Origin: a virus
Lineage: Duplodnaviria > Caudoviricetes
Strand: one strand, 5' to 3'
Length of the DNA stretch: 64,000 bases
Virus record (IMG/VR): IMGVR_UViG_3300026522_000022
Span: 32,001 to 96,000 of that record
Notes under the pieces: model-generated
Seen by the model: the letters and a program-made list of their open reading frames with translations, nothing else
What the model was told of the DNA's origin: nothing
Database searches by the model: none
Translations under genes and position numbers: made by a program
Part shown: piece by piece, positions 1-64,000 of the stretch
How the letters are laid out: each line of letters begins with the position of its first letter
Position numbering within the stretch: the first letter of the stretch is position 1

Positions 1-1
1 G

Positions 2-2290
2 TCTAACCTATCCAGCGCCATATCTGATGCAATGGATAACATGGAAGCATTAGGCGAAATCATGGATTCTGAGATTGAAAATCAATTAAATGGTATGGAT
101 GCTATTAATGATAAAATTGAACATCAACAGAATATGATAGAATTAATTTATGGTGACCAAGCATCTGCCGCACAGATTCAACTATTAAATCGTCAAGCAG
201 AAGTTGAAGAAAATAGAGTTGGTATTCTTGAAAAACAATTAGATATTCAAAAGCAAGCTACGGCGACTGCCAAAGAAATGTACGAAACTGACCTGGCCGC
301 ACATGGAGGAAAAGTAAATCAAGATTTATTAGAAAAATATCTTGATGCATTAGACCAAGAGCGAGATATTGATAATCAGATTCTTGAAACAAGAGAAAAA
401 ATTGCACAATCCTACAAAGATGCAAAAGAAGCCGCTAATGATTTAGCTGTAGATAACTGACTAACAAATTTCCAAGGACAGTTAAGTGATAATGGCCCCT
501 TCGTTCCTCTTGAATATATGGCTGACCAGTGAGAACGTATCCAAGAGAATGAAGAATTGTATCTTGATGATTTAAATAAAGCCTATGAAATTCAAAAACT
601 TTCAAACAAATATCAGGAGATGCTAAACGATGCAACTGATCCAAAGATTCAACAGCAAATCACCGACCAGATGCGGGAGCAGCTAGGATATTTGAATGAG
701 AAAACAAATCTTTCTAAGTATGACGTTGATTATGCTAATGCTCAACTTGAAATTTTACAAAAGACTATAGCTCTTGAGGATGCTAGAGCTGCAAAAAATC
801 AGATGAAGCTCCGCAGAGATAGCCAAGGTAACTATCAATATGTGTATGCGGCTGACCAAAATCAAACCGCAGAAGCAGAGAATGATTTGCTTGATGCTTC
901 GATGAACGCTTATAATATGAGCAAAGAGCAACAAGCAGATGTTCAAGATAGTTATATTAAAAAAGTTCAAGATATGGCAGACGCTCTCCGCAAAGCCGCC
1001 AACGATGCAACTTTAAATGAAGAGCAAATTGCAGCTATTACTCAAGATATCATTGATAAAGGCCACGAATATCTTGAAGCTATGGGCGAACAGCTAAATA
1101 CTTCTCAAAAGAATATGATTTCAAGTTTTATAGACGCCGCATTCCAGTTACAAGAGGAATATGCAAGTGGTGTCCGCAACATTGCAGAAGAACTTAAAGA
1201 AGATACTTCTCGTGGTCTGGATGATGTTGATGATAGGTTTGATACTTCTGTTAATAACTGAGTAGATGGCGAAACTGCAATTCGAGAACAGTCTAATAAA
1301 ACAAGAGAAAATATTATTAATAATATTAATAATTTTACCGATGCTGTTACAGAAGCTAATTTAGCTGTTGTTGACCCTCTTGGAGAGATACAGTCTGGTA
1401 TTGATGGTATTGATGACTCTATCGTGAAAATGAAAGATGATATGAGTGATTTATATAACACTTTAGACCAGCAGACAGGCGCTTTTGCGAATGCTGGAGC
1501 AGATGTAGAAGCATTGCAGGAAAAACTTACAGATGCAAACAATGCATTAAGTAAATACTCAACAGATTTGCAAGCAGCAAATGACAGAATTCAAGAATTA
1601 ACAACTGCAAATGAAGGATTAACAGCTCAATTAAATGGTGGAGGATCTGGCTCAGGAAGTGGTAGCACTGGAGGCACTGCCGCGAATGGAGGATTTGGTG
1701 GTAGTGGATATCAACAATCTGAATTAGCGGAAGGCGTTGCTGGAGCAATATGGACAATTGCAGGCGGCGGAGGATGAGGAGACAATCCAACTAGACATAA
1801 ATTAATGAGAGAAAAATTCGGTTCTTCTGCTGGTGATCAACTATTTGCTTCTGTCCAATCATTATTTAATAATGGATATGGTTATAATTATGGCGCTAAT
1901 AAAGGAAGTCAATATTATAGCAAATTCCAAGCAAGTAGTTTTGACACAGGTGGTTACACCGGTGAATGAGGTACTGATGGTCGCGTAGCCATGCTTCATC
2001 AAAAAGAACTTGTATTAAATGCTACTGATACTCAAAACATACTTGCGGCAGTCGATGCTGTTCGCGCGATAACAGAACAACTTAAAGGTTCTGCATTTAT
2101 TAATAATATTGGTTCTTCTATTGGAAAAGCCGCTCAAAACAATATTCAAGGTAATAGTATTGAACAAAGAGTTGAAATTACTGCGAATTTCCCGAATGTA
2201 AATTCTGCAGAAGAGATTGAACAAGCTTTATTGAATATTTCTGATAGGTCTTATCAATATGCATATAATAAAAATGATATACCTTGGTAG
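2..2290 (+). CDS. Tape-measure-like protein, C-terminal part (5' truncated by window); needs TGA=Trp
   Basis: ORFs 32, 557, 1424 and 1991 share one frame and are separated only by TGA. Long coiled-coil followed by FDTGGYTGE(W)GTDGRVAMLHQKELVLN, typical of tape-measure C-termini. Ends in TAG. Confidence 0.75.
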
Positions 2291-2357
2291 GGCAAATATA
2301 AATTAATCTTATATCAAAACTTTGAAATAATAAGAGTGAGATATAAGGACAAATATA

Positions 2358-2395
2358 CGGGGATAGTTAGTATATCTTACTATCCCCGTTATTTT
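2358..2395 (+). terminator. Stem-loop / probable intrinsic terminator
   Basis: acggggatagt...actatccccgt followed by T-rich sequence, in the intergenic gap. Confidence 0.55.
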
Positions 2396-2410
2396 ATTTT
2401 ATAAAGGAGA

Positions 2411-5400
2411 ATGCGGATGGCTACTACCGATATTCAGAATAGTGTGTATAAGACTATTGATGTAATAGTCAAAAAACGCATTGAAGATTTACATCTAGAT
2501 AAAACGATTGAATGTATCGTTGAGAATTGTGTTGATTTAGAAACTGGAAAATATAGAGTTAAATATGGCGCAGGATTTTTTGACGCATATTCTATTAATG
2601 GAGAAGTATATTTTCCTAATACTGCAATTTATGTTTTAGTTCCAGAAAATGACTTTAATAATAAGAAAACTATTATTGGTAAAGTTAGTTCTGGATTACC
2701 AACTTCTTCAAATGAAGAAACTGACTTATTATATACAGATTATAATATTATCGGAAAAAATATTCTTGTTCCTAAAACTAGTGACGAATATTTTAAAATA
2801 AATTCTACGTCTACTCAAGAATATCAAAAAATATTGTATGATATAAACACTCCAGAAGAAAATTTATTAACAATTGATACGAACAGTTTAAACGTCTATT
2901 TAAAAGAAACTCAAGCTTTTCGTCTTTCCGGCAAATTCAAAACTAATGCTAAAACTAAAACTGGTCGAGAAAGCTTTGGTCTAACTTTTACTTTTACTCA
3001 AAAAACTGCAAATACTAATTATAAAACCATGCAAGCGAGATGAGAAGCAGAAGCAGAACAAGCTAAGGCTTTTGTTGAAGTTGAAAAAGACAAAATCGAA
3101 GAAAGAACTTTACAATATTACTATAATATAGTAAAAAATAATGTTTTTAACAATATGGCAGATAAGTCAGTAATTGCTGTTCAGAATGAATTGTCTGAGA
3201 TTGTTTCTGAGTTACAATTATTTAAAACAGGAATCTCAAAAGAGAATAAAGATGGATTAGAATTAACTGATTTATATATTCAACTATTAAGTGAATTAGC
3301 TAATTATACTGTTAATGCTAATAATAATGCTGTAACTAAAGAGGATATAGTGAGTCAGTTTAATAGCTGGTTTACTGGGATTTCTTATGGATATGAGAAA
3401 AAAGTTGTTTCATATTCATTAACCAGTAATATAATGACTGGTAATCCTTATCATTATTCTAACGCAAATGGAAGTTATCAATATTTCTTTGTTGATATTG
3501 ATCCTGAAAAATTTGTTTCTCTAGACCAAATTTTATTTTATAGTGATTTTATTCGTGATGATTCTAACGCAGAAGAAGACTTATGAGTTAAAGATATATC
3601 TTTAGAATGTATTAAATATGTTACTAATACAAATGAAGATTATCGTTTATCTTTAAGTTATAGTGATATTTATTTCGATGAAAGTGCTAGTGATGATACA
3701 AAAATTACCGTTAGCGCAAAATTAATTTATCAAGATAATAATGATGTTACTCAATATTCTAGATTTTTGTGGTTTAAGAAGAACAGTAACATAAAATCAA
3801 CAGATTTGAAATATAATAACTATGGCGGAGAAGGTTGAGAGCATATAACAGATAATTTAAATACTGTTTTATATGACCGTTCTCCAAACCTAGATTTATA
3901 CGTTAAAGATAATAAAATTTATCGTAATCAATATAAAGTTGTTGCGATGTATGATTCTTCTCTTCCAATAGAACAAGAATTTACTATTTACAACGAAAAA
4001 CATAATCATGATATTGAGTTAACAGCTCCTTCTGGTCTATATTTTAGAAAAGAAGTAAATGGTGTTAAAGAAATTATTTGTAAAATAGATGGAAGCGACA
4101 CTCCGCCTTCAACTGACTATGTATTCAAATGGTTTGCTAACGATATTGAAATAAAACCTCAAGCAGAAATAAAAGCATGAAGAGATAAAATTTCAATAGA
4201 AAAAGATAAAAATGTAAAGAATAGAGAACAAGCAAAATTAAATTTAGTTGGAACAATATTATGAGATAAAGAAAAAACTCCTAATATTATTCAGGTGCCT
4301 AATATTATAGAATATTCTGAAATAGAAGGGCAAGTGACGATTACTTGTCAAATATTTGTATTAGATGAAAATAACCAAGAAAATGAATTTGATGTAATTA
4401 GCGTTATATTAAAGAATGAAGAATCTTTACCTGTTTATTTAAAAGCTAATTATGTTGAGATAGAAAATGGTGACCAAGTTTTCCAATATAACGAAATGGG
4501 CATATCACCCGCCAGTGCTAGGTACGAGAACCCGCAAGTGCCTAAACAATTAAGTTGTAAATTATATGATCCCGCTGGCGGTTATATTGATAGATTAAAA
4601 TATTATGAAGTTTCTTGGGAAGTTCCTATAGAAAATACTTTAATTAGAGTTGACAATAGTCTGTTACAGACTGGCCCTTCTGGTTTAAAAAATAAAGTCA
4701 TTGGAGAAGTTCTAAACTTTTCTATTGCAGATGAATATGATTATAATGCTACAAATAATCAAATTATTTGTGAAATAAAAATGTTGCAAGATGGACAGCC
4801 AGTACCCTATCGCCAATCAACGAATTTTTTCTTTGGAAAAATTGGTGAAGATGGGACAAATGGAACAGATGTAGTTGCTAAAATTAGCCCCATTAATATT
4901 AATGATACTTTAGCTAAAGAAGTATTAACTTTAAATATTGATAAAACAGATGCAGATAATATAAAAACAGAATGAAATAATGGAGTTGCTACAGATGTTA
5001 ATGTTAATAACCAAGATGGGATTTTGCAATTACAATTATTTAGAAACAATAATTTAATCGACCCAAGTGAATATAAACACGTTTCATGGTCTGTTTTAAA
5101 CAATGGTTTAACTTCTAAATATTGAGGAACACATACAATTTTAGAAAACAACTCAGCTCCAAAAGTTTCATTAGTTTACAAAGAAGAAAAAAGTCCAAGA
5201 GCGTATACAAATTATGTCATTAAAGGACAAGCCGATCTCAAAGTAAATAGTACAGAAGATGATTTTAAAGAAACTAAATATCAAACTTATTTTGGTTTCT
5301 ATCCTATTTGTACTATTACTCAATATGCGGCAGACCTTAAATATAATGTTGGTATTGATAAAGCTAGAACGCTTCGTCGTATCATGTATAACTCAGATGG

Positions 5401-8400
5401 ACGTTTCCCACAATACAATAAAAACTTAGGTGTTGGATTAACTTTTACAAATAAGGACAATAATTCTTCTAAGTATTTTGGTGATGACACTTCCCGCACA
5501 ATTGTATGGGAAGCTCGTGGTGGTATCATCCAAGGAGAATATCAAGAGAATAATCCTGCTTTTTCTATTGGAAGAACTAAAACTTGAGTTCCTTCTATTG
5601 AAGGTCAAGCTGAGGATAAGATTTTAGAATTAGAAGAGACAAAAAAGAATTCATTAATTGATCTTATAGCAAAACAAAAAGAAAATTGTATTTCTACCGA
5701 CATTCCAAATACATTAAATGATATAAAAACACAAATTAATAATCAAAAAACAGCAGCAAATGAAGAATTAGAAACATTAAAATCTGAAGTTAATACTCTT
5801 TGAGAAAATTTTAGAACGGCACAACAGAATAAGAAAAAAACAGCTTGAGATCTCCTAGAATCTTATTCTAATGATATAGATATAAAATCATATATTTATA
5901 AAGATGATCAAAAATATTTTGATGATGAAGATGAATTATCTTTTAAAGAATATGTTGATGATTATGTAGGAGCAATGCTAACAAATGATTCAATTAGACG
6001 TAATCCATCTGTTAATTCTTCAATGGTTTCTCCTAAAATTCTAACTTCAGATTGATTAAGTTTTTCTATAAAAGGTGTTTCAGAAGAAGTTGAATTAGCT
6101 TTTCAAAATTTAATTATTACAATTACTATTGGTTATAAAGCTAATTTAATTGTATATGATAGCACTAGTGATAGTGAGTCATTATTAAGTCAAATTAATG
6201 AGTTAGAAAAAGAATTAGAAAAAATAAATAAAGAATTAGATAATTATAATTCTATTACAGATACAGATATAGCAGGAGAGCCTGATTCTGAAGGCAAAAA
6301 TGCTAGAGCAGAAAAAATAAAAGCTATTATTTTTGAGAACGATACTGTTACTGATGAAGATGGTATTTCACAAGTATTATTTAATCTTATTTCACAACAA
6401 AAAGAAATTTATAATCAACAAATATTAGATGCTTCTGAAAAACTTGATTTTCAAATTAATTATTTGAAAAATGAGTTAGATAAAAATGCCGATCCAACAT
6501 TTTGTAGTATTCTTCCTAATGAAATTTATAATGGAGAATTTACTAATCAATATGTAAAAGCTAGTATATATAAAGATGAAACATTAGAATATGAAATTAT
6601 TATTCCAATTCATATATATTTAAACCTTTATGGCCTTGGATTATTAAATAGTTGAGACGGCAATGGCATTGAAATTAATGATGAGGGTGAATATATATTA
6701 GCTCCTCAAATTGGAGCAGGTCAAAAAAATAGTGATAATACTTTTACTGGACTCTTAATGGGTACTAAAAAAGAATCTGAGCAAAATGGTGTTATTGGTC
6801 TATTTGGATATAATCAAGGTAGACAGTCTATTGCTCTAAATTCTGAAACTGGCAGTGCAGTTTTTGGTTTACCAGAACAGCAAGGTTCATTAACGGATGG
6901 CCGCATTGAACTAATTCCAGGAGGAACAAGCAGTATTTCTCAATGAAAAGTTGATGCTCGTAGTTTGTATAATATTTTACCTAGCCAAGAAACAGATATG
7001 TTAAGGATAACCGAGGATGCTCATATTACAGAAGAGCCAACAGACGAAAGACTGCTTGGTCCTAGATATGAGGATGCCCCGCAATTTGCGCATGGGTCTA
7101 TTCCGCATGACAAACAGGGTATTTTGTTCAGTGCTCTGCCACCATATGTTTCATTTAAAGGTAGACAATTAAATGCGGGTGACCATGAACAGAAAAAAGT
7201 TAATTTCTTGAATTTAAATACTACTGCTAGAGAAGGCGATAGTTTTGAATTACAAATTGACCCCAATGATTCTAAGTTTTTTACTCTATATGAACACTCA
7301 TATAGATTAAAGTATGGTGAAGTTTTTTGCGACCAATGGAAAAATCTTAAGAAAAGAAGCTTATATGATTTCTCCGATACACAAATTGATGACATTAAAT
7401 CACAGATACAAGCCAATGACAAAACTAAAGGTTACGAGATAGCAGAAAATGATTATATTATTTGTCAAATATATTATACAAATAATGGTAGGCAACTTCA
7501 TGTTTTATCTCTATTAAAATTTACACCAGGAAATAAAGAATGAATATTAATTAACCCAGCGTATCAAGACGCAAAGACTTTATCGAACGAGTATGTCGTT
7601 GGAGAACTTTATCAATATGAAGATTGAAATAGTTCTTCAAAATCATCTGTGTGAAAATTTATTACTTTCACTGACGATACTCAAATTATTAAAGTTGATA
7701 AATTTAGTTTAAATGACACTGATGGTGGAAATGGTTTTGATACTTTAACTGTTAAAGAAGAAGATATTCAAAATAAAGTGTGAAGGCGTCATCGAAAAGC
7801 CGGCATAGATTCAACTGGTAAATTTACCGCAGAAAGTCTTGGCGTTGGTAGTTTAGGAATGGGCTTAGGAGATATTAAAGCATTTAATAATGCCTCTTAT
7901 TTCGTAGGAACGAGTCTTGAATCTGATAATTCGCCAATTATTCAATTTTTTGCTGATAAACAAGGTATAGATATACAAGATGGAGATACTGGGCCTGTTT
8001 ATATTTCTTCTAGTAAAGATTTAGGAACAGACGAAGGAAAAAGACCTATTCGCATATATGCTGGAGTTAAATCTTCTAATTATAATGAATCTGTATTTGG
8101 TAATGATACTTATAAATCAGGAATTTTTGTTGGAAAAAATTCTATTAAAGATCCAATTAAGAACATTGCTAAAATAGAATTATGGCAAACTAATAGTTCA
8201 AATGACGATAATATAGTATTATCTGCTCTTGGCAATGACACTAACCATCAAAGTGTTTTTACTTTAAGTTCTAATCAAGCTGGTGGTTTAAATCATACTA
8301 ATGATTGAACAACTACTATTGGTGGGACTTTAACGAAAACTATAACCGGAAATTGGGACCAAACAGCTAAAAATAAATTTAAATTAAATACTGTATTGGG

Positions 8401-9502
8401 TATTCGTGTTACCGCTTTAAATAATCGACTTAATATAAGCAGTGGATATGACGATGGTACTGTTGATTCTGGATTACAAGTAACTTATCAAACAACAAAT
8501 TCTACTAAATTAAATAATTTTATTTTAAATGAGAATAGTAAATTTGATGTATGTCGCACTATGCAATTTTTTACAAGAGGCAGATCAGGCAATGAACCAG
8601 GAAATGATGGAACTGGTATGCTTATGTCCGCAGAGAATACCAATGGAGGTATTCTTTTACGCACCACTGCTGCTGAACAATTTGATGGAAATTACAGCGG
8701 AATAGCTACCGCACCTGGAGTTGCTTCTTTGTTATTACGCCCAAGCGCAGGTAATAGCGATGCTCCTGGTGAATTTTATTTACAAGGTGGGCAAGCAACA
8801 AATGATCCAAATTCAAGATATAAAAATAACCTTACAAGAGTTTTTAGTTCTCATGAACAAACAAAAAGCGGTGGAGAAATAGTCCATCATTGAGATAAAG
8901 CTATGGTTATTATTGAGCCAAGATTAGATGTTAAAAGTGGTTCTACACCTGGTCCAATTGTTGCTGGATCATTAGAGCTTCAAAAACAAGGCACATCAAC
9001 TGGTGATATAAGTGCTGCTGGAAATGTAGGTGTTGCTGGAAATATAAATGCTGCTGGTAATATTCAAGCTACCGGTAAAGATAAATGAATTTGAGGAACA
9101 GCGCTATATGCCGGAGAAAAATCAGGTGATTGATATAAAGGAAAAATTTATGGCGACGGTTCTGAAATAAGTAATACTTGCAATGGCGGAGGCGCAACCC
9201 CTGGTGGGGGAGGAACTATAACATTAGGTTCTTCGGATGGAGTATCTATAACCATCCCAGAAATTTCTGTTGTTCACGGGAGACCCAGGTTTAGCACTGA
9301 TACAATAACTATAAGAGCGAGTGAACCCGATAGTGGAAAGTGAGCTACTCGAGAATGAGTAGGAGAAAACGCAGTTAGAAAAACAGAAGTCTGATCTGAG
9401 ACTACTTCATTCACATATAACGAACCAACAATGCAAGCAATATTAAATGACATTGCGGTCAAACTAGATTCGTTAAGAAATGCTTTAAATAGAGGTATAT
9501 AA
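2411..9502 (+). CDS. Giant (~2360 aa) tail/baseplate structural protein; many in-frame TGA=Trp
   Basis: Eleven track ORFs (2411 to 8903) lie in the same frame, the gaps checked contain only TGA, and the frame ends at TAA 9500-9502. AAGGAG RBS upstream; position directly after tape measure. Confidence 0.7.
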
Positions 9503-9517
9503 TAAGGAGATAAAAGG

Positions 9518-9757
9518 ATGAATTTACAACAACATTTAGAGATACAAGCATCCGCCCAGCAATGGGCGGATGACTTTATGTCACAATATAATATTACGGC
9601 AACTGAAATGGCGGATGCTTTAACTAAAGTTTTATTAAATTTAAAAGATAAAGTTATGGTTGAATATTTAGTTGATGTGTCCAAGAGACAACAAGAAATG
9701 TACGCGGCTGCCCAGCAAGAGCAGATGCAATCACAAGCCCCGCAAGAGGAGGAATAA
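9518..9757 (+). CDS. Hypothetical protein (79 aa)
   Basis: RBS upstream, TAA stop, coupled to next gene. Confidence 0.7.
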   Translation: MNLQQHLEIQASAQQWADDFMSQYNITATEMADALTKVLLNLKDKVMVEYLVDVSKRQQEMYAAAQQEQMQSQAPQEEE

Positions 9758-10093
9758 ATGGCAGAGCCGAAACAAGTAACGACTACTTCACAAGAGGGTC
9801 TTAACATTCCTCTTGTTATAAAAAGAATACAACAGACTGTTGTAACAAAAGATGAAAACGAAAATGAAAATGAAACTACTGTTTATGCTCCTTTTGGAGT
9901 AGATGCGAAAAATGTTGAACTATATCAAAATGAAAATTTATGGGGAAATCTACAAACCTTTTTTAATAACTGACTAAATTTTCAGACTGCCTGAGAAGAT
10001 TTTGTTAAAAATGGGCAGCATATTCAGTATGGTGAGCAAGAGCCAGTAAGTAAACAAGTCCGAGTATGATATGATACAACCGTAACACCGTAA
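9758..10093 (+). CDS. Hypothetical virion-region protein (111 aa, 3 TGA)
   Basis: GAGGAGG RBS; reads through three TGA to TAA at 10091. Confidence 0.7.
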
Positions 10094-10103
10094 GGAGGAT
10101 AAC

Positions 10104-13100
10104 ATGGCTGTAAGTGTTGTTAGTACATTATACCCTCCTTTAATTGAAACTTTTCAGCCCGCTTTTATTTATACCAATCCTGCCGTAGTTACTTTTTCTT
10201 TATCTCCTTTCAATGAAATTGAAAAAATTAAAAGGATTCATGTTTCTGTTGTAGACCAAAGAAACAATTCAAATGTTTTAAAAGGCTACATGGAACCTAC
10301 GCCCCAAGTTGTTAAAATTGACAATGAAGAAAAGGTTATCGGGTATTATTGTATCGTTAATGGAATTTTAATAGCAGATTTTCCTGAATTTAAAAGTGAG
10401 ACTATTGCAGAAGAGTTGGGACTATTTTATCATGACCCTATTAACGATATATATGCAATAAAACTAAACCCAGCTTGGCTGGATAGGGGTGAAGATAGTA
10501 AGAGTTCATACTGAAATAATAATCAATATTATCAAGTCCAAGTCCGTTTTGACAGTTCAGAACAATATGTAAATGGTATTAAACAAAATTTAAATTCTTA
10601 TAATAGTGCAGAGCTTGCGGGATACCTATTAGATAATAGGTCAAATTTTTCTGAGTGGTCTGATATTACTCTATTAAAGCCCATATTGAATCCTAAGATT
10701 ACTATAAATCAAATAGATAATATAGAGAATCCTGAAATTTCTAGAGGAAATTTTCGCATTACTGGGTCTATTGATTTTCAAGCTCCCACAAGTGAATTAA
10801 ACGGAGTAACTTATCCTGAGCAAGAACGACTTCAAGCTTATCGAATAGAAGTTATTTTTGCAGATAAAGAAATATATGATTCTGATTGAATATATGCAAA
10901 ACAGAATATTTTAAAATCAGAAAAAACAATGATTGACCATTTATTAAATACAGATAAGCTACCTGAAAATAGTGATTCAACTGTTGAATTAAAAATTTTT
11001 GGTCGCACTAATAATAGTTATGAATGACAAGAGTCTCGTTCACTTACTGTTGCGATGTTGCAGCCTGTTTTCTTAGATGATACAAGATGAAATTCTAAAG
11101 ACTCTGGTCTAGATAAAAATGATATTTTTGTGAATCAAGAAGATGGTGTTGCTCATATTCGTTTTAGTAGCTCTATCAACTCAACAAAGAAAACAGGAAC
11201 TATTACTCAGGGTATAATTTATATCAGACGGTCTTGTAGTAAAGATAATTTTAAAAACCAAGAATTAGTTTACAGATATATTTATAAACACAAAGGGCAA
11301 GATAATAATGTTACAATATCTTTTGATGATTTTACTATTTGCAGTTTATATCAATACAAATATTCTGTTCAGATGTGCATAATCCATGAGGAAGGTGAAT
11401 CTTGAAGTAATATAAAAGAGAGTAACAGAATTTATCCTGAATTTTATGATATGCTTTTTATGCGGCAGAACAAACAAATTGCTGTGCGATATAAGGGACA
11501 AGTTGCCTCCTGAAAACCAACAGTAAATAGACAAAAAATAGATACTTTAGGAGGCCGCTATCCTAAGTTTGTTGAAAATGCAAATATGAATTATAAAACA
11601 TATTCAATTTCTGGTTTAATTTCAGCAGAAGAAGATTTCAATCGAATGTTCTTAGATGAAACGACCGAAGAAAATAACACCGGAAAAGTAGTTGAGGATA
11701 GTTACTCTGAACCTGGCAACATTAGTAGGTATGAAGAAAGATTTGGTAATACTTATCAACTTCGTAATGACACGTATGCTGATGGAAATATAAAAAATCA
11801 TACAATAAATGTACCAGAAAAAGAAAAGGCTTTTGGAGCAAGCTTATATGCAAATACAGAATTTTCTGGTCAGTTGAATAATTGACATGATTCTTATCCA
11901 CACAATCATTGGTATTGAGAACGTGAATTTAGAGAAGAACTAGTAAAATGATTGAATGATGGAGAGCCTAAGTTATACCGTTCTATGCCAGAAGGCAACA
12001 TAGCAGTAATGTTAACTGACATAAATTTGACTCCTGAAAATCAGCTCGACCGCATGTTATATGACTTTTCCGCTACAATGTACGAAATTGCCGACGGATA
12101 TAACTTAGAAGATTTAAATGATTTAGGTATTATAGATATACCTACAACGTCTACTGTCTTTATTAATGGAGCTGATATTAGCAACGGTCTTTCTGAAGAA
12201 ACAGAAAGTGCAAACATTGGAGATAAGGTTTCAAATAAAATTGGTCAGATAAAATTAACAACAAAAGTTTTTTACGATAGAGATAATAAACGACAGACTG
12301 TTAATTTAATTAATGGTTCTTTAAATAATACTTCATATAATCCAAATAATCTTTGGGATAACATCACTATAATAGAACGATTAAAAGAGAAATATTTAAA
12401 CGATATTTCAAATGAAGTAGTTGATAATTCTGTTCAAATTACTAACGCGGATATACAATTTACGAGTCCTCCAAATTATTTTAATAGAAATGCTAATTCT
12501 AGGTTTGAAAAAGTAAATAATAAAACTAATTGATTGGGTTATGTATTTAATATTCAATTTAACAACAGTACTTCTCAACAAATCTTTGTTAATCAAAAAG
12601 GTTTTTACCATATCCCAGATACAACTTTAATTACAGGTATTAGTATGGATGTGGAGGGGCAAACTGCTCAAATGACATATGTATATGAGTACAGAACACG
12701 GGTGCCAGAAGAAACAAAATTTGTTCCAACCAGAATTTTAAAGCATATTATTGGGCAATATAGTGCCGATTATCCGCTACCATTAGGAACAGATATTATT
12801 TCGTTAATCAAAGAAAATCATAATAAAGTTAACTATGAGATTAGTTCTGTTACGACCGTTGTAAATTCAATAGAACTAGAAACCTGTTCTGGCTTACTAT
12901 TGGATTTAAGTCCTTATACTGTTTTAAAATACAATTATAAAAATGACAATGTTTCTTATCCATTATTAATAGGAGAAACAGGTGTTTTTAATGGCTTTGA
13001 AGATTGACCCATTGAATCTTTATTTATTTATGGTCGTCGTTTAACCAAAGCTAAAATTAAAAATAGTACAACATATCCTTACTTTATGGAAGATAGAGAA

Positions 13101-13511
13101 TATTATTTAGATAAATCTGTTGATACAGAAAAAATACAAAAATTAAAATGAAATTCAATAGATGCGGAAAGTATTTCCGATACTTTTAATATCCGAATTA
13201 ATGGTCAACAATACAACCTTAAAAAAGATATTCAATATATTCCAACAGAAGATAGCTATGGGTATATACATCCTCAACAAATATCTAATCCTAAATTTAA
13301 TACGATTTATCGTTTTACAAAAAAAGTAGAGAATAACACACCGACAGAATTCTATTATCAAATTCATTATATAGATGGAAATTGATATCCTGTTGTTTTT
13401 CTAGAAGATGATAGCGTATTAGCCGCAGTTCCCGTCTATGGCTTAATAAACTATCATGGGAATCTGTTGAGTAGAAAAACTAAAAGCAATAGTGATAAGG
13501 AGACGTCATAG
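10104..13511 (+). CDS. Large (~1135 aa) tail/baseplate structural protein; TGA=Trp
   Basis: AAGGAGG RBS; ORFs 10104, 10686, 11130, 11586, 11952 and 12534 in one frame joined through TGA; ends TAG. Confidence 0.7.
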
Positions 13512-13513
13512 CA

Positions 13514-16500
13514 ATGCATAAACAGTATCCTTATTTGCAAGACAGTTATATCTATAAAACAGATTTAGAATGAGAAAATAGAAGTATTTTAAAAGATATT
13601 GACAATTTTAAAAATCAACGTCAATATGTCAAAATAACATTGCTAAATTGAGATGAAGAGCCCATCAAAGAAATCCAAGGAGAGATTTCTACGGGCTCTA
13701 TCTCAAAGACAGCCGATTCTCCCATCCGCCGCACAGCACAGTTGACTTGTGCGGTGGATGCTCATTCTTATTCTGTTGATAATGGAAAAGCTGATTTTGC
13801 GATTAATAAAAAAGTGTTCATTGAAATCGGAGTAAAGAATGAGACGCCGCACTATCAAGATTATCCTATCTTTTGATTTCCAGAAGGTGTTTTCTTCATA
13901 GGTTCATTTGCTATTAATGCTGGCTCTAATTCATCTACCACTATTACTCTTGGATTAAAAGATAAAATGGCTATGCTTAATGGCGATGTTGGAGGTACTC
14001 TTCCCGCAACAACAATTTTTGATTCAATGGATACTCAATTACCAGATGGAACTTATATAGAAAAAAAGGTTTTAATTTATAACATTATTCAAGAACTCGT
14101 TCATCATTATGGCGGAGAAGATTTAAGTCGTATAGTAATTGAAGGTGTACCTTTGCGTATTCGTCGTATTATGCAATGAACTGGAGATACTCCTTTATAT
14201 AAAATTACAACAGCAGAAAATTCTAACGCGGAAGTTGGCTCAGAAGAAGGATTCTATGAATTTACTCTAGAAGAGCCAGATAGTTCTGTTACTTATAATA
14301 AATATGAAAAAGGAGACGATGTTGGTTATATCATGGATGATTTTGTTATCGTCAATGATTTAACTGGCGCGCCAGGAGAATCTGTTACATCTATTCTTGA
14401 TAAAATTAAAAATATTATAGGTAATTATGAATATTTTTATGATGTTTTTGGTGTATTTCATTTTAGAGAAATAAAAAATTATTATGTTACAACGCAGGCC
14501 AGAACTTTATTAGATGAAATGGCTGAAAATGATTATTTAGTAGAGGTCAATAATAATAAAAGTATTTATACTTTTGATGATGAAAAATTGCTTACTTCTA
14601 TTTCAGTAACTCCGCAATATGAAAATATAAAAAATGACTATATTGTAGAGGGGAAAACTACTATAGGTGATAGCAATATTGTTTATCCTGTCCGTTATCA
14701 TCTTGCTATTGACGAAAAACCTAAGCTAATAGGTACAGATAATAGAGATACTATTAGAGCAATGGTTGATTGTACAAAAGAAATAGAAGATATGACTAAT
14801 CAATTAAATCAATTACTGACTAGTCGCGAAAATTCTAGTAAATCATTGACAGATATTTTATATAAAATTCAAATTAATAAAAATTCTATGTCCGATGATT
14901 TAAATACAATAAATACAAAAGACAAACTGTTATTAAAATATTTGCAAAATTATGCTGAAACCAATTGAAGCTATTCAGAACTGACAAAATCAAATAAATT
15001 GTTGTCAGAAGTATGGCTAGAAAAAACTTTTCCGCAAAATAATAATTTGACTTTAAGAGAATATTTAAACGCTTTACCAGAAAAAGAAAATGATGTAACT
15101 GAACAACTTAATAATATCGAAGAACTACAAAAAGCATTAGAAGAAAATCAAGACGTTTTAGAACATTTTACTGATAAAACGGTAGAAAATTTTACTGGCA
15201 ATAAAGATATTTTTAACAATATATCTGAAGTGTCAAAAACAGTAAATAATGCTAAAAGATATGCTGATATTAAAATAGGAGCTTGAGCGCTTAAGGAACA
15301 AGCTTTACAGCAACAGCAAGCCGCTAACAAAAATTCTTTTAATAGTTTTAAACAAAGCTGTATTGATTTATATGACTTTATCCAAAAGCTGCAAGAAAAT
15401 GTTAAAGACAAGAAAAAAATTCTAGTAGGGTCTGCGGAAAATGGTACATTAGAACAAAAGTGAAGAGTTAACAATTATGAATGTTTAGTCAATCGTTCTG
15501 TTAATGGTAAAATTTCTTTTTCTCATAATATTGATTATTTTGAGCAAGATGTTAGAGATGATGACACCTATACGATAACATCTAATAACGCTACAGTAAA
15601 AAAGATTTTACACATTACTGATGACAAATTCCTCTATAGCGATGGATTATTTTTTCAGTTCCTAGAACTATGAAAAGCATACCATGATATAGAAAAAAAT
15701 CAAGATTTAGCAAAAATTAATCAACTACAGAATCAAATTGCTAAATATAACGAACAGCAAGGAACTTTCCAATTTGTAAAAAATCCTAATCAGTCTAAAA
15801 AATATTATGGAGCTTATCCAACAGAAGAAACAAGTACAACCGCTGATAATTTTCAAGAAATGATTTTATACACGCATCCTAGGAATGGGGTTAATTGCGC
15901 GGCTTATGTAAAAGTTGTAGATAATTTGCCCGATGTTGGTAATTTTAATTTAATATACAAAGAAGGAAATACTTATTATTATTGAGACGGGCAAATGTAT
16001 AAAGAAGTTAAAGTTTTAGCGGCTTATGATAATGCGGCAGATGAAAACAAATATTATGCATATGATTGACGCACAAAATTATATCTTGATGGATTGAAAG
16101 GTGTTATTAATGGCACTGACCAAGGATATTATTTTGCAGAGCTTTCCGCATTCTGGCCGCAAGTTTATGATTTAACTGAGCAGAAATTCTTTGGAGAGAA
16201 AGAGGACAAATCAACTCATTTTAAAACTCTAACTTCAAGCGGAACATATTATTTAGACTTCTTAGATTCAATCTCTACTTCTTTTGGAGAATGAAGTGTT
16301 AAAAATATTGGGAGACGCTCAGATGTAATTGTAAAAGAAGAAATTAATTGCTTATTTCAGCCAGAAATTCCAAATGTAGTTATTTTACCCGCAAATTCTT
16401 TAGATTTAAGCGTAGCAAATCGTTCTTCGTCTGATACAATTTTTACTTATAATAATCGAGCATTAGAAAGTGATATGACTTTAGAAGAATTAAGAAACGA

Positions 16501-16807
16501 AGCTAAAATTAATTTTTATCCTTGGACGCAAGTTGATTCTTCTATTTATTCACAATTACTTACTGGTGGTTATAAGAATGGAGCTTTTGACCAAATTAAA
16601 TATGAACTATATTTACATACTAGATATCAAAAAGCTATATCTATGACTAGCATACCAGTATTTTATTTAGAGCCAAATAATAGAATTACAATTAACGATA
16701 CAACAACAAATACTTATGGAGATTTTGTTGTACAAAGTATTAATTTAACATTAGGGCCTGGTGCAAATATGTCAACTACATGCAATGAAATTGCAGAAAG
16801 ATTTTAA
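13514..16807 (+). CDS. ~1097 aa tail protein, baseplate-hub-like; TGA=Trp
   Basis: ATG at 13514 with AAGGAG RBS; ORFs 13967-16475 in the same frame; C-terminus IPVFYLEPNNRITIND...GDFVVQSINLTLG resembles the last beta-barrel of hub proteins. Confidence 0.6.
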
Positions 16808-16816
16808 GGAGGGGAT

Positions 16817-17917
16817 ATGACTATTAGAATCCAACAAATATCAAATGACAATCAGATTTCTTTTGCGGAAGAGCAACTAGTTAAGTCATATCCGCCTAAT
16901 CTTGATGAAGACCTCGACTTTCAACAATTAGTTTTAAAATTACCAAATAACGCTGTTTTTGAACAAAATAAAGATTATTTAATTACAGTTAAACTTCCTC
17001 AAAATCGTTATTATGATATGAATTTTGGGGTTAGATTGATGAACCTTGATTCAAGTAACTCTGGGGCTGATTTAAGAGATATAACTAATTATCAATTTAT
17101 TAAATTTATTACAGTACCTAAAATAGAAAAGTCTGATTTAATCCCAGAAACGGTTTGATTATATCAAATAAATTATGGTAATCGCGAAAATACTATTAAT
17201 GCGGCCTTAGCTATAAAATTTTCTATTGATTCTAGTCAAATTGTAGATATGGAATCTTTTGTAGATGCCATTAAACGAGATGAACGATATAACGAGATTA
17301 AGAATCGAGCAAATAAATTTTTCTATTATTCAGGAAAAGATGTAGAATATGCATGTTATTTTGATTATAACGGACAAGAAATTAGAGAGGCCGCAGACGG
17401 AAGAAACGCGATAGTAAATTATTTTCAGCAGAACGGTGATACAAAATATGCAACGATTGAACCAAACTTAATGTTAAATAATTTTAATATTGCAAAATCA
17501 GAAAAACAAAAGATGGAAATTAGTTTTGTTATTCACCCTGAATCAAATTATAATGCTATTTTCCTGTGTCTAAAGTTGATTGAAACTGATAATGATATAC
17601 AATGGATAGACCCAGAAAATAATAATGTTATGCATGGTCGATATGTTGATATGGATACGAAACCTACTTGAAGTTATGTCCAATTAAATAATATCTTAGA
17701 GAGCATACCTGGAAGAAAAATAAAAACTATTGGAGTCTGGGGACGCTCAGAACAAATAATGGCAATTAATGGACAAGAAATAAAAATTGGCCCGAGTGGA
17801 TATTTTGAATTGGATGTTTCCGGCATTACTGGTTTAGATATTAATTCTTTGGCTATTGCAAATACTGATAAAAATGACAAATATACTGTAGATATACAGT
17901 ATGAGTTAACCACTTAA
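16817..17917 (+). CDS. Hypothetical structural protein (366 aa); TGA=Trp
   Basis: AGGAGG RBS; single frame through two TGA to TAA. Confidence 0.65.
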
Positions 17918-17933
17918 ACAAAGGAGGTACTTT

Positions 17934-19472
17934 ATGGACAGCTTTTATGGAGGTAAACAAGGTATCTCCTTTATTATTAAAGAACGTTTCAAAACTATTG
18001 ATGAAATGAATAACACTTTCTCAGACCCAAACTATGAGAAAGTTTGATATGGCGAATATTGTATCATAGATACTGATAATAAAAATAATCCCGATAATGG
18101 TAAAATCTTTAGGAGAACAGCAAACTCCGCTGTCTCTAATAAATCACCTATTTATTATGAATATATAGGTCAAGTAGTAGGCCCCGCAGGTGGAGTCCCA
18201 AATATTGAGTTAAAAAATTTAAATGATTTTAAAACAAATTTTCAAAATTTAAATCTTAATAATAATGGAATGGTGTATTATCCTGTTTTATCAGATAATA
18301 AAATTGAATATATATCAGAAACAAATACAGAAAACGGTAAGCCTACAAGCACCCCCGCATTTTTTTCTGATGATAATTCTGTTATTTATAAATCTGGTAA
18401 AGATTATTATAAACACACAAATTCAAGTGGTTCGCCTGCACCAATAACGCCCGTATTTAAATATGGGTTTTATACTTTCCAAGGAACAACTAAAGATAGT
18501 ACAACAGGAGAGTTTCCAATTGCTACTGTTGGATTAGGTTTTGAAATTCCTTATGTAGATTTTGACGTAAAAGTTAATCCTACTCCAGCATTTTATAGTG
18601 GGGAAGTTAGTATAGAGACAGAAAAGCATAATAATTTTTATAACACTTATACCCTTACAATTCCCCAGGGTGTTCCTGGCTCTTTTATAGGAAATATTCA
18701 TAAAGAATCTACAACAACAGATTCTGCTTCTTTCTATAAATTAGATGAAGATGTTGACTTTATTAATCATAAATTGATGTCAACAGCGGAGAAAAAGCCT
18801 TCTTCTTCTACTAGTGTATTAGTGGGTAATTATTATTATTATGATTCAAAAAATGGCATAACCACTATTATGGATCCAACAATTGCAGCCTCACCTGCAA
18901 AATTTTTAATAAGTAATAATCATGAAGCATCTATAACTTTAAATTCAACACCAACTTCTAATGATTTTGGTAAATTTAGTGTAAATTATACGGATAATAT
19001 AGGATCAACTTATACATATTTACCTTTATTGAAATCTTTAAAAACAGTTCCAGAATATGATTCTAACGGTAATGTTAAAAAATATCAGTTAAAAGCAACA
19101 TACCAAGGAACATCACAAGGTGCTTCAGTTACTTATTCAATAGGAGATGCGGGACCAACTTATTGAGGTGTTTATGGTCATCGTCTTACACAAGAAGATA
19201 TTACCAAGTCTAATGGTCCAAAGAATGGTAGTGGAAACCTTGGTTTTGTCGCTGACAAAACTTCTGTAACATTTTATTATTGAAACGGTAGTTTATGAGA
19301 AGCGCTTGGAACAACAGCCGAAAATAAAATCACAAATATTAATTTTGTTGATCCTGCGGGCAATAATATTTTCAATATTCAAGATAAAGATCATCCTGTT
19401 ATTTTTAAAAGTTTTGAAGAACCACAAAATGAAGGTCCTATAATTACTTTTCCGGAGCGGCCATGAGAATAA
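17934..19472 (+). CDS. Hypothetical structural protein (512 aa, MDSFYGGKQG...); TGA=Trp
   Basis: AAGGAGG RBS; single frame including ORF 18270; ends TAA. Confidence 0.65.
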
Positions 19473-19729
19473 TTCAATTAAGTAAATTAAATTTATCTTC
19501 TATACCAACTAAAGGTATAGTTCATATAGGCATGGAACACTTACATTCTAAACCTATTTATGTAGCTGAAAAAATTATAAATATGGATGAAAATGTAAAT
19601 GATTATAAAATTAATGAATGTGATTTATTGGAATTTAATCATATTTATGAAAAAAACAGTCTTTCACTTATTGATAATTTAAGTGATTACGATATCATTA
19701 CTATCGTATATGATGAAACGGAAAAATAA
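19463..19729 (+). CDS. Hypothetical protein (88 aa)
   Basis: Track ORF overlapping the end of the previous gene. Confidence 0.55.
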   Translation: MRIIQLSKLNLSSIPTKGIVHIGMEHLHSKPIYVAEKIINMDENVNDYKINECDLLEFNHIYEKNSLSLIDNLSDYDIITIVYDETEK

Positions 19730-19741
19730 TAGGGAGGATGA

Positions 19742-20146
19742 ATGGCTATTACAAATATTTTTAAAGAGAAGGTGCGTCATCCTTCTGAAGATAATCAATG
19801 AATTACAATGCGAGACGTAGTTTCAGAGGATGGAAAAACTAATACTATTCGTTATTATGATGGAGAAAATAATCTTCTTAATGTAGGTTCTGAACAAGCT
19901 CCTACTTATATAAACGCAGGTGAATTTAAATCTATTGATGTTAATTTAGATGATTTAAATTTATTTGATGGCACAGTCGGCAATAAAAATAATATTGATA
20001 CAAAGATACAAGTAACTCCAGATGCTATTAATCTTACTATTAATGATACTGTTCTTAGTGAATTGAAAGAAATTGCATTCAGCACAAGCAATACAGATTC
20101 TAATACACTTAGAATTATAGAGGAAGAAGGTGAAAATAATGGCTAA
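19742..20146 (+). CDS. Hypothetical protein (134 aa, 1 TGA)
   Basis: GGGAGG RBS, ATG at 19742 in frame with ORF 19808. Confidence 0.65.
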
Positions 20147-21218
20147 TATTTTTTATGCATTTTGAGAAAAAATCAATAAAAAATTAGTTCCTAGAAACGT
20201 TAAATTTAACGAAACTTCCTCTAATTATATTTTTACTCTTCAAAACGCCAATGGAAGCGAAGAAAGCACTAGAGAAAATTTAGTATCTTTTGCAGTACCT
20301 AAACAATATGGATTAAGTGAGAAAGACAAAGCAAAATTAGATAAAGTTTGAGACATGGATGCACAGCTTGGCGGATTTACTTCAGAACAATGGCAAACTT
20401 TAGTAGATGTTTCACATGCTTTTAAAGGCGTAAATAATAATATTACAACACTTAAAAATCAAGTTGACACTCTTGAAGGTCAAGTTGACACTCTTGAAGG
20501 AGAAACAGATAAGACCGATTCAAAAAATGAAGCTTCATCTTCTTCTGCAGGATATATGTCTGCCACAGATAAAACTGCTTTAGATACATTAAAACAATAT
20601 AGTCAACGATATGCTTTAATATATGCCACTGAGAATTCGACTCAACCAGATGAATATGCAACAATTGTTTTACAAACTGGGGAAAAAACTCAATACGATC
20701 AATATGGTTTTAAATTTAACAATGTTACTTTTAATAAAAGCATTGCTACTATACAAGAAGATCAAACTCGAATAAAAATTAATCAAAGTGGTGTTTATTT
20801 AATTTTAGCTACGGGGTGTATTCTTCCGCAATTACAAGACTGAGTTACAAGACAGTCTAATTGTTTTACAATGAGAATAATACACGGCAAACCTACTGAT
20901 AGTACACCTCTTGCCGTAGATGGAGAAAAAGTTACAGGCGGAAGAAGTATTGCATCTTCCAATGCTTATTTTTATGAAAATTTATACACTTCTGGTACCA
21001 CTTTTACTGTAGCAAAATTAGAAGCAGGAGATATGTTAAGTTTGATCGCAACTATCCCTGTTACAGCAAGAATTCAAATGAGACATTATAATAGCAGAAT
21101 ATTTTTATTTAATATATTATCAACCCAACAATCAGAATTTATGCCAGAAGATCCAGTTAAGCTTGCTCCCGATGCGGATGCATCAGGCGATGATAATAAT
21201 ACGCAACAGGAGGGATAG
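20139..21218 (+). CDS. Tail fibre/adhesin with coiled coil and C1q/TNF-like C-terminal domain (359 aa); TGA=Trp
   Basis: SAGYMSATDK fibre motif; IKINQSGVYLILAT...VAKLEAGDMLSL pattern of C1q-like beta-sandwiches. Confidence 0.55.
20460..20500 (+). repeat. Tandem repeat with 21-nt period (QVDTLEG x2)
   Basis: caagttgacactcttgaagg occurs twice, adding one heptad to the coiled coil. Confidence 0.8.
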
Positions 21219-21221
21219 TAA

Positions 21222-22091
21222 ATGACTAAAAAAATAATACAATATAGAAAAGATAAAACCTCCGATTGACAAACAATAACCCCAGCAGACATTAAAGCCG
21301 CTCCTGAAAATCACAATCATACTGTTAATGATATTAATGGAGTATTACCAGTTAATAAAGGTGGAACTGGGCAGCAAACAGTAGAAGCAGCTCCTTTTGT
21401 AAAAAAAGGAAATGGGATTAATACTGCTTTTATAGATGCTAACTGAAATAAATTTCAGCCTATGAACATTTGAACGAATAGTTCAGATCAACCTGTAACC
21501 TCAAATTATGGTTTATGTATAAGTACCATGCATCCGTTTCTTTTTAACGCAAATACATCGCCTCAAACAATTTGAACTGGATTAACGACTAAAAATGTAG
21601 GTAAATGAGTAGAAACTAAGATATGGACAGGACTAGGTAACTATTTAAGTGCAAAAGTAAGAGCATTTTACACAAATGATTATTTACAATTATTTTATAT
21701 TAATATTTGAGATGAAACAACATCTGGTAGCAATTTACAATTAGCATATGAAATTGCATATGAAAGTTGAGTAGCACCACATCATGAAAATGACCGTGGT
21801 GCACCACTATATTTTAAAGCACAAACAAATTCTCCTTTATATAAAAATTCTGATTTTTTTGATGGTTACTCTACGGCTCTAGTTCGTGGTGCTATACGTT
21901 TTGGTTATTATCTTGGAACAGCTCAAATAAAAACTACCGATGGAATAACAGATGCAAATATATATTTAGTATGTGATAATACTAATACTGGTATACATAT
22001 AATAACAACTACTAGTTTTACTAATGCGAAATCCATAACATTTTCAGGCATTTTTCCTTATTCATTAATTGGACTAAGCACTACAAAATAA
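21222..22091 (+). CDS. Tail fibre protein (289 aa), absent from the code-11 track; TGA=Trp
   Basis: MTKKIIQY...HNHTVNDINGVLPVNKGGTG: HxH and LPVxKGGTG fibre motifs; continuous through TGA to TAA. Confidence 0.65.
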
Positions 22092-22097
22092 GTTAAT

Positions 22098-22133
22098 AGG
22101 GCAAACTCTAATAAATAGAGTTTGTCCTTTTTT
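22098..22133 (+). terminator. Intrinsic terminator
   Basis: gggcaaactcta-ataaa-tagagtttgtcc followed by tttttt. Confidence 0.7.
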
Positions 22134-22249
22134 AATTTATATAGATTGTGAACAAAGACAGACTAAATGTTTGTCGTTGAGATAGTGTGGCATAATTCAT
22201 TTTGAAGGTTTATCTTTAGAATTAACTGTTAGTTAAAGGGAGTGGATAC

Positions 22250-22768
22250 ATGAGTGAAGTTAACTTTTTATTCACTCACTTATCAACAGAGGAAATTGTT
22301 GTATTAGTCGTAGTCATGGTGCTGGCGGTAAAAGCAGTATGATCTGCGGTTGAGTGAATATGGAATAAAATAAAAAACAAATTGGATATAGAAAACGCCC
22401 AAGAGCAATGGGAAGAAAAAGTTTCTAATCAACTTGAAACACTAGATAGCAAAATCGACAAATTAGAAATTCAAAATCAAAAAACACATGAAGAACAAGA
22501 TAAAATGCACGATCAATTAAAACTTGTCCAAGAGAGGCTACAAGAAAATACAAGGTCATATTTAATTGACGCGCATCATAAGTTTTGTTATCAGATAAAA
22601 TCAATAGATGATATTAATTTACAATCTATTGAAAGAAGATACTTATATTACAAAGCTGCGGGTGGTAACTCATTTATTGATGGTTTAATGGATGAAATTA
22701 GAGCATTACCTCGAATAAATATTTATACTATAGACAAAGAAAATGAAGAAAAAGATGGGAGGGATTAA
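22250..22768 (+). CDS. Membrane protein, holin-like (172 aa); TGA=Trp
   Basis: N-terminal TM (IVVLVVVMVLAVKAVWSAVEWIW), coiled coil, YKAAGGNSFID motif common in phage holin-like proteins. Confidence 0.55.
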
Positions 22769-24288
22769 TGCCGGCAGACTTAAAGAAAAATGTTATTAAC
22801 ATGAAGCATCTTAGCCAAGACATTGATGACCCCATCGTAGTAAATGCGGCAGATGCTAATGGCCGCACTCTTGAAATAATTTTTACTCAAGAGGCTGCCG
22901 CGCAATTAACACCTAATACAAAAGTTTATCTCTCTTGGTATCACCAACAACAAAAAATTAAAGGATATAATGTTTTCACTTATATTCCCGGAGATAACCC
23001 TAAGAGAGATCCTTACAGATGACAAATCTTCTACCCGCAATCAATGTTATATTGCGGTGACGTACTCGCTTGCATAGAACTTGTAGACGACGTATCTATC
23101 GCCGCATCTAACAATTTTATGATTCATGTATTAGAAGATCCTAATGATGGCTCTACTTTTGTAGTTTCAGATGATTTTTCTGAATTTAAAAACGCAGTTA
23201 TCGCTTTAAACAATACTGCCGATAGAATCACCGCAGAATTTGAAGATATGAAAGCGCAGCATCAATATGTTCTTCAAACAGTTGAAAGTTTTGAAGATGA
23301 TATTGAAGATTTAAGACAGCAACTTGCAGAAATTCAAACTCAAGTTGATGAATCATTAAGAGTTAGAATGGATGCGGCAGAAGAGAATATTGAAGATTTA
23401 GATAATAGAGTCGCCGCACTTGAAGAAAATGATACTAATTGAACAGAAACAATTAATCAAGCTAGACAAGAAGCAATTGCAACTTCTGTTGAACAATCAA
23501 ATGTTGTCATTGAAAAAATATATGGTGGTCCGCCTGACAGTTTTATTTTCCGTTATGTTTTCCGTCAAGGTGGCACTCAAATTGAAAATGGTAGAATTGA
23601 TATTGCCAAAGACATGGTTGCTACAAGTGGTAGTTTAGTATATCCTACCCCACAACGACCTATTGAAATAAACGGAACAACAATTACATCTGGTACATAT
23701 ATTAGAATGACTATTGCTAATGGTCAGCCTTTCTATATTAATGTAGCAGATTTAATTGAATACAATACTTTCCAAAATACAGATGAAATTATTATTACTG
23801 ATATTGATCACTCTGTAACAGTTAGAGTTGGCGAAATTCTCGCTAATAAAATCATATATCAAGAAGAAGTTTTACCTCAAAATTTAGGTTCTGTTGAATT
23901 TTATAAAAATGAACCAGATGATATACAAGCTTGAAGTGAAAATGCTTCAGATATTCTTGCGGCGCTTGCAGAGAACAATGTAAGTGGCAACGATATTGTT
24001 AAAATTAATGTAGATGGCAATGTTTATGAATATTCTGTCCATCCAGATTTAACACAACTGCCGCAACAAGCTTACTTATATCCAACAGACGAAAATAGTG
24101 ATTTTAGTAAGATTTATCTTACTCAAGATGGACTAAGCGATATTGGATGCCCTGCTGAATGAGAGGGTGGGACAGTGTCATTTACAATTGGTGAGTCACA
24201 ACCAAAACAAACTGTGACAGAAGCTATTGATGAACTACAAGATGCTGTTTCAGGATTAACTTGGAAATGGCTAACTCCTAGTTCCTAG
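22768..24288 (+). CDS. Baseplate upper protein-like (BppU-type N-terminus) with coiled coil (506 aa); TGA=Trp
   Basis: ORFs 22768, 23044 and 23614 in one frame; N-terminal DANGRTLEIIF pattern followed by coiled coil. Confidence 0.5.
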
Positions 24289-24310
24289 TAAATAGAAAAG
24301 AGATAAAAGG

Positions 24311-25420
24311 ATGAAAAATAAAGTTTGCGTTTACGCGATTGCGAAAAATGAGTCTAAGTTTGTGGAGACGTGGGTCAAGTCTATGTCGGCCGCGGACCAT
24401 ATCATAGTTTTAGACACTGGTTCTGAGGACAATACTGTTGAACTTCTTCAATCTCTTGGAGTGGAAGTTCACGAAAAGACATATGAACATTTTAGATTTG
24501 ACGATGCCCGCAACGATAGCTTAGATTTAGTCCCAGATGAATATAATATTAGAGTTTGTACAGATTTAGATGAACGTTTTGATAACGATAATTGAGCTCA
24601 AATTCTCAAAGATAACTGAGACCCCGAAAGACCTAGAGCTGTTTATCATTATGTTTGAAATCATACCGCAGATGGAAAACCTGGACTTGAATTTGATATT
24701 AATAAAATTCATGGAACAGACCCTAATTTGCGGTGGGCAGGTGCTGTACACGAACATCTAACATTCATGGATACCGGTAAACGCGAATTTGATAAATTCA
24801 TTGATTTACGTGATAAAATTACTTTGCATCATTATGCCGACTTAACAAAGGATAGAAAATTTTATATCCAACTCGCAGAAGAGCGCATTAAAGAAAATCC
24901 AGATGACAGTCAAGCATATATCTTAGTTGGTAATGAGTATCGAGCTAAAGGCTACCCCGCCAAAGCTGTTATGATTTATCAAGAAGTGCTTAATAAATTT
25001 TCAAGTGAAATGAACACTGTTGAATTGGCTGCTCTTTATTATGCTCTTGGAGATGCATATTATAAAGATAAAGATGCGGTAAACGCTATGGTAGCTTTCT
25101 CTCATGGAATTGCTTTACATAAAACATATAGAGATAACTATTATGGTTTAGCTATTATTTTAATTAATAATAATATGTTAGAGGCTACAGTCGGTGTAGT
25201 TAAAGAAGCATTAAGAAATACAAAACAAGAATTTTTCTGAATGGAAGATGCAATGTCATGGACATATCCCTTATATGATATTTTAGCCGATGCATATGCT
25301 AGGCTTGGAGATTATGAAAATGCCGTTGCAGCCGCCGCATGTGCTCTTAGTTATGAACCTTCAAACAAAGCTTTGCAAAGTAATTATAATAAATATTTAC
25401 AACTGTTAAAAGGTCGATAG
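24311..25420 (+). CDS. Glycosyltransferase family 2 with TPR repeats (369 aa); TGA=Trp
   Basis: VCVYAIAKNE...IIVLDTGSEDNT...FDDARN...TDLDE (DxD)...WAGAVHE, then TPR-like helices. Confidence 0.85.
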
Positions 25421-25428
25421 AAGAGGGG

Positions 25429-25887
25429 GTGAATATAAGTTTGACCCGAGTAAAATTTTACACAGGACGGAAAGAAGATTTAGAAAACCATGAATTAGAT
25501 AATGGTACAATCTATTTCCTCTCTGGTGATGATAACCATGCTACAGTAGCATATGATATGAATAATTTTAGATATTATGTGGCTAGGCCAACAATTAAAA
25601 CTCTATCTCAATTGACCGCAGATTGAGTACCTGATGTTGGAGAAATTATTATTGTATCAGATGCAACTATTGTAAATGGAGTACCTGAGCCATATGTAAA
25701 AATTGGTGACGGTAAAACTAATTCACAATTACTTCCATTCATAGGAGAAAGTTCTAGAATTGATTTATTAGAACAAAGATTAGACCAACATATTAATGAT
25801 GAACATATCCATTTTGAACAAAGTGTAACGGGTACAACTTATATAGTATCAAAATATACCCCAACAGGAGAGGAAATAGGAGCATAG
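25429..25887 (+). CDS. Tail fibre-associated protein with KIGDG motif (152 aa)
   Basis: (W)VPDVGEIII...YVKIGDGKT...LPF motif seen in fibre N-terminal domains. Confidence 0.55.
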
Positions 25888-25888
25888 G

Positions 25889-27154
25889 ATGGCGAATTTA
25901 CCATATATTGACAAGATAAGCGTTAATGGTACATTATATGATATACATGACGCTCGTCTTGAAAATGTTAATTTCTTAAATTTCGCAGGAGTTAGTGATG
26001 AAACTGATTGACCTGTAGATAGAACTGCACTAACTTCAACAGAAATTGATACTTATAGTGTCGGCGATGTTGTTATTAATACAACAACTAATAAAGAATT
26101 TGTTGTTATTGAAAAAGGCGACCCTGCCGCGAAATACTGGGCAGAATTTGGTGATGCTAGTAATTTAGGTGGAACTAGTTTACAATATGTAACTGCACAA
26201 GGTAGTTATACACCTGTTGGACAAATTAGCAGTTCAACTGCTGTAGTTACTGCCACTGGTGCATATACACCTTCTGGTAGTGTAACAACTTCTGCAACCA
26301 CTCTTACTTCTAATGGTAATTATACTCCTTCTGGATCAATTGCTTTAACTCAGCCAACAGATGGAACAAGTATCTCATTAACTGGTTCTTACACACCTGC
26401 GGGTACCAATACAATTACACAATCTACTGATGGTACTGCTATTTCAGTAACAGGTACATATAGTAAAGCTACTGGTTTTAATGGAACAACTGCTACAATT
26501 ACTTCAACTGGAAGTTATACTCCAAGTGGCAGTATTAGTGTTGTACTTCCAACCGCTTCAATTGGTAAAGTAACTGCGGTAAGCACTGCATCTAAAAATG
26601 TTGTTTCTAGTGTTAGCACTGGCACAGTGGCAACTGTTAATACATCAGTAACAAACAATACCTTAGTTTTAGGCACAACAACTGCTGTTACAAGAGTAAC
26701 AACAGCAGCTCAAACTATAGTTACTGGTGTTACAACTGCCGCACAAACGGTGGCTACAGGTCAACCTACAACTAAAACATTTACAGGTGATGCTGCTACA
26801 CTTTCCGTTACAACTAGCTACAAACCTGCTGGTTCAATTACAAATACAGACACAACAATTACTTCTAGTGGTAAGTTAAAGGTAATATTCTCTGGTACTG
26901 CTGCTACTATTACTACTACTGGAAAACTTAAAGCTGCCTTTACTGGTACAGCTGCCACAATTAGTGTTACAGGTAGTTATACTAAGCCTACTGGATTTAG
27001 TGGAAATGCTGCTACTATTTCTGTCACTGGTAATTATAACAATGCTACTGGATTTAATGGCATTGCTGGTACAGTTACAGTTGTTTCTGCTAGAAGATTT
27101 GCGGCTGAAGGCGCAGATGACACTATCACTCCCGCACAAGGAAGTGATTTCTAA
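25889..27154 (+). CDS. Thr/Ser/Gly-rich repetitive fibre protein (421 aa)
   Basis: ATG at 25889 in frame with ORF 26627, one TGA; GxYTPxG and FxGTAATI(S/T)xTG repeats. Confidence 0.65.
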
Positions 27155-27762
27155 TGGCTATAGCTGAACCAACTGCTGATAATATAACTAAATATTGAGT
27201 TACAGATACTCAATTACAACTATTGGCGAATGCAATTAGAAAGGAGGGCGGAACAACCGCCCTCCTTACTTATCCAGATGGTTTTGTAAGTGCTATTAAT
27301 AGTTTAGATCATGTTAAAACTGAAAGTTTAAATGTAGCATGGCCTGCGGAATATAATAACATATATTGGACTACGCAAACTGAATTACAAAATATCGCAA
27401 ATGCTATTAGAAGCAAAAATTCAAGCTCTGAAACTTTAACATTTTTAGAAGATTTTGTGGATAATTTGGTTATTGTTAATGAAACTTCAGAAAAATTATA
27501 TCATATTTATCCTGGAAATGGAAATGAAATTTTTGCGGCTATAGACTGGCCAAATCAAGGTTTTAATAAATTTATAAATGATATCCCAGCTGGAACATGA
27601 TTTACACCCTTAAATGCTTCTGGTGATGCTGTGTATCGTGGAACAATAACATTTTTTAAAAAATCAACTCAAGAGCAAGTTTCTTTACCACGACGTACCT
27701 TACAACAAGCTTTCTGGATTTATCAAATGCCAGATTATGATATAATTGTATATATTTCTTAA
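27154..27762 (+). CDS. Hypothetical fibre-associated protein (202 aa); TGA=Trp
   Basis: Duplicated (L/I)ANAIRxKxG/N...LTF/Y motif; coupled start (TAATG). Confidence 0.6.
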
Positions 27763-27786
27763 TATAAATATGATAGGAGTCGAAAT

Positions 27787-28863
27787 ATGGCAGGAGATAT
27801 GGCAACAGTGGGAAATATTTCACAAATACAAGTAGGAGCAGACTTCTATAATATTGTTGGCGGTTTGTTCTATGGGAAGGTAGATTCAACATCTACCTCT
27901 ACCGCATTTACTGCCACCATATCTAATTTAAAAACACCATCATTGTATGATGGTTTAACAATAGTATTAAAAAATGGTGTAGTAACCTCTGCCAGCGGAT
28001 TTACTATTAATGTAAATGGATTAGGAGCTAAACCAGTTTATAATAATATGGCAACTGGTAATGATATAACTCCAACAGCGCCAACAAGAGATACTATAAT
28101 ATTTAACATTAATTATACGATGATGTTTATTTATAATAGCACTTTAGTTGACGGTGGTGCTTGAATTTGTTATACCGGTGCAAACAAGTACACGCACCCC
28201 GCCTACACCGCTGCCACCGCAGCTGCTGTTAAAGTGGGTCGTGATGCAACTGGTCATGTAGTCATTGGTAATGCGCTGACCGCCTCTGATGTGGGAGCTT
28301 CTGCCACAGATCACACGCACGATGCCGGTGACATAACGAGTGGTACACTTAGCACAGCCCGCATCTCAAGTCTCTCAGCCAGCAAGATTACTTACGGCAC
28401 TATGTCGCAGCTTAGAGTACAACCTATCTACTATCAGGCACATGGGTCGGGCACTATAAATCTTACAGCGGGCACCTCCACGAAGGTAACGCTCGTAAGT
28501 GAGGGCGCGCTATCCAGCGGTTCGGGCTTAGCTATAGCCTCGGGCGGAATCAAAATAACAACAGCTGGGCGCTATAGAATCACAGCAAGCGCGTATGTAC
28601 AGAATGCAGACACCGCCGCATATGGTAGGGGCGTATACGTTTGCAAGGTAGCATCATCGGGTGCTTTTAGCGCTACCGCAGAAATTTTCTCGGCTGTTGA
28701 TGCCAGGGTGGGAGCGAGCAGTGGTGCGATTTGTTGCGGTCCCAAGATAGTAGAGTGCGCTGCCAATGATATTGTCTACCTCGCGGCCCGCTCGATAAAC
28801 GCGGCAGGAACCTGTTACCAAGACAATGTGAGCACTTATTTGCTTGTTGAACGGCTTAGCTAA
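27787..28863 (+). CDS. Tail fibre/receptor-binding protein with C1q-like C-terminal domain (358 aa, 1 TGA)
   Basis: ORFs 27787 and 28234 in one frame; YTHP and HTHDAGDITSGTL fibre motifs; distal half markedly GC-richer. Confidence 0.65.
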
Positions 28864-29101
28864 GAGGAAATAATGTATATCAACTTGATAGCGCTGGAAT
28901 CATTGAAGGAATATTTATCTGCATGGTGAGTATTAATATGCTCATTATAGTGCAAATACTATACGATTCTATTTTTTTATTCTTCTTATATATATTATAT
29001 ACATGATTTAAAAAATCATACAATAGATAAAACAAATATTAATAGAATTATAAAAAGAAGGAATTGTAAAATAATTCTTTTTAAGCAAGAAGGGGAAAAT
29101 T

Positions 29102-29371
29102 ATGCAAATTAATAAAGGTGATATTATATTAATATGCATCTTAATAGCAACTTTTTTAATTTTCGGTATAACCGAATATAATATTATAAATGGTTATGAA
29201 CAATTTGATAGTAGTGCTTGAACTGCTTTTATTGCAATCTTTGGTGGTGAATTATTAACATTTGCCTTATATAAAATTGGTAAAGCTAAGTATCAACCGA
29301 AAGATAACAATAAAGTTGTTGAAGATATTGAAGAAGAAGAAAGAGAAAAGGAGTTAGATGATAATGAGTAG
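29102..29371 (+). CDS. Two-TM membrane protein of the lysis cassette (89 aa, 1 TGA)
   Basis: Two hydrophobic segments and a charged tail; GAAGGGG RBS. Confidence 0.55.
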
Positions 29372-29633
29372 CAAATGGACTAGCCGCAAGTTTTGGATTT
29401 CTGTTGCAGCCTTTCTTGCCTCAATTGCGACAAGTATTTCTGGTTTTGCCGTCGCAAATAGTACAATTGCAACAGTAGGTATTGTTTGCGGCGTTATAGC
29501 GGCCGCAATTTACGCAGCTGCTGAAGCTTATGTAGATGGACAATCTATTTCTACTACTACAACTCAAAAGGTAATTACTGCTACTAGTGAATCAAAAGAT
29601 GTTGTTCAATCTGCTTTAATTGAACAAAAATAA
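29364..29633 (+). CDS. Holin
   Basis: MSSKWTSRKFW start with two TM helices, near the endolysin. Confidence 0.7.
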   Translation: MSSKWTSRKFWISVAAFLASIATSISGFAVANSTIATVGIVCGVIAAAIYAAAEAYVDGQSISTTTTQKVITATSESKDVVQSALIEQK

Positions 29634-29643
29634 AGGAGGAAGT

Positions 29644-30186
29644 ATGGCAATAGTACCAGCTCATACTCACAAAGCTTCTGATATTACTTCTGGGAGAATA
29701 TCAGATATTTATATTGAACCAACTATTTTACAATTACAAGGAAAAGGAACAAACATTAGCCTTTCTAATGGAAAAATGATAAATGTTCCTTTAGATCCTA
29801 ATTCTGCACTTCAAATTGGAAAATCGGTTTATCTTTTCCCTTATGCGGGAGGTATTCAAGTAGATACTTATGGTATTTATTTAATCTCAGCTTCCGCTTA
29901 TATTGAAGGCAGACAAGGTCAAACAGGTGCGGGCGTTTATGTCTTTTGTACTGATAATGCAAACTACTGGGGAAATGGTACAAAAGAAATCATGGGAACT
30001 TTAGCTGCCCGCAATGGCGCAATTTCTGGAAGTGTTAGTTGCGCAAGTAAATTAGTCCAACTAAACGCTGGGGATGTTATTTATTTAGTTGCTCGTTCTG
30101 TTGGAAGTAATTCAGTTTGTAGAGCAGATAATATGATGACTTTCTTACGCATAGAAAGGTTAAAGCACTTAAATTATAACCTTTAA
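29644..30186 (+). CDS. Stand-alone fibre tip / C1q-like domain protein (180 aa)
   Basis: AAGGAGG RBS before M at 29644; HTHKASDITSG motif; clear paralogue of the C-terminal domain at 28234-28863. Confidence 0.6.
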   Translation: MAIVPAHTHKASDITSGRISDIYIEPTILQLQGKGTNISLSNGKMINVPLDPNSALQIGKSVYLFPYAGGIQVDTYGIYLISASAYIEGRQGQTGAGVYVFCTDNANYWGNGTKEIMGTLAARNGAISGSVSCASKLVQLNAGDVIYLVARSVGSNSVCRADNMMTFLRIERLKHLNYNL

Positions 30187-30198
30187 GGAGTTAAACAT

Positions 30199-31182
30199 AT
30201 GACAAATTGTGCAAACGTAGCCGCGACTATCCATGCAAACATGTGTAATGATGCTGGATTTGGATATTCAATGGGCAACCGATGGGGTGGTGGCGCGACT
30301 CGTGTCTGAACAATTGACAATAAAAAATATGCAGTAACAGCCGGAGACTATGACTGTTCTTCTTCTTGTATTACCGCTTGAAGAAAGGCATTAGAAGGTA
30401 CTGCTTATGAAGGTACTTTGAAAAATGCTACTTATACTGGTAATATTCAAAAAGTGTTTGTCAACAGTGGATTATTTGAAGTAAAACCTTTATCATTCAT
30501 TGCACAGCGTGGAGATTTATATCTTTCCACAGGACACCATGTTGCTATGTGTCAAACCCAAACACCTGATATGTTAAGTGAATTTTCAATTAATGAAAAA
30601 GGTGGAGCTTACGGCGGACAACCAGGTGATCAAACTGGAAAAGAAGCATCTATACATGGATACTATAATTATCCATGAGGATGCATCATTCATTATAACG
30701 GAAAAGCTGATACGGTGCAGCCCGCGCCAGCTCCGCAAAAACCTTTAGGATATAGCACAAAACTTTATCAAAGTAATAATACGCCAGCGCAGCAATTTAC
30801 GATTGAAAAAGTCGATAATAATTATGTTGCATTAAAAAATATTGAGCGTAATATGTATTTAGATGTTAAAAATGGGGCTAAAGCAGATCATACTCCTGTT
30901 CGAGTATGAGAAGGTAAAAAAACATTAGCACAACAATGAAAATTAATTGAAATTAAAACAGATAAAGCTATTCTTTATGAATTCGAACCAAAATGTGCAC
31001 CGGGTATGCGCTTAGACGCTATACAAGGTGGTACTGTTAATAAAACGGGTCTGCAAATTCATCCTAAAAATGGGACTGCCGCACAAAGATGGCAGTTTAT
31101 TGATAGTGGTGACGGAATTTATAGAATTGCAAGTTCAAAATCAGGGTTAATGATTGACGCAGGAGCAGGTGTACAACCATAA
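30199..31182 (+). CDS. Endolysin: NlpC/P60-like Cys-His peptidase plus RICIN-type (QxW) binding domain (327 aa, 5 TGA)
   Basis: GDYDCSSSC...GHHVAM catalytic motifs, Pro-rich linker, AQQF/AQQ(W)/AQRW repeats. Confidence 0.8.
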
Positions 31183-31192
31183 ACTTTCTTAA

Positions 31193-31231
31193 AAAAATAA
31201 AGGGCGCTCACCGGAGCGCCCTTATTTTTTT
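31193..31231. terminator. Bidirectional intrinsic terminator between the convergent blocks
   Basis: aaaaataaagggcgctc-accg-gagcgcccttatttttt. Confidence 0.85.
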
Positions 31232-31233
31232 GT

Positions 31234-31725
31234 TTAAAAAGCAGACATTTTTTTATTTTTTTCTACTAATCCCGCAAGACCTATACAAATTGCATCACAT
31301 TCATCTTCTGTTGCTTCAACACTAAACTTTTGCCGCACTAATTCTTGTGCGGCCTTTTTTTGTTCTGCACGAACTTTTCCAAAATTAATTTTATATTTTT
31401 CTTTTAAAATACTTCTTCAATGACTAGGCGATAAAATACTAAATTTATGTTCAGTATTATAACATCATATCATAATTGTGGCTTGGACATAAGCTAATTT
31501 TTTATAAGTTTCTTTATTTTGTTGAGCTTGTATATCTTCAAAAAATACATTATCAAAATTAAATTCTTCTTCAATCAAAGATAATCTTTGCATTAAAGTT
31601 GATAATCTTTGTTCTATTGGTTTATTAGCGGGGATTGTAAAATGACCATGACCTATTAGTTTAGAATTTTCAAATACAGCTCATCCTGTAGTTTGTAGAG
31701 CTTGATCTAAAGCTAAATAAATCAT
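31234..31725 (-). CDS. ruvC: RuvC-like Holliday junction resolvase (163 aa); TGA=Trp
   Basis: MIYLALDQALQTTG(W)AVF...VFFEDIQ...TEDECDAICIG RNase H-fold motifs; absent from the track because of TGA. Confidence 0.75.
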
Positions 31726-31727
31726 AA

Positions 31728-32279
31728 TTAATCTCCCGTACTGCCAAAACCACCCCTACTATTTGTTCCAAGAGAAGAAACAGTGGTAAATTTAATGTTA
31801 GGTTGGCGCTGTTGAATCCTAAATTGACAAAGTCGAGTATGCGCAGGGATAATTACATCCCTTGTAGCATATGCGGGAAAGGCTCAAATATCATCGTCTC
31901 CGCAATAACTATTATCAATAATTCCGATACTATTAGTTTGAAGAACTCCCCATTTCTTAAAAGTAGAACTGCGGGGTGCAATAATAGCTTCAAAACCTTG
32001 CGGTAGCTCCATTGCTACACCTAAAGAAATATATTCACGCTCGCCCGCATATAACTCAACTTCTTCATAAGTATATAAATCAATCCAATCGCCTTGCTCA
32101 ATTTTTTGAAGTTCTGGCATACCGTCTAAATATCTAACTTTAATTTCAAAAGTTGGATTGAAAAGTTCCATTAACTGTTCTTCAGTCATCACTTGCGGCA
32201 TTCCACCGCCAATTGGCACACCCATAGACAAATCTACTGGCGGCGCATTAAAATCATTTGGCATTATTAAAGAACTCAT
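31728..32279 (-). CDS. dut: dUTPase (1 TGA)
   Basis: GDWIDL, IAPRSS, GIIDNSYCG motifs; C-terminal RGGFGSTG is reached only by TGA read-through. Confidence 0.9.
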
Positions 32280-32554
32280 TAGAATTGCTCGCCTACCTTA
32301 TAAAAATCATAACTAATCTTATTATAAGCATCTACAGGCTCTTTCGCATCATTAAATACAAAAGTCCATTTACAAATCATCCACTCTTCAATAATCTCGC
32401 CCTTAGACTTTCTATCCTTATGAGTTTCAGACCACGCAGCAAGAGTGTATCCATTATCTTGAGCTTCCTGTTCTAGCTCCTTATGAAGCTCATCAGCCTC
32501 TTCCTTAGTAGCAACACGAACTTCATTTGTAGACTTAATTAGAAACTTAATCAT
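32279..32554 (-). CDS. Hypothetical protein (91 aa)
   Basis: AGGAG RBS, coupled to dut. Confidence 0.7.
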   Translation of the reverse strand: MIKFLIKSTNEVRVATKEEADELHKELEQEAQDNGYTLAAWSETHKDRKSKGEIIEEWMICKWTFVFNDAKEPVDAYNKISYDFYKVGEQF

Positions 32555-32556
32555 AT

Positions 32557-32805
32557 TTATTCTCCTAAAGTAACTTGAATATCGAAAAAATGGTCTTGAA
32601 TTTTCTCTACTACATGACCCGCATAATTACTAGGCCCCATAACGATAATTTCATCTATCTGATTAATATCAGGAAGTTTTCTTAAAGTTGGGATAATTTC
32701 ATCAAACCAAACATTTTCTTGGTATAATGGTTCTTCTTGTTCTAAATTTTCATATACTTGAATTGTTACTGCTGTAACAGGATACGCTCAAACTATTGTT
32801 TTCAA
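32557..32805 (-). CDS. Hypothetical protein (82 aa, TTG start, 1 TGA)
   Basis: AAGGAGG RBS; open frame under code 4. Confidence 0.6.
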
Positions 32806-32850
32806 CTAAACCTCCTTCTCATTTTTTATACAGCTATATTGCTTATATCA

Positions 32851-33243
32851 TTAAGCTTCTACAACCATTCAGTCTGCGTCAAATAACATAAACATGTAGA
32901 CTTGGCGTTCTTCATCGCGTTCCCGCACCCAACACTGATAAACGTTCTCACCATGAATAAAATCAAATCCCATAATATCGCCGCGCTCTTCAAGAACTTC
33001 TTTTAGCTCTTGGATTGCATTTGCATAATTGAAGTCATTGATATGGATTAAAGTATAGTCAGAACGTTCCTTACACAATAGCATAAAATATTTGGCATTA
33101 GGTTTAGAAGAAAATCATGCTCCAATATTAACTAGTTCTGTATCAATCTTAGCTTTGCTTGGCGGACTCATTTGCTTAAAAAGTTGCTGATTCATTTCAT
33201 ATAAAGAACCAACCTGTACTCTATTAATTGGTTTATGTGACAT
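32851..33243 (-). CDS. Hypothetical protein (130 aa, 2 TGA)
   Basis: Follows the promoter at 33281; extends track ORF 32869-33084. Confidence 0.65.
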
Positions 33244-33280
33244 TATCTATATATCCTTCCTATCTTTACGTTGCATATAT

Positions 33281-33309
33281 ATTATATCAGAAAAAACTTT
33301 TTTTGTCAA
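33281..33309 (-). promoter_or_regulatory. Sigma70/SigA-type promoter
   Basis: TTGACA-17 nt-TATAAT with extended -10 TG. Confidence 0.8.
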
Positions 33310-33313
33310 AAAG

Positions 33314-33345
33314 AAAAACGGGGAGTAAATTACTCCCCGTTATTT
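33314..33345 (-). terminator. Intrinsic terminator after nrdG
   Basis: aacggggagtaa-a-ttactccccgtt with a T-tract on the - strand. Confidence 0.7.
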
Positions 33346-33854
33346 AGTTCTATAATTTCTTGGTTGCGACTTCCTTTAAAAGCAAGACTTCTATCTTTTT
33401 CTTCTTCAACAAAAGGACCCGCAACTAAAATATTTACTTTTTCTAGGATGGATTCTAATAGGTATGCATCGTTAAATTTAGGCCATTTAATGCGCCATTC
33501 ATCTATTAATTGCATTAAGAAACTATATTCATAACCTGTATATAACCAAATCTGTAATTTAGGAAATTTCTTTTTTACGTCAATTAGTAAATTATTTAAC
33601 CCTTCCCAATTACAACGCTCTAATGGTTCTCCGCCCAAGACACTAAACCTATGAACATATGGTTTTTCCAATAGAGAGAATAAAGTTTCTTTTGCGGCAA
33701 GGTCAAATTCTTGTCCACCTTTAAAATCCCAAGTTTCGGAATTAAAGCAGCCCTTGCAATGCAAAGACTGTTAAGAACACCCTTGCACAAACAAAGAAAC
33801 GCCAATATTGTAACCATTAACATACTCACATCTTTGAATACAAGAGTATCTCAT
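33330..33854 (-). CDS. nrdG: Anaerobic RNR activase (radical SAM), interrupted by an in-frame 9-nt insert containing TAA at 33771-33773
   Basis: MRYSCIQRCEYVNGYNIGVSLFVQGCS*QSLHCKGCFNSETWDF...GGEP...WLYTGY...GSRNQ; GAGGTG RBS. Confidence 0.85.
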
Positions 33855-33965
33855 CTACATCACCTCACTTTCTGTTACCAGAAAGCAAGATGTTTCTGGA
33901 AGCAAGTTTCTTGTTTTAGTAATTGGCGGATATTTTTTACCTGTCATATCAATTAATTTTGGCAT
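33855..33965 (-). pseudogene. Short relic of a free-standing homing endonuclease gene (36 aa)
   Basis: MPKLIDMTGKKY resembles the N-terminus of the endonuclease at 62420-63211 (IEDITGQVF), then degenerates. Confidence 0.4.
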
Positions 33966-33971
33966 ATTGAC

Positions 33972-35319
33972 CTACTCATGTTTTGTACGCATTTCAACTT
34001 CTTGCTGTTTACCTTTATTAAAGGCAGTGGTGTACGACCCTGTTAAATACCCCGTAACTCTGCGAAGTTTTTGAATATTGTGGCTGCCGCACATAGGGCA
34101 CTCTTCATCAAATTCATCACAATATCCACAATCTAAGCAGGTATCATTTGGTACATTGACTGCGAAATAAGGAATATCTTTATCCATAGCATAATTAACA
34201 ATATTTTCTAATGCATCAATATTATGTTTAACCGTTGACTCTAATTCAACGTATGTAATACATCCTGCACTGCTATAACCAGTTAATTGAGATTCAAGGT
34301 CAATTTTCTCAAAAGGTGTAACTTTCTTCCATACAGGAACATGGATACTATTTGTAAAGAACTCCTTATCGCTTACATTAGCAATAACCCCATATTTCTT
34401 TTTAAATTTTTGCATTGCAGTATAGCAAAGATTTTCTGCAGGAGTATAATAAACACCAAAATTTAATTTGTACTCTTCTTTAAATTCTGCACATCTATCT
34501 TTAAACAATTGTTCAATCTTTTTTGCTAATTCCATTCCTCTTGGGTCGGTGTGGTCGCATCCAATTAGAATTTGTAAAGTTTCTGCCAAACCTAACTGCA
34601 TTTTATACCCTCGGTTTCCCGATATTTTAAAGGGTTTAGACTATACCATAAATTATAACATAATTTTTACAAAAATCAAATTGTTTAATTTCGCCCATTA
34701 TAGTCGTTGAACGTTTCTCTGTTCTAGAGACTTCGCTGCGTCTGGTTGCCCAATCCTTAACGATTTTACCTTACCTTGGTCGCTAACCTTGCCACTAATA
34801 TATCCCTATATTAGCTTGGTTGTTAAGGCTCTAAGGGCGTTCCCGCAATTTAGAGCGTTTAATGTGGGCCAGTGTTAGGTTTTAACCCACAGCAAGAGTT
34901 CCATGCTTAAGGGCAGAACGGATTCCTTCTTCTGGGACATAACCAGCCATTACATTATTTTCATACATGAATGAAGCTGATTTAGGGTCTTGGCTACAAA
35001 TCCACTCAAAGCGTTCAATTAACATATCTTTCGCTTCGTGAATTTTAGTATCCAATAGTTCAAAGAACTTATCAATATCTCCCCTAGCCTCCATTGCTAA
35101 AGTGGGGAGAATAATAGTTACAGGACAGATGTTACCCCTACCGTCTTTTTGAGCTGCTGAAATGTAATTATCATATAGATGTCCTGTTTCTATTACCGAT
35201 TGAACGTTCGCTTGATAGGAATCGAATGCATTTACATCTGCTCCGTTCTGTGTCCTGCATCCCATGGTCGAGAACAGTTCTACTGGGGTTTCAGCTTGTT
35301 TAATTCTTATTTTTTTCAT
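33972..35319 (-). CDS. nrdD: Class III RNR, C-terminal fragment; exons 35319-34885 and 34598-33972 (~353 aa)
   Basis: FSTMGCRT; splicing gives GTLAVG|QLGLAETL; CxxC...CPxC and RRVTGYL glycyl-radical motif. Confidence 0.88.
34599..34884 (-). mobile_element. Group I intron 3 of nrdD (286 nt, no ORF)
   Basis: 5' exon GTGGGT pairs with intron GCCCAC (P1, U-G at the splice site); terminal G; GACTAT/ATAGTC core; splicing restores frame and motif. Confidence 0.88.
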
Positions 35320-35320
35320 A

Positions 35321-37777
35321 TTAAGCATCCTCTTCATATATTTCAAGCATTAAAATATTTTGTAATTCTGGGTTTTCTTCTAATTTTGCAATTAAAATAT
35401 TATATTGTTCTTCTGTTAAAGAATTTATATATTCTTCTTTTTGTTTCCTATCATAATCAATTCAATCTTTTTGCATTTTAACATCGCAATTAGCATAATT
35501 GGGATATAATCTTTGAGAAGTAGACTTTAAAGCCAATCTATAAAGGTCATAGTTCGGATCACCTGGTTCACGATTAACACCTTTCATGCATTGGAAGATA
35601 CCACACATTTATACCGTTGTTTTCACAATACTTTAACGCTTATTTAAAAGCCGGATTAGACTATATCATTACTATTATAATATTTTTATAATAGCACAGG
35701 GCACTTCGAAATTATATTGCTATAATTCTACTCCATATAGGATAGTCGTTTGACCTTATAATATTTCTTTAAAATAATAACCATTAATTGATTGTCCGTC
35801 TTGAACTCTTCTCCATAGAGTTGTAAGACTAATATTATATGCTTTTGCAGCTTTAGTTATAGAAGGAAAATTTTCAATATATTGATTGCTTTTATTATAA
35901 ACAGCAATATCATGTCCTTCTTTATCTCCAATTTTTTTGTTCCTATCATTATAATTATTATTATAAGATACGGTACACCATTCAAGATTTTCAACCCTGT
36001 TATTCGCAGGATTTTCATCTTTGTGATTTATAATTTGATAATTATTTGGATTAGGAATAAATGCTTCTGCTACTAATCTATGAATAAAAACACGTTTTTT
36101 CTTTCCAGCTTCCGATAATACTACTCTTAAATGACCGTCCGCTGTTACTTCTGGTTTTAATATCTTTTCTTTATAATGTCTAATCCCTGTTTTTGTTTTA
36201 ACGTTTCTTTCATTTGCTTTAACGTTTCCTAAATTACTAACAGAATATAAGTTATTATAAATTTTTATCCATTGTTCTTTCAATATGCTTGTCCCTCCTT
36301 TCTTGGAGATTTTTTAAAGAAATATTATCTTGGCACAGGATTGTCATGCTTTAAGAATAATAAAGTTTAGAGTTTCCCTGTTAGCAAAAGTATCTCAATA
36401 GTCATTTCCTACTATATTTTACTTTCACACCCGTCTCTGACGGTTCACCCTGTTTTAATTCCCCAGTGGTTATATTTTAGGGAAAATGCTAGTTTTATGA
36501 AGCTTACCAAGACCTTCAATGCTTACTTCAAGAAGTGCCTTTGTAACTAAACGACCTTCTGGTTCTGTGCAAGTACCATAGTTAATTGAAGTGAACGGTC
36601 AAATCTGTTATCGCAAAGGCTTTTTGTCCTTTGCTTCTTATAGTTTCCTATAAGTTCAGCATATATTTTCACCTTCGCCATTGCGCGTTAAGGGCGGACA
36701 CTCGTGGACGAATTATATTTATTCATCGTCTATGCGTTACGGTTCTTAATAGCCTTTCGCAATCTATTAAGTTACCTCGGGGTTAACATATCTAATGACT
36801 TAGTCCTTCCCCGATTTTGCCCGGATTTTCATAAGTATCTCTACTTAAGCAGCCACTCTTTCTAGCTGATTACCACTACGACTTTGAAGAGTATTTAAGT
36901 TATGATACATGCCTTCAACAGCTTGACGAGTTTCTTTCTCCGTCATATCAACAGCATATTTGTATGCGGCTGGATGCATTTTATATTTTTCATCCATAAC
37001 AGACATGGTATTATTTACATCTGCTTCGAGCCCAGCTTCACAATATTTCATACCATCTAAAAAGTGCTTATAGAAGCTCTTGCGGACGTAAGGAACCATT
37101 GTTCAATCAAGATGTGTAGCTGCAACTCCGCCAAACTGTTGTAGAGACTGAAGCTGAAAAATAACAGCCACAAGCTGCATAGCTGTATTGATACTATTAG
37201 CAGGCCGCACATCTGTTTGTCTAGTATTAAAACCATTAGCAAGCAAATCATCAAATGGGATAGAAAGACAATTGTGTGCGCCAATCGCATATGAGTCCAA
37301 GTCGTGAATGTAAATTTCATTATTTATATGGTTTTCTCTAGACATTTTAGACACAAGATGGTCAAGAGCATATTGCTTCATAACTACATTATTAGCCTCA
37401 CCCCTGCGGCCACCGAAAGAATATTCATCAACATTGGCATTTTGATTTTGGACGTTTGAAGCTAAAAGTTTTTCTTTAATTGCTTCTTCTGTCTTTTTCT
37501 TTCTAGCAAGTTCATGGTCATATCTATATCTAATATAAGCTTTGGCTTCATCAATATAGCCATTGTTAATTAAACAATCTTCAACTATATCTTGAATTTC
37601 TTCAACTGACACATTTTTCTTATGTAATTTTTTAATAGCTGTTTCAATATCATTTAATACTACCGCATCATCAAATTCTTTTCCTAGTTCTGTAAATGCG
37701 CCAGATATAGCAATAGAGATTTTTTCTAGGTTATATTTTACCTTAGTACCATCTCGTTTAACTACTTTTATTCGCAT
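35321..37777 (-). CDS. nrdD: Class III RNR, N-terminal fragment with ATP cone; exons 37777-36864, 36599-36479, 35605-35321 (~439 aa, 2 TGA)
   Basis: MRIKVVKRDG ATP cone, IYIHDLD, HNCL, HLD(W)TMVPY; splices give SGNQL|PFTSINYG and SIFP|CGIFQ; RLYPNYAN. Confidence 0.88.
35606..36478 (-). mobile_element. Group I intron 2 of nrdD (873 nt) carrying an HNH endonuclease
   Basis: P1 TTCCCT/GGGGAA; terminal G; splicing restores IFPCGIFQ. Confidence 0.88.
35756..36283 (-). CDS. Intron-encoded NUMOD4-HNH homing endonuclease with NUMOD1-like C-terminus
   Basis: W..I...YSVSNLGNV, HRLVAEAFIPNP, INHKDENPANNRVENLEWCT. Confidence 0.9.
   Translation of the reverse strand: MKEQWIKIYNNLYSVSNLGNVKANERNVKTKTGIRHYKEKILKPEVTADGHLRVVLSEAGKKKRVFIHRLVAEAFIPNPNNYQIINHKDENPANNRVENLEWCTVSYNNNYNDRNKKIGDKEGHDIAVYNKSNQYIENFPSITKAAKAYNISLTTLWRRVQDGQSINGYYFKEIL
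36600..36863 (-). mobile_element. Group I intron 1 of nrdD (264 nt, no ORF)
   Basis: P1 CAGCT/GGCTG; terminal G; splice CT|A restores GNQLPFTS. Confidence 0.85.
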
Positions 37778-37849
37778 ATATCACGCTCCATCTATACTAT
37801 ATTTTGATATTTTTCTATAATATATTATTTGAAAGCCACAAAATATAGA

Positions 37850-38467
37850 TTATACGTTTTTGGCCAAACCTTTATGTATCCCATGAATTTTAATTCAATA
37901 ATATATCATAGATACTATTTTAGATGAATCTTTTTCATTATGAAAAATAAGAAAATCCTTAAAATAATCGTTTAAATATTTTTCCATTTTCTTAAAATCT
38001 TTATGGTCAGCAATAATACGTCTAATAAATTCTTTTTTAAGTTTATTTTCACGTTTTATTGACCTATTTAATCTAGTAAAAACATTTGTATCTATATATA
38101 TAGGAATAATAGTATAAAAACTTTGCAGTTCATTTAATTGTTTTAAACTTTTAGGATTAAAAATTCCAATATTTATCATAGTATCGACTATTTGAAATTT
38201 ATTTGTTCCATAATATCAATTATTAAATTTAGTATATTCTAAATACCGTCCAAATATAATATTATGCCCGAATACTTTATTAGAAACAAAATGATAATCT
38301 ATATCTTGATACTCATCTTTTCTTCGCGGTCTAGTTGTATCGTGTAACAAAAGTTTTGAAGGAATATTATTTTTCTTTAAAAGTTTATGCAATTCTATTG
38401 CTAGAGTATTTTTTCCAGATGCAGATTTTCCTAAAAATGCTATAATTATAGGTTTAATTTTCTTCAT
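37850..38467 (-). CDS. gmk: Guanylate-kinase-like nucleotide kinase (205 aa, 2 TGA)
   Basis: GKSASGKNT P-loop, TTRPRR...DYHFVS, FNN(W)YYGT. Confidence 0.75.
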
Positions 38468-41400
38468 CTTTTTCTCCCCAACGTTTATTAGTAAACTCTA
38501 ATGTACCATCCTCGTTAATCTGAGTAATCTTATAAAGTTGGTGTGAATTTGTCTTTTTATAAGCTTTCGTAAAGAACATATTTCCACGACGAAAACCATT
38601 CACCATTACTTTTGTACCACGAGTAAACCAACCATTTTCCTTTACTTTTTTTGTTCCATCAATCTGAACTTCACTAATCCTTCTATTATACTTTGCATAA
38701 TAATCACGACTAAATTTAACTGTTACAACTCCACTGTTCGGAGTCAAAATACTAATTGATGATTTATTATCATCTTTCGCAATTACAGTCCCAACAATTC
38801 TTAATGTTTTAAAAATTGGAATCCGCACATTGTTTCTCTTAAAGGTATAATCAACAACTGGATCTTCTGGCAAATACTCATATTCATGAATATTATACTT
38901 CTCACAATCAATATTCTTCAAAACATGTGGATGATAATAAAATCCTAAACTATCCATTTCCCAATCAGACAATGTACCTTCCGCATACTTATCCCATACC
39001 TCTTGGAACAAAGTATTATTCAATTTATTAAGAATATCTTCTTGATGCTGCTTAAAATATGTGCGGGCCGCATCCATTCCCTTATCATAAAGTTTCTTCC
39101 AAACTTTCTGACTAATTACCAATTCACCATCAATATTTGGTTCAAGTAAATCTACATCAAAAAATTCTTCATAAAAGTCATAATAATTATCTTTTACAAT
39201 AAAATCATCACCACTTTTACAATTTGCTTTTAGTGCTTTATTAAACACAAACAATCTTTTTTGAAACTCAAGATGTTCTGGAATCAAATTTCTTTCCATT
39301 AATCCATTAAAATTTTGAAGTGTAATTCTCTTTTTTGGTTCGCAAACACTCCAAATATATTCTTTCATAATTTCTTCTCTTTTACCAAATGAATCAAATG
39401 CTCCACTCTTAATCAAAGAAATCATAACAGTTTTATTACACTTAACTTTCTGTTGAAAGTCTGTTAAACTTGCGTATGGTCTATTCGCAATAATTTGCTG
39501 AATAATTTCTCCACCAACGCCATTTAATGCCTTCATGCCGTATAGAATCGTGTCTGTTACAACATCCGGTTCAAACATATAACCAGAACGATTAATATCA
39601 ATCAATGATACATCAATGCCGCGATTAATAATATTACCTACTGCTTTTGCAATCTTACCATAGTTTGTACTTGCTTCTTCCTCCAAACCACTGTCAACTC
39701 GAAGACAAGCTGTATTCCAATAGACAGGATTGAAATAAGTTGCGAGATAAATCGTTTGCAAACCAACAAAACTATATGCTAAACTATGAATTAAACTAAA
39801 ACTATCATTCACCCTCAAGTTTCCAAGAGGAATAGACTATCTCTTACCCGCTTTCGCGGGAACACCCATTTCCAATTACGTATCAATAGTAATTGTACTC
39901 CCAGTCTCACCCAGGATAGTCGTTACAGGTTTCTTAGTGGATATTTTATATTGTTATCTTTATGTGTTTCGCCCTTATTGATACGTCGGACTGTTTCAAT
40001 AGAGCAATTATATTTTTGACTTATTTCTGTTATTGATAAATTGTTTTGTAACAATTCTTCTTTTATGTAGTCTGCTTTATTTTTCTTTCTTATTGGATAA
40101 GTAGGATACAATCCTTTTCTTAATTTTCCACTATTTATTTTTTTAACAGTAGAATATCCAATATTTAATTGTCTTGCTATGTCAGCTAAAGATAAATAAG
40201 ATTCAGTTAATAATTCAATTAATTCGTCATAATCAGAATCTTTTTTATAATACTGAAAAAGAGGATAATCAATATCTTCATCGTGATAATAAATTCCATG
40301 ATTAACAGATGATATAAAACTTGCACTTATATTATATTTATTTTGTAACTCATAATATTCAATACCTTGTTTTATATCTTCTTTTAATTGTTGAATTTGT
40401 TCATTAGATAATTTACCTTCATACTTGCGAGATCCACCCAAGTCCATGTTATATCCTTGTCCAAATCCGCAATATGATTTTTTATTATCAATTCAATATT
40501 GTTCTCGACTATTTATATAATTTTGATCATTACTAGTTCCTTGCTCCAATAAATATATATTAAAATTATTTTCTCCATATTGTCTAATTTTTTTATGAAT
40601 AAGATCATTATAAGAACTAGCATTTTTATTAAAAGCACAAGAACGATGTTCATTAATTCGACGGTTATAATTATTAGTTTGTCCGACATAATTATGACCA
40701 TTAATTTTATTTTCATAACAATATATATAATACATTTCCACCAAGCCTTCCCACGGGATTGCCATCACAAATGGGGTATATTTTATACCCTCATTATATA
40801 TTAGGTTTCCCCGTTAGCCAATTATAAAAATTGACCCCGCCGATAAACGGAAAAGGTGTTTAGGGGCAAGTTTTTTGTTTACCCCATCTGCGGCTTAATT
40901 GCTGTTTCCCAAATATACGCACCAAGATTTTCTGAAGTTGCTCTATCCATTACTCTTTGATGAAGTTCTTCAATACGATTCATTTGTTTCTTTGCACAAA
41001 TTTTTCTCGCATCGTTCGCTTCTTTCAATGTAAACCCGCAAATATCTTTGTCCATCAAAATCATCATCATATCTTCTTGCTGTGCGGGCGTTGCATAAGT
41101 TGACAGATAATACTTTTCCAATACCGCAATATCATGTTGAGTAATATGCCATCTTTTAAGCTCATCATACCAAAGATTCATATTATCCATCATTCGCTTA
41201 TATCGTTCAGTCGGCGTCTCTCCACCTTTTTCTGTTGCCATCAGCCGCATACAACTATTACTGTTTGCCATTTCCTTTGGTGTGCGCGGCTGCAATGTTT
41301 TAACTGTCTGACTTCCAACTTGTGAATCAAACTGGAATAACTTCAAAACATTTCCAGATGCTAATGTATCCCACATTTTATCATCTTGAATCGGCAAAAC

Positions 41401-43351
41401 ATCTGGATGAATGTACTTATTATAAACTTCTCGCAAAGTTAATTCTGGTTCAATTTCTTCATGCTCTTGGAGCATTTGAATACACTGAACAATAACATCC
41501 TGAATTTCTGTTACAAGAAAATCATACTTTACATCACCTACATATTCCGCGTCATGAAGTGAATATTGAGTTACAATTGCTCCACTCGTTGCTTTCATAA
41601 AACATGCTGTCTTATATGGGTCATTATCATAAAAATTAACGCCTGACGCATGAATACCACGATGGTTAATAAGACCCTCAATGTTTTCAATAATATTCAA
41701 AAGTCCTGGATACTTGTTTACTTCATTAATAAAATTCTTTACTGGTTTGCGGCCAGTCTCTTCGTTTCCATATACCAGATCATGAATCGGCCAAACAAAT
41801 CCTCGCTCAGATGGCGCAAGACTTGTCATATACTGCGCAATATCGTTGTCAATTCCATTTGGAAAACTTTCACTACGATAACCACGACATGCTGTTGCAA
41901 TTGCAGAACGAGTTGACTCTGTTCCATATGTACAAACTTGAACACATCCAAGTTGTCCGCGCTCTTCACGAATCTTACTAAAAATCTTTTCTCTCTTGGA
42001 TGGACAAATATCAATATCAATGTCGGGGAGTTCTACACGATCTTTATTCAGAAAACGCCAATATGGAAGTTCATACTTAATCGGGTCAAGCTGTGTAATA
42101 CCGAGAAGATAATGATTTAATCCTGCACAAGCTGAACCACGACCCGCGCCTACTGTGCTGCCGCACTCCCAAAAAAGATTAATATAATGCTGAAGAAAGA
42201 TTGGATAACTAAACATACAAGTTTCCAACTTATCTCCAATTGTTTTTTGAATATCTGCTTCCTCTTCAAGACGCTGAAGATAAACATCATTATATAAACC
42301 AAGTTCTTTAAGTTTATCTACACAATAATTAACCCAATATCTTTCTTGAATTTCGTCACTTTGATAAAGATAATCAAGAGTTTTATATCCAAGAGAAGAT
42401 GAAATCTTAGGATAATTATGAACCTCTACTTGCGGCACCTGCTGTTTGTGTGCCAAATTAAAATTTTCAATCTTATCATAAATCTCTATTGTATTCTTTT
42501 CAAGTTCATAATAATCAAGGCCAGTATCTTTAAGATTTTCAATTACTTCTTCAGTTGATTGAAGATATGCATACTCATAAAATGCATCGACTTCTCGCTC
42601 ACCATTCTTTGAATTAAGATATGCTTTATGAACTTCTCTATCTGCTTTTGAAAGATAATGCGCGTCAGTTGTTACAATAATCTTAACACCAAAATATTGC
42701 GCGAGAGCTTTCATGCGGCTGTTGACAACCATCTGCTCTCTACTTCTTGCTGGCTGAACTTCAAAATAATAATCATCACCGAACACATACTTGCACCACT
42801 CAACAAAGTCAATAATTTGATTATAATACTTTGTTTTACCCTCAATGTTTCCAAGATGTTCAGCCTTGCACATTTCAAGAATACAATAATCAAGTTCTGA
42901 ACCAAGACATGCGGAGGATGCAATTAGATTTCCTCGACCATACTTTCTCACAATACCTTCGAGGTCACTTTTAAGAGTTGGAACCCTCTCCATACCACGG
43001 TCATAATAACTATTCATCCATGCAATAGACGAAAGTTCACGTAACATTTTATGTCCTGTTGCATTCTTTGCAATCAAGATAAAATGATAATATTTTTGCC
43101 CAGTTTCTCTCGTATCAGTAAGATAAATTTCATTACCGAGTGCTACTTTAAAATCAGGATATTCTTTCGCAATTTGATGACGATATTTATCTATAACCAC
43201 ATGACCGCCGAGAGACTCGTGATCCGTAACGGCGATCCCCGTAAGTCCAAGTTCAATTGCTCTATCTATAAGTTTTTCTGGGAAGTTAATTGAGTCAAAG
43301 TAAACGAATATTGCTGTACATTGTATGACTATGCAGCTCCATCCTACCCAA
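38454..43351 (-). CDS. dnaE: DNA polymerase III alpha subunit (~1273 aa); needs a +1 frameshift at 43300-43294 and splicing of intron 40880-39806
   Basis: PHP motifs LHSHTMYS..LL/DS...AVTDHE, GAGRGSA, PDIDID, HASG, KYDFL; splice restores MG|YSFSLIHS; strong AAGGAGG RBS before TTG 43351. Confidence 0.9.
39806..40880 (-). mobile_element. Group I intron in dnaE (1075 nt) with GIY-YIG endonuclease
   Basis: P1 GGGGT/GCCCC; terminal G; T|AT restores Tyr of GYSF. Confidence 0.9.
39923..40735 (-). CDS. Intron-encoded GIY-YIG homing endonuclease (270 aa, 1 TGA)
   Basis: YIYCYENKINGHNYVGQT...RRINEH...EQY(W)I...GYNMDLGG; HTH-like repeats. Confidence 0.85.
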
Positions 43352-43395
43352 TATTCTCCCTCCTTTCAAACTATTCTTTCTCAATTTGTATATTT

Positions 43396-43424
43396 ATTAT
43401 ATCATAAAAAAACAGAGCTGTCAA
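43396..43424 (-). promoter_or_regulatory. Sigma70/SigA-type promoter of dnaE
   Basis: TTGACA-17-TATAAT with TG; the -35 lies inside the inverted repeat agagctgtc-aaac-gacagctct. Confidence 0.8.
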
Positions 43425-43456
43425 ACGACAGCTCTTATTACCTTATAAAAATTAGA

Positions 43457-43702
43457 TTACTTAAAGGCCGCACAAATTTCTTGCAACTGTTTTTGGTTTT
43501 GAATCACTTCATTGATGACTGTATTTGGTACAGTAAACTCTACATATATTTTATGTTTTTCTGTATCTGCGCGAAGATTATCTGGAAAATAAAACATTAC
43601 TTCATTTGACTCTTCATCAACGGGGCCTCGAAGTAAAAATGTAGAAAATTGGTGCGCACGCATAAAATTTAAAAATGGTTGATAAGCATCATCAAGTTCC
43701 AT
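43457..43702 (-). CDS. Hypothetical protein (81 aa)
   Basis: Track ORF with RBS. Confidence 0.6.
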   Translation of the reverse strand: MELDDAYQPFLNFMRAHQFSTFLLRGPVDEESNEVMFYFPDNLRADTEKHKIYVEFTVPNTVINEVIQNQKQLQEICAAFK

Positions 43703-43711
43703 ATTAATATC

Positions 43712-43960
43712 CTATTCCTCTATTATGTCTTTTACACTTAAAAATAACAAAGCGATTTGTTCAAATCCTTGTTCATCTTTTCATTGAGAAAGTTCTTCTT
43801 TAGTGAATTGACATCGTTCATCCTGGGTGGGGTCTATGATTTTTAATTTATTAACTATTTTATCAAACATAAAACTATGTAAAATTAACGAATCTAATTC
43901 AGTTAATAGCTCTTTAGGATTAAATTCTACATATTCTTCTGTATTCATTAGAACACCCAT
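43712..43960 (-). CDS. Hypothetical protein (82 aa, 1 TGA)
   Basis: Open under code 4, downstream of promoter 43984. Confidence 0.55.
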
Positions 43961-43983
43961 TCCTCTCTTAATTTTCTATATTA

Positions 43984-44012
43984 ATTATACCATATTATTT
44001 TTTATCTGTCAA
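43984..44012 (-). promoter_or_regulatory. Sigma70/SigA-type promoter
   Basis: TTGACA-17-TATAAT with TG. Confidence 0.75.
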
Positions 44013-44098
44013 TTATTAAAATATCCTGCGCTAATAATTATAATTTTATACCATTAAAATAAAAAGGCTATTTTCATTTAAAAAAATAGCCTTTATCT

Positions 44099-44851
44099 TT
44101 AAAATGATCAATCTTTTAGCAATCCATCTTTATAATAACCGAGCTTTTCAACTCCTTTTTGATTATTTTTATTAACTGTGCGGAAACCGGTTCCTTCTCA
44201 AGCTAAATCAAAATCATCAGGCAATGTCTGTTCACTACATAAAACATAGCATCTTTTACTTAATTCTCTAACCCAATCCCAATATTTTGCATGATCAAAC
44301 CCTCGCTCTCAAGAATAACCATATTGAGTAGTGTTTTCATATGGCGGGTCACAATAAACAAGACTACCATTAGCAATATCCAAATTTTGATATTCACTAC
44401 AAATGAAAGTTACATCTTCTAAATTTGGAATCTGAGCTTTAAAATTTCTATATCTTTCATCATATACATCACGGTTACGTCCAGCTTCAGCATAACTTCC
44501 ACAAAATCCTTTCGCTGCGAAAGAATGAAAAAATGCATATGCTCCTTGTACATACAAAGGAATATCTGATTCAACTTGATCTCGATAAACATCTCGAGCT
44601 TTATTAAACTCTTCTCGAGAACAAGAAGTAGGAATTTTTGAAAAATCTTCTTGACCTTGTTTAAAAAGTGCAATTAAAATTTTATTCTTATCAGCACCAT
44701 ATTTATTTTTACACTTTATCTTATCAATAATATTAGCACCGCCTACAAAAGGTTCTCAATAAATCTCTATTCCCTTTTTATCAATTATTTCTTGTAATTT
44801 TGGAACTATATTTCCGGCATATTTTAATTTACTTCCCATATAAGTAACCAT
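44099..44851 (-). CDS. Dam-like DNA adenine methyltransferase (250 aa); TGA=Trp
   Basis: YMGSK, Y(W)EPFVGGANII, VYCDPPY motifs. Confidence 0.85.
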
Positions 44852-44861
44852 AAATTAACTC

Positions 44862-47709
44862 CTAAAAAACTCATTTAGTATCCAGTTTATAATCTTCTAC
44901 AATAAGTTGAGCGCTAACATTCCCATTCCATTCATTTTTAGCTGCTCGACAAATTGCAGTTAAAATTTTATTTTGACCTATAAAATTTTCATACTCTTCT
45001 TGCGAAGATTTAAATTTCATAATATCAATTCCATTATCAAGATGAATCTTAATCGTTGGGTGCTTATCTGGAGAAAGTAAATGTACTTGATAAGGTTGAA
45101 TAGAAATGTTTTCTATACAAATATAAGGTTCAGAAATTTCTTGTCCCCAATAAGGTTTTGCTTCTGCTATTGAGAGGATATCATCGCTGCTCATGTCATT
45201 CAAAGACCAAATAAAGTCCACCCAATAGATAGGAGAATTAGATACATTTTTATATTGTTCATTTGTACTCTCTATAAAATCTTCTAATTTTGATTCTGGG
45301 ATAGAAATACCGAATGCTGAATCATGACCTTGCGCATATTCTACATCGCCCGTATCTTCACAGAGCTGCCGCATATCTTGAATTTCAGACATATTATAGT
45401 TGCGGGCGCTGCCACGATAAAACACTTCTTTATCATCTTTAGTTTTACTTTTAATTAATACTAAACAAGGACGCTGATATTTTGCTTGAATTTTATTTGC
45501 AACTAGTCCTGCGAGATTTTTTTCTACTTCTCCTGGTTCACACTTAAAAATAAGAATGGCATTGTCAAGAAGATTTTCCTCTAATATCTTGTTTTCAAGA
45601 AGAGCCATTGTCGAATCTTGTAACTTTGTTTGTCTTGCTTTAACATTGGTACAAATCCTTACTGCTTCTTCTACTCTTGGAACCATTTCTCCTTTGTGAC
45701 CACGTTTGCCGCTAGGAATTTCCTCGAAAGCGTACATCTGTAAAAATGATTTAAAAATCATATCTTTTTCTTCTGCGGTTCCTGAACGAACCATAGCATT
45801 AATAAAAGGAGTTACATAAAATGCAATTGACATGTAATTAATGCCACCCATTTTATTAATACTAAACTCATTCTTTTCTGTCATATAATAAAAGAATGGG
45901 TTTTTAATATTTTTTAATCCTAAATTAATAATAGCTCTGGTTTCTAATGAACGATAGTCCATCATATCAGACAACCACAAACTCTATTGTTTCCAATAGT
46001 GCAGACTATATTTTACTCATATGAGTATATCTCTTTCGGTTTTCACGCACTTCGTTTCCTAAAATGCGGCTGCGTATCAATAGCAACCCTACTTCCCAGC
46101 ATTTCAACCTAAGGAATAGTCGTTACAGGCTTCGATTTAAATATTCTTTCAAGTATATCTATAACAAACTTTTCTAATTGTTTCTTTTGAAACTTCTTGA
46201 TAATCTTTAGCAATTTGTTTTCATTGCTCTCCATCATCAAATCTTTTTCTAATAGCTAAAACTTTTTCTTTTGTAAGTTTTGCTTTATTATTTCTTTCTC
46301 CAGAATTAGCGATTGAAGAATATTCTTGACGAGTTTTAGCTCCTTTAGGAATTATAAATTCTTGACCGATTTCTTTATAGCCATTTCCTAATCAAACATT
46401 TTCAAATGTATTAAAAGATATATTGTTATAATCTTTATATACATCTACTTTTCTTTCTCCAAAAAATCTACGTTTTCTAATATCTAAAACTTGTTCATTG
46501 GTAAAAACTGCTTGATTAAAATCAGAACCACTTAAAGTTGAATTATCTCCGCCAGGAGTTAAATTATATCCTTTTTCTTTATCATTAGAATGATAAAAAG
46601 CAATTCAATATTTTTCTCGTTCTCCCATCTGCATTCTATTTTCAGAATTGCAGAAATCAAGAATTTCTATTTCTTCAATTTTTCCATATTTATTAATAGC
46701 TAAATCACAAGGAGTTTTATTTGTTGATGGATTATTATGTTCTCACATTCTTCTTCTAATATCATTACTCATTCCTATATATATTTTATTATTAGGGAAA
46801 GTAATTTTGTAAATGCCAGACATATTATCCATTAAATCTTTTACTTGAATTTTCATAATACCTCCCTTCCGCAGGAGATATTTAAATCGATTCCCACGGG
46901 ATTGCCATGTATAATAGAGGTTTATCCATCATGTCTTCATGTCTCTATTATATTTAGGTTTCCCCGTTAGCAAATTATTGAGTTTTACCCAAAAATTTAC
47001 CCCGCTGATAAACGGAAAAGATATATTAGCACGTTTATAAGTTCATGCCTAAAGCAGCTAAATCTAATAAATCAACAGAATGACATTTAACTTCAAAATA
47101 ATTGCCACCATTGGAAAAATAAGAGTCCATTGCACGACACATATGCCATGTTACGCCAGCACCACTTAAATTTTTATTAGGATAATCACAAATTTGATTA
47201 TTAATTATAATGGCATTTTTATTCCATACATCTGAATGGTGATGATCCATACAAATTACATCTATACCATTATCTAAAAGAGCTTGCATTTCATCTACAT
47301 CATTAGTTCCTGCATCTGGTATAACAACTAATTTTGTCCAATTATCATTTAAAATATCTTCATAACAATCAGCTAATCCGTGTTGTTTACCTGTATGTAA
47401 TATATAATCTATATGCGTAGCCGCATATTCTGGTCATTGAGCGTATAGGTAATTAATAAATATCGCGGCAGAAGTAAAACCATCTGCATCACTATCTACA
47501 ACAACAGTAATATTATCTTCATCGTGATATGCTTGAATTATTCTTTGAATAAGTCTATTAACCATTTCTTGACCAAATAGACTTTCATCATAAATTTGTT
47601 TTCCATCTGCGTTTAACCAAGTATCTAATTCATCGAATTTTAATCCACGATTAATTAATACCTGGGTTAATGCTGAATATTTTGGTTCATTAAATATTTT
47701 GTAAATCAC
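44862..47709 (-). CDS. recJ: RecJ-like DHH ssDNA exonuclease (~592 aa); exons 47709-47045 and 45975-44862; 2 TGA
   Basis: DSDADGFTS, PDAG, DHH, LSGAGV; splice gives AALGM|LSDMMD; GSAR and GHDSAFG. Confidence 0.88.
45976..47044 (-). mobile_element. Group I intron in recJ (1069 nt) with GIY-YIG endonuclease
   Basis: P1 GGCAT/GTGCT; terminal G; core shared with the dnaE and gyrB introns. Confidence 0.85.
46137..46856 (-). CDS. Intron-encoded GIY-YIG homing endonuclease (239 aa, about 5 TGA; absent from track)
   Basis: SGIYKITFPNNKIYIGMSNDIRRRM(W)EH...EKY(W)I...GYNLTPGG; GGAGG RBS. Confidence 0.85.
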
Positions 47710-47902
47710 TATAGTCCGCCTTATATCCTTTACAACGAAAACCTCCTATGGTTTCGTAACGCCAATCTTTCAATATCTTTTTCTTTAACGTACAATACCA
47801 ATAATCTGGGATATGCGGGACGTCAATCCCACGATATTTACTATAAACACACCATCTACAACGGTGATGTTTATCTCTATACTTCGTGTTTACTGATTGC
47901 AT
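47690..47902 (-). CDS. Small Cys-rich hypothetical protein
   Basis: CRWC...C...C pattern; overlaps the recJ start. Confidence 0.45.
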   Translation of the reverse strand: MQSVNTKYRDKHHRCRWCVYSKYRGIDVPHIPDYWYCTLKKKILKDWRYETIGGFRCKGYKADYSDLQNI

Positions 47903-48071
47903 TTTCTCACTCTTCACGAATTTGTTCTTCTAATTGATATAATTTTTTCCATATTTTATATTTAACAGAATCTTTTTCTTCTAGCCATTCTTCAAAATCT
48001 TCTCTTAAAATTTCTGATTCTACTAAGAAACCATATACACAAGACAAAGGAATCTCTCTTAATTTTTTCAT
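47877..48071 (-). CDS. Hypothetical protein (64 aa, 1 TGA)
   Basis: AAGGAGG RBS; open under code 4. Confidence 0.5.
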
Positions 48072-48172
48072 ACAAGGAACCTCCTTTTCTCGTTCATAGC
48101 TTCAAAGTTCTCAAAGAATTAAATCAAAATAATTTGATATAAAAAGAACATCACAATCAGAAAATTCCTTCA

Positions 48173-49246
48173 TTATAATATCACCCTATTTCTAAATAAA
48201 TATAAAAATTTGTCTTTTCCACAATCTAATGGAGAATCTTTATACCCTAGTTGATTATTTTCTTTATCAAACAAGAAACTAATTGTTACATATGGACTAT
48301 ATTTATCATAAATTTTTTGTAATTTATCTACGACTTTATTGTACTCTTCTGAATTTATTTCGTCAAAATCTTTATCGAATCCAATGATAACTTCATGTGC
48401 GCCGCATTCTTCTAACAATTGAAATTGATATTTTGATAATGAGCTGCCGCACACAGCGACGCATATATTTGACATAGTTCCAAAATAACTCATAAACTGT
48501 AAAACAGATTTTTCAGATTCAACTACAAGAGCTACGCCCATATCTTTAATATTGTCTTTCGCTTTATCTAATCCATATAAATTAAAAGCCAAAGGATGAT
48601 TGCAGAGTTTTCCTCTTATTTTGGTTGGTCTATATTTACCATATTTTTCATCCTCTTGGACAAGAGTTCTTTGTCTAATACCAACCAACCTACCATTTTC
48701 ATCTTTATGCGGAATTAAGATAACCCCATTTTCTGGATTATATCTTATCCCCATATAATCACAAATTTCTTTTTTAATTCCTTCTTTATACCAAGGAACA
48801 ATTAAAGGTTGTGGATAATTAATTAAAACTGATTCGTTATATTCTGGCAATTCTACTTTTTCATTATTAATTTCAATGTCGTTAATTTTATCATAACGAC
48901 TAAAAATCTTCCAATCTTCAATTGTAAAATCATCATCAGCTTCGCTAATTTGACTTTGAAGATTGAAGAAATTAACTACAAAATAGATTGCCTTATTTAG
49001 ATCGTCAATCTCTCTAACCTTTTGGACTAGTTCAAAAACATCAAAACTGCCGCATGAACCTGTATAACATTTAAACAACTGTGTATTCTCATAGTAATAT
49101 AACTTATGTGAATCACCATTATGACAAATAGTCTTTGCTACAATATAATTACTATACATTTCTGGTTCAGCTTCAAAGAAATCCAATAGAGAGTAAATAT
49201 CTTCTAGTTCAAGATTTTCTTTAACTATTTCTTTACTATAAGACAT
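48173..49246 (-). CDS. dnaG: DNA primase (Zn-finger plus TOPRIM)
   Basis: TICH...FKCYTGSCG; VVESEKSV...IIGFDKD...KDSP. Confidence 0.8.
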   Translation of the reverse strand: MSYSKEIVKENLELEDIYSLLDFFEAEPEMYSNYIVAKTICHNGDSHKLYYYENTQLFKCYTGSCGSFDVFELVQKVREIDDLNKAIYFVVNFFNLQSQISEADDDFTIEDWKIFSRYDKINDIEINNEKVELPEYNESVLINYPQPLIVPWYKEGIKKEICDYMGIRYNPENGVILIPHKDENGRLVGIRQRTLVQEDEKYGKYRPTKIRGKLCNHPLAFNLYGLDKAKDNIKDMGVALVVESEKSVLQFMSYFGTMSNICVAVCGSSLSKYQFQLLEECGAHEVIIGFDKDFDEINSEEYNKVVDKLQKIYDKYSPYVTISFLFDKENNQLGYKDSPLDCGKDKFLYLFRNRVIL

Positions 49247-49255
49247 CTACCCTCC

Positions 49256-50788
49256 TTAACTAAATATTTCACCTGTAAAATAATTAATTCTTGTTGCAGC
49301 AATATGAATCAAATTATAATGATAATCTGTACAAAAAATTGGTTCAAATCTACAAGTTGATTTATTCGCAACCATCCACAAATAACATTTATTATATGAA
49401 CCACGACGATTTTTATAAATTGAAAGTTTTACATTCGGCATTGCAAAACCTTCTGCTTGACACTTCTCAGCTAATGCTTCTTTATCATCTTCTGTTACAT
49501 CAAGTAGAATCATACCCACGTCAATTTTATCTGCCATTGACTTTGCACCACGAAGCAAATTCTGGTCTGGAATATCTGAAGATTTCCAATCCTGATTCAA
49601 CTGTGTACTACTAAGAATAAAAACACCAAACTGATTGCAAATATCTTTTAACTTAACACTGAGAAGAAACAAAACATTATCTTCTCTTAATCTTACTCCA
49701 CCTGAACGCTGCGAAATTTCTTCAAGAATTTTCATTGATGTATGGATATAATCATAAAAAATATACTTACATCCATGCATTCTAATATTTCTTTTGATAA
49801 TATTTTCAATATCTCGGAGATTAAAGTCTGGAATTTCCTCAATATACAATGGAGAATTTGCTAAGATCTTCGCTGCTTCAATAACTCTTTCTTTTTCTCC
49901 AAAACTATAATCCCCAACAAGGATATGCTCTTCATCTACATCTGCAAGAAATGCCAAACACATAGTCTGAATTTCATTTAGTTCAAGCTCTGTACTAATA
50001 AACAAAGACGCACAACTAAAACCATTATCTTCCCATTGACCATTACGCCAAATTTTATTACATGCACAATTACAAGCGTCCGCAATCATTGTACGAGTTT
50101 TACCAACACCAGTTGCGGCAGACCTTAAATAAAATTTTCCAAGTCTCATACCTCTAAGTGCAGTATTAATATATGGACCATATAATGGCATTCCCATTTC
50201 TGGTTCTTGTTGAAGTTCTTCAATAAGTTCAAGAATACCCTCGCCCGCATGAACTGCATCATCTGTACTATTATCAATGTATGTGCGGCGTATGTTGTCA
50301 ATTCGATCTTCAATCAAGTTTGCTATATCAACAAGTGACAAACTATCAAGATAATTTTCTTGTTGTTGTTTTCTTTTTACATCAAAAATATTATCGGGAT
50401 CGTATATCCATGATACATCTAACCCAATATTATCATATTCTCTAAGCAGAGTCATCTTTTTAACTCTACTGTAATAATAATCAAAGTTACCTACATCTGC
50501 ATTATTTGAAACATTTTTAAGCCATTCAGAACCTTTACCTGTTTTATATATACCTAAAGATTCTGGTCTGGTTGACAAATAATCTTCAATCGTTCTAATT
50601 GTAATTCCAGTTGCGCCCATTTGATGAAGATTAAAAATTGCTCCAAATACTACTTTATGAAATTCATTTGGAAAATCATCTTCATTAAAGAAATATTTTC
50701 CATCATAATCCATCAAACTGGGCTGCCGCATTATACAACCAATTACTTGAACCGCAGATGGAGAATCTACATACTTGCTACCCGCCAA
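49256..50788 (-). CDS. dnaB: Replicative DnaB-like helicase
   Basis: Walker A SAATGVGKT, FISTEL, IFYDYIH, STQLN, KNRRG. Confidence 0.88.
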   Translation of the reverse strand: MAGSKYVDSPSAVQVIGCIMRQPSLMDYDGKYFFNEDDFPNEFHKVVFGAIFNLHQMGATGITIRTIEDYLSTRPESLGIYKTGKGSEWLKNVSNNADVGNFDYYYSRVKKMTLLREYDNIGLDVSWIYDPDNIFDVKRKQQQENYLDSLSLVDIANLIEDRIDNIRRTYIDNSTDDAVHAGEGILELIEELQQEPEMGMPLYGPYINTALRGMRLGKFYLRSAATGVGKTRTMIADACNCACNKIWRNGQWEDNGFSCASLFISTELELNEIQTMCLAFLADVDEEHILVGDYSFGEKERVIEAAKILANSPLYIEEIPDFNLRDIENIIKRNIRMHGCKYIFYDYIHTSMKILEEISQRSGGVRLREDNVLFLLSVKLKDICNQFGVFILSSTQLNQDWKSSDIPDQNLLRGAKSMADKIDVGMILLDVTEDDKEALAEKCQAEGFAMPNVKLSIYKNRRGSYNKCYLWMVANKSTCRFEPIFCTDYHYNLIHIAATRINYFTGEIFS

Positions 50789-50801
50789 TGTTTATTCCTT
50801 C

Positions 50802-51275
50802 CTACTGCAAATCAAATAATTTAACACGTTTCGGTTTCTTGATATATTTTCTACTAACAGTAATAGTTTTCTTTGGCTCATCTAAGAAATCACTAATCTT
50901 TTGACCATTAAGAGCTTCTTTAAATTTACTTTTCTTTATCTTCTCTTGGATATAATCTGGATAAACATGCGGGAAGATGCCTATTCCGCCATTCGCTTTA
51001 CTTGCATCTTCTCCCCGAATACCAAACCACCAATTAATTGTTTCTGCTATATGACTTAATTCATATCCATCTTTTGTAAATTTATTTATTTGAGAATCAA
51101 TTTTATTTTTTGAATAAGCTTCTCCGCATTTTTCTTTCATTAACTTATGAATTGCATTTACTTCTTGAACACAACTTTTATGAGCATATCTTCTTCCAAT
51201 TTGCTCGTATTCTTCTTCTTCTCTATAGAATTTTCTATTACAATACAAGCAAATAACTTGCGGTTTCTTTGCCAT
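50802..51275 (-). CDS. Hypothetical Zn-binding protein upstream of the helicase
   Basis: CLYC...HKSC motif. Confidence 0.6.
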   Translation of the reverse strand: MAKKPQVICLYCNRKFYREEEEYEQIGRRYAHKSCVQEVNAIHKLMKEKCGEAYSKNKIDSQINKFTKDGYELSHIAETINWWFGIRGEDASKANGGIGIFPHVYPDYIQEKIKKSKFKEALNGQKISDFLDEPKKTITVSRKYIKKPKRVKLFDLQ

Positions 51276-51301
51276 ATTACCTCACATTCCTCTATATATT
51301 T

Positions 51302-51330
51302 ATTATATCATAAAAAAATAGAGGTGTCAA
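51302..51330 (-). promoter_or_regulatory. Sigma70/SigA-type promoter
   Basis: TTGACA-17-TATAAT with TG. Confidence 0.8.
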
Positions 51331-51331
51331 C

Positions 51332-51362
51332 AAAACGACCTCCTGTAAAGGAGGTCGTTTAA
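51332..51362 (-). terminator. Intrinsic terminator
   Basis: aaacgacctcc-tgtaaa-ggaggtcgttt. Confidence 0.7.
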
Positions 51363-51380
51363 AATTCTTGGTTATTTTTT

Positions 51381-52385
51381 TTAAATACCCATGCCCATAG
51401 CTTCAACAAGGTCATCAACAATAAGTGCGAGCTGTTCTGTCTGAGAACGAGTCATATCGCTAACTTTCTTTCCAGCTCCAAGGTACTTAGTTGTAATTTC
51501 AACAATTCTTGGCGCCCATGTAGTTCCAAAAGAACTACCTGTTACTTCTTGGAGTTTAGCTACAGCCGCGTTAAATTGATTCATCAAATCGTCAAAATCA
51601 AGCTCAGGTTGCGGCGTATGTGCAGTAGTACGTTTATCTGTTACATATTTACCTTGAGTTTCTTCTGCCTGCTTATCAATAGCATTTCCAATAGCATCAA
51701 CAAGATTTTGATAAGTAAACTCAATTGAATCAGGAGTATACTTAAAACGAGAACCAGCTACAAAACGTGGAGTACCCCGCATATAAAGAGTAGTATGAAC
51801 AGTTCCATCTTCCTCTTGGGATGCATGGGCAAAACCAATAATATCAGACATGCGATCTACAATAAGACGAGGACGATTAGCAAGAGTAGGAACAATTTGA
51901 TTATACTCTACACCATTTTCATCTACAAACGATTTGTCTTGAGAGTGACTAATCATTACAAGACCATATCCCATTTGCGGGATACTACGCAGAGCTTCGT
52001 CAAATTCTTTGCTTGCCTTAGACCAACCTTGACCATAAGGAATTTCATTAATTGCGCTAACACCAGCTTGATTGCAAATAAACTTTTCACAAAGATCGTA
52101 TGCAATATCTGCCGTATCAATTACAATATTAGAAAATTGTTCGTGAGCTTTTTCATCTTTAAGCTGCTTAAGAACTTGTTTAAATTCAGACCATTTATTA
52201 ATTGGTTGCGCCATAATTCCAGGAATTGCAAGATAACCAGTTTCAAAAGCAAGAAGAAGAGCTTTAGGAAACTGAGACGCAATGGTTGTCTTACCAGTCT
52301 TAGGCTCACCATAAAGCATTACCGTATATCCACATAAGTCACGGCTAACTTCATGGGGCTGAATTGAGAAAATATCAATAGCCAT
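51381..52385 (-). CDS. AAA_24 / Sak4-like NTPase (recombination)
   Basis: LYGEPKTGKTT, IVIDT, LVMISH; adjacent to SSB. Confidence 0.75.
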   Translation of the reverse strand: MAIDIFSIQPHEVSRDLCGYTVMLYGEPKTGKTTIASQFPKALLLAFETGYLAIPGIMAQPINKWSEFKQVLKQLKDEKAHEQFSNIVIDTADIAYDLCEKFICNQAGVSAINEIPYGQGWSKASKEFDEALRSIPQMGYGLVMISHSQDKSFVDENGVEYNQIVPTLANRPRLIVDRMSDIIGFAHASQEEDGTVHTTLYMRGTPRFVAGSRFKYTPDSIEFTYQNLVDAIGNAIDKQAEETQGKYVTDKRTTAHTPQPELDFDDLMNQFNAAVAKLQEVTGSSFGTTWAPRIVEITTKYLGAGKKVSDMTRSQTEQLALIVDDLVEAMGMGI

Positions 52386-52403
52386 CTTCGTTACCCCTTT
52401 TTA

Positions 52404-53336
52404 TTAAAACTTAAAATCACCAGTGGATGCGGCAGGCTTTGCGTTACTTGCGGGAGCCACAAAAGCACTTGTAGAAGCATTACGAGAAGCCTGATAATCC
52501 TCAGCACGCTTTTTCTCTGCGGCTACGCGCTCTTCACGCTCAACGAGCTTCTGCTTAAACTCATCAACTGTAATAGTGGATTCATCATCGTACTCATAAG
52601 GCTCAGCCGCACAACCTTCAATCTGCCAAGAACGAAGAGTACGAGTTGTAATATTAACCTGCGGACCACCAAACGCAGACTCAACCTCATTCTTTGTCTC
52701 AATTGTGGTGGAGATAATGTTACCCCAAACACGAGTAAGAAGAGGATTGGCGTTGCTAATATCACAATTCTCAAAATACTTAATACCATCAGGGTTCTTA
52801 ATTGTATAAGTTACAGGGAGAACATCGCCACGGAAGTTGAACGCATATCCGCGAACATTCATATAATCCTCGCCATCCTCAACCTCTTGCAGAGTTGCTT
52901 CTGCAATAAGCATATCGGTTTCAAAAGATGCCTCGAAATTAACATCATTCGCAAGATGGCAGAAACTACCACGAACACGCTTTGCCGCAACCATACCATC
53001 ACGACCAAGGAAGTCATTAATCTCTACGTCACCATCAATACGAACCTTAAGTGCAGAGGTACCGACTTCCTCAAAAGTATTCTGAGTTCCACTAAGAATT
53101 TGCTGAAGAACCTTATAAGTTGCATTCTCCTTACCGCTACGAGCATAACGCTCAGTAACATAAGTAAACGAAACAGGAACGACATTCATACCCTGATCAT
53201 CTGTCGCAACATTAATAATACCCTGAATGAAAGGAGTACCAGGATTCTTAGACTGCTCACCCGTTACTCGTGCCTGTAGACTGTGTGAAAAAATGTAACC
53301 CTCAACATGTGTATTATTTGTCCAGTTTGTGCGCAT
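52404..53336 (-). CDS. Probable single-stranded DNA-binding protein
   Basis: Two OB-like halves, flexible tail ending GDFKF, next to the Sak4-like gene. Confidence 0.55.
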   Translation of the reverse strand: MRTNWTNNTHVEGYIFSHSLQARVTGEQSKNPGTPFIQGIINVATDDQGMNVVPVSFTYVTERYARSGKENATYKVLQQILSGTQNTFEEVGTSALKVRIDGDVEINDFLGRDGMVAAKRVRGSFCHLANDVNFEASFETDMLIAEATLQEVEDGEDYMNVRGYAFNFRGDVLPVTYTIKNPDGIKYFENCDISNANPLLTRVWGNIISTTIETKNEVESAFGGPQVNITTRTLRSWQIEGCAAEPYEYDDESTITVDEFKQKLVEREERVAAEKKRAEDYQASRNASTSAFVAPASNAKPAASTGDFKF

Positions 53337-53377
53337 CTAATTCTCTCTTTCTTTTATCTTTCCATTATTGTATATAT

Positions 53378-53406
53378 ATTATATCAAAATTTTTCTTTTT
53401 AGTCAA
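53378..53406 (-). promoter_or_regulatory. Sigma70/SigA-type promoter
   Basis: TTGACT-17-TATAAT with TG. Confidence 0.75.
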
Positions 53407-53422
53407 GCAATATTATATTTAC

Positions 53423-53686
53423 TTATCTTCTCTCACCCCATGCGCAGTAGCCGTCGGGCTCAACTTCGCCGAACCCCTCACAATGCCAGACGCGCCCCCA
53501 TGGCCCGTAGTCCTCTACGTCAACGTTCATGCAATCCCTGCACCGCACGAGGTCACCCATGCGCTTGACCGCGCTCCATCCGTCCCAGTAGGTCGGGCGA
53601 TACTCAGACCAGATGCCCTCGTGCTCAGCCATCGTCCACCCCAGCCTTGCCGCCACCTCGCGGCGCTCGTCGCTAGTCATCGTCAT
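53423..53686 (-). CDS. GC-rich hypothetical protein (MTMTSDERREVAARL...CRDC...C...YCAWGERR)
   Basis: GAGGTG RBS; Cys cluster; composition foreign to the genome. Confidence 0.65.
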   Translation of the reverse strand: MTMTSDERREVAARLGWTMAEHEGIWSEYRPTYWDGWSAVKRMGDLVRCRDCMNVDVEDYGPWGRVWHCEGFGEVEPDGYCAWGERR

Positions 53687-53963
53687 TGCAGCACCTCTCA
53701 TATGTCTTGTTAAATATGTCTTGTTTGCATGGATATAGCTCGCCATTGACGCCCTTAATGATGTAGTCGCCGAGGTTTACATCCATCTCGCCCTCAAGCG
53801 TCCTAATGGTGCATTCAACTGGGTAATTTGGATTTGTCTTCTGATACACTACACCACTCACAATCGCATCAGCGAACCATTGTGGGTAATCTCGATTACG
53901 TATTGTATACATCAAGATTTGAAAAGCTTCAACCTCAATTGACCTTTTGCGGTATCTTGCCAT
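53673..53963 (-). CDS. PGDYG-like conserved phage protein
   Basis: MARYRKRSIEVEAFQ...IRTLEGEM...GDYIIKGVNGELYPCKQDIFNKTYE. Confidence 0.75.
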   Translation of the reverse strand: MARYRKRSIEVEAFQILMYTIRNRDYPQWFADAIVSGVVYQKTNPNYPVECTIRTLEGEMDVNLGDYIIKGVNGELYPCKQDIFNKTYERCCNDDD

Positions 53964-54105
53964 CTCTAACCTTTCAAAGCGGTCATCTCCGCAGACTTCG
54001 CAGTCCATTGCTTCACCTTTCTTCCACAGTTAAGGCAGTACTTCTGGGTATATCTCCACTCAGAAGGGCCATATCTTTGCCCTTCTTTGTATTTATAATT
54101 ACTCA

Positions 54106-54744
54106 TTATTTATCAGGCCAAATTCCCGTAATGAATTCATTGTAAGGAAGTGTATGAACCCATTCTACAAAATCTTTAGACCATTGCAGCAGCCTGTGGT
54201 TTTTTCTTTGACGATACATTGCTGCTAATGTTTCATAATTTAAGCAAACGGTACGTTTTTGAATAAATGACTCTGGTAACATAGCTTTTAACATTTTTAA
54301 ATAATAATTTTTACGTTGAGGGTCATTTTTCGCTCGGTCAGCCGCAGTTTTTAAAACATTAATATAATCTTTAAAAGCAACTTCAATATTTCAATCTGCT
54401 CCATCAAATTCAGGTCATTCAAAATCTTCTTCGTCAAAATCTTCATCTAAAATTTTATGCATAGTAGATTCTGAATTTGCAGATGTGCCTATTTTATAAG
54501 TATCCCATTCTGCTCACCAGTATCTCGGCGCTCAAATATCTGCTCATACCTGAATCATACGTAAATATTTTCTATGTTCTGTTCCAGCTTGCCAAAGATT
54601 CTTTGCTAACTTATAATCATTTGGCCCAAGATAAAAATGACCATTATCCCAATAGGAATCATATTTGTTATATGACTTTAAAGGGTTCCGCATACCTCGA
54701 ATAGCTGGTTCAAAACCACTAACATTTAGAGTTTTAAATTTCAT
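54106..54744 (-). CDS. ThyX-like flavin-dependent thymidylate synthase fold protein (212 aa); several TGA
   Basis: AIRGMRNP, EHRKYLRMIQV(W)ADI(W)APRYW(W)AEWDTYK, STMHKI, LPESFIQKR, QRKNHRL. Confidence 0.65.
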
Positions 54745-55676
54745 TAGCCTATTCCCTTGTTCCCATTATAACCTAAAGAATTAGAGTTATAAAGTGAAAT
54801 AAAATATTTCTCTTTCTTATCTAAGTCTTGCGGCGGACACTCTTCTAATAATTCAAAACTGAAATTTTCAATTCCATATTCCTGCATAGCCGAGTATAAT
54901 TTATTTCCTGTGGGAGTATCAATACCAATCGCGGCCTTAACGTGATCGTTTCATCTAAGCCGCACATCTTTAGCTTGACCAATATAACATTCTTCTGTTT
55001 GAAGATTTGTTATTTTATAGATGCCGCATACATTTTGTTTTCCTAATATTTTAGGAAATTTTATTTTAGTTATTGGCTGATAGTATGCAGTTCATATTAC
55101 CATAGAAAGTGCGCGAGGTTTTGAAATTCTCATTTTAGTTTCTTCAAGGATTGCAATATCTCTTTGTTCTCCTTTTGGAAGAGACAAAGTAAAAAAATCT
55201 TTATTTGCTTTAATCTCTTTTTCTTTGCGTGCGGCTTCAATAACAGCAATTTTAGTATTTTGTAAAGACTGTAATTCTAAACCTGTTTCTTCAATTTCAA
55301 CTAACATTTTACGTCTTTGATTTTCAAGTTCAGTTAAGTCTTTATTAAATTCAGCCTCTAATACTTTTCGACGTTCTTCCGCAGCTTCTTCGGCTAACTG
55401 TTTTGTATTTTCAATTACTTTTATTTTTTCTTCATACTGACTTTGCAGTTCCGACTGACGGACCTCGGCCGCATGAATTTGTTCTTCTCTTCATTTTATA
55501 TCAGATACTAAATTTTTAATTCTTAATTCTAACTTTTCTTCTTGATTGTGTAATTCTTCGCAAGTTTTTCTTATTTCTTCGTTTCTATCTTCTATTGGTT
55601 TAGAAGCAAATTTGCGACCTACGAAAAAGGCAATAATAATTAATATTATTGCTACAACTCAAAAAATTCCATCCAT
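54744..55676 (-). CDS. Membrane-anchored coiled-coil protein with C-terminal GIY-YIG nuclease domain (310 aa); TGA=Trp
   Basis: N-terminal TM (IF(W)VVAIILIIAFFVG), long coiled coil, CGIYKITN...CYIGQA...R(W)NDH...GYN. Confidence 0.75.
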
Positions 55677-55682
55677 AACAAA

Positions 55683-55710
55683 ATGGAGGTAGGGATATCC
55701 CTACCTCCAT
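55683..55710. repeat. Perfect inverted repeat (terminator or RBS-sequestering hairpin)
   Basis: atggaggtaggga-ta-tccctacctccat. Confidence 0.7.
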
Positions 55711-55730
55711 CCTCCGTTATTTAAGTTAAA

Positions 55731-55988
55731 TTACTCAGCAACGGGCTTCTCAGCTGCGGGATCGACCTGCTCACCATCAGCAGTAAGACGAATAACCTTC
55801 TTCTCGATACCCTCAACAACAACGCGCTCAGTAAGACCCTTCTTCTGAAGGCCGGTAGCAATACCATTAACGGACTTAGCGGAAAGGCCAGTACCCTCAG
55901 CAATATCGTCAGCAGTAAACTGACCCTTTACATTAGCCTGTAGAAAACGAAGTACGGTCTGAGCATTCTCTGAAAACATAGCAGCCAT
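55731..55988 (-). CDS. Winged-helix DNA-binding protein (85 aa)
   Basis: FTADDIAEGTGLSAKSVNGIATGLQKKGL; AAGGAG RBS. Confidence 0.7.
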   Translation of the reverse strand: MAAMFSENAQTVLRFLQANVKGQFTADDIAEGTGLSAKSVNGIATGLQKKGLTERVVVEGIEKKVIRLTADGEQVDPAAEKPVAE

Positions 55989-56036
55989 TCTAATCTCCTT
56001 TTTTCTCTAATTTTTTCTTACCTGTTTTCTAATAAT

Positions 56037-56140
56037 ATTATATAATATTATTTCTTAAATGTCAATAAATTTTATTTCTTAACTTTTATTATCTCCATTT
56101 AAGATATATATATTATACTAATTATTTTTTATTTAGTCAA
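56037..56140 (-). promoter_or_regulatory. Two tandem sigma70/SigA-type promoters
   Basis: TTGACA-17-TATAAT (56065-56037) and TTGACT-17-TATAAT (56140-56112). Confidence 0.75.
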
Positions 56141-56145
56141 TAATT

Positions 56146-56328
56146 TTAACTAAAAATTACTTGTCTGCCACAATTTGGACAGTATATATTTCCTTTTACC
56201 CCATTTCATATATCTGAACTACAACCTTGATGATTACATTTAGAACAATAGCCTAATTCACCACCAATTCAATATTCTTTATTGGGGTCTTGCACAATAT
56301 CATCGTTCATATTTTTAATTTCGTCCAT
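56146..56328 (-). CDS. Zinc-ribbon protein (60 aa, 2 TGA)
   Basis: CSKC...CPNCG; coupled to the ligase stop. Confidence 0.55.
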
Positions 56329-57353
56329 TAGGCAAATACCTCCTCTAACTGACAATCTTTAATATCTTTATCATAACGCATAGTCTCAAATACTGGATGA
56401 CGAATAGTCTTATCCTTTTTGTTCAAAGACATACAAGATACTTGAACTACTTGATTAAGATATTTTTCAGGATTTTCAGCCATATCTGCACGAATATCAT
56501 CTGATAATCCTGAAGCTACACGACCTACTTCAATAATCTTACCATTTTTATATGCACCCAGCCGCATAGCATTTTTCCAACCATAATAATAGTGTTTTGT
56601 TACTGGTTCACCATCAATCCAATATTGCCAAGTTTCAAGCTCTTTGCCCGTATATTCTTTAATTGGATCAAGCAATTCCATGCATATAAGATCAACGCTA
56701 TCAACATGTTCTTTCATCTTAAAGCAAGTCATAGGTCGCTTATCTGGCTCGTATATACTATCTTTGCGTTTAAAGACCATACCTTCGCCGCCCATTATAA
56801 AAATATTATTAAGTATACTTTCAAAATCTGAATCGTAAATAATACTTAAATGAACTTGCGGCGAGTATTCAAAATTCTTTAGATAATTCCATCTATCAAT
56901 AAATCCAATAGAAGTCAAATCTATACCATCGTACCGTATACAATCAAAAACATAATAATGAATTAACCCACCAAATTCATCGGTTTGAGTTTGACGCTTA
57001 ATCGCATTGGCGGCTGTGCATCCCATAATCTTTGTAACATCATTTGACTTACCACCGGGCACAAAAATCTCACCAATTAATACAGTTTCATTTGGAAGCT
57101 GCTTTGCCCACTCAATAATATGCGGCACATTCGCAGATTTTTCTGTTAATTCTCCAGTTTTCTTGGATTTAGTTCTGCCAAAGAGATAGATACGTTTATC
57201 ATCTATCTTTTCTAGCATATACCAAGCTCCATCAATCTTTTCTTGAGCAACCCAATCTCCGCTTGTAAATGCGGCATCAACAATTGAATCAGCTGGTTTA
57301 TTGTGATACCGCATTGCAGGGACTTGATGTGACCCAGAATACAGGCTAGACAT
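56328..57353 (-). CDS. ATP-dependent DNA ligase
   Basis: QEKIDG, LIGEI, YVFDCI, GEGMVFK, FKMK, IRHPVF. Confidence 0.9.
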   Translation of the reverse strand: MSSLYSGSHQVPAMRYHNKPADSIVDAAFTSGDWVAQEKIDGAWYMLEKIDDKRIYLFGRTKSKKTGELTEKSANVPHIIEWAKQLPNETVLIGEIFVPGGKSNDVTKIMGCTAANAIKRQTQTDEFGGLIHYYVFDCIRYDGIDLTSIGFIDRWNYLKNFEYSPQVHLSIIYDSDFESILNNIFIMGGEGMVFKRKDSIYEPDKRPMTCFKMKEHVDSVDLICMELLDPIKEYTGKELETWQYWIDGEPVTKHYYYGWKNAMRLGAYKNGKIIEVGRVASGLSDDIRADMAENPEKYLNQVVQVSCMSLNKKDKTIRHPVFETMRYDKDIKDCQLEEVFA

Positions 57354-59508
57354 ATTTCTTACCCTTTCCCGCACGGCCTTGTACTTTAATACCTTTTATA
57401 GTCTTATTATACTTTTTAAATTCAATTGTGTCAACGGCAGGATGACAAACCAAAGCTTCAATAACATAGTCACCATCTTCAAGCGAAATTCCCTTTACGC
57501 CGCGTGCAGTTTTTCCAACCGGATTAACTTTATCAAGTTCAAATTGAATAATATAACCATTATTAGAAACAATAACTGCATAATCTCCGTTGCACTCATA
57601 CCAAGAAATATATTCATCTCCATCGACAAGACCAGCAGCCTTCATTCCCTTTTTGTTTTGGGTTCCGCCAAGATAAATTGTCTTATCTGATTTTTTAACC
57701 AAACCGTTCTTTGTAAACCCAACAATATAAGGATGTTTTTCATCAATATTCATTGAGAAAATATTCAAAATTTTCTCGTTTGCTTCAAGATTGAGGATTG
57801 AACCGACAGCCGTTCCCTTATCTTTCATTCCACATTCGGCAATATTATCTACACCGATGCGGAATACCTTTCCAAGAGAAGAGAATAGAACAATCATATC
57901 TGTAGTTTGAGTTTTAAAACTGTTAACAATATTATCATTCTTAACTGAGCGGTAAGCCTTCACAGGAATACGTTGGAGATAACCGAGTTTATTGTAAATT
58001 ACAATTACATCTTGCGGGATGATCTGCGTAATCGGCTTCTTTGCAGTCGGCTTGATAATCTTCTTCTGTGTTACATCTGTGCGGCGGTCATCGCCAAATT
58101 CCGCACACAACTTTTCTAATCTTTCAATTAGAACTTCTTTTTGTCTTTTAGCAAATGTGGCAATATCTTTGCAGTATGCCGCATATTCTTCTTTCTTTTC
58201 TTTCTCTTGGACTAGCTTCTCTTCTTCGAGTTTTGAAAGACGTCCGAGTTTCATATCAAGAATTGCTTTAACTTGACGCTCGCTAAGTTCTGGATACGCA
58301 GCGCTTAGGTTCTTATGAGTTGATTCACCGCGAATAACTCGAATAATACTATCAATTCTTTGAACTGCAAAAATTAAACCTTCAAGAATATGAAGTCTGT
58401 CAATTGTTTTTTGATATTCAAATTCAAATTCTCGTTTTATGCAATAAAGATTGTGTCCCATATAAGCATTTGCAACTTGATTTAAATTAAGTAAATGGGG
58501 AGTTTTACCAATTAGGGCAACTTGGTTAGCATTATATGTTTGACGAAGATCTGTCTCTGCAAAAATCTGATTAAGTGTAATATCAATATTTGCATCAGCC
58601 GCAAGCTCTACGACAATACGAACTTGCTTTGAACTTTCATCGCGCACATCTTCAACACCAGTAATTTTTTCTTTAATAATTCCTTCGCAAAGCTGAGGAA
58701 TGATGCCCTTAGACTTTCCTTGGTCGCTATATTCAATCTTTGTGCTATATGGAATTTCATAGAATACAAGAAGTTTCTTACCATTACGAGTTTCTTCTCT
58801 ATATTTAGCTTCAAGAATAACCTTCCCTCTACCGGTACGATAAATAGAAGCAACCTCGTCTTGGTTTACAATAGTTCCGCCAGTAGGAAAATCAGGAAAA
58901 AGATTTGTATAATCAATCTCTTCTCCTTTGATATAAGGAATTAAGACCATATTAACAATATCTTTTAGATTATGCGGGAGCCAGTTACATGCAAGTGCCA
59001 CACCAATGCCGCTAGTTTGGTTACACAAAAGATTTGGAAACAGTGCCGGAAGAAGAACTGGTTCTTCAATATCTTCTGAATAGTTTGGCCGCATATCAAC
59101 AACATTTTTATTGATTGCATTTAGAAAACCGGTTTCAGCCAGTTCATTAAGACGGCATTCTGTATAACGCATAGCAGCTGCGCCGTCTCCACCAATGTTA
59201 CCCTTATTACCATGCCAGTCAATAATAGGATAACGCATATTCCATTCTTGCGCAAGTCGTGTCATCGCATCATATATGGATGTATCTCCATGTGGATGAT
59301 ACTTACCCATTACATCACCGACAATACGTGCGCATTTTACATATGATTTATCGTGAAAAAACTTTTCTTGATTCATTGACCATAAGATGCGGCGAGCAAC
59401 TGGTTTTAAACCATCTGCCGCATCCGGAATTGCTCTGTCGGTGTTTACAGCATAGGCGTAATCAATAAAGTTTTGCCCAAGCTCTGCACAAACATCATGA
59501 TTAGACAT
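57346..59508 (-). CDS. gyrA: Type IIA topoisomerase (gyrase-like) subunit A
   Basis: DGLKPVARR, YHPHGD, AAMRYTE, C-terminal pinwheel repeats. Confidence 0.9.
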   Translation of the reverse strand: MSNHDVCAELGQNFIDYAYAVNTDRAIPDAADGLKPVARRILWSMNQEKFFHDKSYVKCARIVGDVMGKYHPHGDTSIYDAMTRLAQEWNMRYPIIDWHGNKGNIGGDGAAAMRYTECRLNELAETGFLNAINKNVVDMRPNYSEDIEEPVLLPALFPNLLCNQTSGIGVALACNWLPHNLKDIVNMVLIPYIKGEEIDYTNLFPDFPTGGTIVNQDEVASIYRTGRGKVILEAKYREETRNGKKLLVFYEIPYSTKIEYSDQGKSKGIIPQLCEGIIKEKITGVEDVRDESSKQVRIVVELAADANIDITLNQIFAETDLRQTYNANQVALIGKTPHLLNLNQVANAYMGHNLYCIKREFEFEYQKTIDRLHILEGLIFAVQRIDSIIRVIRGESTHKNLSAAYPELSERQVKAILDMKLGRLSKLEEEKLVQEKEKKEEYAAYCKDIATFAKRQKEVLIERLEKLCAEFGDDRRTDVTQKKIIKPTAKKPITQIIPQDVIVIYNKLGYLQRIPVKAYRSVKNDNIVNSFKTQTTDMIVLFSSLGKVFRIGVDNIAECGMKDKGTAVGSILNLEANEKILNIFSMNIDEKHPYIVGFTKNGLVKKSDKTIYLGGTQNKKGMKAAGLVDGDEYISWYECNGDYAVIVSNNGYIIQFELDKVNPVGKTARGVKGISLEDGDYVIEALVCHPAVDTIEFKKYNKTIKGIKVQGRAGKGKKYV

Positions 59509-62427
59509 AAATTTCCGCCCTTTCGCTGTTATCTCTAATGTAAATCTTGCGCTTTTCTGCATCTTTGCCCATCAATTGTTCAAAGAGCATATCAGCTTTG
59601 CCAAAATCTTCAATCGTAATTTGTTTAATAATTCTGGTTTCAGGATTTACTAGCGCCTCTTCGATTTCGTCAGAAGACATTTCTCCTACGTATGATTCCT
59701 TTATTTCTAAAGGTACTGACTATTTCTTCTATCGTATGATAGCTCACCGTTTCCACCTATGTACCAATAATAGGTGTACTCCCCAACAACGGGGATAGTC
59801 GATACAGGTTTTATTCTACGACGATATGTTTTCAATTATATCCATTCCAGATATTTTTAAAAGAACCTTTTGTAATACCCGTATATTTATAATCTTCATA
59901 TACATCTTTTTGTTTTTCGCCATTCTTTTTTCTTAAACGAATGGCTAATACATCTTCTTCAGTAAGTTTTGAACGACCGTTTTGTGAACCTTTTTGTCCA
60001 GTGTTATGTTTATGAAATTCTATATTTTCTGGAGTGTAAACATCCATCATAACACCTTTTCAAGTTTCTCCTTTTCAAATTTTAGAAAAACCTGAATGAC
60101 CAATTTTATCTTTATAAAGTTGCTCAACTTCTTTACAACGTTCTTTATTTTTATATCGTGTTCTTATATCTATAACATCTTGTTCAGTCATTTTATGCCG
60201 TGGATGATTTTCTCCATTGTTTCCCTCTCCGCCGCATCTAATATTATAACCATTATCATGAACTAAAGAATGATAATAATTAATTCAATATTGTTCTTTT
60301 TTATCTAAGTCATTCAAAGAACATTCTTCAATCACAGAAAATATAAAATTTTCTATTCCGTATTTCTTAAATGCTTTGTACAGAGGAGAATCGGCGTGTC
60401 GTTCTTGCTCATATGGAGATTTATGTTGCGTCCATCTTCTTTCAATAAAATTAGATTGACCAATATAAATTTTACCATTTATTTTATTTTCTATTTTATA
60501 AATACCAATCATATTATCTCCTTTCAATAATGATTAGAGATAATATCGTAGTAGAATAACTTCCCACGAGATTATCTTCTACTATATATAATTTTTAACA
60601 TTTCACGGTTATCCTGAAATACCCAAAATTATTTTATAGCGGTCAGACTCCCTCGTTAGCCGCAAATGCGACCCCGCTGGTAAACGGAAAAATGAGTAAG
60701 GGCCAGACTATCTCTTACCCTTTTAAACGACTAACTTGATATTTGCTAATATCATTCTCTTGCTTAAATTCGGCAAGAGCATCGTCATCTTTAATATAGA
60801 TAATCTCTTTATTATTTTTCAATCTGAAAAGTGGTGGAACGCCCGCATATACAAAACCATCTTGAATCAGTTCTGGGGCAAAATTCCATATAAACGTATA
60901 AAAAAGATTTTTAATATGAGCTCCGTCTACGTCAGCATCGCTCATAATAATAATTTTTCCATAACGCACATCAGCCTTATTGTAGACAAGACGCTTGCCA
61001 TCTGCACTAACTTTCAGTCCAAAAGCATTAATCATATCTACAATCTCTGCATTTTTCATAATCTTATCCAGAGTTGCCTTTTGAGTGTTAAGAATCTTAC
61101 CACGAACAGGAAGAACCGCTTGATATTCGTTATTACGAACTTGCTTTAGATTACCACCTGCAGAATCGCCCTCTGTGATATAAATCTCACATTTACTTCT
61201 GTCCTGACTATAACAATCAGCAAGTTTAGAAGGAAGATTTAAAGACTTCTTCTTTGGCTCAGTCTTTACTTTTGCCTTAACAGCAGCCCTTGCTTTCTTC
61301 GCAGCTTCTGCCGCACGTCTAGCTAGAAGAGCTTTCTCAATAATATTTCTTCCATCTGTTGGATTGTTGTCTAGCCAAACTTCAAGTTGTTGTCCAAGAG
61401 TAGAAGAAATAAATGAAGTATCAATCTTAGTTACGGTTGTTTTAACCTGGGCATTATAACCAACATTTTCAGCAGTGATATTGCAGACAAGAATCAAACC
61501 TTCTTGTAGAGAACTACCATCAAGATTCTTTTCTTTTTCTGTAAGAATACCCTGCTCTTTAGCCCACTTATTCATAATACGGGTGATGGTAGATTTAATA
61601 CTTGTGATGTGCGGACCTTGCGTAGTATTGCCGCAATTAACATAAGTAATAATATTGCTGCTGTTCCGAGAAGTGTAAGTTAAAGCCAAATCAAGTTTTT
61701 GTTTTTTCTCTTTCTCTTGGATAATAAGTGGTGTATTAATAATTTCAATATCAGTTCCAATATTCTTTTTTAGAAAATCGGAAATACCATTTTCATGTCG
61801 AATTTGTTCATTGTTAAATACAATTGTCAAATTAGGACAAAGGCATGTAATATCATCACAAAATTCTTTAAGCTTTTTAATATTAACATGCGGGTCATCA
61901 AAGAATTCTGCACTTGGCTTAAAGGTTACTGTTGTACCTGACCAGTTAAAACCGTCTCCAACTTCGCGCTTATCAAACACACCTTCTTTAAACCAAATAT
62001 GCTCATACTCACCAGTCTCTTTGTGAGAAATAACTTCCAACCAATTAGAAAGAAAGTTGGTAAGTTTGCTACCTTGGCCGTGTAGCCCCAACGCGCTACC
62101 TTCATACACTCCATCTGAAGAGAATTTACCAGATGTATTCATAACATCAAACGAAGCTTGGAGGATAGTTTCATTATCTTCACGAAGAACATTGATAGGA
62201 AATCCTTGTCCTTCATCTTCAATTTGAACAACACCATTATCAGCAATATTAATAATAATTTTATTTCCGTGTCCAATATTGTGCTCGTCAATAGCATTAG
62301 CTAGAATTTCTAGTGCCAACTGAGTAGGGTCTTGAGTATCTCCAATATACATACCAGGGCGTAAGCGAACATGCTCTCTAGGGGCCAAAGACTCAATACT
62401 ATCATCAGTATATAAAGTTTTATCCAT
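59501..62427 (-). CDS. gyrB: Type IIA topoisomerase (gyrase-like) subunit B; exons 62427-60717 and 59688-59501 (~632 aa)
   Basis: VRLRPGMYIG, EGDSAGG, PVRGKILN, DADVDG; splice restores RLKG|LGEM. Confidence 0.9.
59689..60716 (-). mobile_element. Group I intron in gyrB (1028 nt) with GIY-YIG endonuclease
   Basis: P1 GGGT/GCCC; terminal G; T|TA restores Leu of KGLGEM. Confidence 0.9.
59811..60512 (-). CDS. Intron-encoded GIY-YIG homing endonuclease (233 aa, 4 TGA)
   Basis: MIGIYKIENKINGKIYIGQS...RRWTQH...EQY(W)I...GYN; repeated KLTEEDV..IR modules. Confidence 0.88.
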
Positions 62428-63211
62428 CAAAGACCCCTTTCTTTTTTAAATAGTTAAAATTAATTAAAGCTAAGTCAGTATAAGGAATTCTTATTAAATT
62501 AATATTATTATCAACGCAATATTGATTTTTTATTTTATCTCTATATTGTACCGCTTTCAAAAAATCCTCCGTATAATATCCTCCGTTTGATTTAAAATGT
62601 TGTATACCATCATATTCTATACAACAATTATATTTAGGCAAATAAAAATCAAATCTTAATATACCAGACGTTTTTTTATTTTTACATCTTCCGTTATCTG
62701 TTCATTCTTCAATAAAATCTATATTATTCTGCTGTAAAATATTTCGTAATAATAATTGTCCTTTAGATTTTTCTGAACATTTTGGACAACAAATTCTTTT
62801 TCTGGTGCCATCTCCATATTTATCTCTATTTCATTCTCCAATTTGTAAATTAAATATATTCCCACAATCGCATCTAATTTGTCAGAGATTACCTCCATTA
62901 GAGCGACTTTCTATTTTTTTAACAGCAGTTAAAGAACCTTTTCGTTCGCCTGTTATATCTAAAGCATTTGCTTTATTTTTTGCAATAACTTTTTCTTTTT
63001 GCAAACATCCGCAACTTTTAGTGTTACCTGTTTTTAATTTGTGCATAGAAGTATAAATAATAGTATGATTATTACAAGAACATTGACATTTTCATAATCA
63101 CCGATTATCGCTATCCTTTTTACCAGTAAATTCAAGAACTGTTAATCTATTAAAAACTTGTCCTGTAATATCTTCTATATTTCTTCCTGATGGGGCTTTA
63201 ATATATTTCAT
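62420..63211 (-). CDS. Free-standing Vsr/DUF559-like (PD-(D/E)XK) homing-type endonuclease (263 aa); TGA=Trp
   Basis: Two DITG..F/K..LT....(W)..CxC modules, SKG, LRFDFYLP...IEYDGIQH...D..K..YC...I.LIRIPY. Confidence 0.75.
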
Positions 63212-63315
63212 TATTCCTCCATACCATTTAATCCGGTTTCTATGGTATTTTACTTTTATATAATAAAAATTATTTCTTTTTGCCCCAAATCAATTTATTT
63301 TTACTTTATATAAGT

Positions 63316-63344
63316 ATTATATCATTTTTAACTTATTCTGTCAA
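63316..63344 (-). promoter_or_regulatory. Sigma70/SigA-type promoter
   Basis: TTGACA-17-TATAAT with TG. Confidence 0.8.
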
Positions 63345-63351
63345 TATAAAC

Positions 63352-63406
63352 AAAAAATCTTACCGTGAGGTAAGATTTTTATAAATATTGCCGATAGGCA
63401 ATATTT
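63352..63406 (-). terminator. Two adjacent hairpins, terminator
   Basis: aaaatcttacc-gtga-ggtaagatttt and aaatattgcc-gata-ggcaatattt. Confidence 0.65.
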
Positions 63407-63408
63407 TA

Positions 63409-63876
63409 TTATTCTTTTATATCATTTCGCAATTTTCTGCGCTGGTTGATAATATGTTCGCAATAACCACTATAGCTATCTCGAAGAGTTTCATACTGCT
63501 TTTTCGCTCTATAATAATTTGTCCAAGCGAGCATTTCTTGACGATATAGCTTATCCATAATAGGATTGTTTGCTAAATCAGGATTACCAATTACAACCAC
63601 TTTTAATGCATGGGTAACTCCTTTGGCTCGTTCTTTCATTACCTTAGCTTTTGCTTTATAGGCTTGAATATCGCATTTCATCTCTGCAAAACGGAAGCCA
63701 TCCCATTGATTTGCAATATCTTCATCCTCTAAAGCTGCGGTTGCTTCTTCAAAAAATACTCCGTATTTTGTTTCCTTATAAACATAAGCTGTAGCTAAAG
63801 AATGTACAGTTTTACCGTCAGCAGAAATAACATCTTCTGGTTCATTATACCAAGCACCGAGGATTTTTCCCTTCAT
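63409..63876 (-). CDS. Hypothetical protein (155 aa)
   Basis: Track ORF, AAGGA RBS, TAA stop. Confidence 0.65.
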   Translation of the reverse strand: MKGKILGAWYNEPEDVISADGKTVHSLATAYVYKETKYGVFFEEATAALEDEDIANQWDGFRFAEMKCDIQAYKAKAKVMKERAKGVTHALKVVVIGNPDLANNPIMDKLYRQEMLAWTNYYRAKKQYETLRDSYSGYCEHIINQRRKLRNDIKE

Positions 63877-64000
63877 GGTTAATTACATTCCTTTCCATCT
63901 ACAAAAACATTATAAGTTTTAGAACCTTTAGTTAGAAGAAAAGGCTCTGTTTCATCGAAGAAATTACCATATTTTTTTTGTTTATTAATTGCTTTCTGTA

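Follow-up and report, generated by a model that had tools for sequence, protein, structure and literature searches.

In Mycoplasma and Spiroplasma, TGA is read as Trp by tRNA-Trp(UCA) under code 4, which is the cell's own code and applies to all genes. Group I introns are known from the anticodon loops of bacterial tRNAs, for example cyanobacterial tRNA-Leu(UAA). The closest described systems to the locus examined here are phages. The Agate phages of cattle and pig are approximately 127 kb in size and TGA-recoded, and in their published description the replication genes are written in the standard code, with a TGA-rich intron endonuclease residing in one early gene (Borges et al., bioRxiv 10.1101/2021.08.26.457843). 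The phAss-1 group (“Phassvirus”) comprises siphovirus-like gut phages of approximately 133–136 kb (PMC10607447), and crAss-like phages are known to reassign TGA to Trp or TAG to Gln (Yutin et al., PMC7886860).

We analyzed a 64,000-nucleotide stretch (the window; positions 32,001 to 96,000) of IMG/VR record IMGVR_UViG_3300026522_000022, which, at 130.6 kb and about 90% completeness, represents a gut-type phage of about 130 kb, probably with Gram-positive hosts. The window most likely spans two blocks of a siphovirus-like Bacillota phage, one for tail and lysis and one for nucleotide metabolism and replication. The reassignment of TGA to Trp is itself not new, and this is phage recoding of an already described kind; unlike the situation in Mycoplasma and Spiroplasma, it is phage-borne and avoided in early genes. 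In the portion of the published description considered here, the Agate clade is similar in size (~127 kb vs. 130.6 kb in our incomplete record), in reassigning TGA to Trp, in having recoded structural and lysis genes but standard replication machinery, in carrying a TGA-rich intron or homing endonuclease in early genes, and in uniting phages with the standard, TAG, and TGA codes; the GC-skew pattern of our record, compatible with two replichores, is a further resemblance. No intron-split or two-armed tRNA(UCA), such as the one in our record, is described in that portion (Borges et al., bioRxiv 10.1101/2021.08.26.457843). Like our record, the phAss-1 group has a very long tape measure (3149–3209 aa, compared with 2924 aa in our record) and a DnaE-type polymerase, counts Enterococcus phage EF1 among its cultured relatives, and recodes late genes, and its host is predicted in Clostridia (PMC10607447); however, phAss-1 reassigns TAG and our record TGA, and four to five DnaE relatives of the record use TAG. 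Resemblances to crAss-like phages include reassignment mostly in late genes, the presence of suppressor tRNAs, changes of code between phylogenetically close phages, and many introns with TGA-bearing intron ORFs (Yutin et al., PMC7886860), although those phages form a separate order with Bacteroidota hosts and a different virion and replication module. The record adds a well-documented case to the view, already in print, that Firmicutes phages of gut and rumen use a reassigned stop codon to gate their late genes as well as selfish endonucleases. Overall, the best explanation, and in our judgment a highly probable one, is a phage of Bacillota with TGA as a second Trp codon, its own split tRNA(UCA), and use of the codon partitioned by module.

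TGA as a tryptophan codon

A preliminary description of the window proposed a genome-wide reassignment of TGA to Trp, pointing to frames broken by TGA only and to reconstructed genes that end in TAA or TAG. Our analysis bears out the reassignment and both of these observations. Under code 11, 0.70 of the window falls within stop-to-stop ORFs of 100 aa or longer; this share rises to 0.95 when TGA is taken as sense and to 0.77 when TAG is. With a minimum length of 200 aa, cover is 0.35 under code 11, 0.80 with sense TGA, and 0.47 with sense TAA. Across the whole record, with a minimum of 150 aa, cover is 0.51 under code 11 vs. 0.79 with TGA as sense. Treating TGA as sense adds only 0.035–0.04 cover in G001 and G002, two relatives that use the standard code. 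TGA alone breaks otherwise intact conserved genes, and its reading as sense gives a normal coding density; this measure alone cannot separate code 25 from code 4. In-frame TGA is found in 43 of the 62 called genes of the window (147 TGA vs. 139 TGG) and accounts for 44% of Trp codons record-wide (262 TGA vs. 335 TGG), while every called gene is terminated by TAA (128) or TAG (41). Each gene-length decile holds 21–32 in-frame TGA codons, an even spread that gives no sign of hidden TGA stops. Two spurious ORFs (record positions 125822–126265 and 20505–20729) were left out of all statistics because they are TGA-dense and align to stop-filled DNA in relatives. As annotation under code 11 fragments the record and loses most of the tail and lysis genes, gene calling for it should use code 4.

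The identity of the inserted residue was assessed by searching TGA-masked proteins against G001 and G002. Trp lies opposite TGA at 52 of 116 alignable positions, against a background of 1.2% (p ~1e-67), or in 92 of 219 aligned cells; this is a 30- to 40-fold enrichment, with none for Gly (4 of 116 positions, at or below its background of 5.8%) or Cys (0 of 219 cells). The share of alignable positions at which the relatives have Trp is about 45% for TGA vs. 68% for TGG. Among 300 cells opposite TGA from 25 further related loci, 119 are Trp, 45 Tyr, 22 Phe, 4 Gly (1.3%), and 1 Cys. In G016, a TGA-recoded relative, TGA is found opposite the record's TGA nine times and opposite its TGG twice. A wider comparison was possible for the Dam-type (D12) adenine methyltransferase (44099..44851, reverse strand; Pfam; four TGA), where residue 218, encoded by TGA, is Trp in 110 of 119 diverse homologues. 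Considering the gain in density relative to the standard-code relatives, the enrichment of Trp opposite TGA, and the presence of a matching tRNA(UCA) in the record, we conclude that TGA is, as judged from sequence, a sense codon for Trp in this phage (code 4).

It had also been proposed that TGA falls where Trp is expected, with seven motifs quoted in support. The strong enrichment agrees with this in general, but at least one TGA, in the dnaE heptamer CTT-TGA-C discussed below, is not a Trp codon. All seven motifs are present at TGA codons, although several have Trp only inside the phage lineage and not in cellular homologues. Both relatives have Trp in RuvC TTG(W)A and in guanylate kinase N(W)YYGT, the latter position being Asn in cellular guanylate kinases. 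NrdD LD(W)TM has Trp in one relative but Phe or Glu in solved NrdDs, GIY-YIG EQY(W)I has Tyr in one relative and Trp in the other, and methyltransferase Y(W)EPF is mostly Ile, with Trp in 5 of 119 homologues. The ricin QQ(W) fits the QxW repeat motif, and the following repeat, QRW, is written with TGG. The name “ThyX-like” given to the ORF at 54106–54744 finds no support from Pfam or PDB; PDB searches with this ORF and with RuvC gave no match.

Gene content and partition of TGA between modules

The genes of the tail and lysis block lie on the forward strand. The window begins within the tail tape measure gene (2..2290; PHROG tape-measure families, E 1e-16), of which it holds the C-terminal 762 of 2924 aa; the whole gene (record 25516–34290) has 19 TGA and 11 TGG, with 5 of the TGA inside the window. 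The most heavily recoded gene encodes a tail or baseplate protein of 2363 aa (2411..9502; 25 TGA, 9 TGG), in which 3 of 10 alignable TGA sites are Trp in both relatives and a fourth in one, and whose G016 homologue has four in-frame TGA. Two further tail proteins are of 1135 aa (10104..13511; 13 TGA), with homologues that are open under code 11 in G001 and G002 and that carry five TAG in G003, and of 1097 aa (13514..16807; 11 TGA), which was used to probe which code each relative employs. The remaining late block (16817..29609) encodes small tail and unknown proteins, most with one to seven TGA, and a glycosyltransferase-TPR protein is encoded at 24311–25420. An endolysin-like domain joined to a ricin-type lectin (30199..31182; Pfam ELLD and RicinB_lectin_2, QxW repeats aligned to PDB) has five TGA, one of them inside a QxW motif.

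The genes that follow are on the reverse strand. A RuvC-like resolvase (31234..31725; Pfam RuvC) has three TGA, all of which correspond to Trp in both standard-code relatives. The anaerobic ribonucleotide reductase region (33330..37777) includes NrdG, NrdD in three pieces (33972–34601, 34882–35346, and 36845–37777), a group-I-like intron (34618–34919), and an HNH endonuclease (35756–36283); its single TGA is located in NrdD-N. The nrdG gene has an odd 9-nt insert containing TAA. Guanylate kinase (37850..38467; Pfam) has two TGA. The DnaE-type polymerase (38454..43200; Pfam), in two pieces (40879–43200 and 38454–39818) with a GIY-YIG endonuclease between them (39923–40768; one TGA), has no TGA and 17 TGG, and a RecJ-like exonuclease (44862..47709) is similarly in two pieces (47035–47709 and 44862–45980) separated by a GIY-YIG endonuclease (46137–46973; six TGA, two TGG). 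A Toprim/primase-like protein, DnaB helicase, AAA_24 ATPase, and a 310-aa protein (48173..53336) together have no TGA and 14 TGG; a small 161-aa ORF within this range (50802–51287) has one TGA. Another GIY-YIG endonuclease (54744..55676) has four TGA and no TGG. The ATP-dependent ligase, GyrA, and GyrB genes (56328..62430) are TGA-free except for a single codon that precedes the probable start of GyrA, and the GIY-YIG endonuclease between gyrA and gyrB (59811–60527) has four. The last recoded gene in the range covered by the preliminary description encodes a 263-aa protein of unknown function (62420..63211; five TGA, no TGG), with Trp in the relatives at three of the five sites. A ROOL RNA is also present in the record.

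Taken by module, the nine replisome genes have 1 TGA (the one upstream of GyrA) and 50 TGG, compared with 90 TGA and 38 TGG in the tail and lysis block (2411–31182; Fisher p 6e-19), and the homing endonucleases have 15 TGA and 8 TGG. TGA use is unequal among genes overall (chi-square 172, df 56, p 1e-13). The use of TGA is thus split by module. The standard code still suffices to read the replication genes, and “genome-wide” passes over this sharp divide, the replisome genes being effectively TGA-free.

A split tRNA(UCA)

The preliminary description had noted neither a suppressor tRNA nor a release factor gene in the window. Our tRNA search of the window likewise found none, and standard finders run on the record reported no UCA tRNA. 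However, a tRNA(UCA) is present in the rest of the record at 115,149–115,436, 19 kb past the window, interrupted by a 192-nt group-I-like intron (positions 282–473 of locus L004), whose group I match scores 41.9 bits, below the Rfam gathering threshold of 50. The intron lies between anticodon positions 34 and 35; once it is removed in silico, the remaining 96 nt form a cloverleaf that has anticodon UCA, discriminator G73, and a tRNA-Trp-like body, with 7/5 acceptor/T-stem geometry, a 4-bp D-stem, and a long variable arm. Its 3' half corresponds to tRNA-Trp genes annotated in phages. The insertion point within the anticodon, the U that closes the 5' exon, and the G that closes the intron are all as in the cyanobacterial tRNA-Leu(UAA) intron, but here the interrupted gene encodes a stop-codon suppressor of a phage, with one additional, Trp-anticodon-like arm, and the Rfam score is subthreshold. 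The 207 calls made by ARAGORN at permissive settings were dismissed as noise, and an Rfam tRNA-like match at record positions 107098–107168, whose anticodon is CUU and whose T-loop is unusual, is not a suppressor. Searches of the record, about 90% complete, found no release-factor domains and no TrpRS gene.

A looser pattern of the tRNA 3' half identified 22 contigs (the exact pattern gave one only), and 8 of the 22 copies are uninterrupted. These intron-less alleles show exactly the predicted junction, ...GGTCTT|CAAAACCG..., and at both junctions the exons show no change between two contigs whose overall difference is 11%. In the L056 copy, an acceptor-stem pair whose two halves flank the intron has undergone a compensatory change from A-U to G-C. 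ARAGORN misses 14 of the 22 copies because the intron interrupts the gene, which gives a concrete reason for undetected suppressor tRNAs and could alone account for their low detection rates.

Presence of the split tRNA is linked with TGA recoding among relatives, the contigs compared being kin and not independent events. Related loci were gathered using the TGA-free DnaE as query, which matches Enterococcus phage EF1 at ~42% identity; megablast of dnaE against GenBank phages gave no match. In-frame TGA (four to eight codons) is present in the 1097-aa probe gene of six of the seven tRNA(UCA)-bearing contigs that have it, and is absent from this gene in all 15 relatives that lack the tRNA(UCA) pattern, 11 of which have no stop in the gene and 4 of which have TAG. 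G029 has the tRNA(UCA) and a probe gene without in-frame TGA, and G016 has in-frame TGA in a gene other than the probe. In G001 and G002, 12–13% of ORFs end in TGA.

A candidate frameshift site at the 5' end of dnaE

The heptamer CTT-TGA-C lies at the 5' end of dnaE (43294..43300, reverse strand, read 43300–43294). The PHP motif opens in frame 0 and carries on only in the +1 frame past the heptamer; the motif therefore needs a +1 shift here, and the TGA of the heptamer is not a Trp codon. The feature of a prfB-type +1 frameshift, CUU-UGA-C with continuation in the +1 frame, is present. In none of the three contigs that have the site does a Shine-Dalgarno-like stimulator, or any G-rich element, lie 3 nt ahead of CUU, and the upstream sequence in all three is AATATTCG(T/C/A)TT(A/G). 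The heptamer is conserved, with synonymous changes in its flanks, in L009 and in L027 (the standard-code relative G004), and most relatives have dnaE in frame at this position. The site could couple polymerase synthesis to how UGA is read.

The extra variable arm of tRNA(UCA) carries a Trp-anticodon-like CUCCAAA loop, with or without the group I intron, and an AUA-reading tRNA, found also in a standard-code relative, combines anticodon UAU with a conserved GAU-bearing loop. It is possible, though we consider it rather doubtful, that these represent an undescribed tRNA design underlying the code change in this lineage, in which a variant anticodon in the anticodon arm is combined with the canonical anticodon loop for the same amino acid in the long variable arm, the latter as an identity decoy for anticodon-reading synthetases, accompanied by a sensor of UGA reading in dnaE.

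Proposed mechanism and alternative explanations

We propose that the phage supplies the decoding of TGA through its own tRNA(UCA) in a host that most likely reads TGA as a stop, under the standard code. Since the intron is inside the anticodon, the tRNA must be spliced before it works; splicing and charging by the host TrpRS would complete the process. In terms of timing, replisome genes, needed before the suppressor builds up, may avoid TGA for that reason, and tail, lysis, and homing-endonuclease genes would be completed only once it is present.

One alternative is a code-4 host, such as a member of the Mycoplasmatales or of the Spiroplasma-like Bacilli, whose code the phage would mirror without any switch during infection. 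Neither a release factor gene nor a TrpRS gene was found in the record; a host search with the lysin on bacterial contigs gave just two weak matches at 38–39% identity, one of them in a Mediterraneibacter MAG; and the ROOL RNA family occurs also in Mollicutes-related lineages, all of which would be compatible with such a host. We nevertheless consider it improbable, as TGA makes up less than half of Trp codons, the replisome genes are sharply set apart, the phage has its own tRNA(UCA), 15 relatives of the same lineage lack in-frame TGA in the probe gene (4 using TAG), G001 and G002, both examined in full, end a share of their ORFs in TGA, and the dnaE shift site is common to a standard-code relative; standard-code Firmicutes hosts are also predicted for the Agate clade (Borges et al., bioRxiv 10.1101/2021.08.26.457843). 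Less probable still is that the host tRNA-Trp(CCA) reads TGA after the phage disables RF2, leaving the split tRNA(UCA) as a nonfunctional relic. The predicted splicing involves an intron under the Rfam threshold, and in one study just 35% of the TGA-recoded genomes yielded a suppressor tRNA (Borges et al., bioRxiv 10.1101/2021.08.26.457843), but the copies that ARAGORN misses could alone account for low detection rates, and against a relic stand the perfectly conserved exon junctions, the compensated acceptor-stem pair flanking the intron, the intron-less alleles in eight contigs, and the co-occurrence with TGA recoding.

A different meaning for TGA, either Gly (code 25, with a host of the Absconditabacteria or Gracilibacteria type) or selenocysteine or cysteine, is extremely improbable. 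Coding density by itself would fit code 25 equally well, and ARAGORN calls the spliced tRNA “SeC(tca)”, a label that arises from its anticodon and long variable arm. The residue tables rule these meanings out, with Gly at no more than its background and Cys in a single cell of the two sets combined. Bacterial tRNA-Sec has the 8/5 acceptor/T-stem form, unlike the 7/5 stems and 4-bp D-stem found here, and 262 in-frame TGA are far too many for selenoproteins. Pseudogenes or assembly errors as the source of the broken frames are just as hard to credit, even in a metagenome assembly that has the odd nrdG insert: the interruptions are exclusively TGA and never come with a frame change at the site, the 147 TGA in 43 genes align with Trp, which rules out pseudogenization, and the same pattern recurs in independent contigs. 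A Trp codon served by the phage's own tRNA(UCA) thus remains our preferred reading.

Evidence that TGA encodes tryptophan

Judged from the sequence, TGA is read as a sense codon in the window (record bases 32,001-96,000; G+C content 33%). Under code 11, 70% of it falls within stop-to-stop ORFs of at least 100 aa; the share is 77% with TAG as sense and 95% with TGA as sense. The longest open frame is 829 codons under code 11 and 2366 with TGA as sense. Taking TGA as sense adds 28 points of coverage in the index record but only 3.5-4 points in two standard-code relatives, G001 and G002, in which the same genes are open under code 11. The preliminary description was thus right that dozens of code-11 fragments join across TGA, and also that the reconstructed genes end in TAA or TAG, as do all genes in our own greedy ORF calls. 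At least one in-frame TGA is found in 43 of the 62 genes called in the window, with 147 TGA against 139 TGG; the whole record has 262 and 335, respectively. In-frame TGA codons are evenly distributed along gene length across the record, so nothing points to hidden TGA terminators.

The preliminary description had proposed tabulating the residues aligned to TGA, and the outcome favors its reading. We masked TGA as X in every translated gene, searched the translations against G001 and G002, and dropped two spurious ORFs, leaving 116 alignable positions. Trp occurs in at least one relative at 52 of these, compared with a background of 1.2% in aligned sequence (binomial p of about 1e-67), and an aromatic residue (W, F, or Y) at 66; the window subset has Trp at 33 of 69 positions and Gly at two. 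Another 25 related loci contribute 300 cells opposite TGA (W 119, Y 45, F 22, G 4). Code 25, in which TGA encodes Gly, is ruled out by these tables (4/116 positions and 4/300 cells), as is selenocysteine, with Cys in none of the aligned G001 and G002 cells. TGA is therefore best assigned to Trp. Columns with TGG-encoded Trp are 68% W versus about 40% at TGA columns, which fits a spread of TGA at less constrained Trp sites. The Dam methylase has four TGA columns; across 119 diverse homologues, one of them is W in 110, and the other three vary.

All seven motifs quoted in the preliminary description lie at TGA codons, with uneven evidential strength. RuvC is clear, with Trp in G001 and G002 at all three TGA sites, and in the ricin motif, TGA falls inside a QxW repeat whose adjacent repeat has W as TGG. 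Relatives carry Trp at the guanylate kinase and NrdD sites, although cellular guanylate kinases have Asn and solved NrdDs have Phe or Glu; at the GIY-YIG site, relatives have Tyr or Trp. The methylase Y(W)EPF site has mostly Ile in homologues, and the label "ThyX-like" for the ORF at 54106-54744 found no support in Pfam or PDB searches.

A candidate suppressor tRNA split by an intron

As the preliminary description stated, the window holds neither a suppressor tRNA nor a release factor gene: no tRNA was found in it, and RF-1, PCRF, and class-Ib synthetase domains were not found in the record, which is a single linear IMG/VR virus record of 130,610 bp rated about 90% complete. None of the ten tRNAs that ARAGORN calls in this roughly 90% complete record has the anticodon UCA. 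The suggested search beyond the window did, however, yield a candidate at record positions 115,149-115,436, where an Rfam group I intron is matched (41.9 bits, gathering score 50, E = 2e-9 locally). Removing 192 nt, with the 5' exon ending in U and the intron in G, leaves a 96-nt cloverleaf whose anticodon is UCA; the discriminator base is G73, the CCA end is encoded, and the long variable arm bears the loop CUCCAAA.

Three independent checks support this split gene. A copy in another contig (L056, 89% identical) has both junctions intact, and one acceptor-stem pair, formed across the intron, has changed at both positions from A-U to G-C. A collection-wide pattern search finds the same 3' half in 22 contigs of 51-176 kb; the gene is uninterrupted in eight, with the junction exactly as predicted and the tRNA called by ARAGORN, whereas in the other 14 the intron is present and ARAGORN misses the tRNA. 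Finally, annotated tRNA-Trp genes of phages match the 3' half. The gene is absent from G001 and G002. The transcript would be spliced and then charged, and the tRNA might have a timing role in infection.

Uneven use of TGA across the genome

Reassignment was described as genome-wide; in-frame TGA does occur in 43 of the 62 window genes, but its usage is far from uniform (chi-square 172, df 56, p = 1e-13). As far as about 31.2 kb, the plus strand carries the 3' end of the tape measure gene (2924 aa) and the genes for very large tail proteins of 2363, 1135, and 1097 aa, then smaller late genes and one for an endolysin-like protein with a ricin lectin. From 31.2 kb, the minus strand holds the genes of nucleotide metabolism and replication: RuvC, dUTPase, NrdG, NrdD, guanylate kinase, a DnaE-type polymerase, Dam methylase, RecJ, a primase-like protein, DnaB, an AAA_24 ATPase, ligase, GyrA, and GyrB. 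Nine replisome genes (two DnaE pieces, primase-like, DnaB, AAA_24, a 310-aa protein, ligase, GyrA, and GyrB; 4412 codons) contain one TGA and 50 TGG, against 90 and 38 in the late block (Fisher p = 6e-19). Even that one TGA probably lies outside its gene, since two ATG codons and the region aligning with solved GyrA structures are all 3' of it. Homing endonucleases amid the TGA-free genes have 15 TGA and 8 TGG.

Genes for GIY-YIG or HNH endonucleases divide DnaE, RecJ, and NrdD into two or three pieces each (regions 38454-47709 and 56328-62430), and an additional GIY-YIG gene separates gyrA from gyrB. Most of these genes have no detected intron around them, and the pieces may be spliced together or may act as split proteins. 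A sub-threshold group I hit lies between two NrdD pieces (34618-34919, minus strand), and a group I intron above the Rfam threshold (93.4 bits) in the head-side late region (record 11190-11420, L001). In nrdG (33756-33792, minus strand), a 9-nt insert with TAA interrupts the radical-SAM CxxxCxxC motif (GC-S-stop-Q-SLHCKGC), which is intact in 14 of 14 related sequences; possible explanations are translational hopping, a defective gene, or faulty assembly.

A putative frameshift site in dnaE

One TGA in the window is an exception to its reading as Trp. At the 5' end of dnaE (43294-43339, minus strand), the PHP motif opens in one frame (MELHSHTMYSNIRLL) and runs into CTT-TGA-C, beyond which only the +1 frame continues it (DSINFPEKL...); in most relatives, this end is in frame. 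Assembly error is ruled out, since the heptamer recurs in two other contigs, L009 and L027, where the codons on either side differ synonymously. L027 belongs to G004, in which code 11 leaves the tail genes open. Bacterial prfB has this same heptamer, preceded by a Shine-Dalgarno-like stimulator that is missing here. Three further contigs (L007, L008, and L010) need a +1 shift at TCT-TAG-G, a few codons before this position. The site raises the possibility that the polymerase is made in a manner sensitive to the reading of UGA.

Recoding among relatives and the host code

The DnaE sequence is nearest, among cultured relatives, to Enterococcus phages of about 140 kb and SPbeta-like Bacillus phages (about 40-42% identity), which identifies the record, by sequence, as a large tailed phage of Bacillota. 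The gene for the 1097-aa tail protein (13514-16807, plus strand) has a homologue in seven contigs bearing the UCA tRNA, and in six of them this homologue contains 4-8 in-frame TGA codons; in another contig, G016, four TGA fall within the first 358 residues of a different tail protein. The seventh, G029 (locus L067), has an intron-less two-armed tRNA, yet its homologue lacks in-frame TGA, and it may be a standard-code phage already holding the suppressor. Among 15 relatives found through DnaE, the tRNA pattern has no match and the tail gene has no in-frame TGA (no in-frame stop in 11, TAG in four). Recoding thus accompanies the tRNA in 7/8 contigs (index genome excluded) versus 0/15 without a pattern match (Fisher p of about 3e-5, on counts from related phages that are not independent). 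In-frame TAG, not TGA, occurs in tail genes of G003, G013, G014, and G015 (loci L011 and L029-L031) and at L032, often opposite Gln at L031. Three codes, TAG-recoded, TGA-recoded, and standard, therefore coexist in one DnaE lineage.

A host using the standard code is favored by the TGA-free replisome, by the phage-borne suppressor, and by the relatives, whose genes either stay open under code 11 or recode TAG. The same is indicated by G001 and G002, where, checked in full, TGA ends 12-13% of ORFs, and by the host predictions for the clade in bioRxiv 10.1101/2021.08.26.457843. A native code-4 host is unlikely. Comparison of the lysin with bacterial contigs gave two weak matches, one in a Mediterraneibacter MAG.

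Relation to known recoded phages

The TGA-to-Trp recoding reported in the preliminary description is correct but not new. It has been described in phages of standard-code hosts for crAss-like phages (PMC7886860) and for several gut and rumen clades (bioRxiv 10.1101/2021.08.26.457843); late-gene concentration, suppressor tRNAs, and fast code switching within clades are likewise on record. The Agate phages of that preprint (Borges et al.) have the same pattern of TGA-rich homing endonucleases amid TGA-free genes, including an intron endonuclease in an early gene, and fit the index record feature by feature, a comparison of described features for a clade defined by terminase phylogeny. The phAss-1 group (PMC10607447), which recodes TAG, looks like the same broad lineage. 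Less ordinary are two items: beyond the window, the intron-split, two-armed suppressor, and within it, the shift site of dnaE.

Other features of the tRNA region

The tRNA genes cluster at record 106-116 kb, a region that also contains a full-length ROOL RNA (Rfam RF03087, 347.6 bits; record 112384-112985, L003 16484-17085). Directly after tRNA-Glu(CUC) lies a tRNA-like element with anticodon CUU (record 107098-107168, L003 11198-11268; Rfam 40.8 bits, missed by ARAGORN), which has two anticodon-stem mismatches and a non-canonical T-loop. A tRNA with anticodon UAU (record 109341-109432, L003 13441-13532) has a long variable arm whose 7-nt loop, CAGAUUA, places GAU at the anticodon position, paralleling the CUCCAAA arm of the candidate suppressor. 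Its counterpart in the standard-code relative G002 (2578-2667, minus strand) has an identical variable-arm loop, with the stem changed on both sides (GCGC/GCGC versus GCUC/GAGC). Another tRNA, 86 nt long and with UGU as its anticodon (Thr codon ACA; record 109104-109189), combines a class-II-like extra arm with a U73 discriminator, an unusual architecture for tRNA-Thr.

Follow-up and report, generated by a model that had tools for sequence, protein, structure and literature searches.

The replication genes of a phage in which TGA codons are, on the sequence evidence, read as tryptophan contained no TGA codons. In the 64,000-nt stretch that was analysed (the window, to which coordinates refer unless marked 'genome' for the full record, part of which lies outside the window), ten replisome ORFs held 0 TGA and 51 TGG, as compared with 31 TGA and 26 TGG in the 11 ORFs interleaved among them on the same (minus) strand within 38454-62427. 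We consider it probable, at about 0.6, that purifying selection bars TGA from genes whose translation in a standard-code host has to precede the activity of the phage tRNA(UCA).

The source record is a phage genome of 130.6 kb, roughly 90% complete, originating from bovine gut or rumen metagenomes. Genome-wide ORF coverage was 0.891 under translation table 4 as compared with 0.716 under table 11. The longest ORF reached 2925 aa with TGA as a sense codon, as against 774 aa under table 11, and genes that were broken up under table 11 became contiguous. In alignments with two standard-code relatives (G001 and G002), TGA stood opposite W in 92 of 173 cells and opposite Gly in 4. Similarly, all seven TGAs of one gene (genome 7078-8184) fell in W or aromatic columns of an alignment of 40 homologues. 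These alignments indicate that TGA is a sense codon in the phage and is read as Trp. The standard code is used by close relatives with 73–74% DnaE identity, while another relative is TAG-recoded with a CTA tRNA, and a further one, L005, whose DnaE is 77% identical, is TGA-recoded.

TGA and TGG were counted per gene under code 4. The replisome set comprised gyrB, gyrA, ligase, AAA_24, DnaB, primase, both DnaE halves and two unnamed ORFs; an earlier note had put their Trp codons at about 50, all TGG, and the exact count bore this out. Fisher tests by class gave 1.7e-11 against the interleaved ORFs (gene-level Mann-Whitney 8e-5) and 1.8e-14 against the rest of the genome (278 TGA and 290 TGG), confirming the partition that the note had proposed. 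Among random ten-gene sets, only 32 of 200,000 were free of TGA. At Trp positions conserved with relatives, the TGA/TGG counts were 0/36 for the replisome, 26/26 for the tail and 9/1 for the homing endonucleases. Two apparent TGAs in all, in gyrA and the 50802 gene, lay 5' of the ATG starts.

The minus-strand genes are given here with their TGA/TGG counts. A homing endonuclease gene (62420..63211; phrog_559/9084; 5/0) is the first ORF past a perfect promoter at 63344-63316. Below it lie gyrB (60715..62430; Pfam DNA_gyraseB, Toprim and HATPase_c; 0/6) and gyrA (57346..59562; Pfam DNA_topoisoIV, 1e-122; 0/5), with a free-standing GIY-YIG homing endonuclease gene between them (59811..60527; Pfam GIY-YIG; 4/2). 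The gyrA ATG at 59562 is the start of the code-11 ORF, and the codon-14 TGA of the longer ORF is upstream of that ATG. The ATP-dependent DNA ligase gene (56328..57374; 0/7) has a perfect sigma-70-type promoter at 57434-57406, and is followed by a GIY-YIG homing endonuclease gene (54744..55676; 4/0), a phrog_6721 gene with no function assigned (54106..54744; 5/7), an ORF at 53673-54008 (0/1), a phrog_2367 ORF (52404-53336; 0/3) and the AAA_24 ATPase gene (51381-52385; 0/3). The names 'thyX-like', previously given to the 54106-54744 gene, and 'SSB', apparently meant for the 52404-53336 ORF, found support in neither Pfam nor PDB. An ORF at 50802-51275 (0/2), with a perfect promoter at 51330-51302, precedes the genes for DnaB helicase (49256-50788; 0/6) and Toprim primase (48173-49246; 0/2). 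Next come recJ (Pfam DHH, DHHA1 and RecJ_OB), in two exons at 47047-47709 (1/4) and 44862-45974 (1/5) that total 2/9, and a Dam-type N6-adenine methyltransferase gene (44099..44851; 4/2). The dnaE gene (38454..43342; Pfam PHP, DNA_pol3_alpha, finger and HHH_6), behind a perfect promoter at 43424-43396, has 0/17 sense Trp codons, divided between an N-part ORF (40879-43200; 0/10) and a C-part ORF (38454-39818; 0/7). The guanylate kinase gene gmk (37850..38467; 2/0) overlaps the dnaE stop and therefore belongs to the same operon. Two small interleaved ORFs within 38454-62427, orf98 (3/2) and orf69 (2/0), also carry TGA. Further along the strand, nrdD consists of five colinear pieces (33972..37777; 1/2), with a TGA-free HNH gene inside (35756-36283; 0/3); nrdG is likewise TGA-free (0/5). 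The TGA carriers include gmk, nrdD, dut, recJ, Dam and the homing endonucleases, and ORFs with TGA alternate with ORFs without it, one gene after another, inside single early-type operons.

On the plus strand, the module for the tail and other virion proteins (1..31182) was rich in TGA, the tail genes within the window having 120 TGA and 67 TGG. The tape measure gene (2924 aa) had 19 TGAs, and the genes for proteins of 2363, 1135 and 1097 aa had 25, 13 and 11. A gene for an endolysin-like ELLD and ricin-lectin protein (30199-31182, plus strand) had 5/2. The earlier proposal that late genes and most virion genes use TGA thus held for the tail, but the head module (genome 11529-18233, beyond the window) had 1 TGA and 15 TGG and the GH25 muramidase gene 1 and 14. 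Since the head module too is nearly TGA-free, the split is not simply one of early versus late; head genes are a late function in known phages, and their count speaks against a reading based on timing. Conversely, gmk, nrdD, dut, recJ and Dam are usually early enzymes and carry TGA, so that function maps uncleanly onto early and late.

A tRNA with anticodon UCA was found in two exons beyond the window (genome 115149-115181 and 115374-115436, spanning 115149-115436). A group I intron of 192 nt (RF00028, 41.9 bits, E 1.9e-9, full model) interrupts its anticodon loop. The intron lies between U34 and C35, after a U, and ends in G. The spliced product forms a perfect cloverleaf with A1-U72, G73 and CCA. 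Its extra arm is long, and the loop of this arm repeats the sequence of the tRNA-Trp anticodon loop, CUCCAAA. The exon junction was confirmed by nine intron-less homologues, and one homologue (L081) carries a compensatory change of A4-U69 to G4-C69; the gene was absent from the standard-code G001 and G002. ARAGORN and Rfam tRNA scans returned no UCA tRNA, because the intron splits it, and such intron-split suppressors help to account for the many code-4 phage genomes that seemingly have none. Group I introns occur in the anticodon loops of bacterial and plastid tRNAs, for example in tRNA-Leu(UAA) between positions 34 and 35. The phage intron is similarly sited in the anticodon loop, but interrupts a phage opal-suppressor tRNA with a long extra arm. 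Two other readings of genome 115350-115436, a tRNA-Trp(CCA) with a defective D arm (Hirsh-type suppressor) and an attP-like 3' tRNA fragment, were dropped after the 5' exon and the intron had been located. A weak tRNA at genome 107098-107168 was rejected as the suppressor on its CUU anticodon.

The tRNA(UCA) gene itself seems to lie behind a sigma-A-type promoter. The suppressor may be made from the start of infection, in which case any delay would come only from its accumulation and splicing. At 90% read-through per codon, an ORF with 25 TGAs would give 7% full-length product. Decoding must therefore be efficient when the tail is synthesized, which fits a switch better than leaky read-through.

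Perfect TTGACA-N16-18-TATAAT sites numbered 16 in the genome, where 0.3 were expected, and six of them precede replication operons. The replication block looks early because perfect host-type TTGACA-17-TATAAT promoters drive it. A 56-kb plus-strand block, which starts with the gene at genome 7078-8184 and takes in the head and tail modules, has one perfect promoter only, directly upstream of that gene, in which seven of nine Trp codons are TGA. The gene is named a sigma factor by PHROGs only: it had no Pfam match and was unnamed among 2236 homologues, and Foldseek and VIA-align searches with its AF2 model (pLDDT 75.6) gave generic helical matches only. We infer a temporal order in which TGA would act as a translational delay. 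The phage tRNA(UCA) would read TGA only after losing its intron, while replisome genes, expressed from perfect sigma-A-type promoters, would stay readable in the host code. TGA would be tolerated or enriched where delay is harmless or useful, as in homing endonucleases, tail genes, some nucleotide and repair enzymes, and the putative late-transcription factor.

The partition might instead reflect the cost of decoding, not timing, an explanation that we judge unlikely but by no means negligible. A suppressor that reads UGA is in constant competition with release factor 2, and TGA could have been purged from the essential multi-subunit replisome and the very highly expressed head proteins, drifting in elsewhere under AT pressure. 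A head module as poor in TGA as the replisome is not predicted by timing alone; TGA share also follows third-position AT richness over classes (tail, GC3 0.19 and 64% TGA; homing endonucleases, 0.14 and 71%), and few gene families were significantly TGA-biased in Borges et al. (10.1101/2021.08.26.457843). However, the class of remaining genes reached 40% TGA despite a higher GC3 of 0.335, and the homing endonuclease ratio at conserved Trp positions is above that expected from drift. Moreover, the longest proteins have the most TGAs (19 and 25) and would need near-complete decoding, and replisome expression is not expected to exceed that of tail proteins.

Both dnaE and recJ are interrupted by inserts of ∼1.07 kb that carry a GIY-YIG gene, 1078 nt long in dnaE (40881-39804; GIY-YIG at 39923-40768, 1/1) and 1072 nt in recJ (45975-47046; GIY-YIG at 46137-46973, 6/2). 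By tblastn, dnaE exon 1 (43342-40882) and exon 2 (39803-38454) matched residues 19-823 and 825-1274 of the intact 1274-aa L005 DnaE, and the recJ halves were colinear with the intact RecJ of L005. In related DNA that lacks the recJ insert (run X3), 45969 is joined to 47051. The colinearity with intact homologues and the insert-less DNA indicate that the inserts are introns; neither matched RF00028. No RNA joint was listed for either insert, a result that counts neither for nor against. The nrdD gene contains a group I intron (34599-34884; RF00028, 45.2 bits) that was spliced in RNA, the joint 34598>34885 being seen in runs X2 and X9 only. At gathering thresholds, Rfam returned nothing in the window; group I introns appeared at E-value thresholds only.

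Translation of dnaE exon 1 requires a +1 shift at CTT TGA C (43300-43294). Frame 0 reads ..NIRLL-W-L-N-stop, while frame +1 continues with DSINFPEKL..TDHE, homologous to NIRLLDCIN in relatives. The site has the slippery CUU of the prfB programmed +1 frameshift, followed by UGA C, with Leu-Asp after the shift. It differs from prfB in having no purine-rich, SD-like stimulator on its 5' side (upstream sequence AATATTCGTTTA) and in not being conserved: L005, L006 and L017 remain in one frame there. Two scans of metagenome contigs found the site neither with nor without the extra base, and no independent contig was listed across 43294-43300, which speaks in neither direction. The dnaE and nrdG sites that had earlier been linked to a timing circuit are real in the assembly, but were seen in that single assembly only, and relatives lack the dnaE site. 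The dnaE site consists of an extra T, and the nrdG site (33756-33779) of a 9-nt TAA insert.

It is conceivable, if rather doubtful, that the partition belongs to a larger, wired switch, in which tRNA self-splicing, the TGA-rich sigma-like gene and the dnaE shift site are further layers. A host sigma-A promoter would yield the suppressor precursor, which would have to self-splice before UGA became readable. Late transcription would then wait for recoding of the PHROGs 'sigma factor', and head genes would need no TGA of their own because their transcription would already wait on this 7-TGA gene. The prfB-like CUU-UGA-C in dnaE would allow polymerase to be made only while UGA was poorly decoded, and would shut it off once UGA meant Trp.

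Composition and ancestry were assessed as causes of the bias. GC3 (0.24 in the replisome) does not account for the bias, since genes outside the replisome and head whose share of NNG codons is at least as high had 65 TGA and 109 TGG (p 2.5e-9). In L005, TGA/TGG counts were 0/4 in DnaB, 0/3 in primase and 0/20 in DnaE, and all 22 Trp codons that the two phages have in common were TGG in both. The recJ and gmk genes, compared with those of L005, showed swaps between TGG and TGA in both directions. As L005 keeps the same genes free of TGA while recJ and gmk swap, recent import is not the cause. These comparisons support the conclusion that TGA avoidance in the replisome is selected, and is neither compositional nor inherited. 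A mosaic origin, with the replisome recently taken from a standard-code phage or differing in third-position composition, is accordingly very improbable and already largely refuted. The genes best conserved with standard-code relatives (50–73% aa) are those of the replisome and head, and their NNG share (0.30) exceeds that of the tail genes (0.17), but the sequences have diverged far too much for recent transfer, L005 has diverged independently, and the alternation of ORFs within single operons does not fit import of a block.

The nearest genomic relatives of the GH25 muramidase are in Bacilli, at 43–51%, which is too weak to name a host. The GH25 muramidase and the endolysin-like lectin protein imply that the host has a cell wall, and it is probably a walled, standard-code member of the Bacillota. 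Classical code-4 Mollicutes lack peptidoglycan, and the muramidase argues against a host of that type. A code-4 host, which would read UGA as Trp anyway and leave the bias to codon preference or module ancestry, is scarcely credible. In its favour, neither an RF-1/RF-2 family gene (PF00472) nor a gene for a class Ib tRNA synthetase (PF00579), TrpRS included, occurs in the record, and standard tRNA finders give no UCA tRNA, but the phage has its own, its lytic proteins point to peptidoglycan, its relatives use the standard code or are TAG-recoded, and 51/51 TGG at such a GC3 would be left without explanation.

We conclude that the partition is real and under selection, yet it has already been published for such phages by Borges et al., whose study reportedly appeared in Nature Microbiology in 2022. 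Two diverged recoded lineages set against standard-code sisters make a clean case with strong statistics and an evolutionary control. The case backs the proposal, already in print, that recoded phages leave first-needed genes in the code of the host, and adds little to it. What is new here is the exemption of the head module from TGA use, and the gene-by-gene partition inside single early operons, which points to translation, not transcription, as the separating level.

From its size, habitat and shared traits, the phage appears to belong to, or adjoin, the TGA-recoded 'Agate' phages, which are ∼127 kb and come from cattle, pig and tortoise gut (Borges et al., bioRxiv 10.1101/2021.08.26.457843). 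The timing hypothesis was published for these phages, with TGA-rich intron endonucleases in early genes, and TGA suppressors were detectable in only 35% of code-4 genomes (10.1101/2021.08.26.457843). Shared with Agate phages are genome size, cattle gut, TGA as Trp, very close standard-code and TAG-recoded relatives, standard-code replication machinery with recoded structural genes, a TGA-preferring group I intron endonuclease within an early gene, and a flip of gene orientation and GC skew between genome halves. The present phage differs in its TGA-free head module and in a suppressor tRNA that is intron-split and invisible to ARAGORN and Rfam. The crAss-like phages, in which TAG is Gln or TGA is Trp (Yutin et al. 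2021, PMC7886860; Peters et al. 2022, PMC9523058), likewise have recoded stops in late genes, standard-code hosts, phage suppressor tRNAs and introns in replication genes, but belong to another phage order and infect Bacteroidota. The TGA-recoded Jade phages carry a code-change operon of TrpRS, RF1 and tRNA (Borges et al., 10.1101/2021.08.26.457843); they share TGA as Trp, a Firmicutes-type host and code-change machinery written in the standard code, whereas the present record has the tRNA only, without RF1 or TrpRS.

Read with translation table 11, the plus-strand genes of the source record (130,610 bp, linear, ~90% complete by CheckV, 35% G+C) are fragmented. ORF coverage, 0.72 under that table, reached 0.89 with TGA taken as sense, and proteins of 2924, 2363, 1135 and 1097 aa emerged. 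The TGA codons were compared with alignments to two relatives' genomes of standard code (G001, 125 kb; G002, 145 kb), whose DnaE is 73–74% identical and in which TGA ends 12–13% of genes. W stood opposite TGA in 92 of 173 aligned cells, followed by F, L and Y; Gly did so only four times, excluding code 25. For the gene at genome 7078-8184, an alignment of 40 homologues placed each of the seven TGAs (7/7) in a W or aromatic column. These alignments indicate that TGA encodes Trp in this phage. As many as 25 TGAs occur in one ORF, so UGA decoding must be near-complete when such ORFs are translated.

Standard tRNA searches of the record returned ten or eleven tRNAs, none with a UCA anticodon, and neither a release factor nor TrpRS was found in it. 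An opal suppressor tRNA(UCA) gene, first met as a weak tRNA-like match, lies outside the window at L004:4539-4826, within a stretch of the phage's own record (genome 115149-115436). Its exons (5', 115149-115181; 3', 115374-115436) are split between U34 and C35 by a 192-nt group I intron that covers the full RF00028 model (41.9 bits, E 1.9e-9). Spliced, the gene gives a perfect predicted cloverleaf whose anticodon loop reads CUUCAAA and whose acceptor end has A1-U72, G73 and a CCA that is itself encoded; the loop of its long extra arm, CUCCAAA, is a copy of the tRNA-Trp anticodon loop. In a homologue on IMG/VR contig L081, A4-U69 is replaced by G4-C69, a compensatory change that spans the intron. 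Pattern scanning gave 9 intron-less and 20 intron-bearing copies, the phage's own among the latter, on IMG/VR contigs (L081-L145) of ~48–178 kb. The inserts (192–707 nt) all occupy the 34/35 site and are of several different types, some with ORFs; the CCAAA arm is present in 27 of 29 copies and its stem covaries. The gene is absent from both G001 and G002. A ROOL RNA (RF03087, 347.6 bits; L004:1774-2375, genome 112384-112985) lies shortly ahead of the GH25 lysin and suppressor tRNA. Two other tRNAs, Thr(UGU) (86 nt; L003:14104-14189, genome 109104-109189) and Ile(UAU) (92 nt; L003:14341-14432, genome 109341-109432), have long variable arms unusual for their isoacceptors; a similar Ile(UAU) occurs in G002.

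In the window, the plus-strand half is occupied by a tail module containing a tape measure protein, and the minus-strand half (31234-63876) by a block of genes for replication and nucleotide metabolism. The ten replisome ORFs in this block, comprising dnaE (both parts), primase, DnaB, orf 50802, AAA_24, phrog_2367, ligase, gyrA and gyrB, hold no TGA and 51 TGG codons when counted under code 4. The code-4 calls of gyrA and the 50802 gene include one TGA each, both upstream of the ATG starts. The 11 other minus-strand ORFs in the same coordinates have 31 TGA and 26 TGG (Fisher, 1.7e-11; Mann-Whitney on per-gene TGA fractions, 8e-5), and the remainder of the genome has 278/290 (Fisher, 1.8e-14). 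Random ten-gene sets lacked TGA in 32 of 200,000 draws. TGA-bearing and TGA-free genes alternate singly inside operons: the promoter at 63344, for example, is followed by a homing endonuclease (5/0), gyrB (0/6), a GIY-YIG gene (4/2) and gyrA (0/5). The partition is thus confirmed, and the earlier note was right that some 50 replisome Trp codons are all TGG and that the genes interleaved with them carry TGA. Its extension to late genes holds for the tail module but not for the head module (L001:11529-18233, genome; portal phrog_2739 onward), which at 1/15 is as TGA-poor as the replisome, nor for the GH25 lysin (1/14). Among the neighbours of a homologue, head-module genes bear YonB/YonD/YonG families. 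TGA is also carried by gmk, nrdD, dut, recJ and Dam, enzymes that are usually made early.

GC3 alone, which the earlier note had named as a possible cause, fails to account for the bias: the heterogeneous class of remaining genes has a GC3 of 0.335, as compared with 0.241 for the replisome, yet uses 40% TGA, and genes matched for NNG share still differ from the replisome (p 2.5e-9). At Trp positions conserved with standard-code relatives, TGA/TGG counts are 0/36 in the replisome, 26/26 in the tail, 9/10 in other minus-strand genes and 9/1 in homing endonucleases. Recent import of the replisome block is ruled out by L005, a second TGA-recoded relative (DnaE 77%), which keeps the same split (DnaB 0/4, primase 0/3, DnaE 0/20; three TGAs in RecJ, two in gmk). 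Both phages use TGG at all 22 of the Trp codons that they share in dnaE, dnaB and primase, whereas TGG and TGA swap both ways in recJ and gmk. By these comparisons, the bias against TGA in the replisome is selected.

A host that itself uses code 4 is unlikely. Among the phage's products are a GH25 muramidase and a lectin protein that resembles endolysins, so the host should have peptidoglycan; the phage brings its own suppressor, and it has standard-code and TAG-recoded sisters. Among the latter, G003 (IMGVR_UViG_3300028805_000058, locus L043; DnaE identity 60%) has a CTA (amber) suppressor tRNA beside tRNA-Trp(CCA), and ORF coverage at loci L018, L030 and L031 of three other relatives rises with TAG as sense; the clade therefore mixes codes 11, 4 and 15. 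Among annotated phages, Enterococcus Schiekvirus-like and Bacillus SPbeta-like ones come closest (DnaE identity ~41%). The closest genomic relatives of the lysin are in Bacilli at only 43–51% identity, too distant for a host assignment. The sequence occurs in runs from bovine and sheep gut metagenomes, among them a bovine metatranscriptome.

At the dnaE N-terminus (43294-43342, minus strand), CTT TGA C (43300-43294), the prfB core, would have to be read with a +1 shift to connect MELHSHTMYSNIRLL with DSINFPEKL, while frame 0 ends W-L-N-stop. The relatives' dnaE has one frame at that site. No SD-like stimulator is present in the preceding sequence, no independent copy confirming the extra T was found in metagenome contigs, and the site may be an assembly error. 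In nrdG (33779-33756, minus strand), an in-frame TAA interrupts the radical-SAM CxxxCxxC motif (C-S-stop-Q-S-L-H-C-K-G-C) in a stretch flanked by TCT repeats; its letters are identical in an RNA contig, and it is 6 bases shorter in a related DNA contig. Mobile inserts interrupt dnaE, recJ and nrdD. The latter (33972-37777, minus strand) is in five colinear pieces, with an HNH gene in the second insert. Its intron at 34599-34884 (RF00028, 45.2 bits) was spliced in RNA runs X2 and X9, from one sample, but unspliced in DNA runs. The recJ insert and nrdD inserts 1 and 2 are missing from related DNA.

Perfect TTGACA-N16-18-TATAAT sites number 16 genome-wide, as compared with 0.3 expected from shuffles, and concentrate ahead of replication and presumed early operons. 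In the window they lie on the minus strand at 33281-33309, 43396-43424, 43984-44012, 51302-51330, 56037-56065, 57406-57434 and 63316-63344. Six of the 16 precede replication operons, those of dnaE, the orf50802-DnaB-primase group, ligase and the gyrB group among them, which makes the replication block look early. A 56-kb plus-strand block, running from gene 7078-8184 through the head and tail modules, has a single perfect sigma-70-type site at its upstream edge, 33 nt before that gene (L001:7016-8184, genome). The gene encodes 368 aa; 7 of its 9 Trp codons are TGA, and a CxxC..H..CxxC motif lies at the C-terminus. PHROGs alone calls it a sigma factor; Pfam, homologue names and structural comparison of an AF2 model gave no confirmation, so the idea that it is a late activator gated by TGA is no more than a lead.

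A cost of decoding TGA would explain its avoidance without reference to timing. Because the head module and GH25 lysin are TGA-poor, departing from a simple early/late rule, and usually-early enzymes bear TGA, decoding cost is a serious rival or complement. The timing reading, in which recoding delays late and lytic proteins, is the published proposal of Borges et al. (bioRxiv 10.1101/2021.08.26.457843) and is only partly supported here. For TGA-recoded 'Agate' phages (~127 kb; cattle, pig and tortoise gut), those authors described replication machinery in standard code with recoded structural and lysis genes, very close standard-code relatives, and a group I intron endonuclease that is inserted in an early gene and favours TGA. 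The partition seen here is the same phenomenon, and the present phage adds one more genome to it.

Follow-up and report, generated by a model that had tools for sequence, protein, structure and literature searches.

The window analyzed here, a stretch of 64,000 nucleotides belonging to a 130.6-kb IMG/VR virus record with TGA as a sense codon, carries on its minus strand a dnaE gene for a DNA polymerase of the Pol III alpha type. Directly upstream of the gene lies a consensus sigma-70-type promoter (43396-43424; TTGACA, 17 nt, TG-TATAAT, 12 of 12 matches), whose -35 hexamer is overlapped by a terminator-like hairpin with a T-run (43414-43435) that closes the upstream unit. A Shine-Dalgarno sequence, AGGAGGG (43358-43364), is followed after a 7-nt spacer by a TTG start codon (43351-43349). 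The frame-0 leader that begins there comprises TTG and 17 further codons (43298-43351), has the translation (M)GRMELHSHTMYSNIRLL, which includes the His-x-His of the PHP domain, and ends in the heptamer CTT TGA C (43300-43294), with CUU in the P site, UGA in the A site and then C. Past the CTT, frame 0 continues as TGA (43297-43295), CTC, AAT and TAA (43288-43286); these four codons (43286-43297) read as a UGA stop or, with UGA as Trp, as W-L-N-stop.

The +1 frame, entered at GAC 43296, is open for 805 codons up to a TAA at 40879 and lacks any internal TGA. Its product (dnaE part 1, 40879-43296; protein P0001) matched the PHP, DNA_pol3_alpha (Pol III alpha NTPase) and DNA_pol3_finger domains. 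Further downstream, a GIY-YIG homing endonuclease gene with one in-frame TGA (39923-40768) splits dnaE from its second part (38454-39818), which encodes HHH_6 and the C-terminal region. Parts 1 and 2 aligned to residues 29-833 and to residue 835 onward, respectively, of the unsplit DnaE of the relative L001, and across both parts the DnaE domain set is complete (PHP, Pol III alpha NTPase, finger and HhH). Homing endonuclease genes are numerous in the window, and recJ is likewise split by a GIY-YIG gene; an Rfam search over 37.5-44.5 kb was negative for all families, group I introns at the GIY-YIG gene in dnaE included. This DnaE is SPbeta/Schiekvirus-like, its closest cultured relatives being those of Enterococcus phages H1/EF1 (42%) and SPbeta yorL (40%), and a nucleotide search of cultured phages with the dnaE 5' region gave weak internal matches only.

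Past CTT TGA C, the dnaE sequence is continued in the +1 frame only. The PHP motif crosses the break exactly as in in-frame homologues (...YSNIRLLD(S/C)IN...), and the joined ...SNIRLL-DSIN... matched them column for column, with no residue gained or lost. The arrangement described in the original prediction, with a ribosome-binding site, a TTG start, a leader bearing His-x-His and a PHP domain resuming in the +1 frame after the heptamer, was therefore confirmed in the sequence.

The recurrence of the break was assessed among related phages. Three of 25 close relatives in IMG/VR carried the same site, with leaders that differed synonymously. A pattern census of IMG/VR, in which any Leu codon followed by T and GAY was permitted as the break, yielded 22 distinct frameshifted dnaE 5' ends (CTT-T-GA(C/T)) vs. 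58 in-frame ones, the latter defined as dnaE genes sharing the N-I-R-L-L-D-(S/C)-I-N motif. Although any Leu codon was permitted, the slip codon was CTT in every true dnaE match (22/22), compared with only 17/58 in-frame genes. Likewise, TGA-C was found in 20 of the 22 frameshifted sites, while the in-frame genes mostly have GAT, and an uninterrupted CTT GAC (four genes) was rarer than CTT-T-GAC, the break outnumbering it by approximately 5:1. At the heptamer, the E-site codon UUA/UUG is conserved, and the site lies at codon 18-30 across the frameshifted genes. In DnaE trees, it occupies approximately 10 separate places, interleaved with in-frame genes.

An assembly error of one base (TT to TTT) had been raised as a caveat of the original prediction, since one surplus base in a short run of T, whether from assembly or from sequencing, would appear identical. 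This caveat was countered by 21 further sequences, all distinct and drawn from many metagenomes, that have the identical break, with identical 5' ends in contigs of different metagenomes (e.g., L070/L093/L112 and L077/L079/L125). The same break occurs in two GTDB bins, Erysipelotrichaceae RUG13689 and Clostridium sp. SUG910, an indication that the hosts are rumen Bacillota. As the break is, in addition, always CTT-T-GA and never follows another Leu codon, and given its excess over in-frame CTT GAC, we consider an error extremely improbable.

Two further observations concern the surroundings of the break. The frameshifted L077 and the in-frame L137 encode proteins that are 93% identical, and at the site the two genes differ by five changes grouped within 20 nt. 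When the in-frame CTT GAC genes were examined for a shared signature of this patch, none was seen, and the idea that they are recent revertants was rejected on that ground. In a sister clade, we found a 7-nt gap that starts with TAG and is flanked by matched codons (TCT-TAGG-TCT).

The leader itself was informative with regard to how the gene is read. Its His-x-His is invariant in all 22 frameshifted genes, with variation at third bases, and codon differences over eight pairs amounted to 44 synonymous vs. 26 non-synonymous changes, a pattern indicating that the leader is translated in frame 0 and under purifying selection. This argues against the leader being a separate small ORF followed by a downstream polymerase start. 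Such a start is also hard to place, as ATG, GTG and TTG codons are all lacking from the +1 frame between its opening stop (23 codons before the site) and GTG 43200 (32 codons after it), and initiation at this GTG would drop both His-x-His and the T-D-H-E motif. Nor does dnaE resemble a decaying pseudogene: while its division by the GIY-YIG gene could be taken as a sign of decay, the 805-codon frame is intact, stop-free and 76% identical to the unsplit homologue. Taken together, a decaying or differently read gene is very unlikely.

A prfB-like +1 ribosomal frameshift at CUU-UGA-C is the best reading of these sequences, since the +1 product, Leu-Asp, restores the PHP motif and the site is conserved. 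The gene for release factor 2 (RF2), prfB, is expressed through a programmed +1 frameshift at CUU UGA C that is preceded, 3 nt upstream, by a hyper-conserved internal Shine-Dalgarno sequence, AGGGGG (Craigen and Caskey 1986; PMC12421855, PMC3711429). The dnaE site shares with prfB the identical heptamer, with CUU in the P site and UGA-C at the A site, the Leu-Asp product and an early location (codon 18-19 in dnaE of the window, 25-26 in Escherichia coli prfB), and competition with RF2 would be expected at both. It differs in that its product is a phage DNA polymerase rather than RF2, so that no autoregulatory loop is formed, in its link to a homing endonuclease gene (see below) and in its stimulators. 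The internal AGGGGG is absent in all 22 dnaE examples, as the original prediction had noted for the window, and no internal word with a Shine-Dalgarno core was detected within 24 nt upstream of the site in any of the 22 loci. Similarly, RNAalifold and single-sequence folds around the site revealed no consensus structure, with z-scores from near 0 to +1.5. Without this stimulator and a conserved structure, shift efficiency may be low. No description of a dnaE frameshift of this kind was found in the literature searched.

We therefore propose for dnaE the core prfB mechanism, as far as it can be deduced from comparison of the genes. The gene carries a real one-base T insertion after codon 18, and full-length polymerase would be made only by ribosomes that shift to +1 at CUU UGA C. 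Slippage of peptidyl-tRNA-Leu from CUU to UUU would occur during the wait for RF2 at the A-site UGA, whose UGA-C context is weak, and decoding would restart at GAC (Asp). Neither an internal Shine-Dalgarno stimulator nor a conserved RNA structure would take part, and the perfect host-type promoter and strong ribosome-binding site could offset a low shift efficiency.

The original prediction went further and suggested that the site could sense UGA decoding in three ways, with termination when RF2 is active, W-L-N-stop when tRNA(UCA) is abundant and polymerase only when decoding is slow. Replication would thereby be coupled to the change of genetic code. The genetic background of the window is in line with part of this idea. 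Its genome behaves as one using code 4, with long ORFs only when TGA is read as sense and genes ending in TAA or TAG; coverage by ORFs of at least 200 aa was 0.33 under code 11 but 0.68 under code 4, and TGA positions aligned mainly with Trp in relatives, suggesting that many genes read TGA as Trp. Moreover, dnaE has a host-type promoter and belongs to a class of TGA-free genes. No internal TGA was found in dnaE parts 1 and 2, dnaB, orf357, the AAA_24 gene, the ligase gene or gyrB, while recJ_N has one and the neighbouring methylase, homing endonuclease, gmk and nrdD genes have 1-6 each. The claim that the dnaE TGA is the only in-frame one in the core replisome genes was consequently nearly right: most of these genes are free of TGA, recJ_N being the exception. 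Further, frame 0 ends at TAA two codons past the TGA, so that polymerase synthesis would be lost once UGA is suppressed. Such abortive W-L-N-stop read-through after a code switch would be a logical consequence of the sequence, whether selected or not.

A code-switching model has reportedly been put forward for stop-codon-recoded gut phages by Borges et al. in 2022. The window genome is like those phages in having TGA-free replication genes and TGA-rich late genes. It departs from them at dnaE, where the UGA would not be a recoded sense codon and the site is shared by phages with other codes. In the comparison of genetic codes, which leaves out the short contigs G003-G005, the site occurred under codes 11, 15 and 4. 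It is present in standard-code phages (G001, G013 and probably G010), in TAG-recoded phages that have a CUA suppressor tRNA and use TGA as an ordinary stop (G007, G008 and G009, and probably also the site-bearing G014 and G015), and in two TGA-recoded phages, those of the window and G006. Conversely, the TGA-recoded L001, whose DnaE is 76% identical to that of the window, is in frame. The expectation that CTT TGA C is kept in code-4 and missing in code-11 relatives thus failed both ways, as did any link to UGA recoding. Regarding the decoding machinery, G006 encodes a tRNA(UCA), but none was present among the ten tRNAs of the 130.6-kb record (90% complete), and no release-factor gene (PF00472) was found in the window genome or in four relatives. 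Since the site, in addition, tracks an HNH gene rather than the code, a selected sensor tying replication to the code switch appears improbable. What stands of the original frameshift reading is a genuine, conserved CUU-UGA-C whose Leu-Asp product would restore the PHP motif; the sensor role does not.

The site tracks an HNH homing endonuclease gene, not the genetic code. At 10 of the 22 frameshifted loci (at least seven clades; e.g., L070, 7664-8527) and at none of the 58 in-frame loci, an HNH gene either precedes dnaE by 1-27 nt or extends over its start, and L053 holds an HNH remnant. When all tblastn matches in a region reaching 3 kb upstream and 1.5 kb downstream from the dnaE start were counted, HNH sequences were present at 11/22 frameshifted vs. 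3/58 in-frame loci (Fisher p = 1.5e-5). The genes form one HNH family, with PF01844 above the cut-off in three copies and an invariant DH...N...N motif. The search of cultured phages yielded C-terminal homologues alone, in Vibrio phage VnaP and Pseudoalteromonas phage H101; these interrupt methylase genes and do not adjoin dnaE, and no cultured model system emerged. The HNH proteins are approximately as diverged as DnaE (39-61% identity), a divergence that either ancient vertical co-inheritance with many losses or repeated homing could have produced. With the same break in approximately 10 lineages, under any genetic code and often adjoining the gene of a selfish nuclease, it probably represents genuine +1 frameshifting by the ribosome that a mobile element has left behind.

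In the TGA-recoded G006/L045, an intact HNH gene occurs together with the site, while 11-12 of the 22 frameshifted loci have no HNH gene, the window being one of them. Here, an 81-aa ORF of unknown family (43457-43702, minus strand) occupies the position of the relatives' HNH gene, and no HNH homologue is present; no HNH remnant was detected upstream of dnaE by tblastn at E <= 10, nor by Pfam and PHROGs searches of the upstream ORFs. The site in the window is thus an orphan and at most a cassette remnant. As half of the loci lack the nuclease, persistence of the site needs either continued selection, which could consist of immunity to the nucleases of co-infecting relatives or of a regulatory benefit, or slow reversion.

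The loci without a nuclease also bear on another explanation, according to which CUU UGA C is an RF2-sensing attenuator that sets a low, host-state-dependent polymerase level and the HNH neighbour is coincidental. The strictness of the heptamer and the conserved UUA/UUG E-site codon are in accordance with a regulatory role, as is a position at codon 18-30, like that of prfB, which keeps abortive products tiny. However, the distribution of the HNH gene over frameshifted and in-frame loci, in at least seven clades, is hard to accept as coincidence, and a clustered multi-base patch separates the 93%-identical frameshifted and in-frame pair. The stimulators of prfB are missing, and a weak ribosome-binding site would do the same as an attenuator, whereas that of the window is strong. 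On balance, we regard the attenuator as unlikely.

A parallel to the break with its HNH gene is offered by gene 60 of phage T4, reportedly the subject of work by Huang in 1988. In both the dnaE and T4 cases, the break affects a large phage's essential gene for DNA metabolism and falls close to the 5' end, within highly conserved coding sequence. In both, the insertion begins with or creates a stop codon the ribosome must overcome, and a homing endonuclease gene lies immediately upstream (for dnaE, in relatives rather than in the window). They differ in scale: the dnaE insertion is 1 nt and would need a one-base +1 slip, while the T4 gap is 50 nt, and ribosomes hop it with the aid of matched codons for take-off and landing, a signal in the nascent peptide, and a hairpin. 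At dnaE, the nuclease is HNH instead of MobA, the target dnaE instead of topoisomerase, and the HNH gene stands upstream of the whole of dnaE and does not split it. In T4, the gene 60 insert blocks self-cleavage in the mobA system (Bonocora 2011, PNAS 108:16351; bioRxiv 10.1101/2022.08.31.505936); for dnaE, protection from cleavage is presumed.

We consider it most likely that the T insertion originated as a self-immunity element within a mobile cassette, comparable to the mobA/gene 60 cassette of T4 but reduced to one base. The cassette would consist of the HNH gene directly upstream of dnaE and a short patch with the extra T. This patch falls in the conserved coding sequence of the PHP motif, the presumed recognition site of the nuclease, and would protect from HNH cleavage. 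The site in the window would then be an orphan scar, with the HNH gene gone and frameshift decoding retained. A related principle is known from "savior", or compensated, indels, which depend for their decoding on frameshifting at a low level (Atkins et al. 2016, PMC5009743). There too, a DNA indel that benefits an element would be tolerated because some ribosomes shift frame, although the dnaE indel lies in a defined shift heptamer and is conserved across lineages instead of being a sporadic mutant.

As a whole, a bare prfB-type +1 frameshift that tolerates a homing-endonuclease immunity insertion is the explanation we favour as probable; the site, its conservation, its independence of the genetic code and its association with the HNH gene are seen in the sequences, while the frameshifting itself, its efficiency and the protection are inferred. 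A variant that we consider unlikely is that the orphan CUU UGA C now serves, by exaptation, to report the decoding state. Polymerase output would then be proportional to the time that UGA stays unread and would track host RF2 in all carriers; in the window phage, reading UGA as Trp would shut it off by an abort at the TAA two codons on, ending translation of the replication gene at the early-to-late transition.

These results have practical consequences for annotation, as gene callers split or truncate these polymerase genes and an annotation under code 4 would mistranslate the dnaE UGA as Trp; annotation of recoded phages should handle it as a shift site. If ribosomes do shift at dnaE, it would be the second natural gene family with the prfB heptamer, minus the Shine-Dalgarno stimulator of prfB, and would operate in the replicase, an essential gene, of many uncultured phages from gut and rumen. 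Together with the TAG gap of the sister clade, this suggests a general pattern in which minimal recoding signals may be introduced into conserved genes by homing endonucleases for their self-immunity; the isolated case of T4 gene 60 would then widen to a spectrum ranging from +1 slips to short hops.

On the minus strand of the window, the start of dnaE, which encodes Pol III alpha, is preceded by a terminator-like hairpin (43435-43414), a perfect sigma-70-type promoter with 12/12 matches and an extended TG (43424-43396) and a strong Shine-Dalgarno sequence, AGGAGGG (43364-43358). From the TTG at 43351, frame 0 runs for 18 codons, (M)GRMELHSHTMYSNIRLL, to a TGA, beyond which it reads CTC AAT TAA. 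When the sequence was re-read, the junction CTT TGA C at 43300-43294 was exactly as the original prediction had described it. From GAC at 43296, 805 codons can be read in the +1 frame without a stop; they encode the remainder of the PHP domain, the NTPase domain of Pol III alpha and the fingers. The stop that opens this frame lies 23 codons ahead of the shift site, and the first start codon after that stop is GTG 43200, 32 codons past the site; a fused product is therefore required. A second perfect 12/12 consensus promoter with an extended TG (43984-44012, minus strand), less than 600 nt from the first, precedes two small ORFs of unknown family (59 and 81 aa).

Three of 25 IMG/VR relatives retrieved by protein (L005, L016 and L025; 58-65% identity) share the CTT TGA C at an identical codon position, and their leaders vary at synonymous positions. 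A census by DNA-pattern scans of IMG/VR for dnaE genes with the motif N-I-R-L-L-D-(S/C)-I-N yielded 22 distinct CTT-T-GA(C/T) sequences, including that of the window, and 58 distinct in-frame sequences. The scan pattern admitted any Leu codon ahead of the extra T; CTT was the codon in every true frameshifted dnaE match, compared with 17/58 in-frame genes. Further, C followed TGA in 20/22 frameshifted genes, whereas in-frame genes favoured GAT (42 vs. 15), and the in-frame equivalent, CTT GAC, occurred only four times, so that the frameshifted form was about five-fold commoner. The exclusive use of CTT, the TGA-C bias and this excess argue against a random insertion or a sequencing error. Identical 5' ends were also seen again in contigs of different metagenomes, and the site was present in two GTDB bins, one labelled Erysipelotrichaceae and the other Clostridium, on contigs of 163 kb and 175 kb.

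As judged from the sequences, the dnaE leader is translated in frame 0. Both of its His codons were invariant in the 22 frameshifted sequences, with varying third bases, and in eight carrier pairs 44 differing codons were synonymous and 26 were not. Frameshifted genes also had local synonymous preferences in common, namely TTA or TTG before CTT in 22/22 and an enrichment of ATC and CGC. Two DnaE trees, one built carefully from 26 sequences and one made with FastTree from 69, put the frameshifted genes in about ten separate places with in-frame genes between them; the two nearest relatives of the window DnaE, L198 (79% identity) and L001 (76%), are both in frame.

We also clustered the ORF directly upstream of dnaE across all 80 loci. 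One family was confined to frameshifted loci; it combines a helix-turn-helix-like part at the N-terminus with a Cys-rich ribbon and an HNH motif at the C-terminus, three copies scoring above the PF01844 cut-off. With stops read through, full-length copies were mapped at 10 of the 22 frameshifted loci, lying 1-27 nt ahead of dnaE or overlapping its start, and these loci belong to at least seven clades of DnaE; an eleventh has a remnant, and no copy occupied this position among the 58 in-frame loci. When all tblastn matches in the interval from -3 kb to +1.5 kb around the dnaE start were counted, the proportions were 11/22 frameshifted and 3/58 in-frame loci (Fisher p = 1.5e-5). The copy in the TGA-recoded relative G006 is intact. 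Between L077 (frameshifted) and L137 (in frame), a pair 93% identical in protein, five changes were clustered at the site within 20 nt, and the sequence on either side was nearly identical, a difference that looks like an imported patch rather than a lone T insertion.

No gene of this HNH family was found in the window, which is otherwise rich in homing endonuclease genes. The dnaE gene itself is fractured over 38454-43351 (minus strand), with a GIY-YIG endonuclease gene (39923-40768) between its two parts. Part 1 ends in KPQMG and part 2 begins five residues ahead of SFSLIH; relative to L001 DnaE, which is unsplit, the break falls precisely between residues 833 and 835 and no sequence is missing. 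Rfam gave no match to a group I intron at the split, and the arrangement may represent either an intron or two polypeptides. The recJ gene is interrupted in a similar way over 44862-47709 (minus strand): a second GIY-YIG endonuclease gene (46137-46973), with six in-frame TGA codons, lies between a part that encodes DHH (47035-47709) and one that encodes DHHA1 and OB (44862-45980). An nrdD-like ORF (36845-37777, minus strand), which covers the ATP-cone and only the first ~156 of 562 NRDD profile positions, may also be interrupted. An ORF of 263 aa directly upstream of gyrB (62420-63211, minus strand) contains five TGA codons in frame and is weakly similar (E about 0.002) to the HNH family in the Cys-rich region at its N-terminus; it may be a further endonuclease-like DNA-binding gene next to a replication gene that is conserved.

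The 130.6-kb IMG/VR virus record of which the window forms bases 32001-96000 (G000) clearly reads TGA as a sense codon: long-ORF coverage is twice as high under code 4, with ORFs of up to 2938 aa, TGA positions align mainly with Trp of relatives, and genes end in TAA or TAG. The genes dnaE, dnaB, gyrB, that of the ligase and a few others are TGA-free and use TGG, while the neighbouring methylase, two GIY-YIG endonuclease, gmk and nrdD genes contain 1-6 TGA each. Neither a tRNA with a UCA anticodon, among ten tRNA genes, nor a release-factor gene was found in the record, which is estimated to be 90% complete; its tRNA cluster lies at 106-116 kb, beyond the window.

The original prediction had proposed that the site could be a sensor of UGA decoding that ties replication to a switch of genetic code, and had named as a test whether it is conserved in code-4 and absent in code-11 relatives. 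We compared ORF coverage of whole carrier contigs under codes 11, 4 and 15, together with a scan for suppressor tRNAs. Besides the window's record, G006 uses code 4 and has a tRNA(UCA); G007, G008 and G009 use code 15 (TAG as sense) with a tRNA(CUA), and G014 and G015 probably use code 15, no suppressor tRNA being found in either; G001 and G013 use code 11, as G010 probably does, again with none found. Conversely, TGA is a sense codon in genes adjacent to the L001 dnaE, yet that gene is in frame, unsplit and 1284 aa long. Carrying the site is thus not peculiar to UGA-recoders, nor do all of them carry it; the sensor hypothesis fails the proposed test, and the code-switch sensor is unsupported. 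The tRNA(UCA) of G006, the contig of L045 (76722-76818), has 97 nt and a long variable arm, a type II, Ser/Leu-like shape that contrasts with the mostly Trp alignment of TGA in the window's genome. In the standard-code carrier G001, the contig of L016, ARAGORN called a tRNA with a four-base anticodon (atag; 41745-41833), which would not read CUUU.

The reading of the site as a prfB-type frameshift, in contrast, is supported, by sequence comparison only. The closest mechanism is that of prfB, the bacterial release factor 2 gene, in which the same heptamer is the +1 shift site (PMC12421855, PMC3711429). By analogy, a delay of RF2 at UGA-C would let tRNA-Leu slip from CUU to UUU. The phage site differs from prfB in having neither stimulator nor autoregulatory loop: in the 22 frameshifted loci no Shine-Dalgarno-like word was found within 24 nt upstream, nor was a consensus RNA structure found around the site, reducing the signal to the bare heptamer. 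Without the stimulator, shift efficiency is probably low, a weakness that could be offset by the consensus promoter and the strong ribosome-binding site. A promoter of host type and the absence of TGA from the coding sequence suggest translation of dnaE at a time when UGA still terminates. Once UGA means Trp, frame 0 would give W-L-N-stop, plausibly a side effect in this phage; no sign of selection for it was seen.

A literature search returned no paper describing a dnaE frameshift. The system closest to the HNH gene and dnaE site is the T4 mobA/gene 60 cassette, in which the gene of a homing endonuclease travels jointly with an insert that is bypassed in translation and that prevents self-cleavage (Bonocora 2011 via PMC5009743; bioRxiv 10.1101/2022.08.31.505936). 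We consider it fairly probable that the window's site is an orphan homing-endonuclease immunity insertion decoded by +1 frameshifting, the best explanation of the comparisons made here. A sister clade (L002, L003, L004 and L023) carries another break, CAC TAT TCT TAGG TCT AAT, about six codons upstream of the window's site; there, the ORF upstream of dnaE encodes a DNA methylase, not an endonuclease, and the 44-kb contig of L023 looks TAG-recoded. This 7-nt insertion or gap, TCT-TAGG-TCT, has matched TCT (Ser) codons flanking TAGG, and a hop over it would yield exactly HYS-NLRLLD. The gap fits a short hop between the matched Ser codons, so the family would span mechanisms from +1 slips to short hops.
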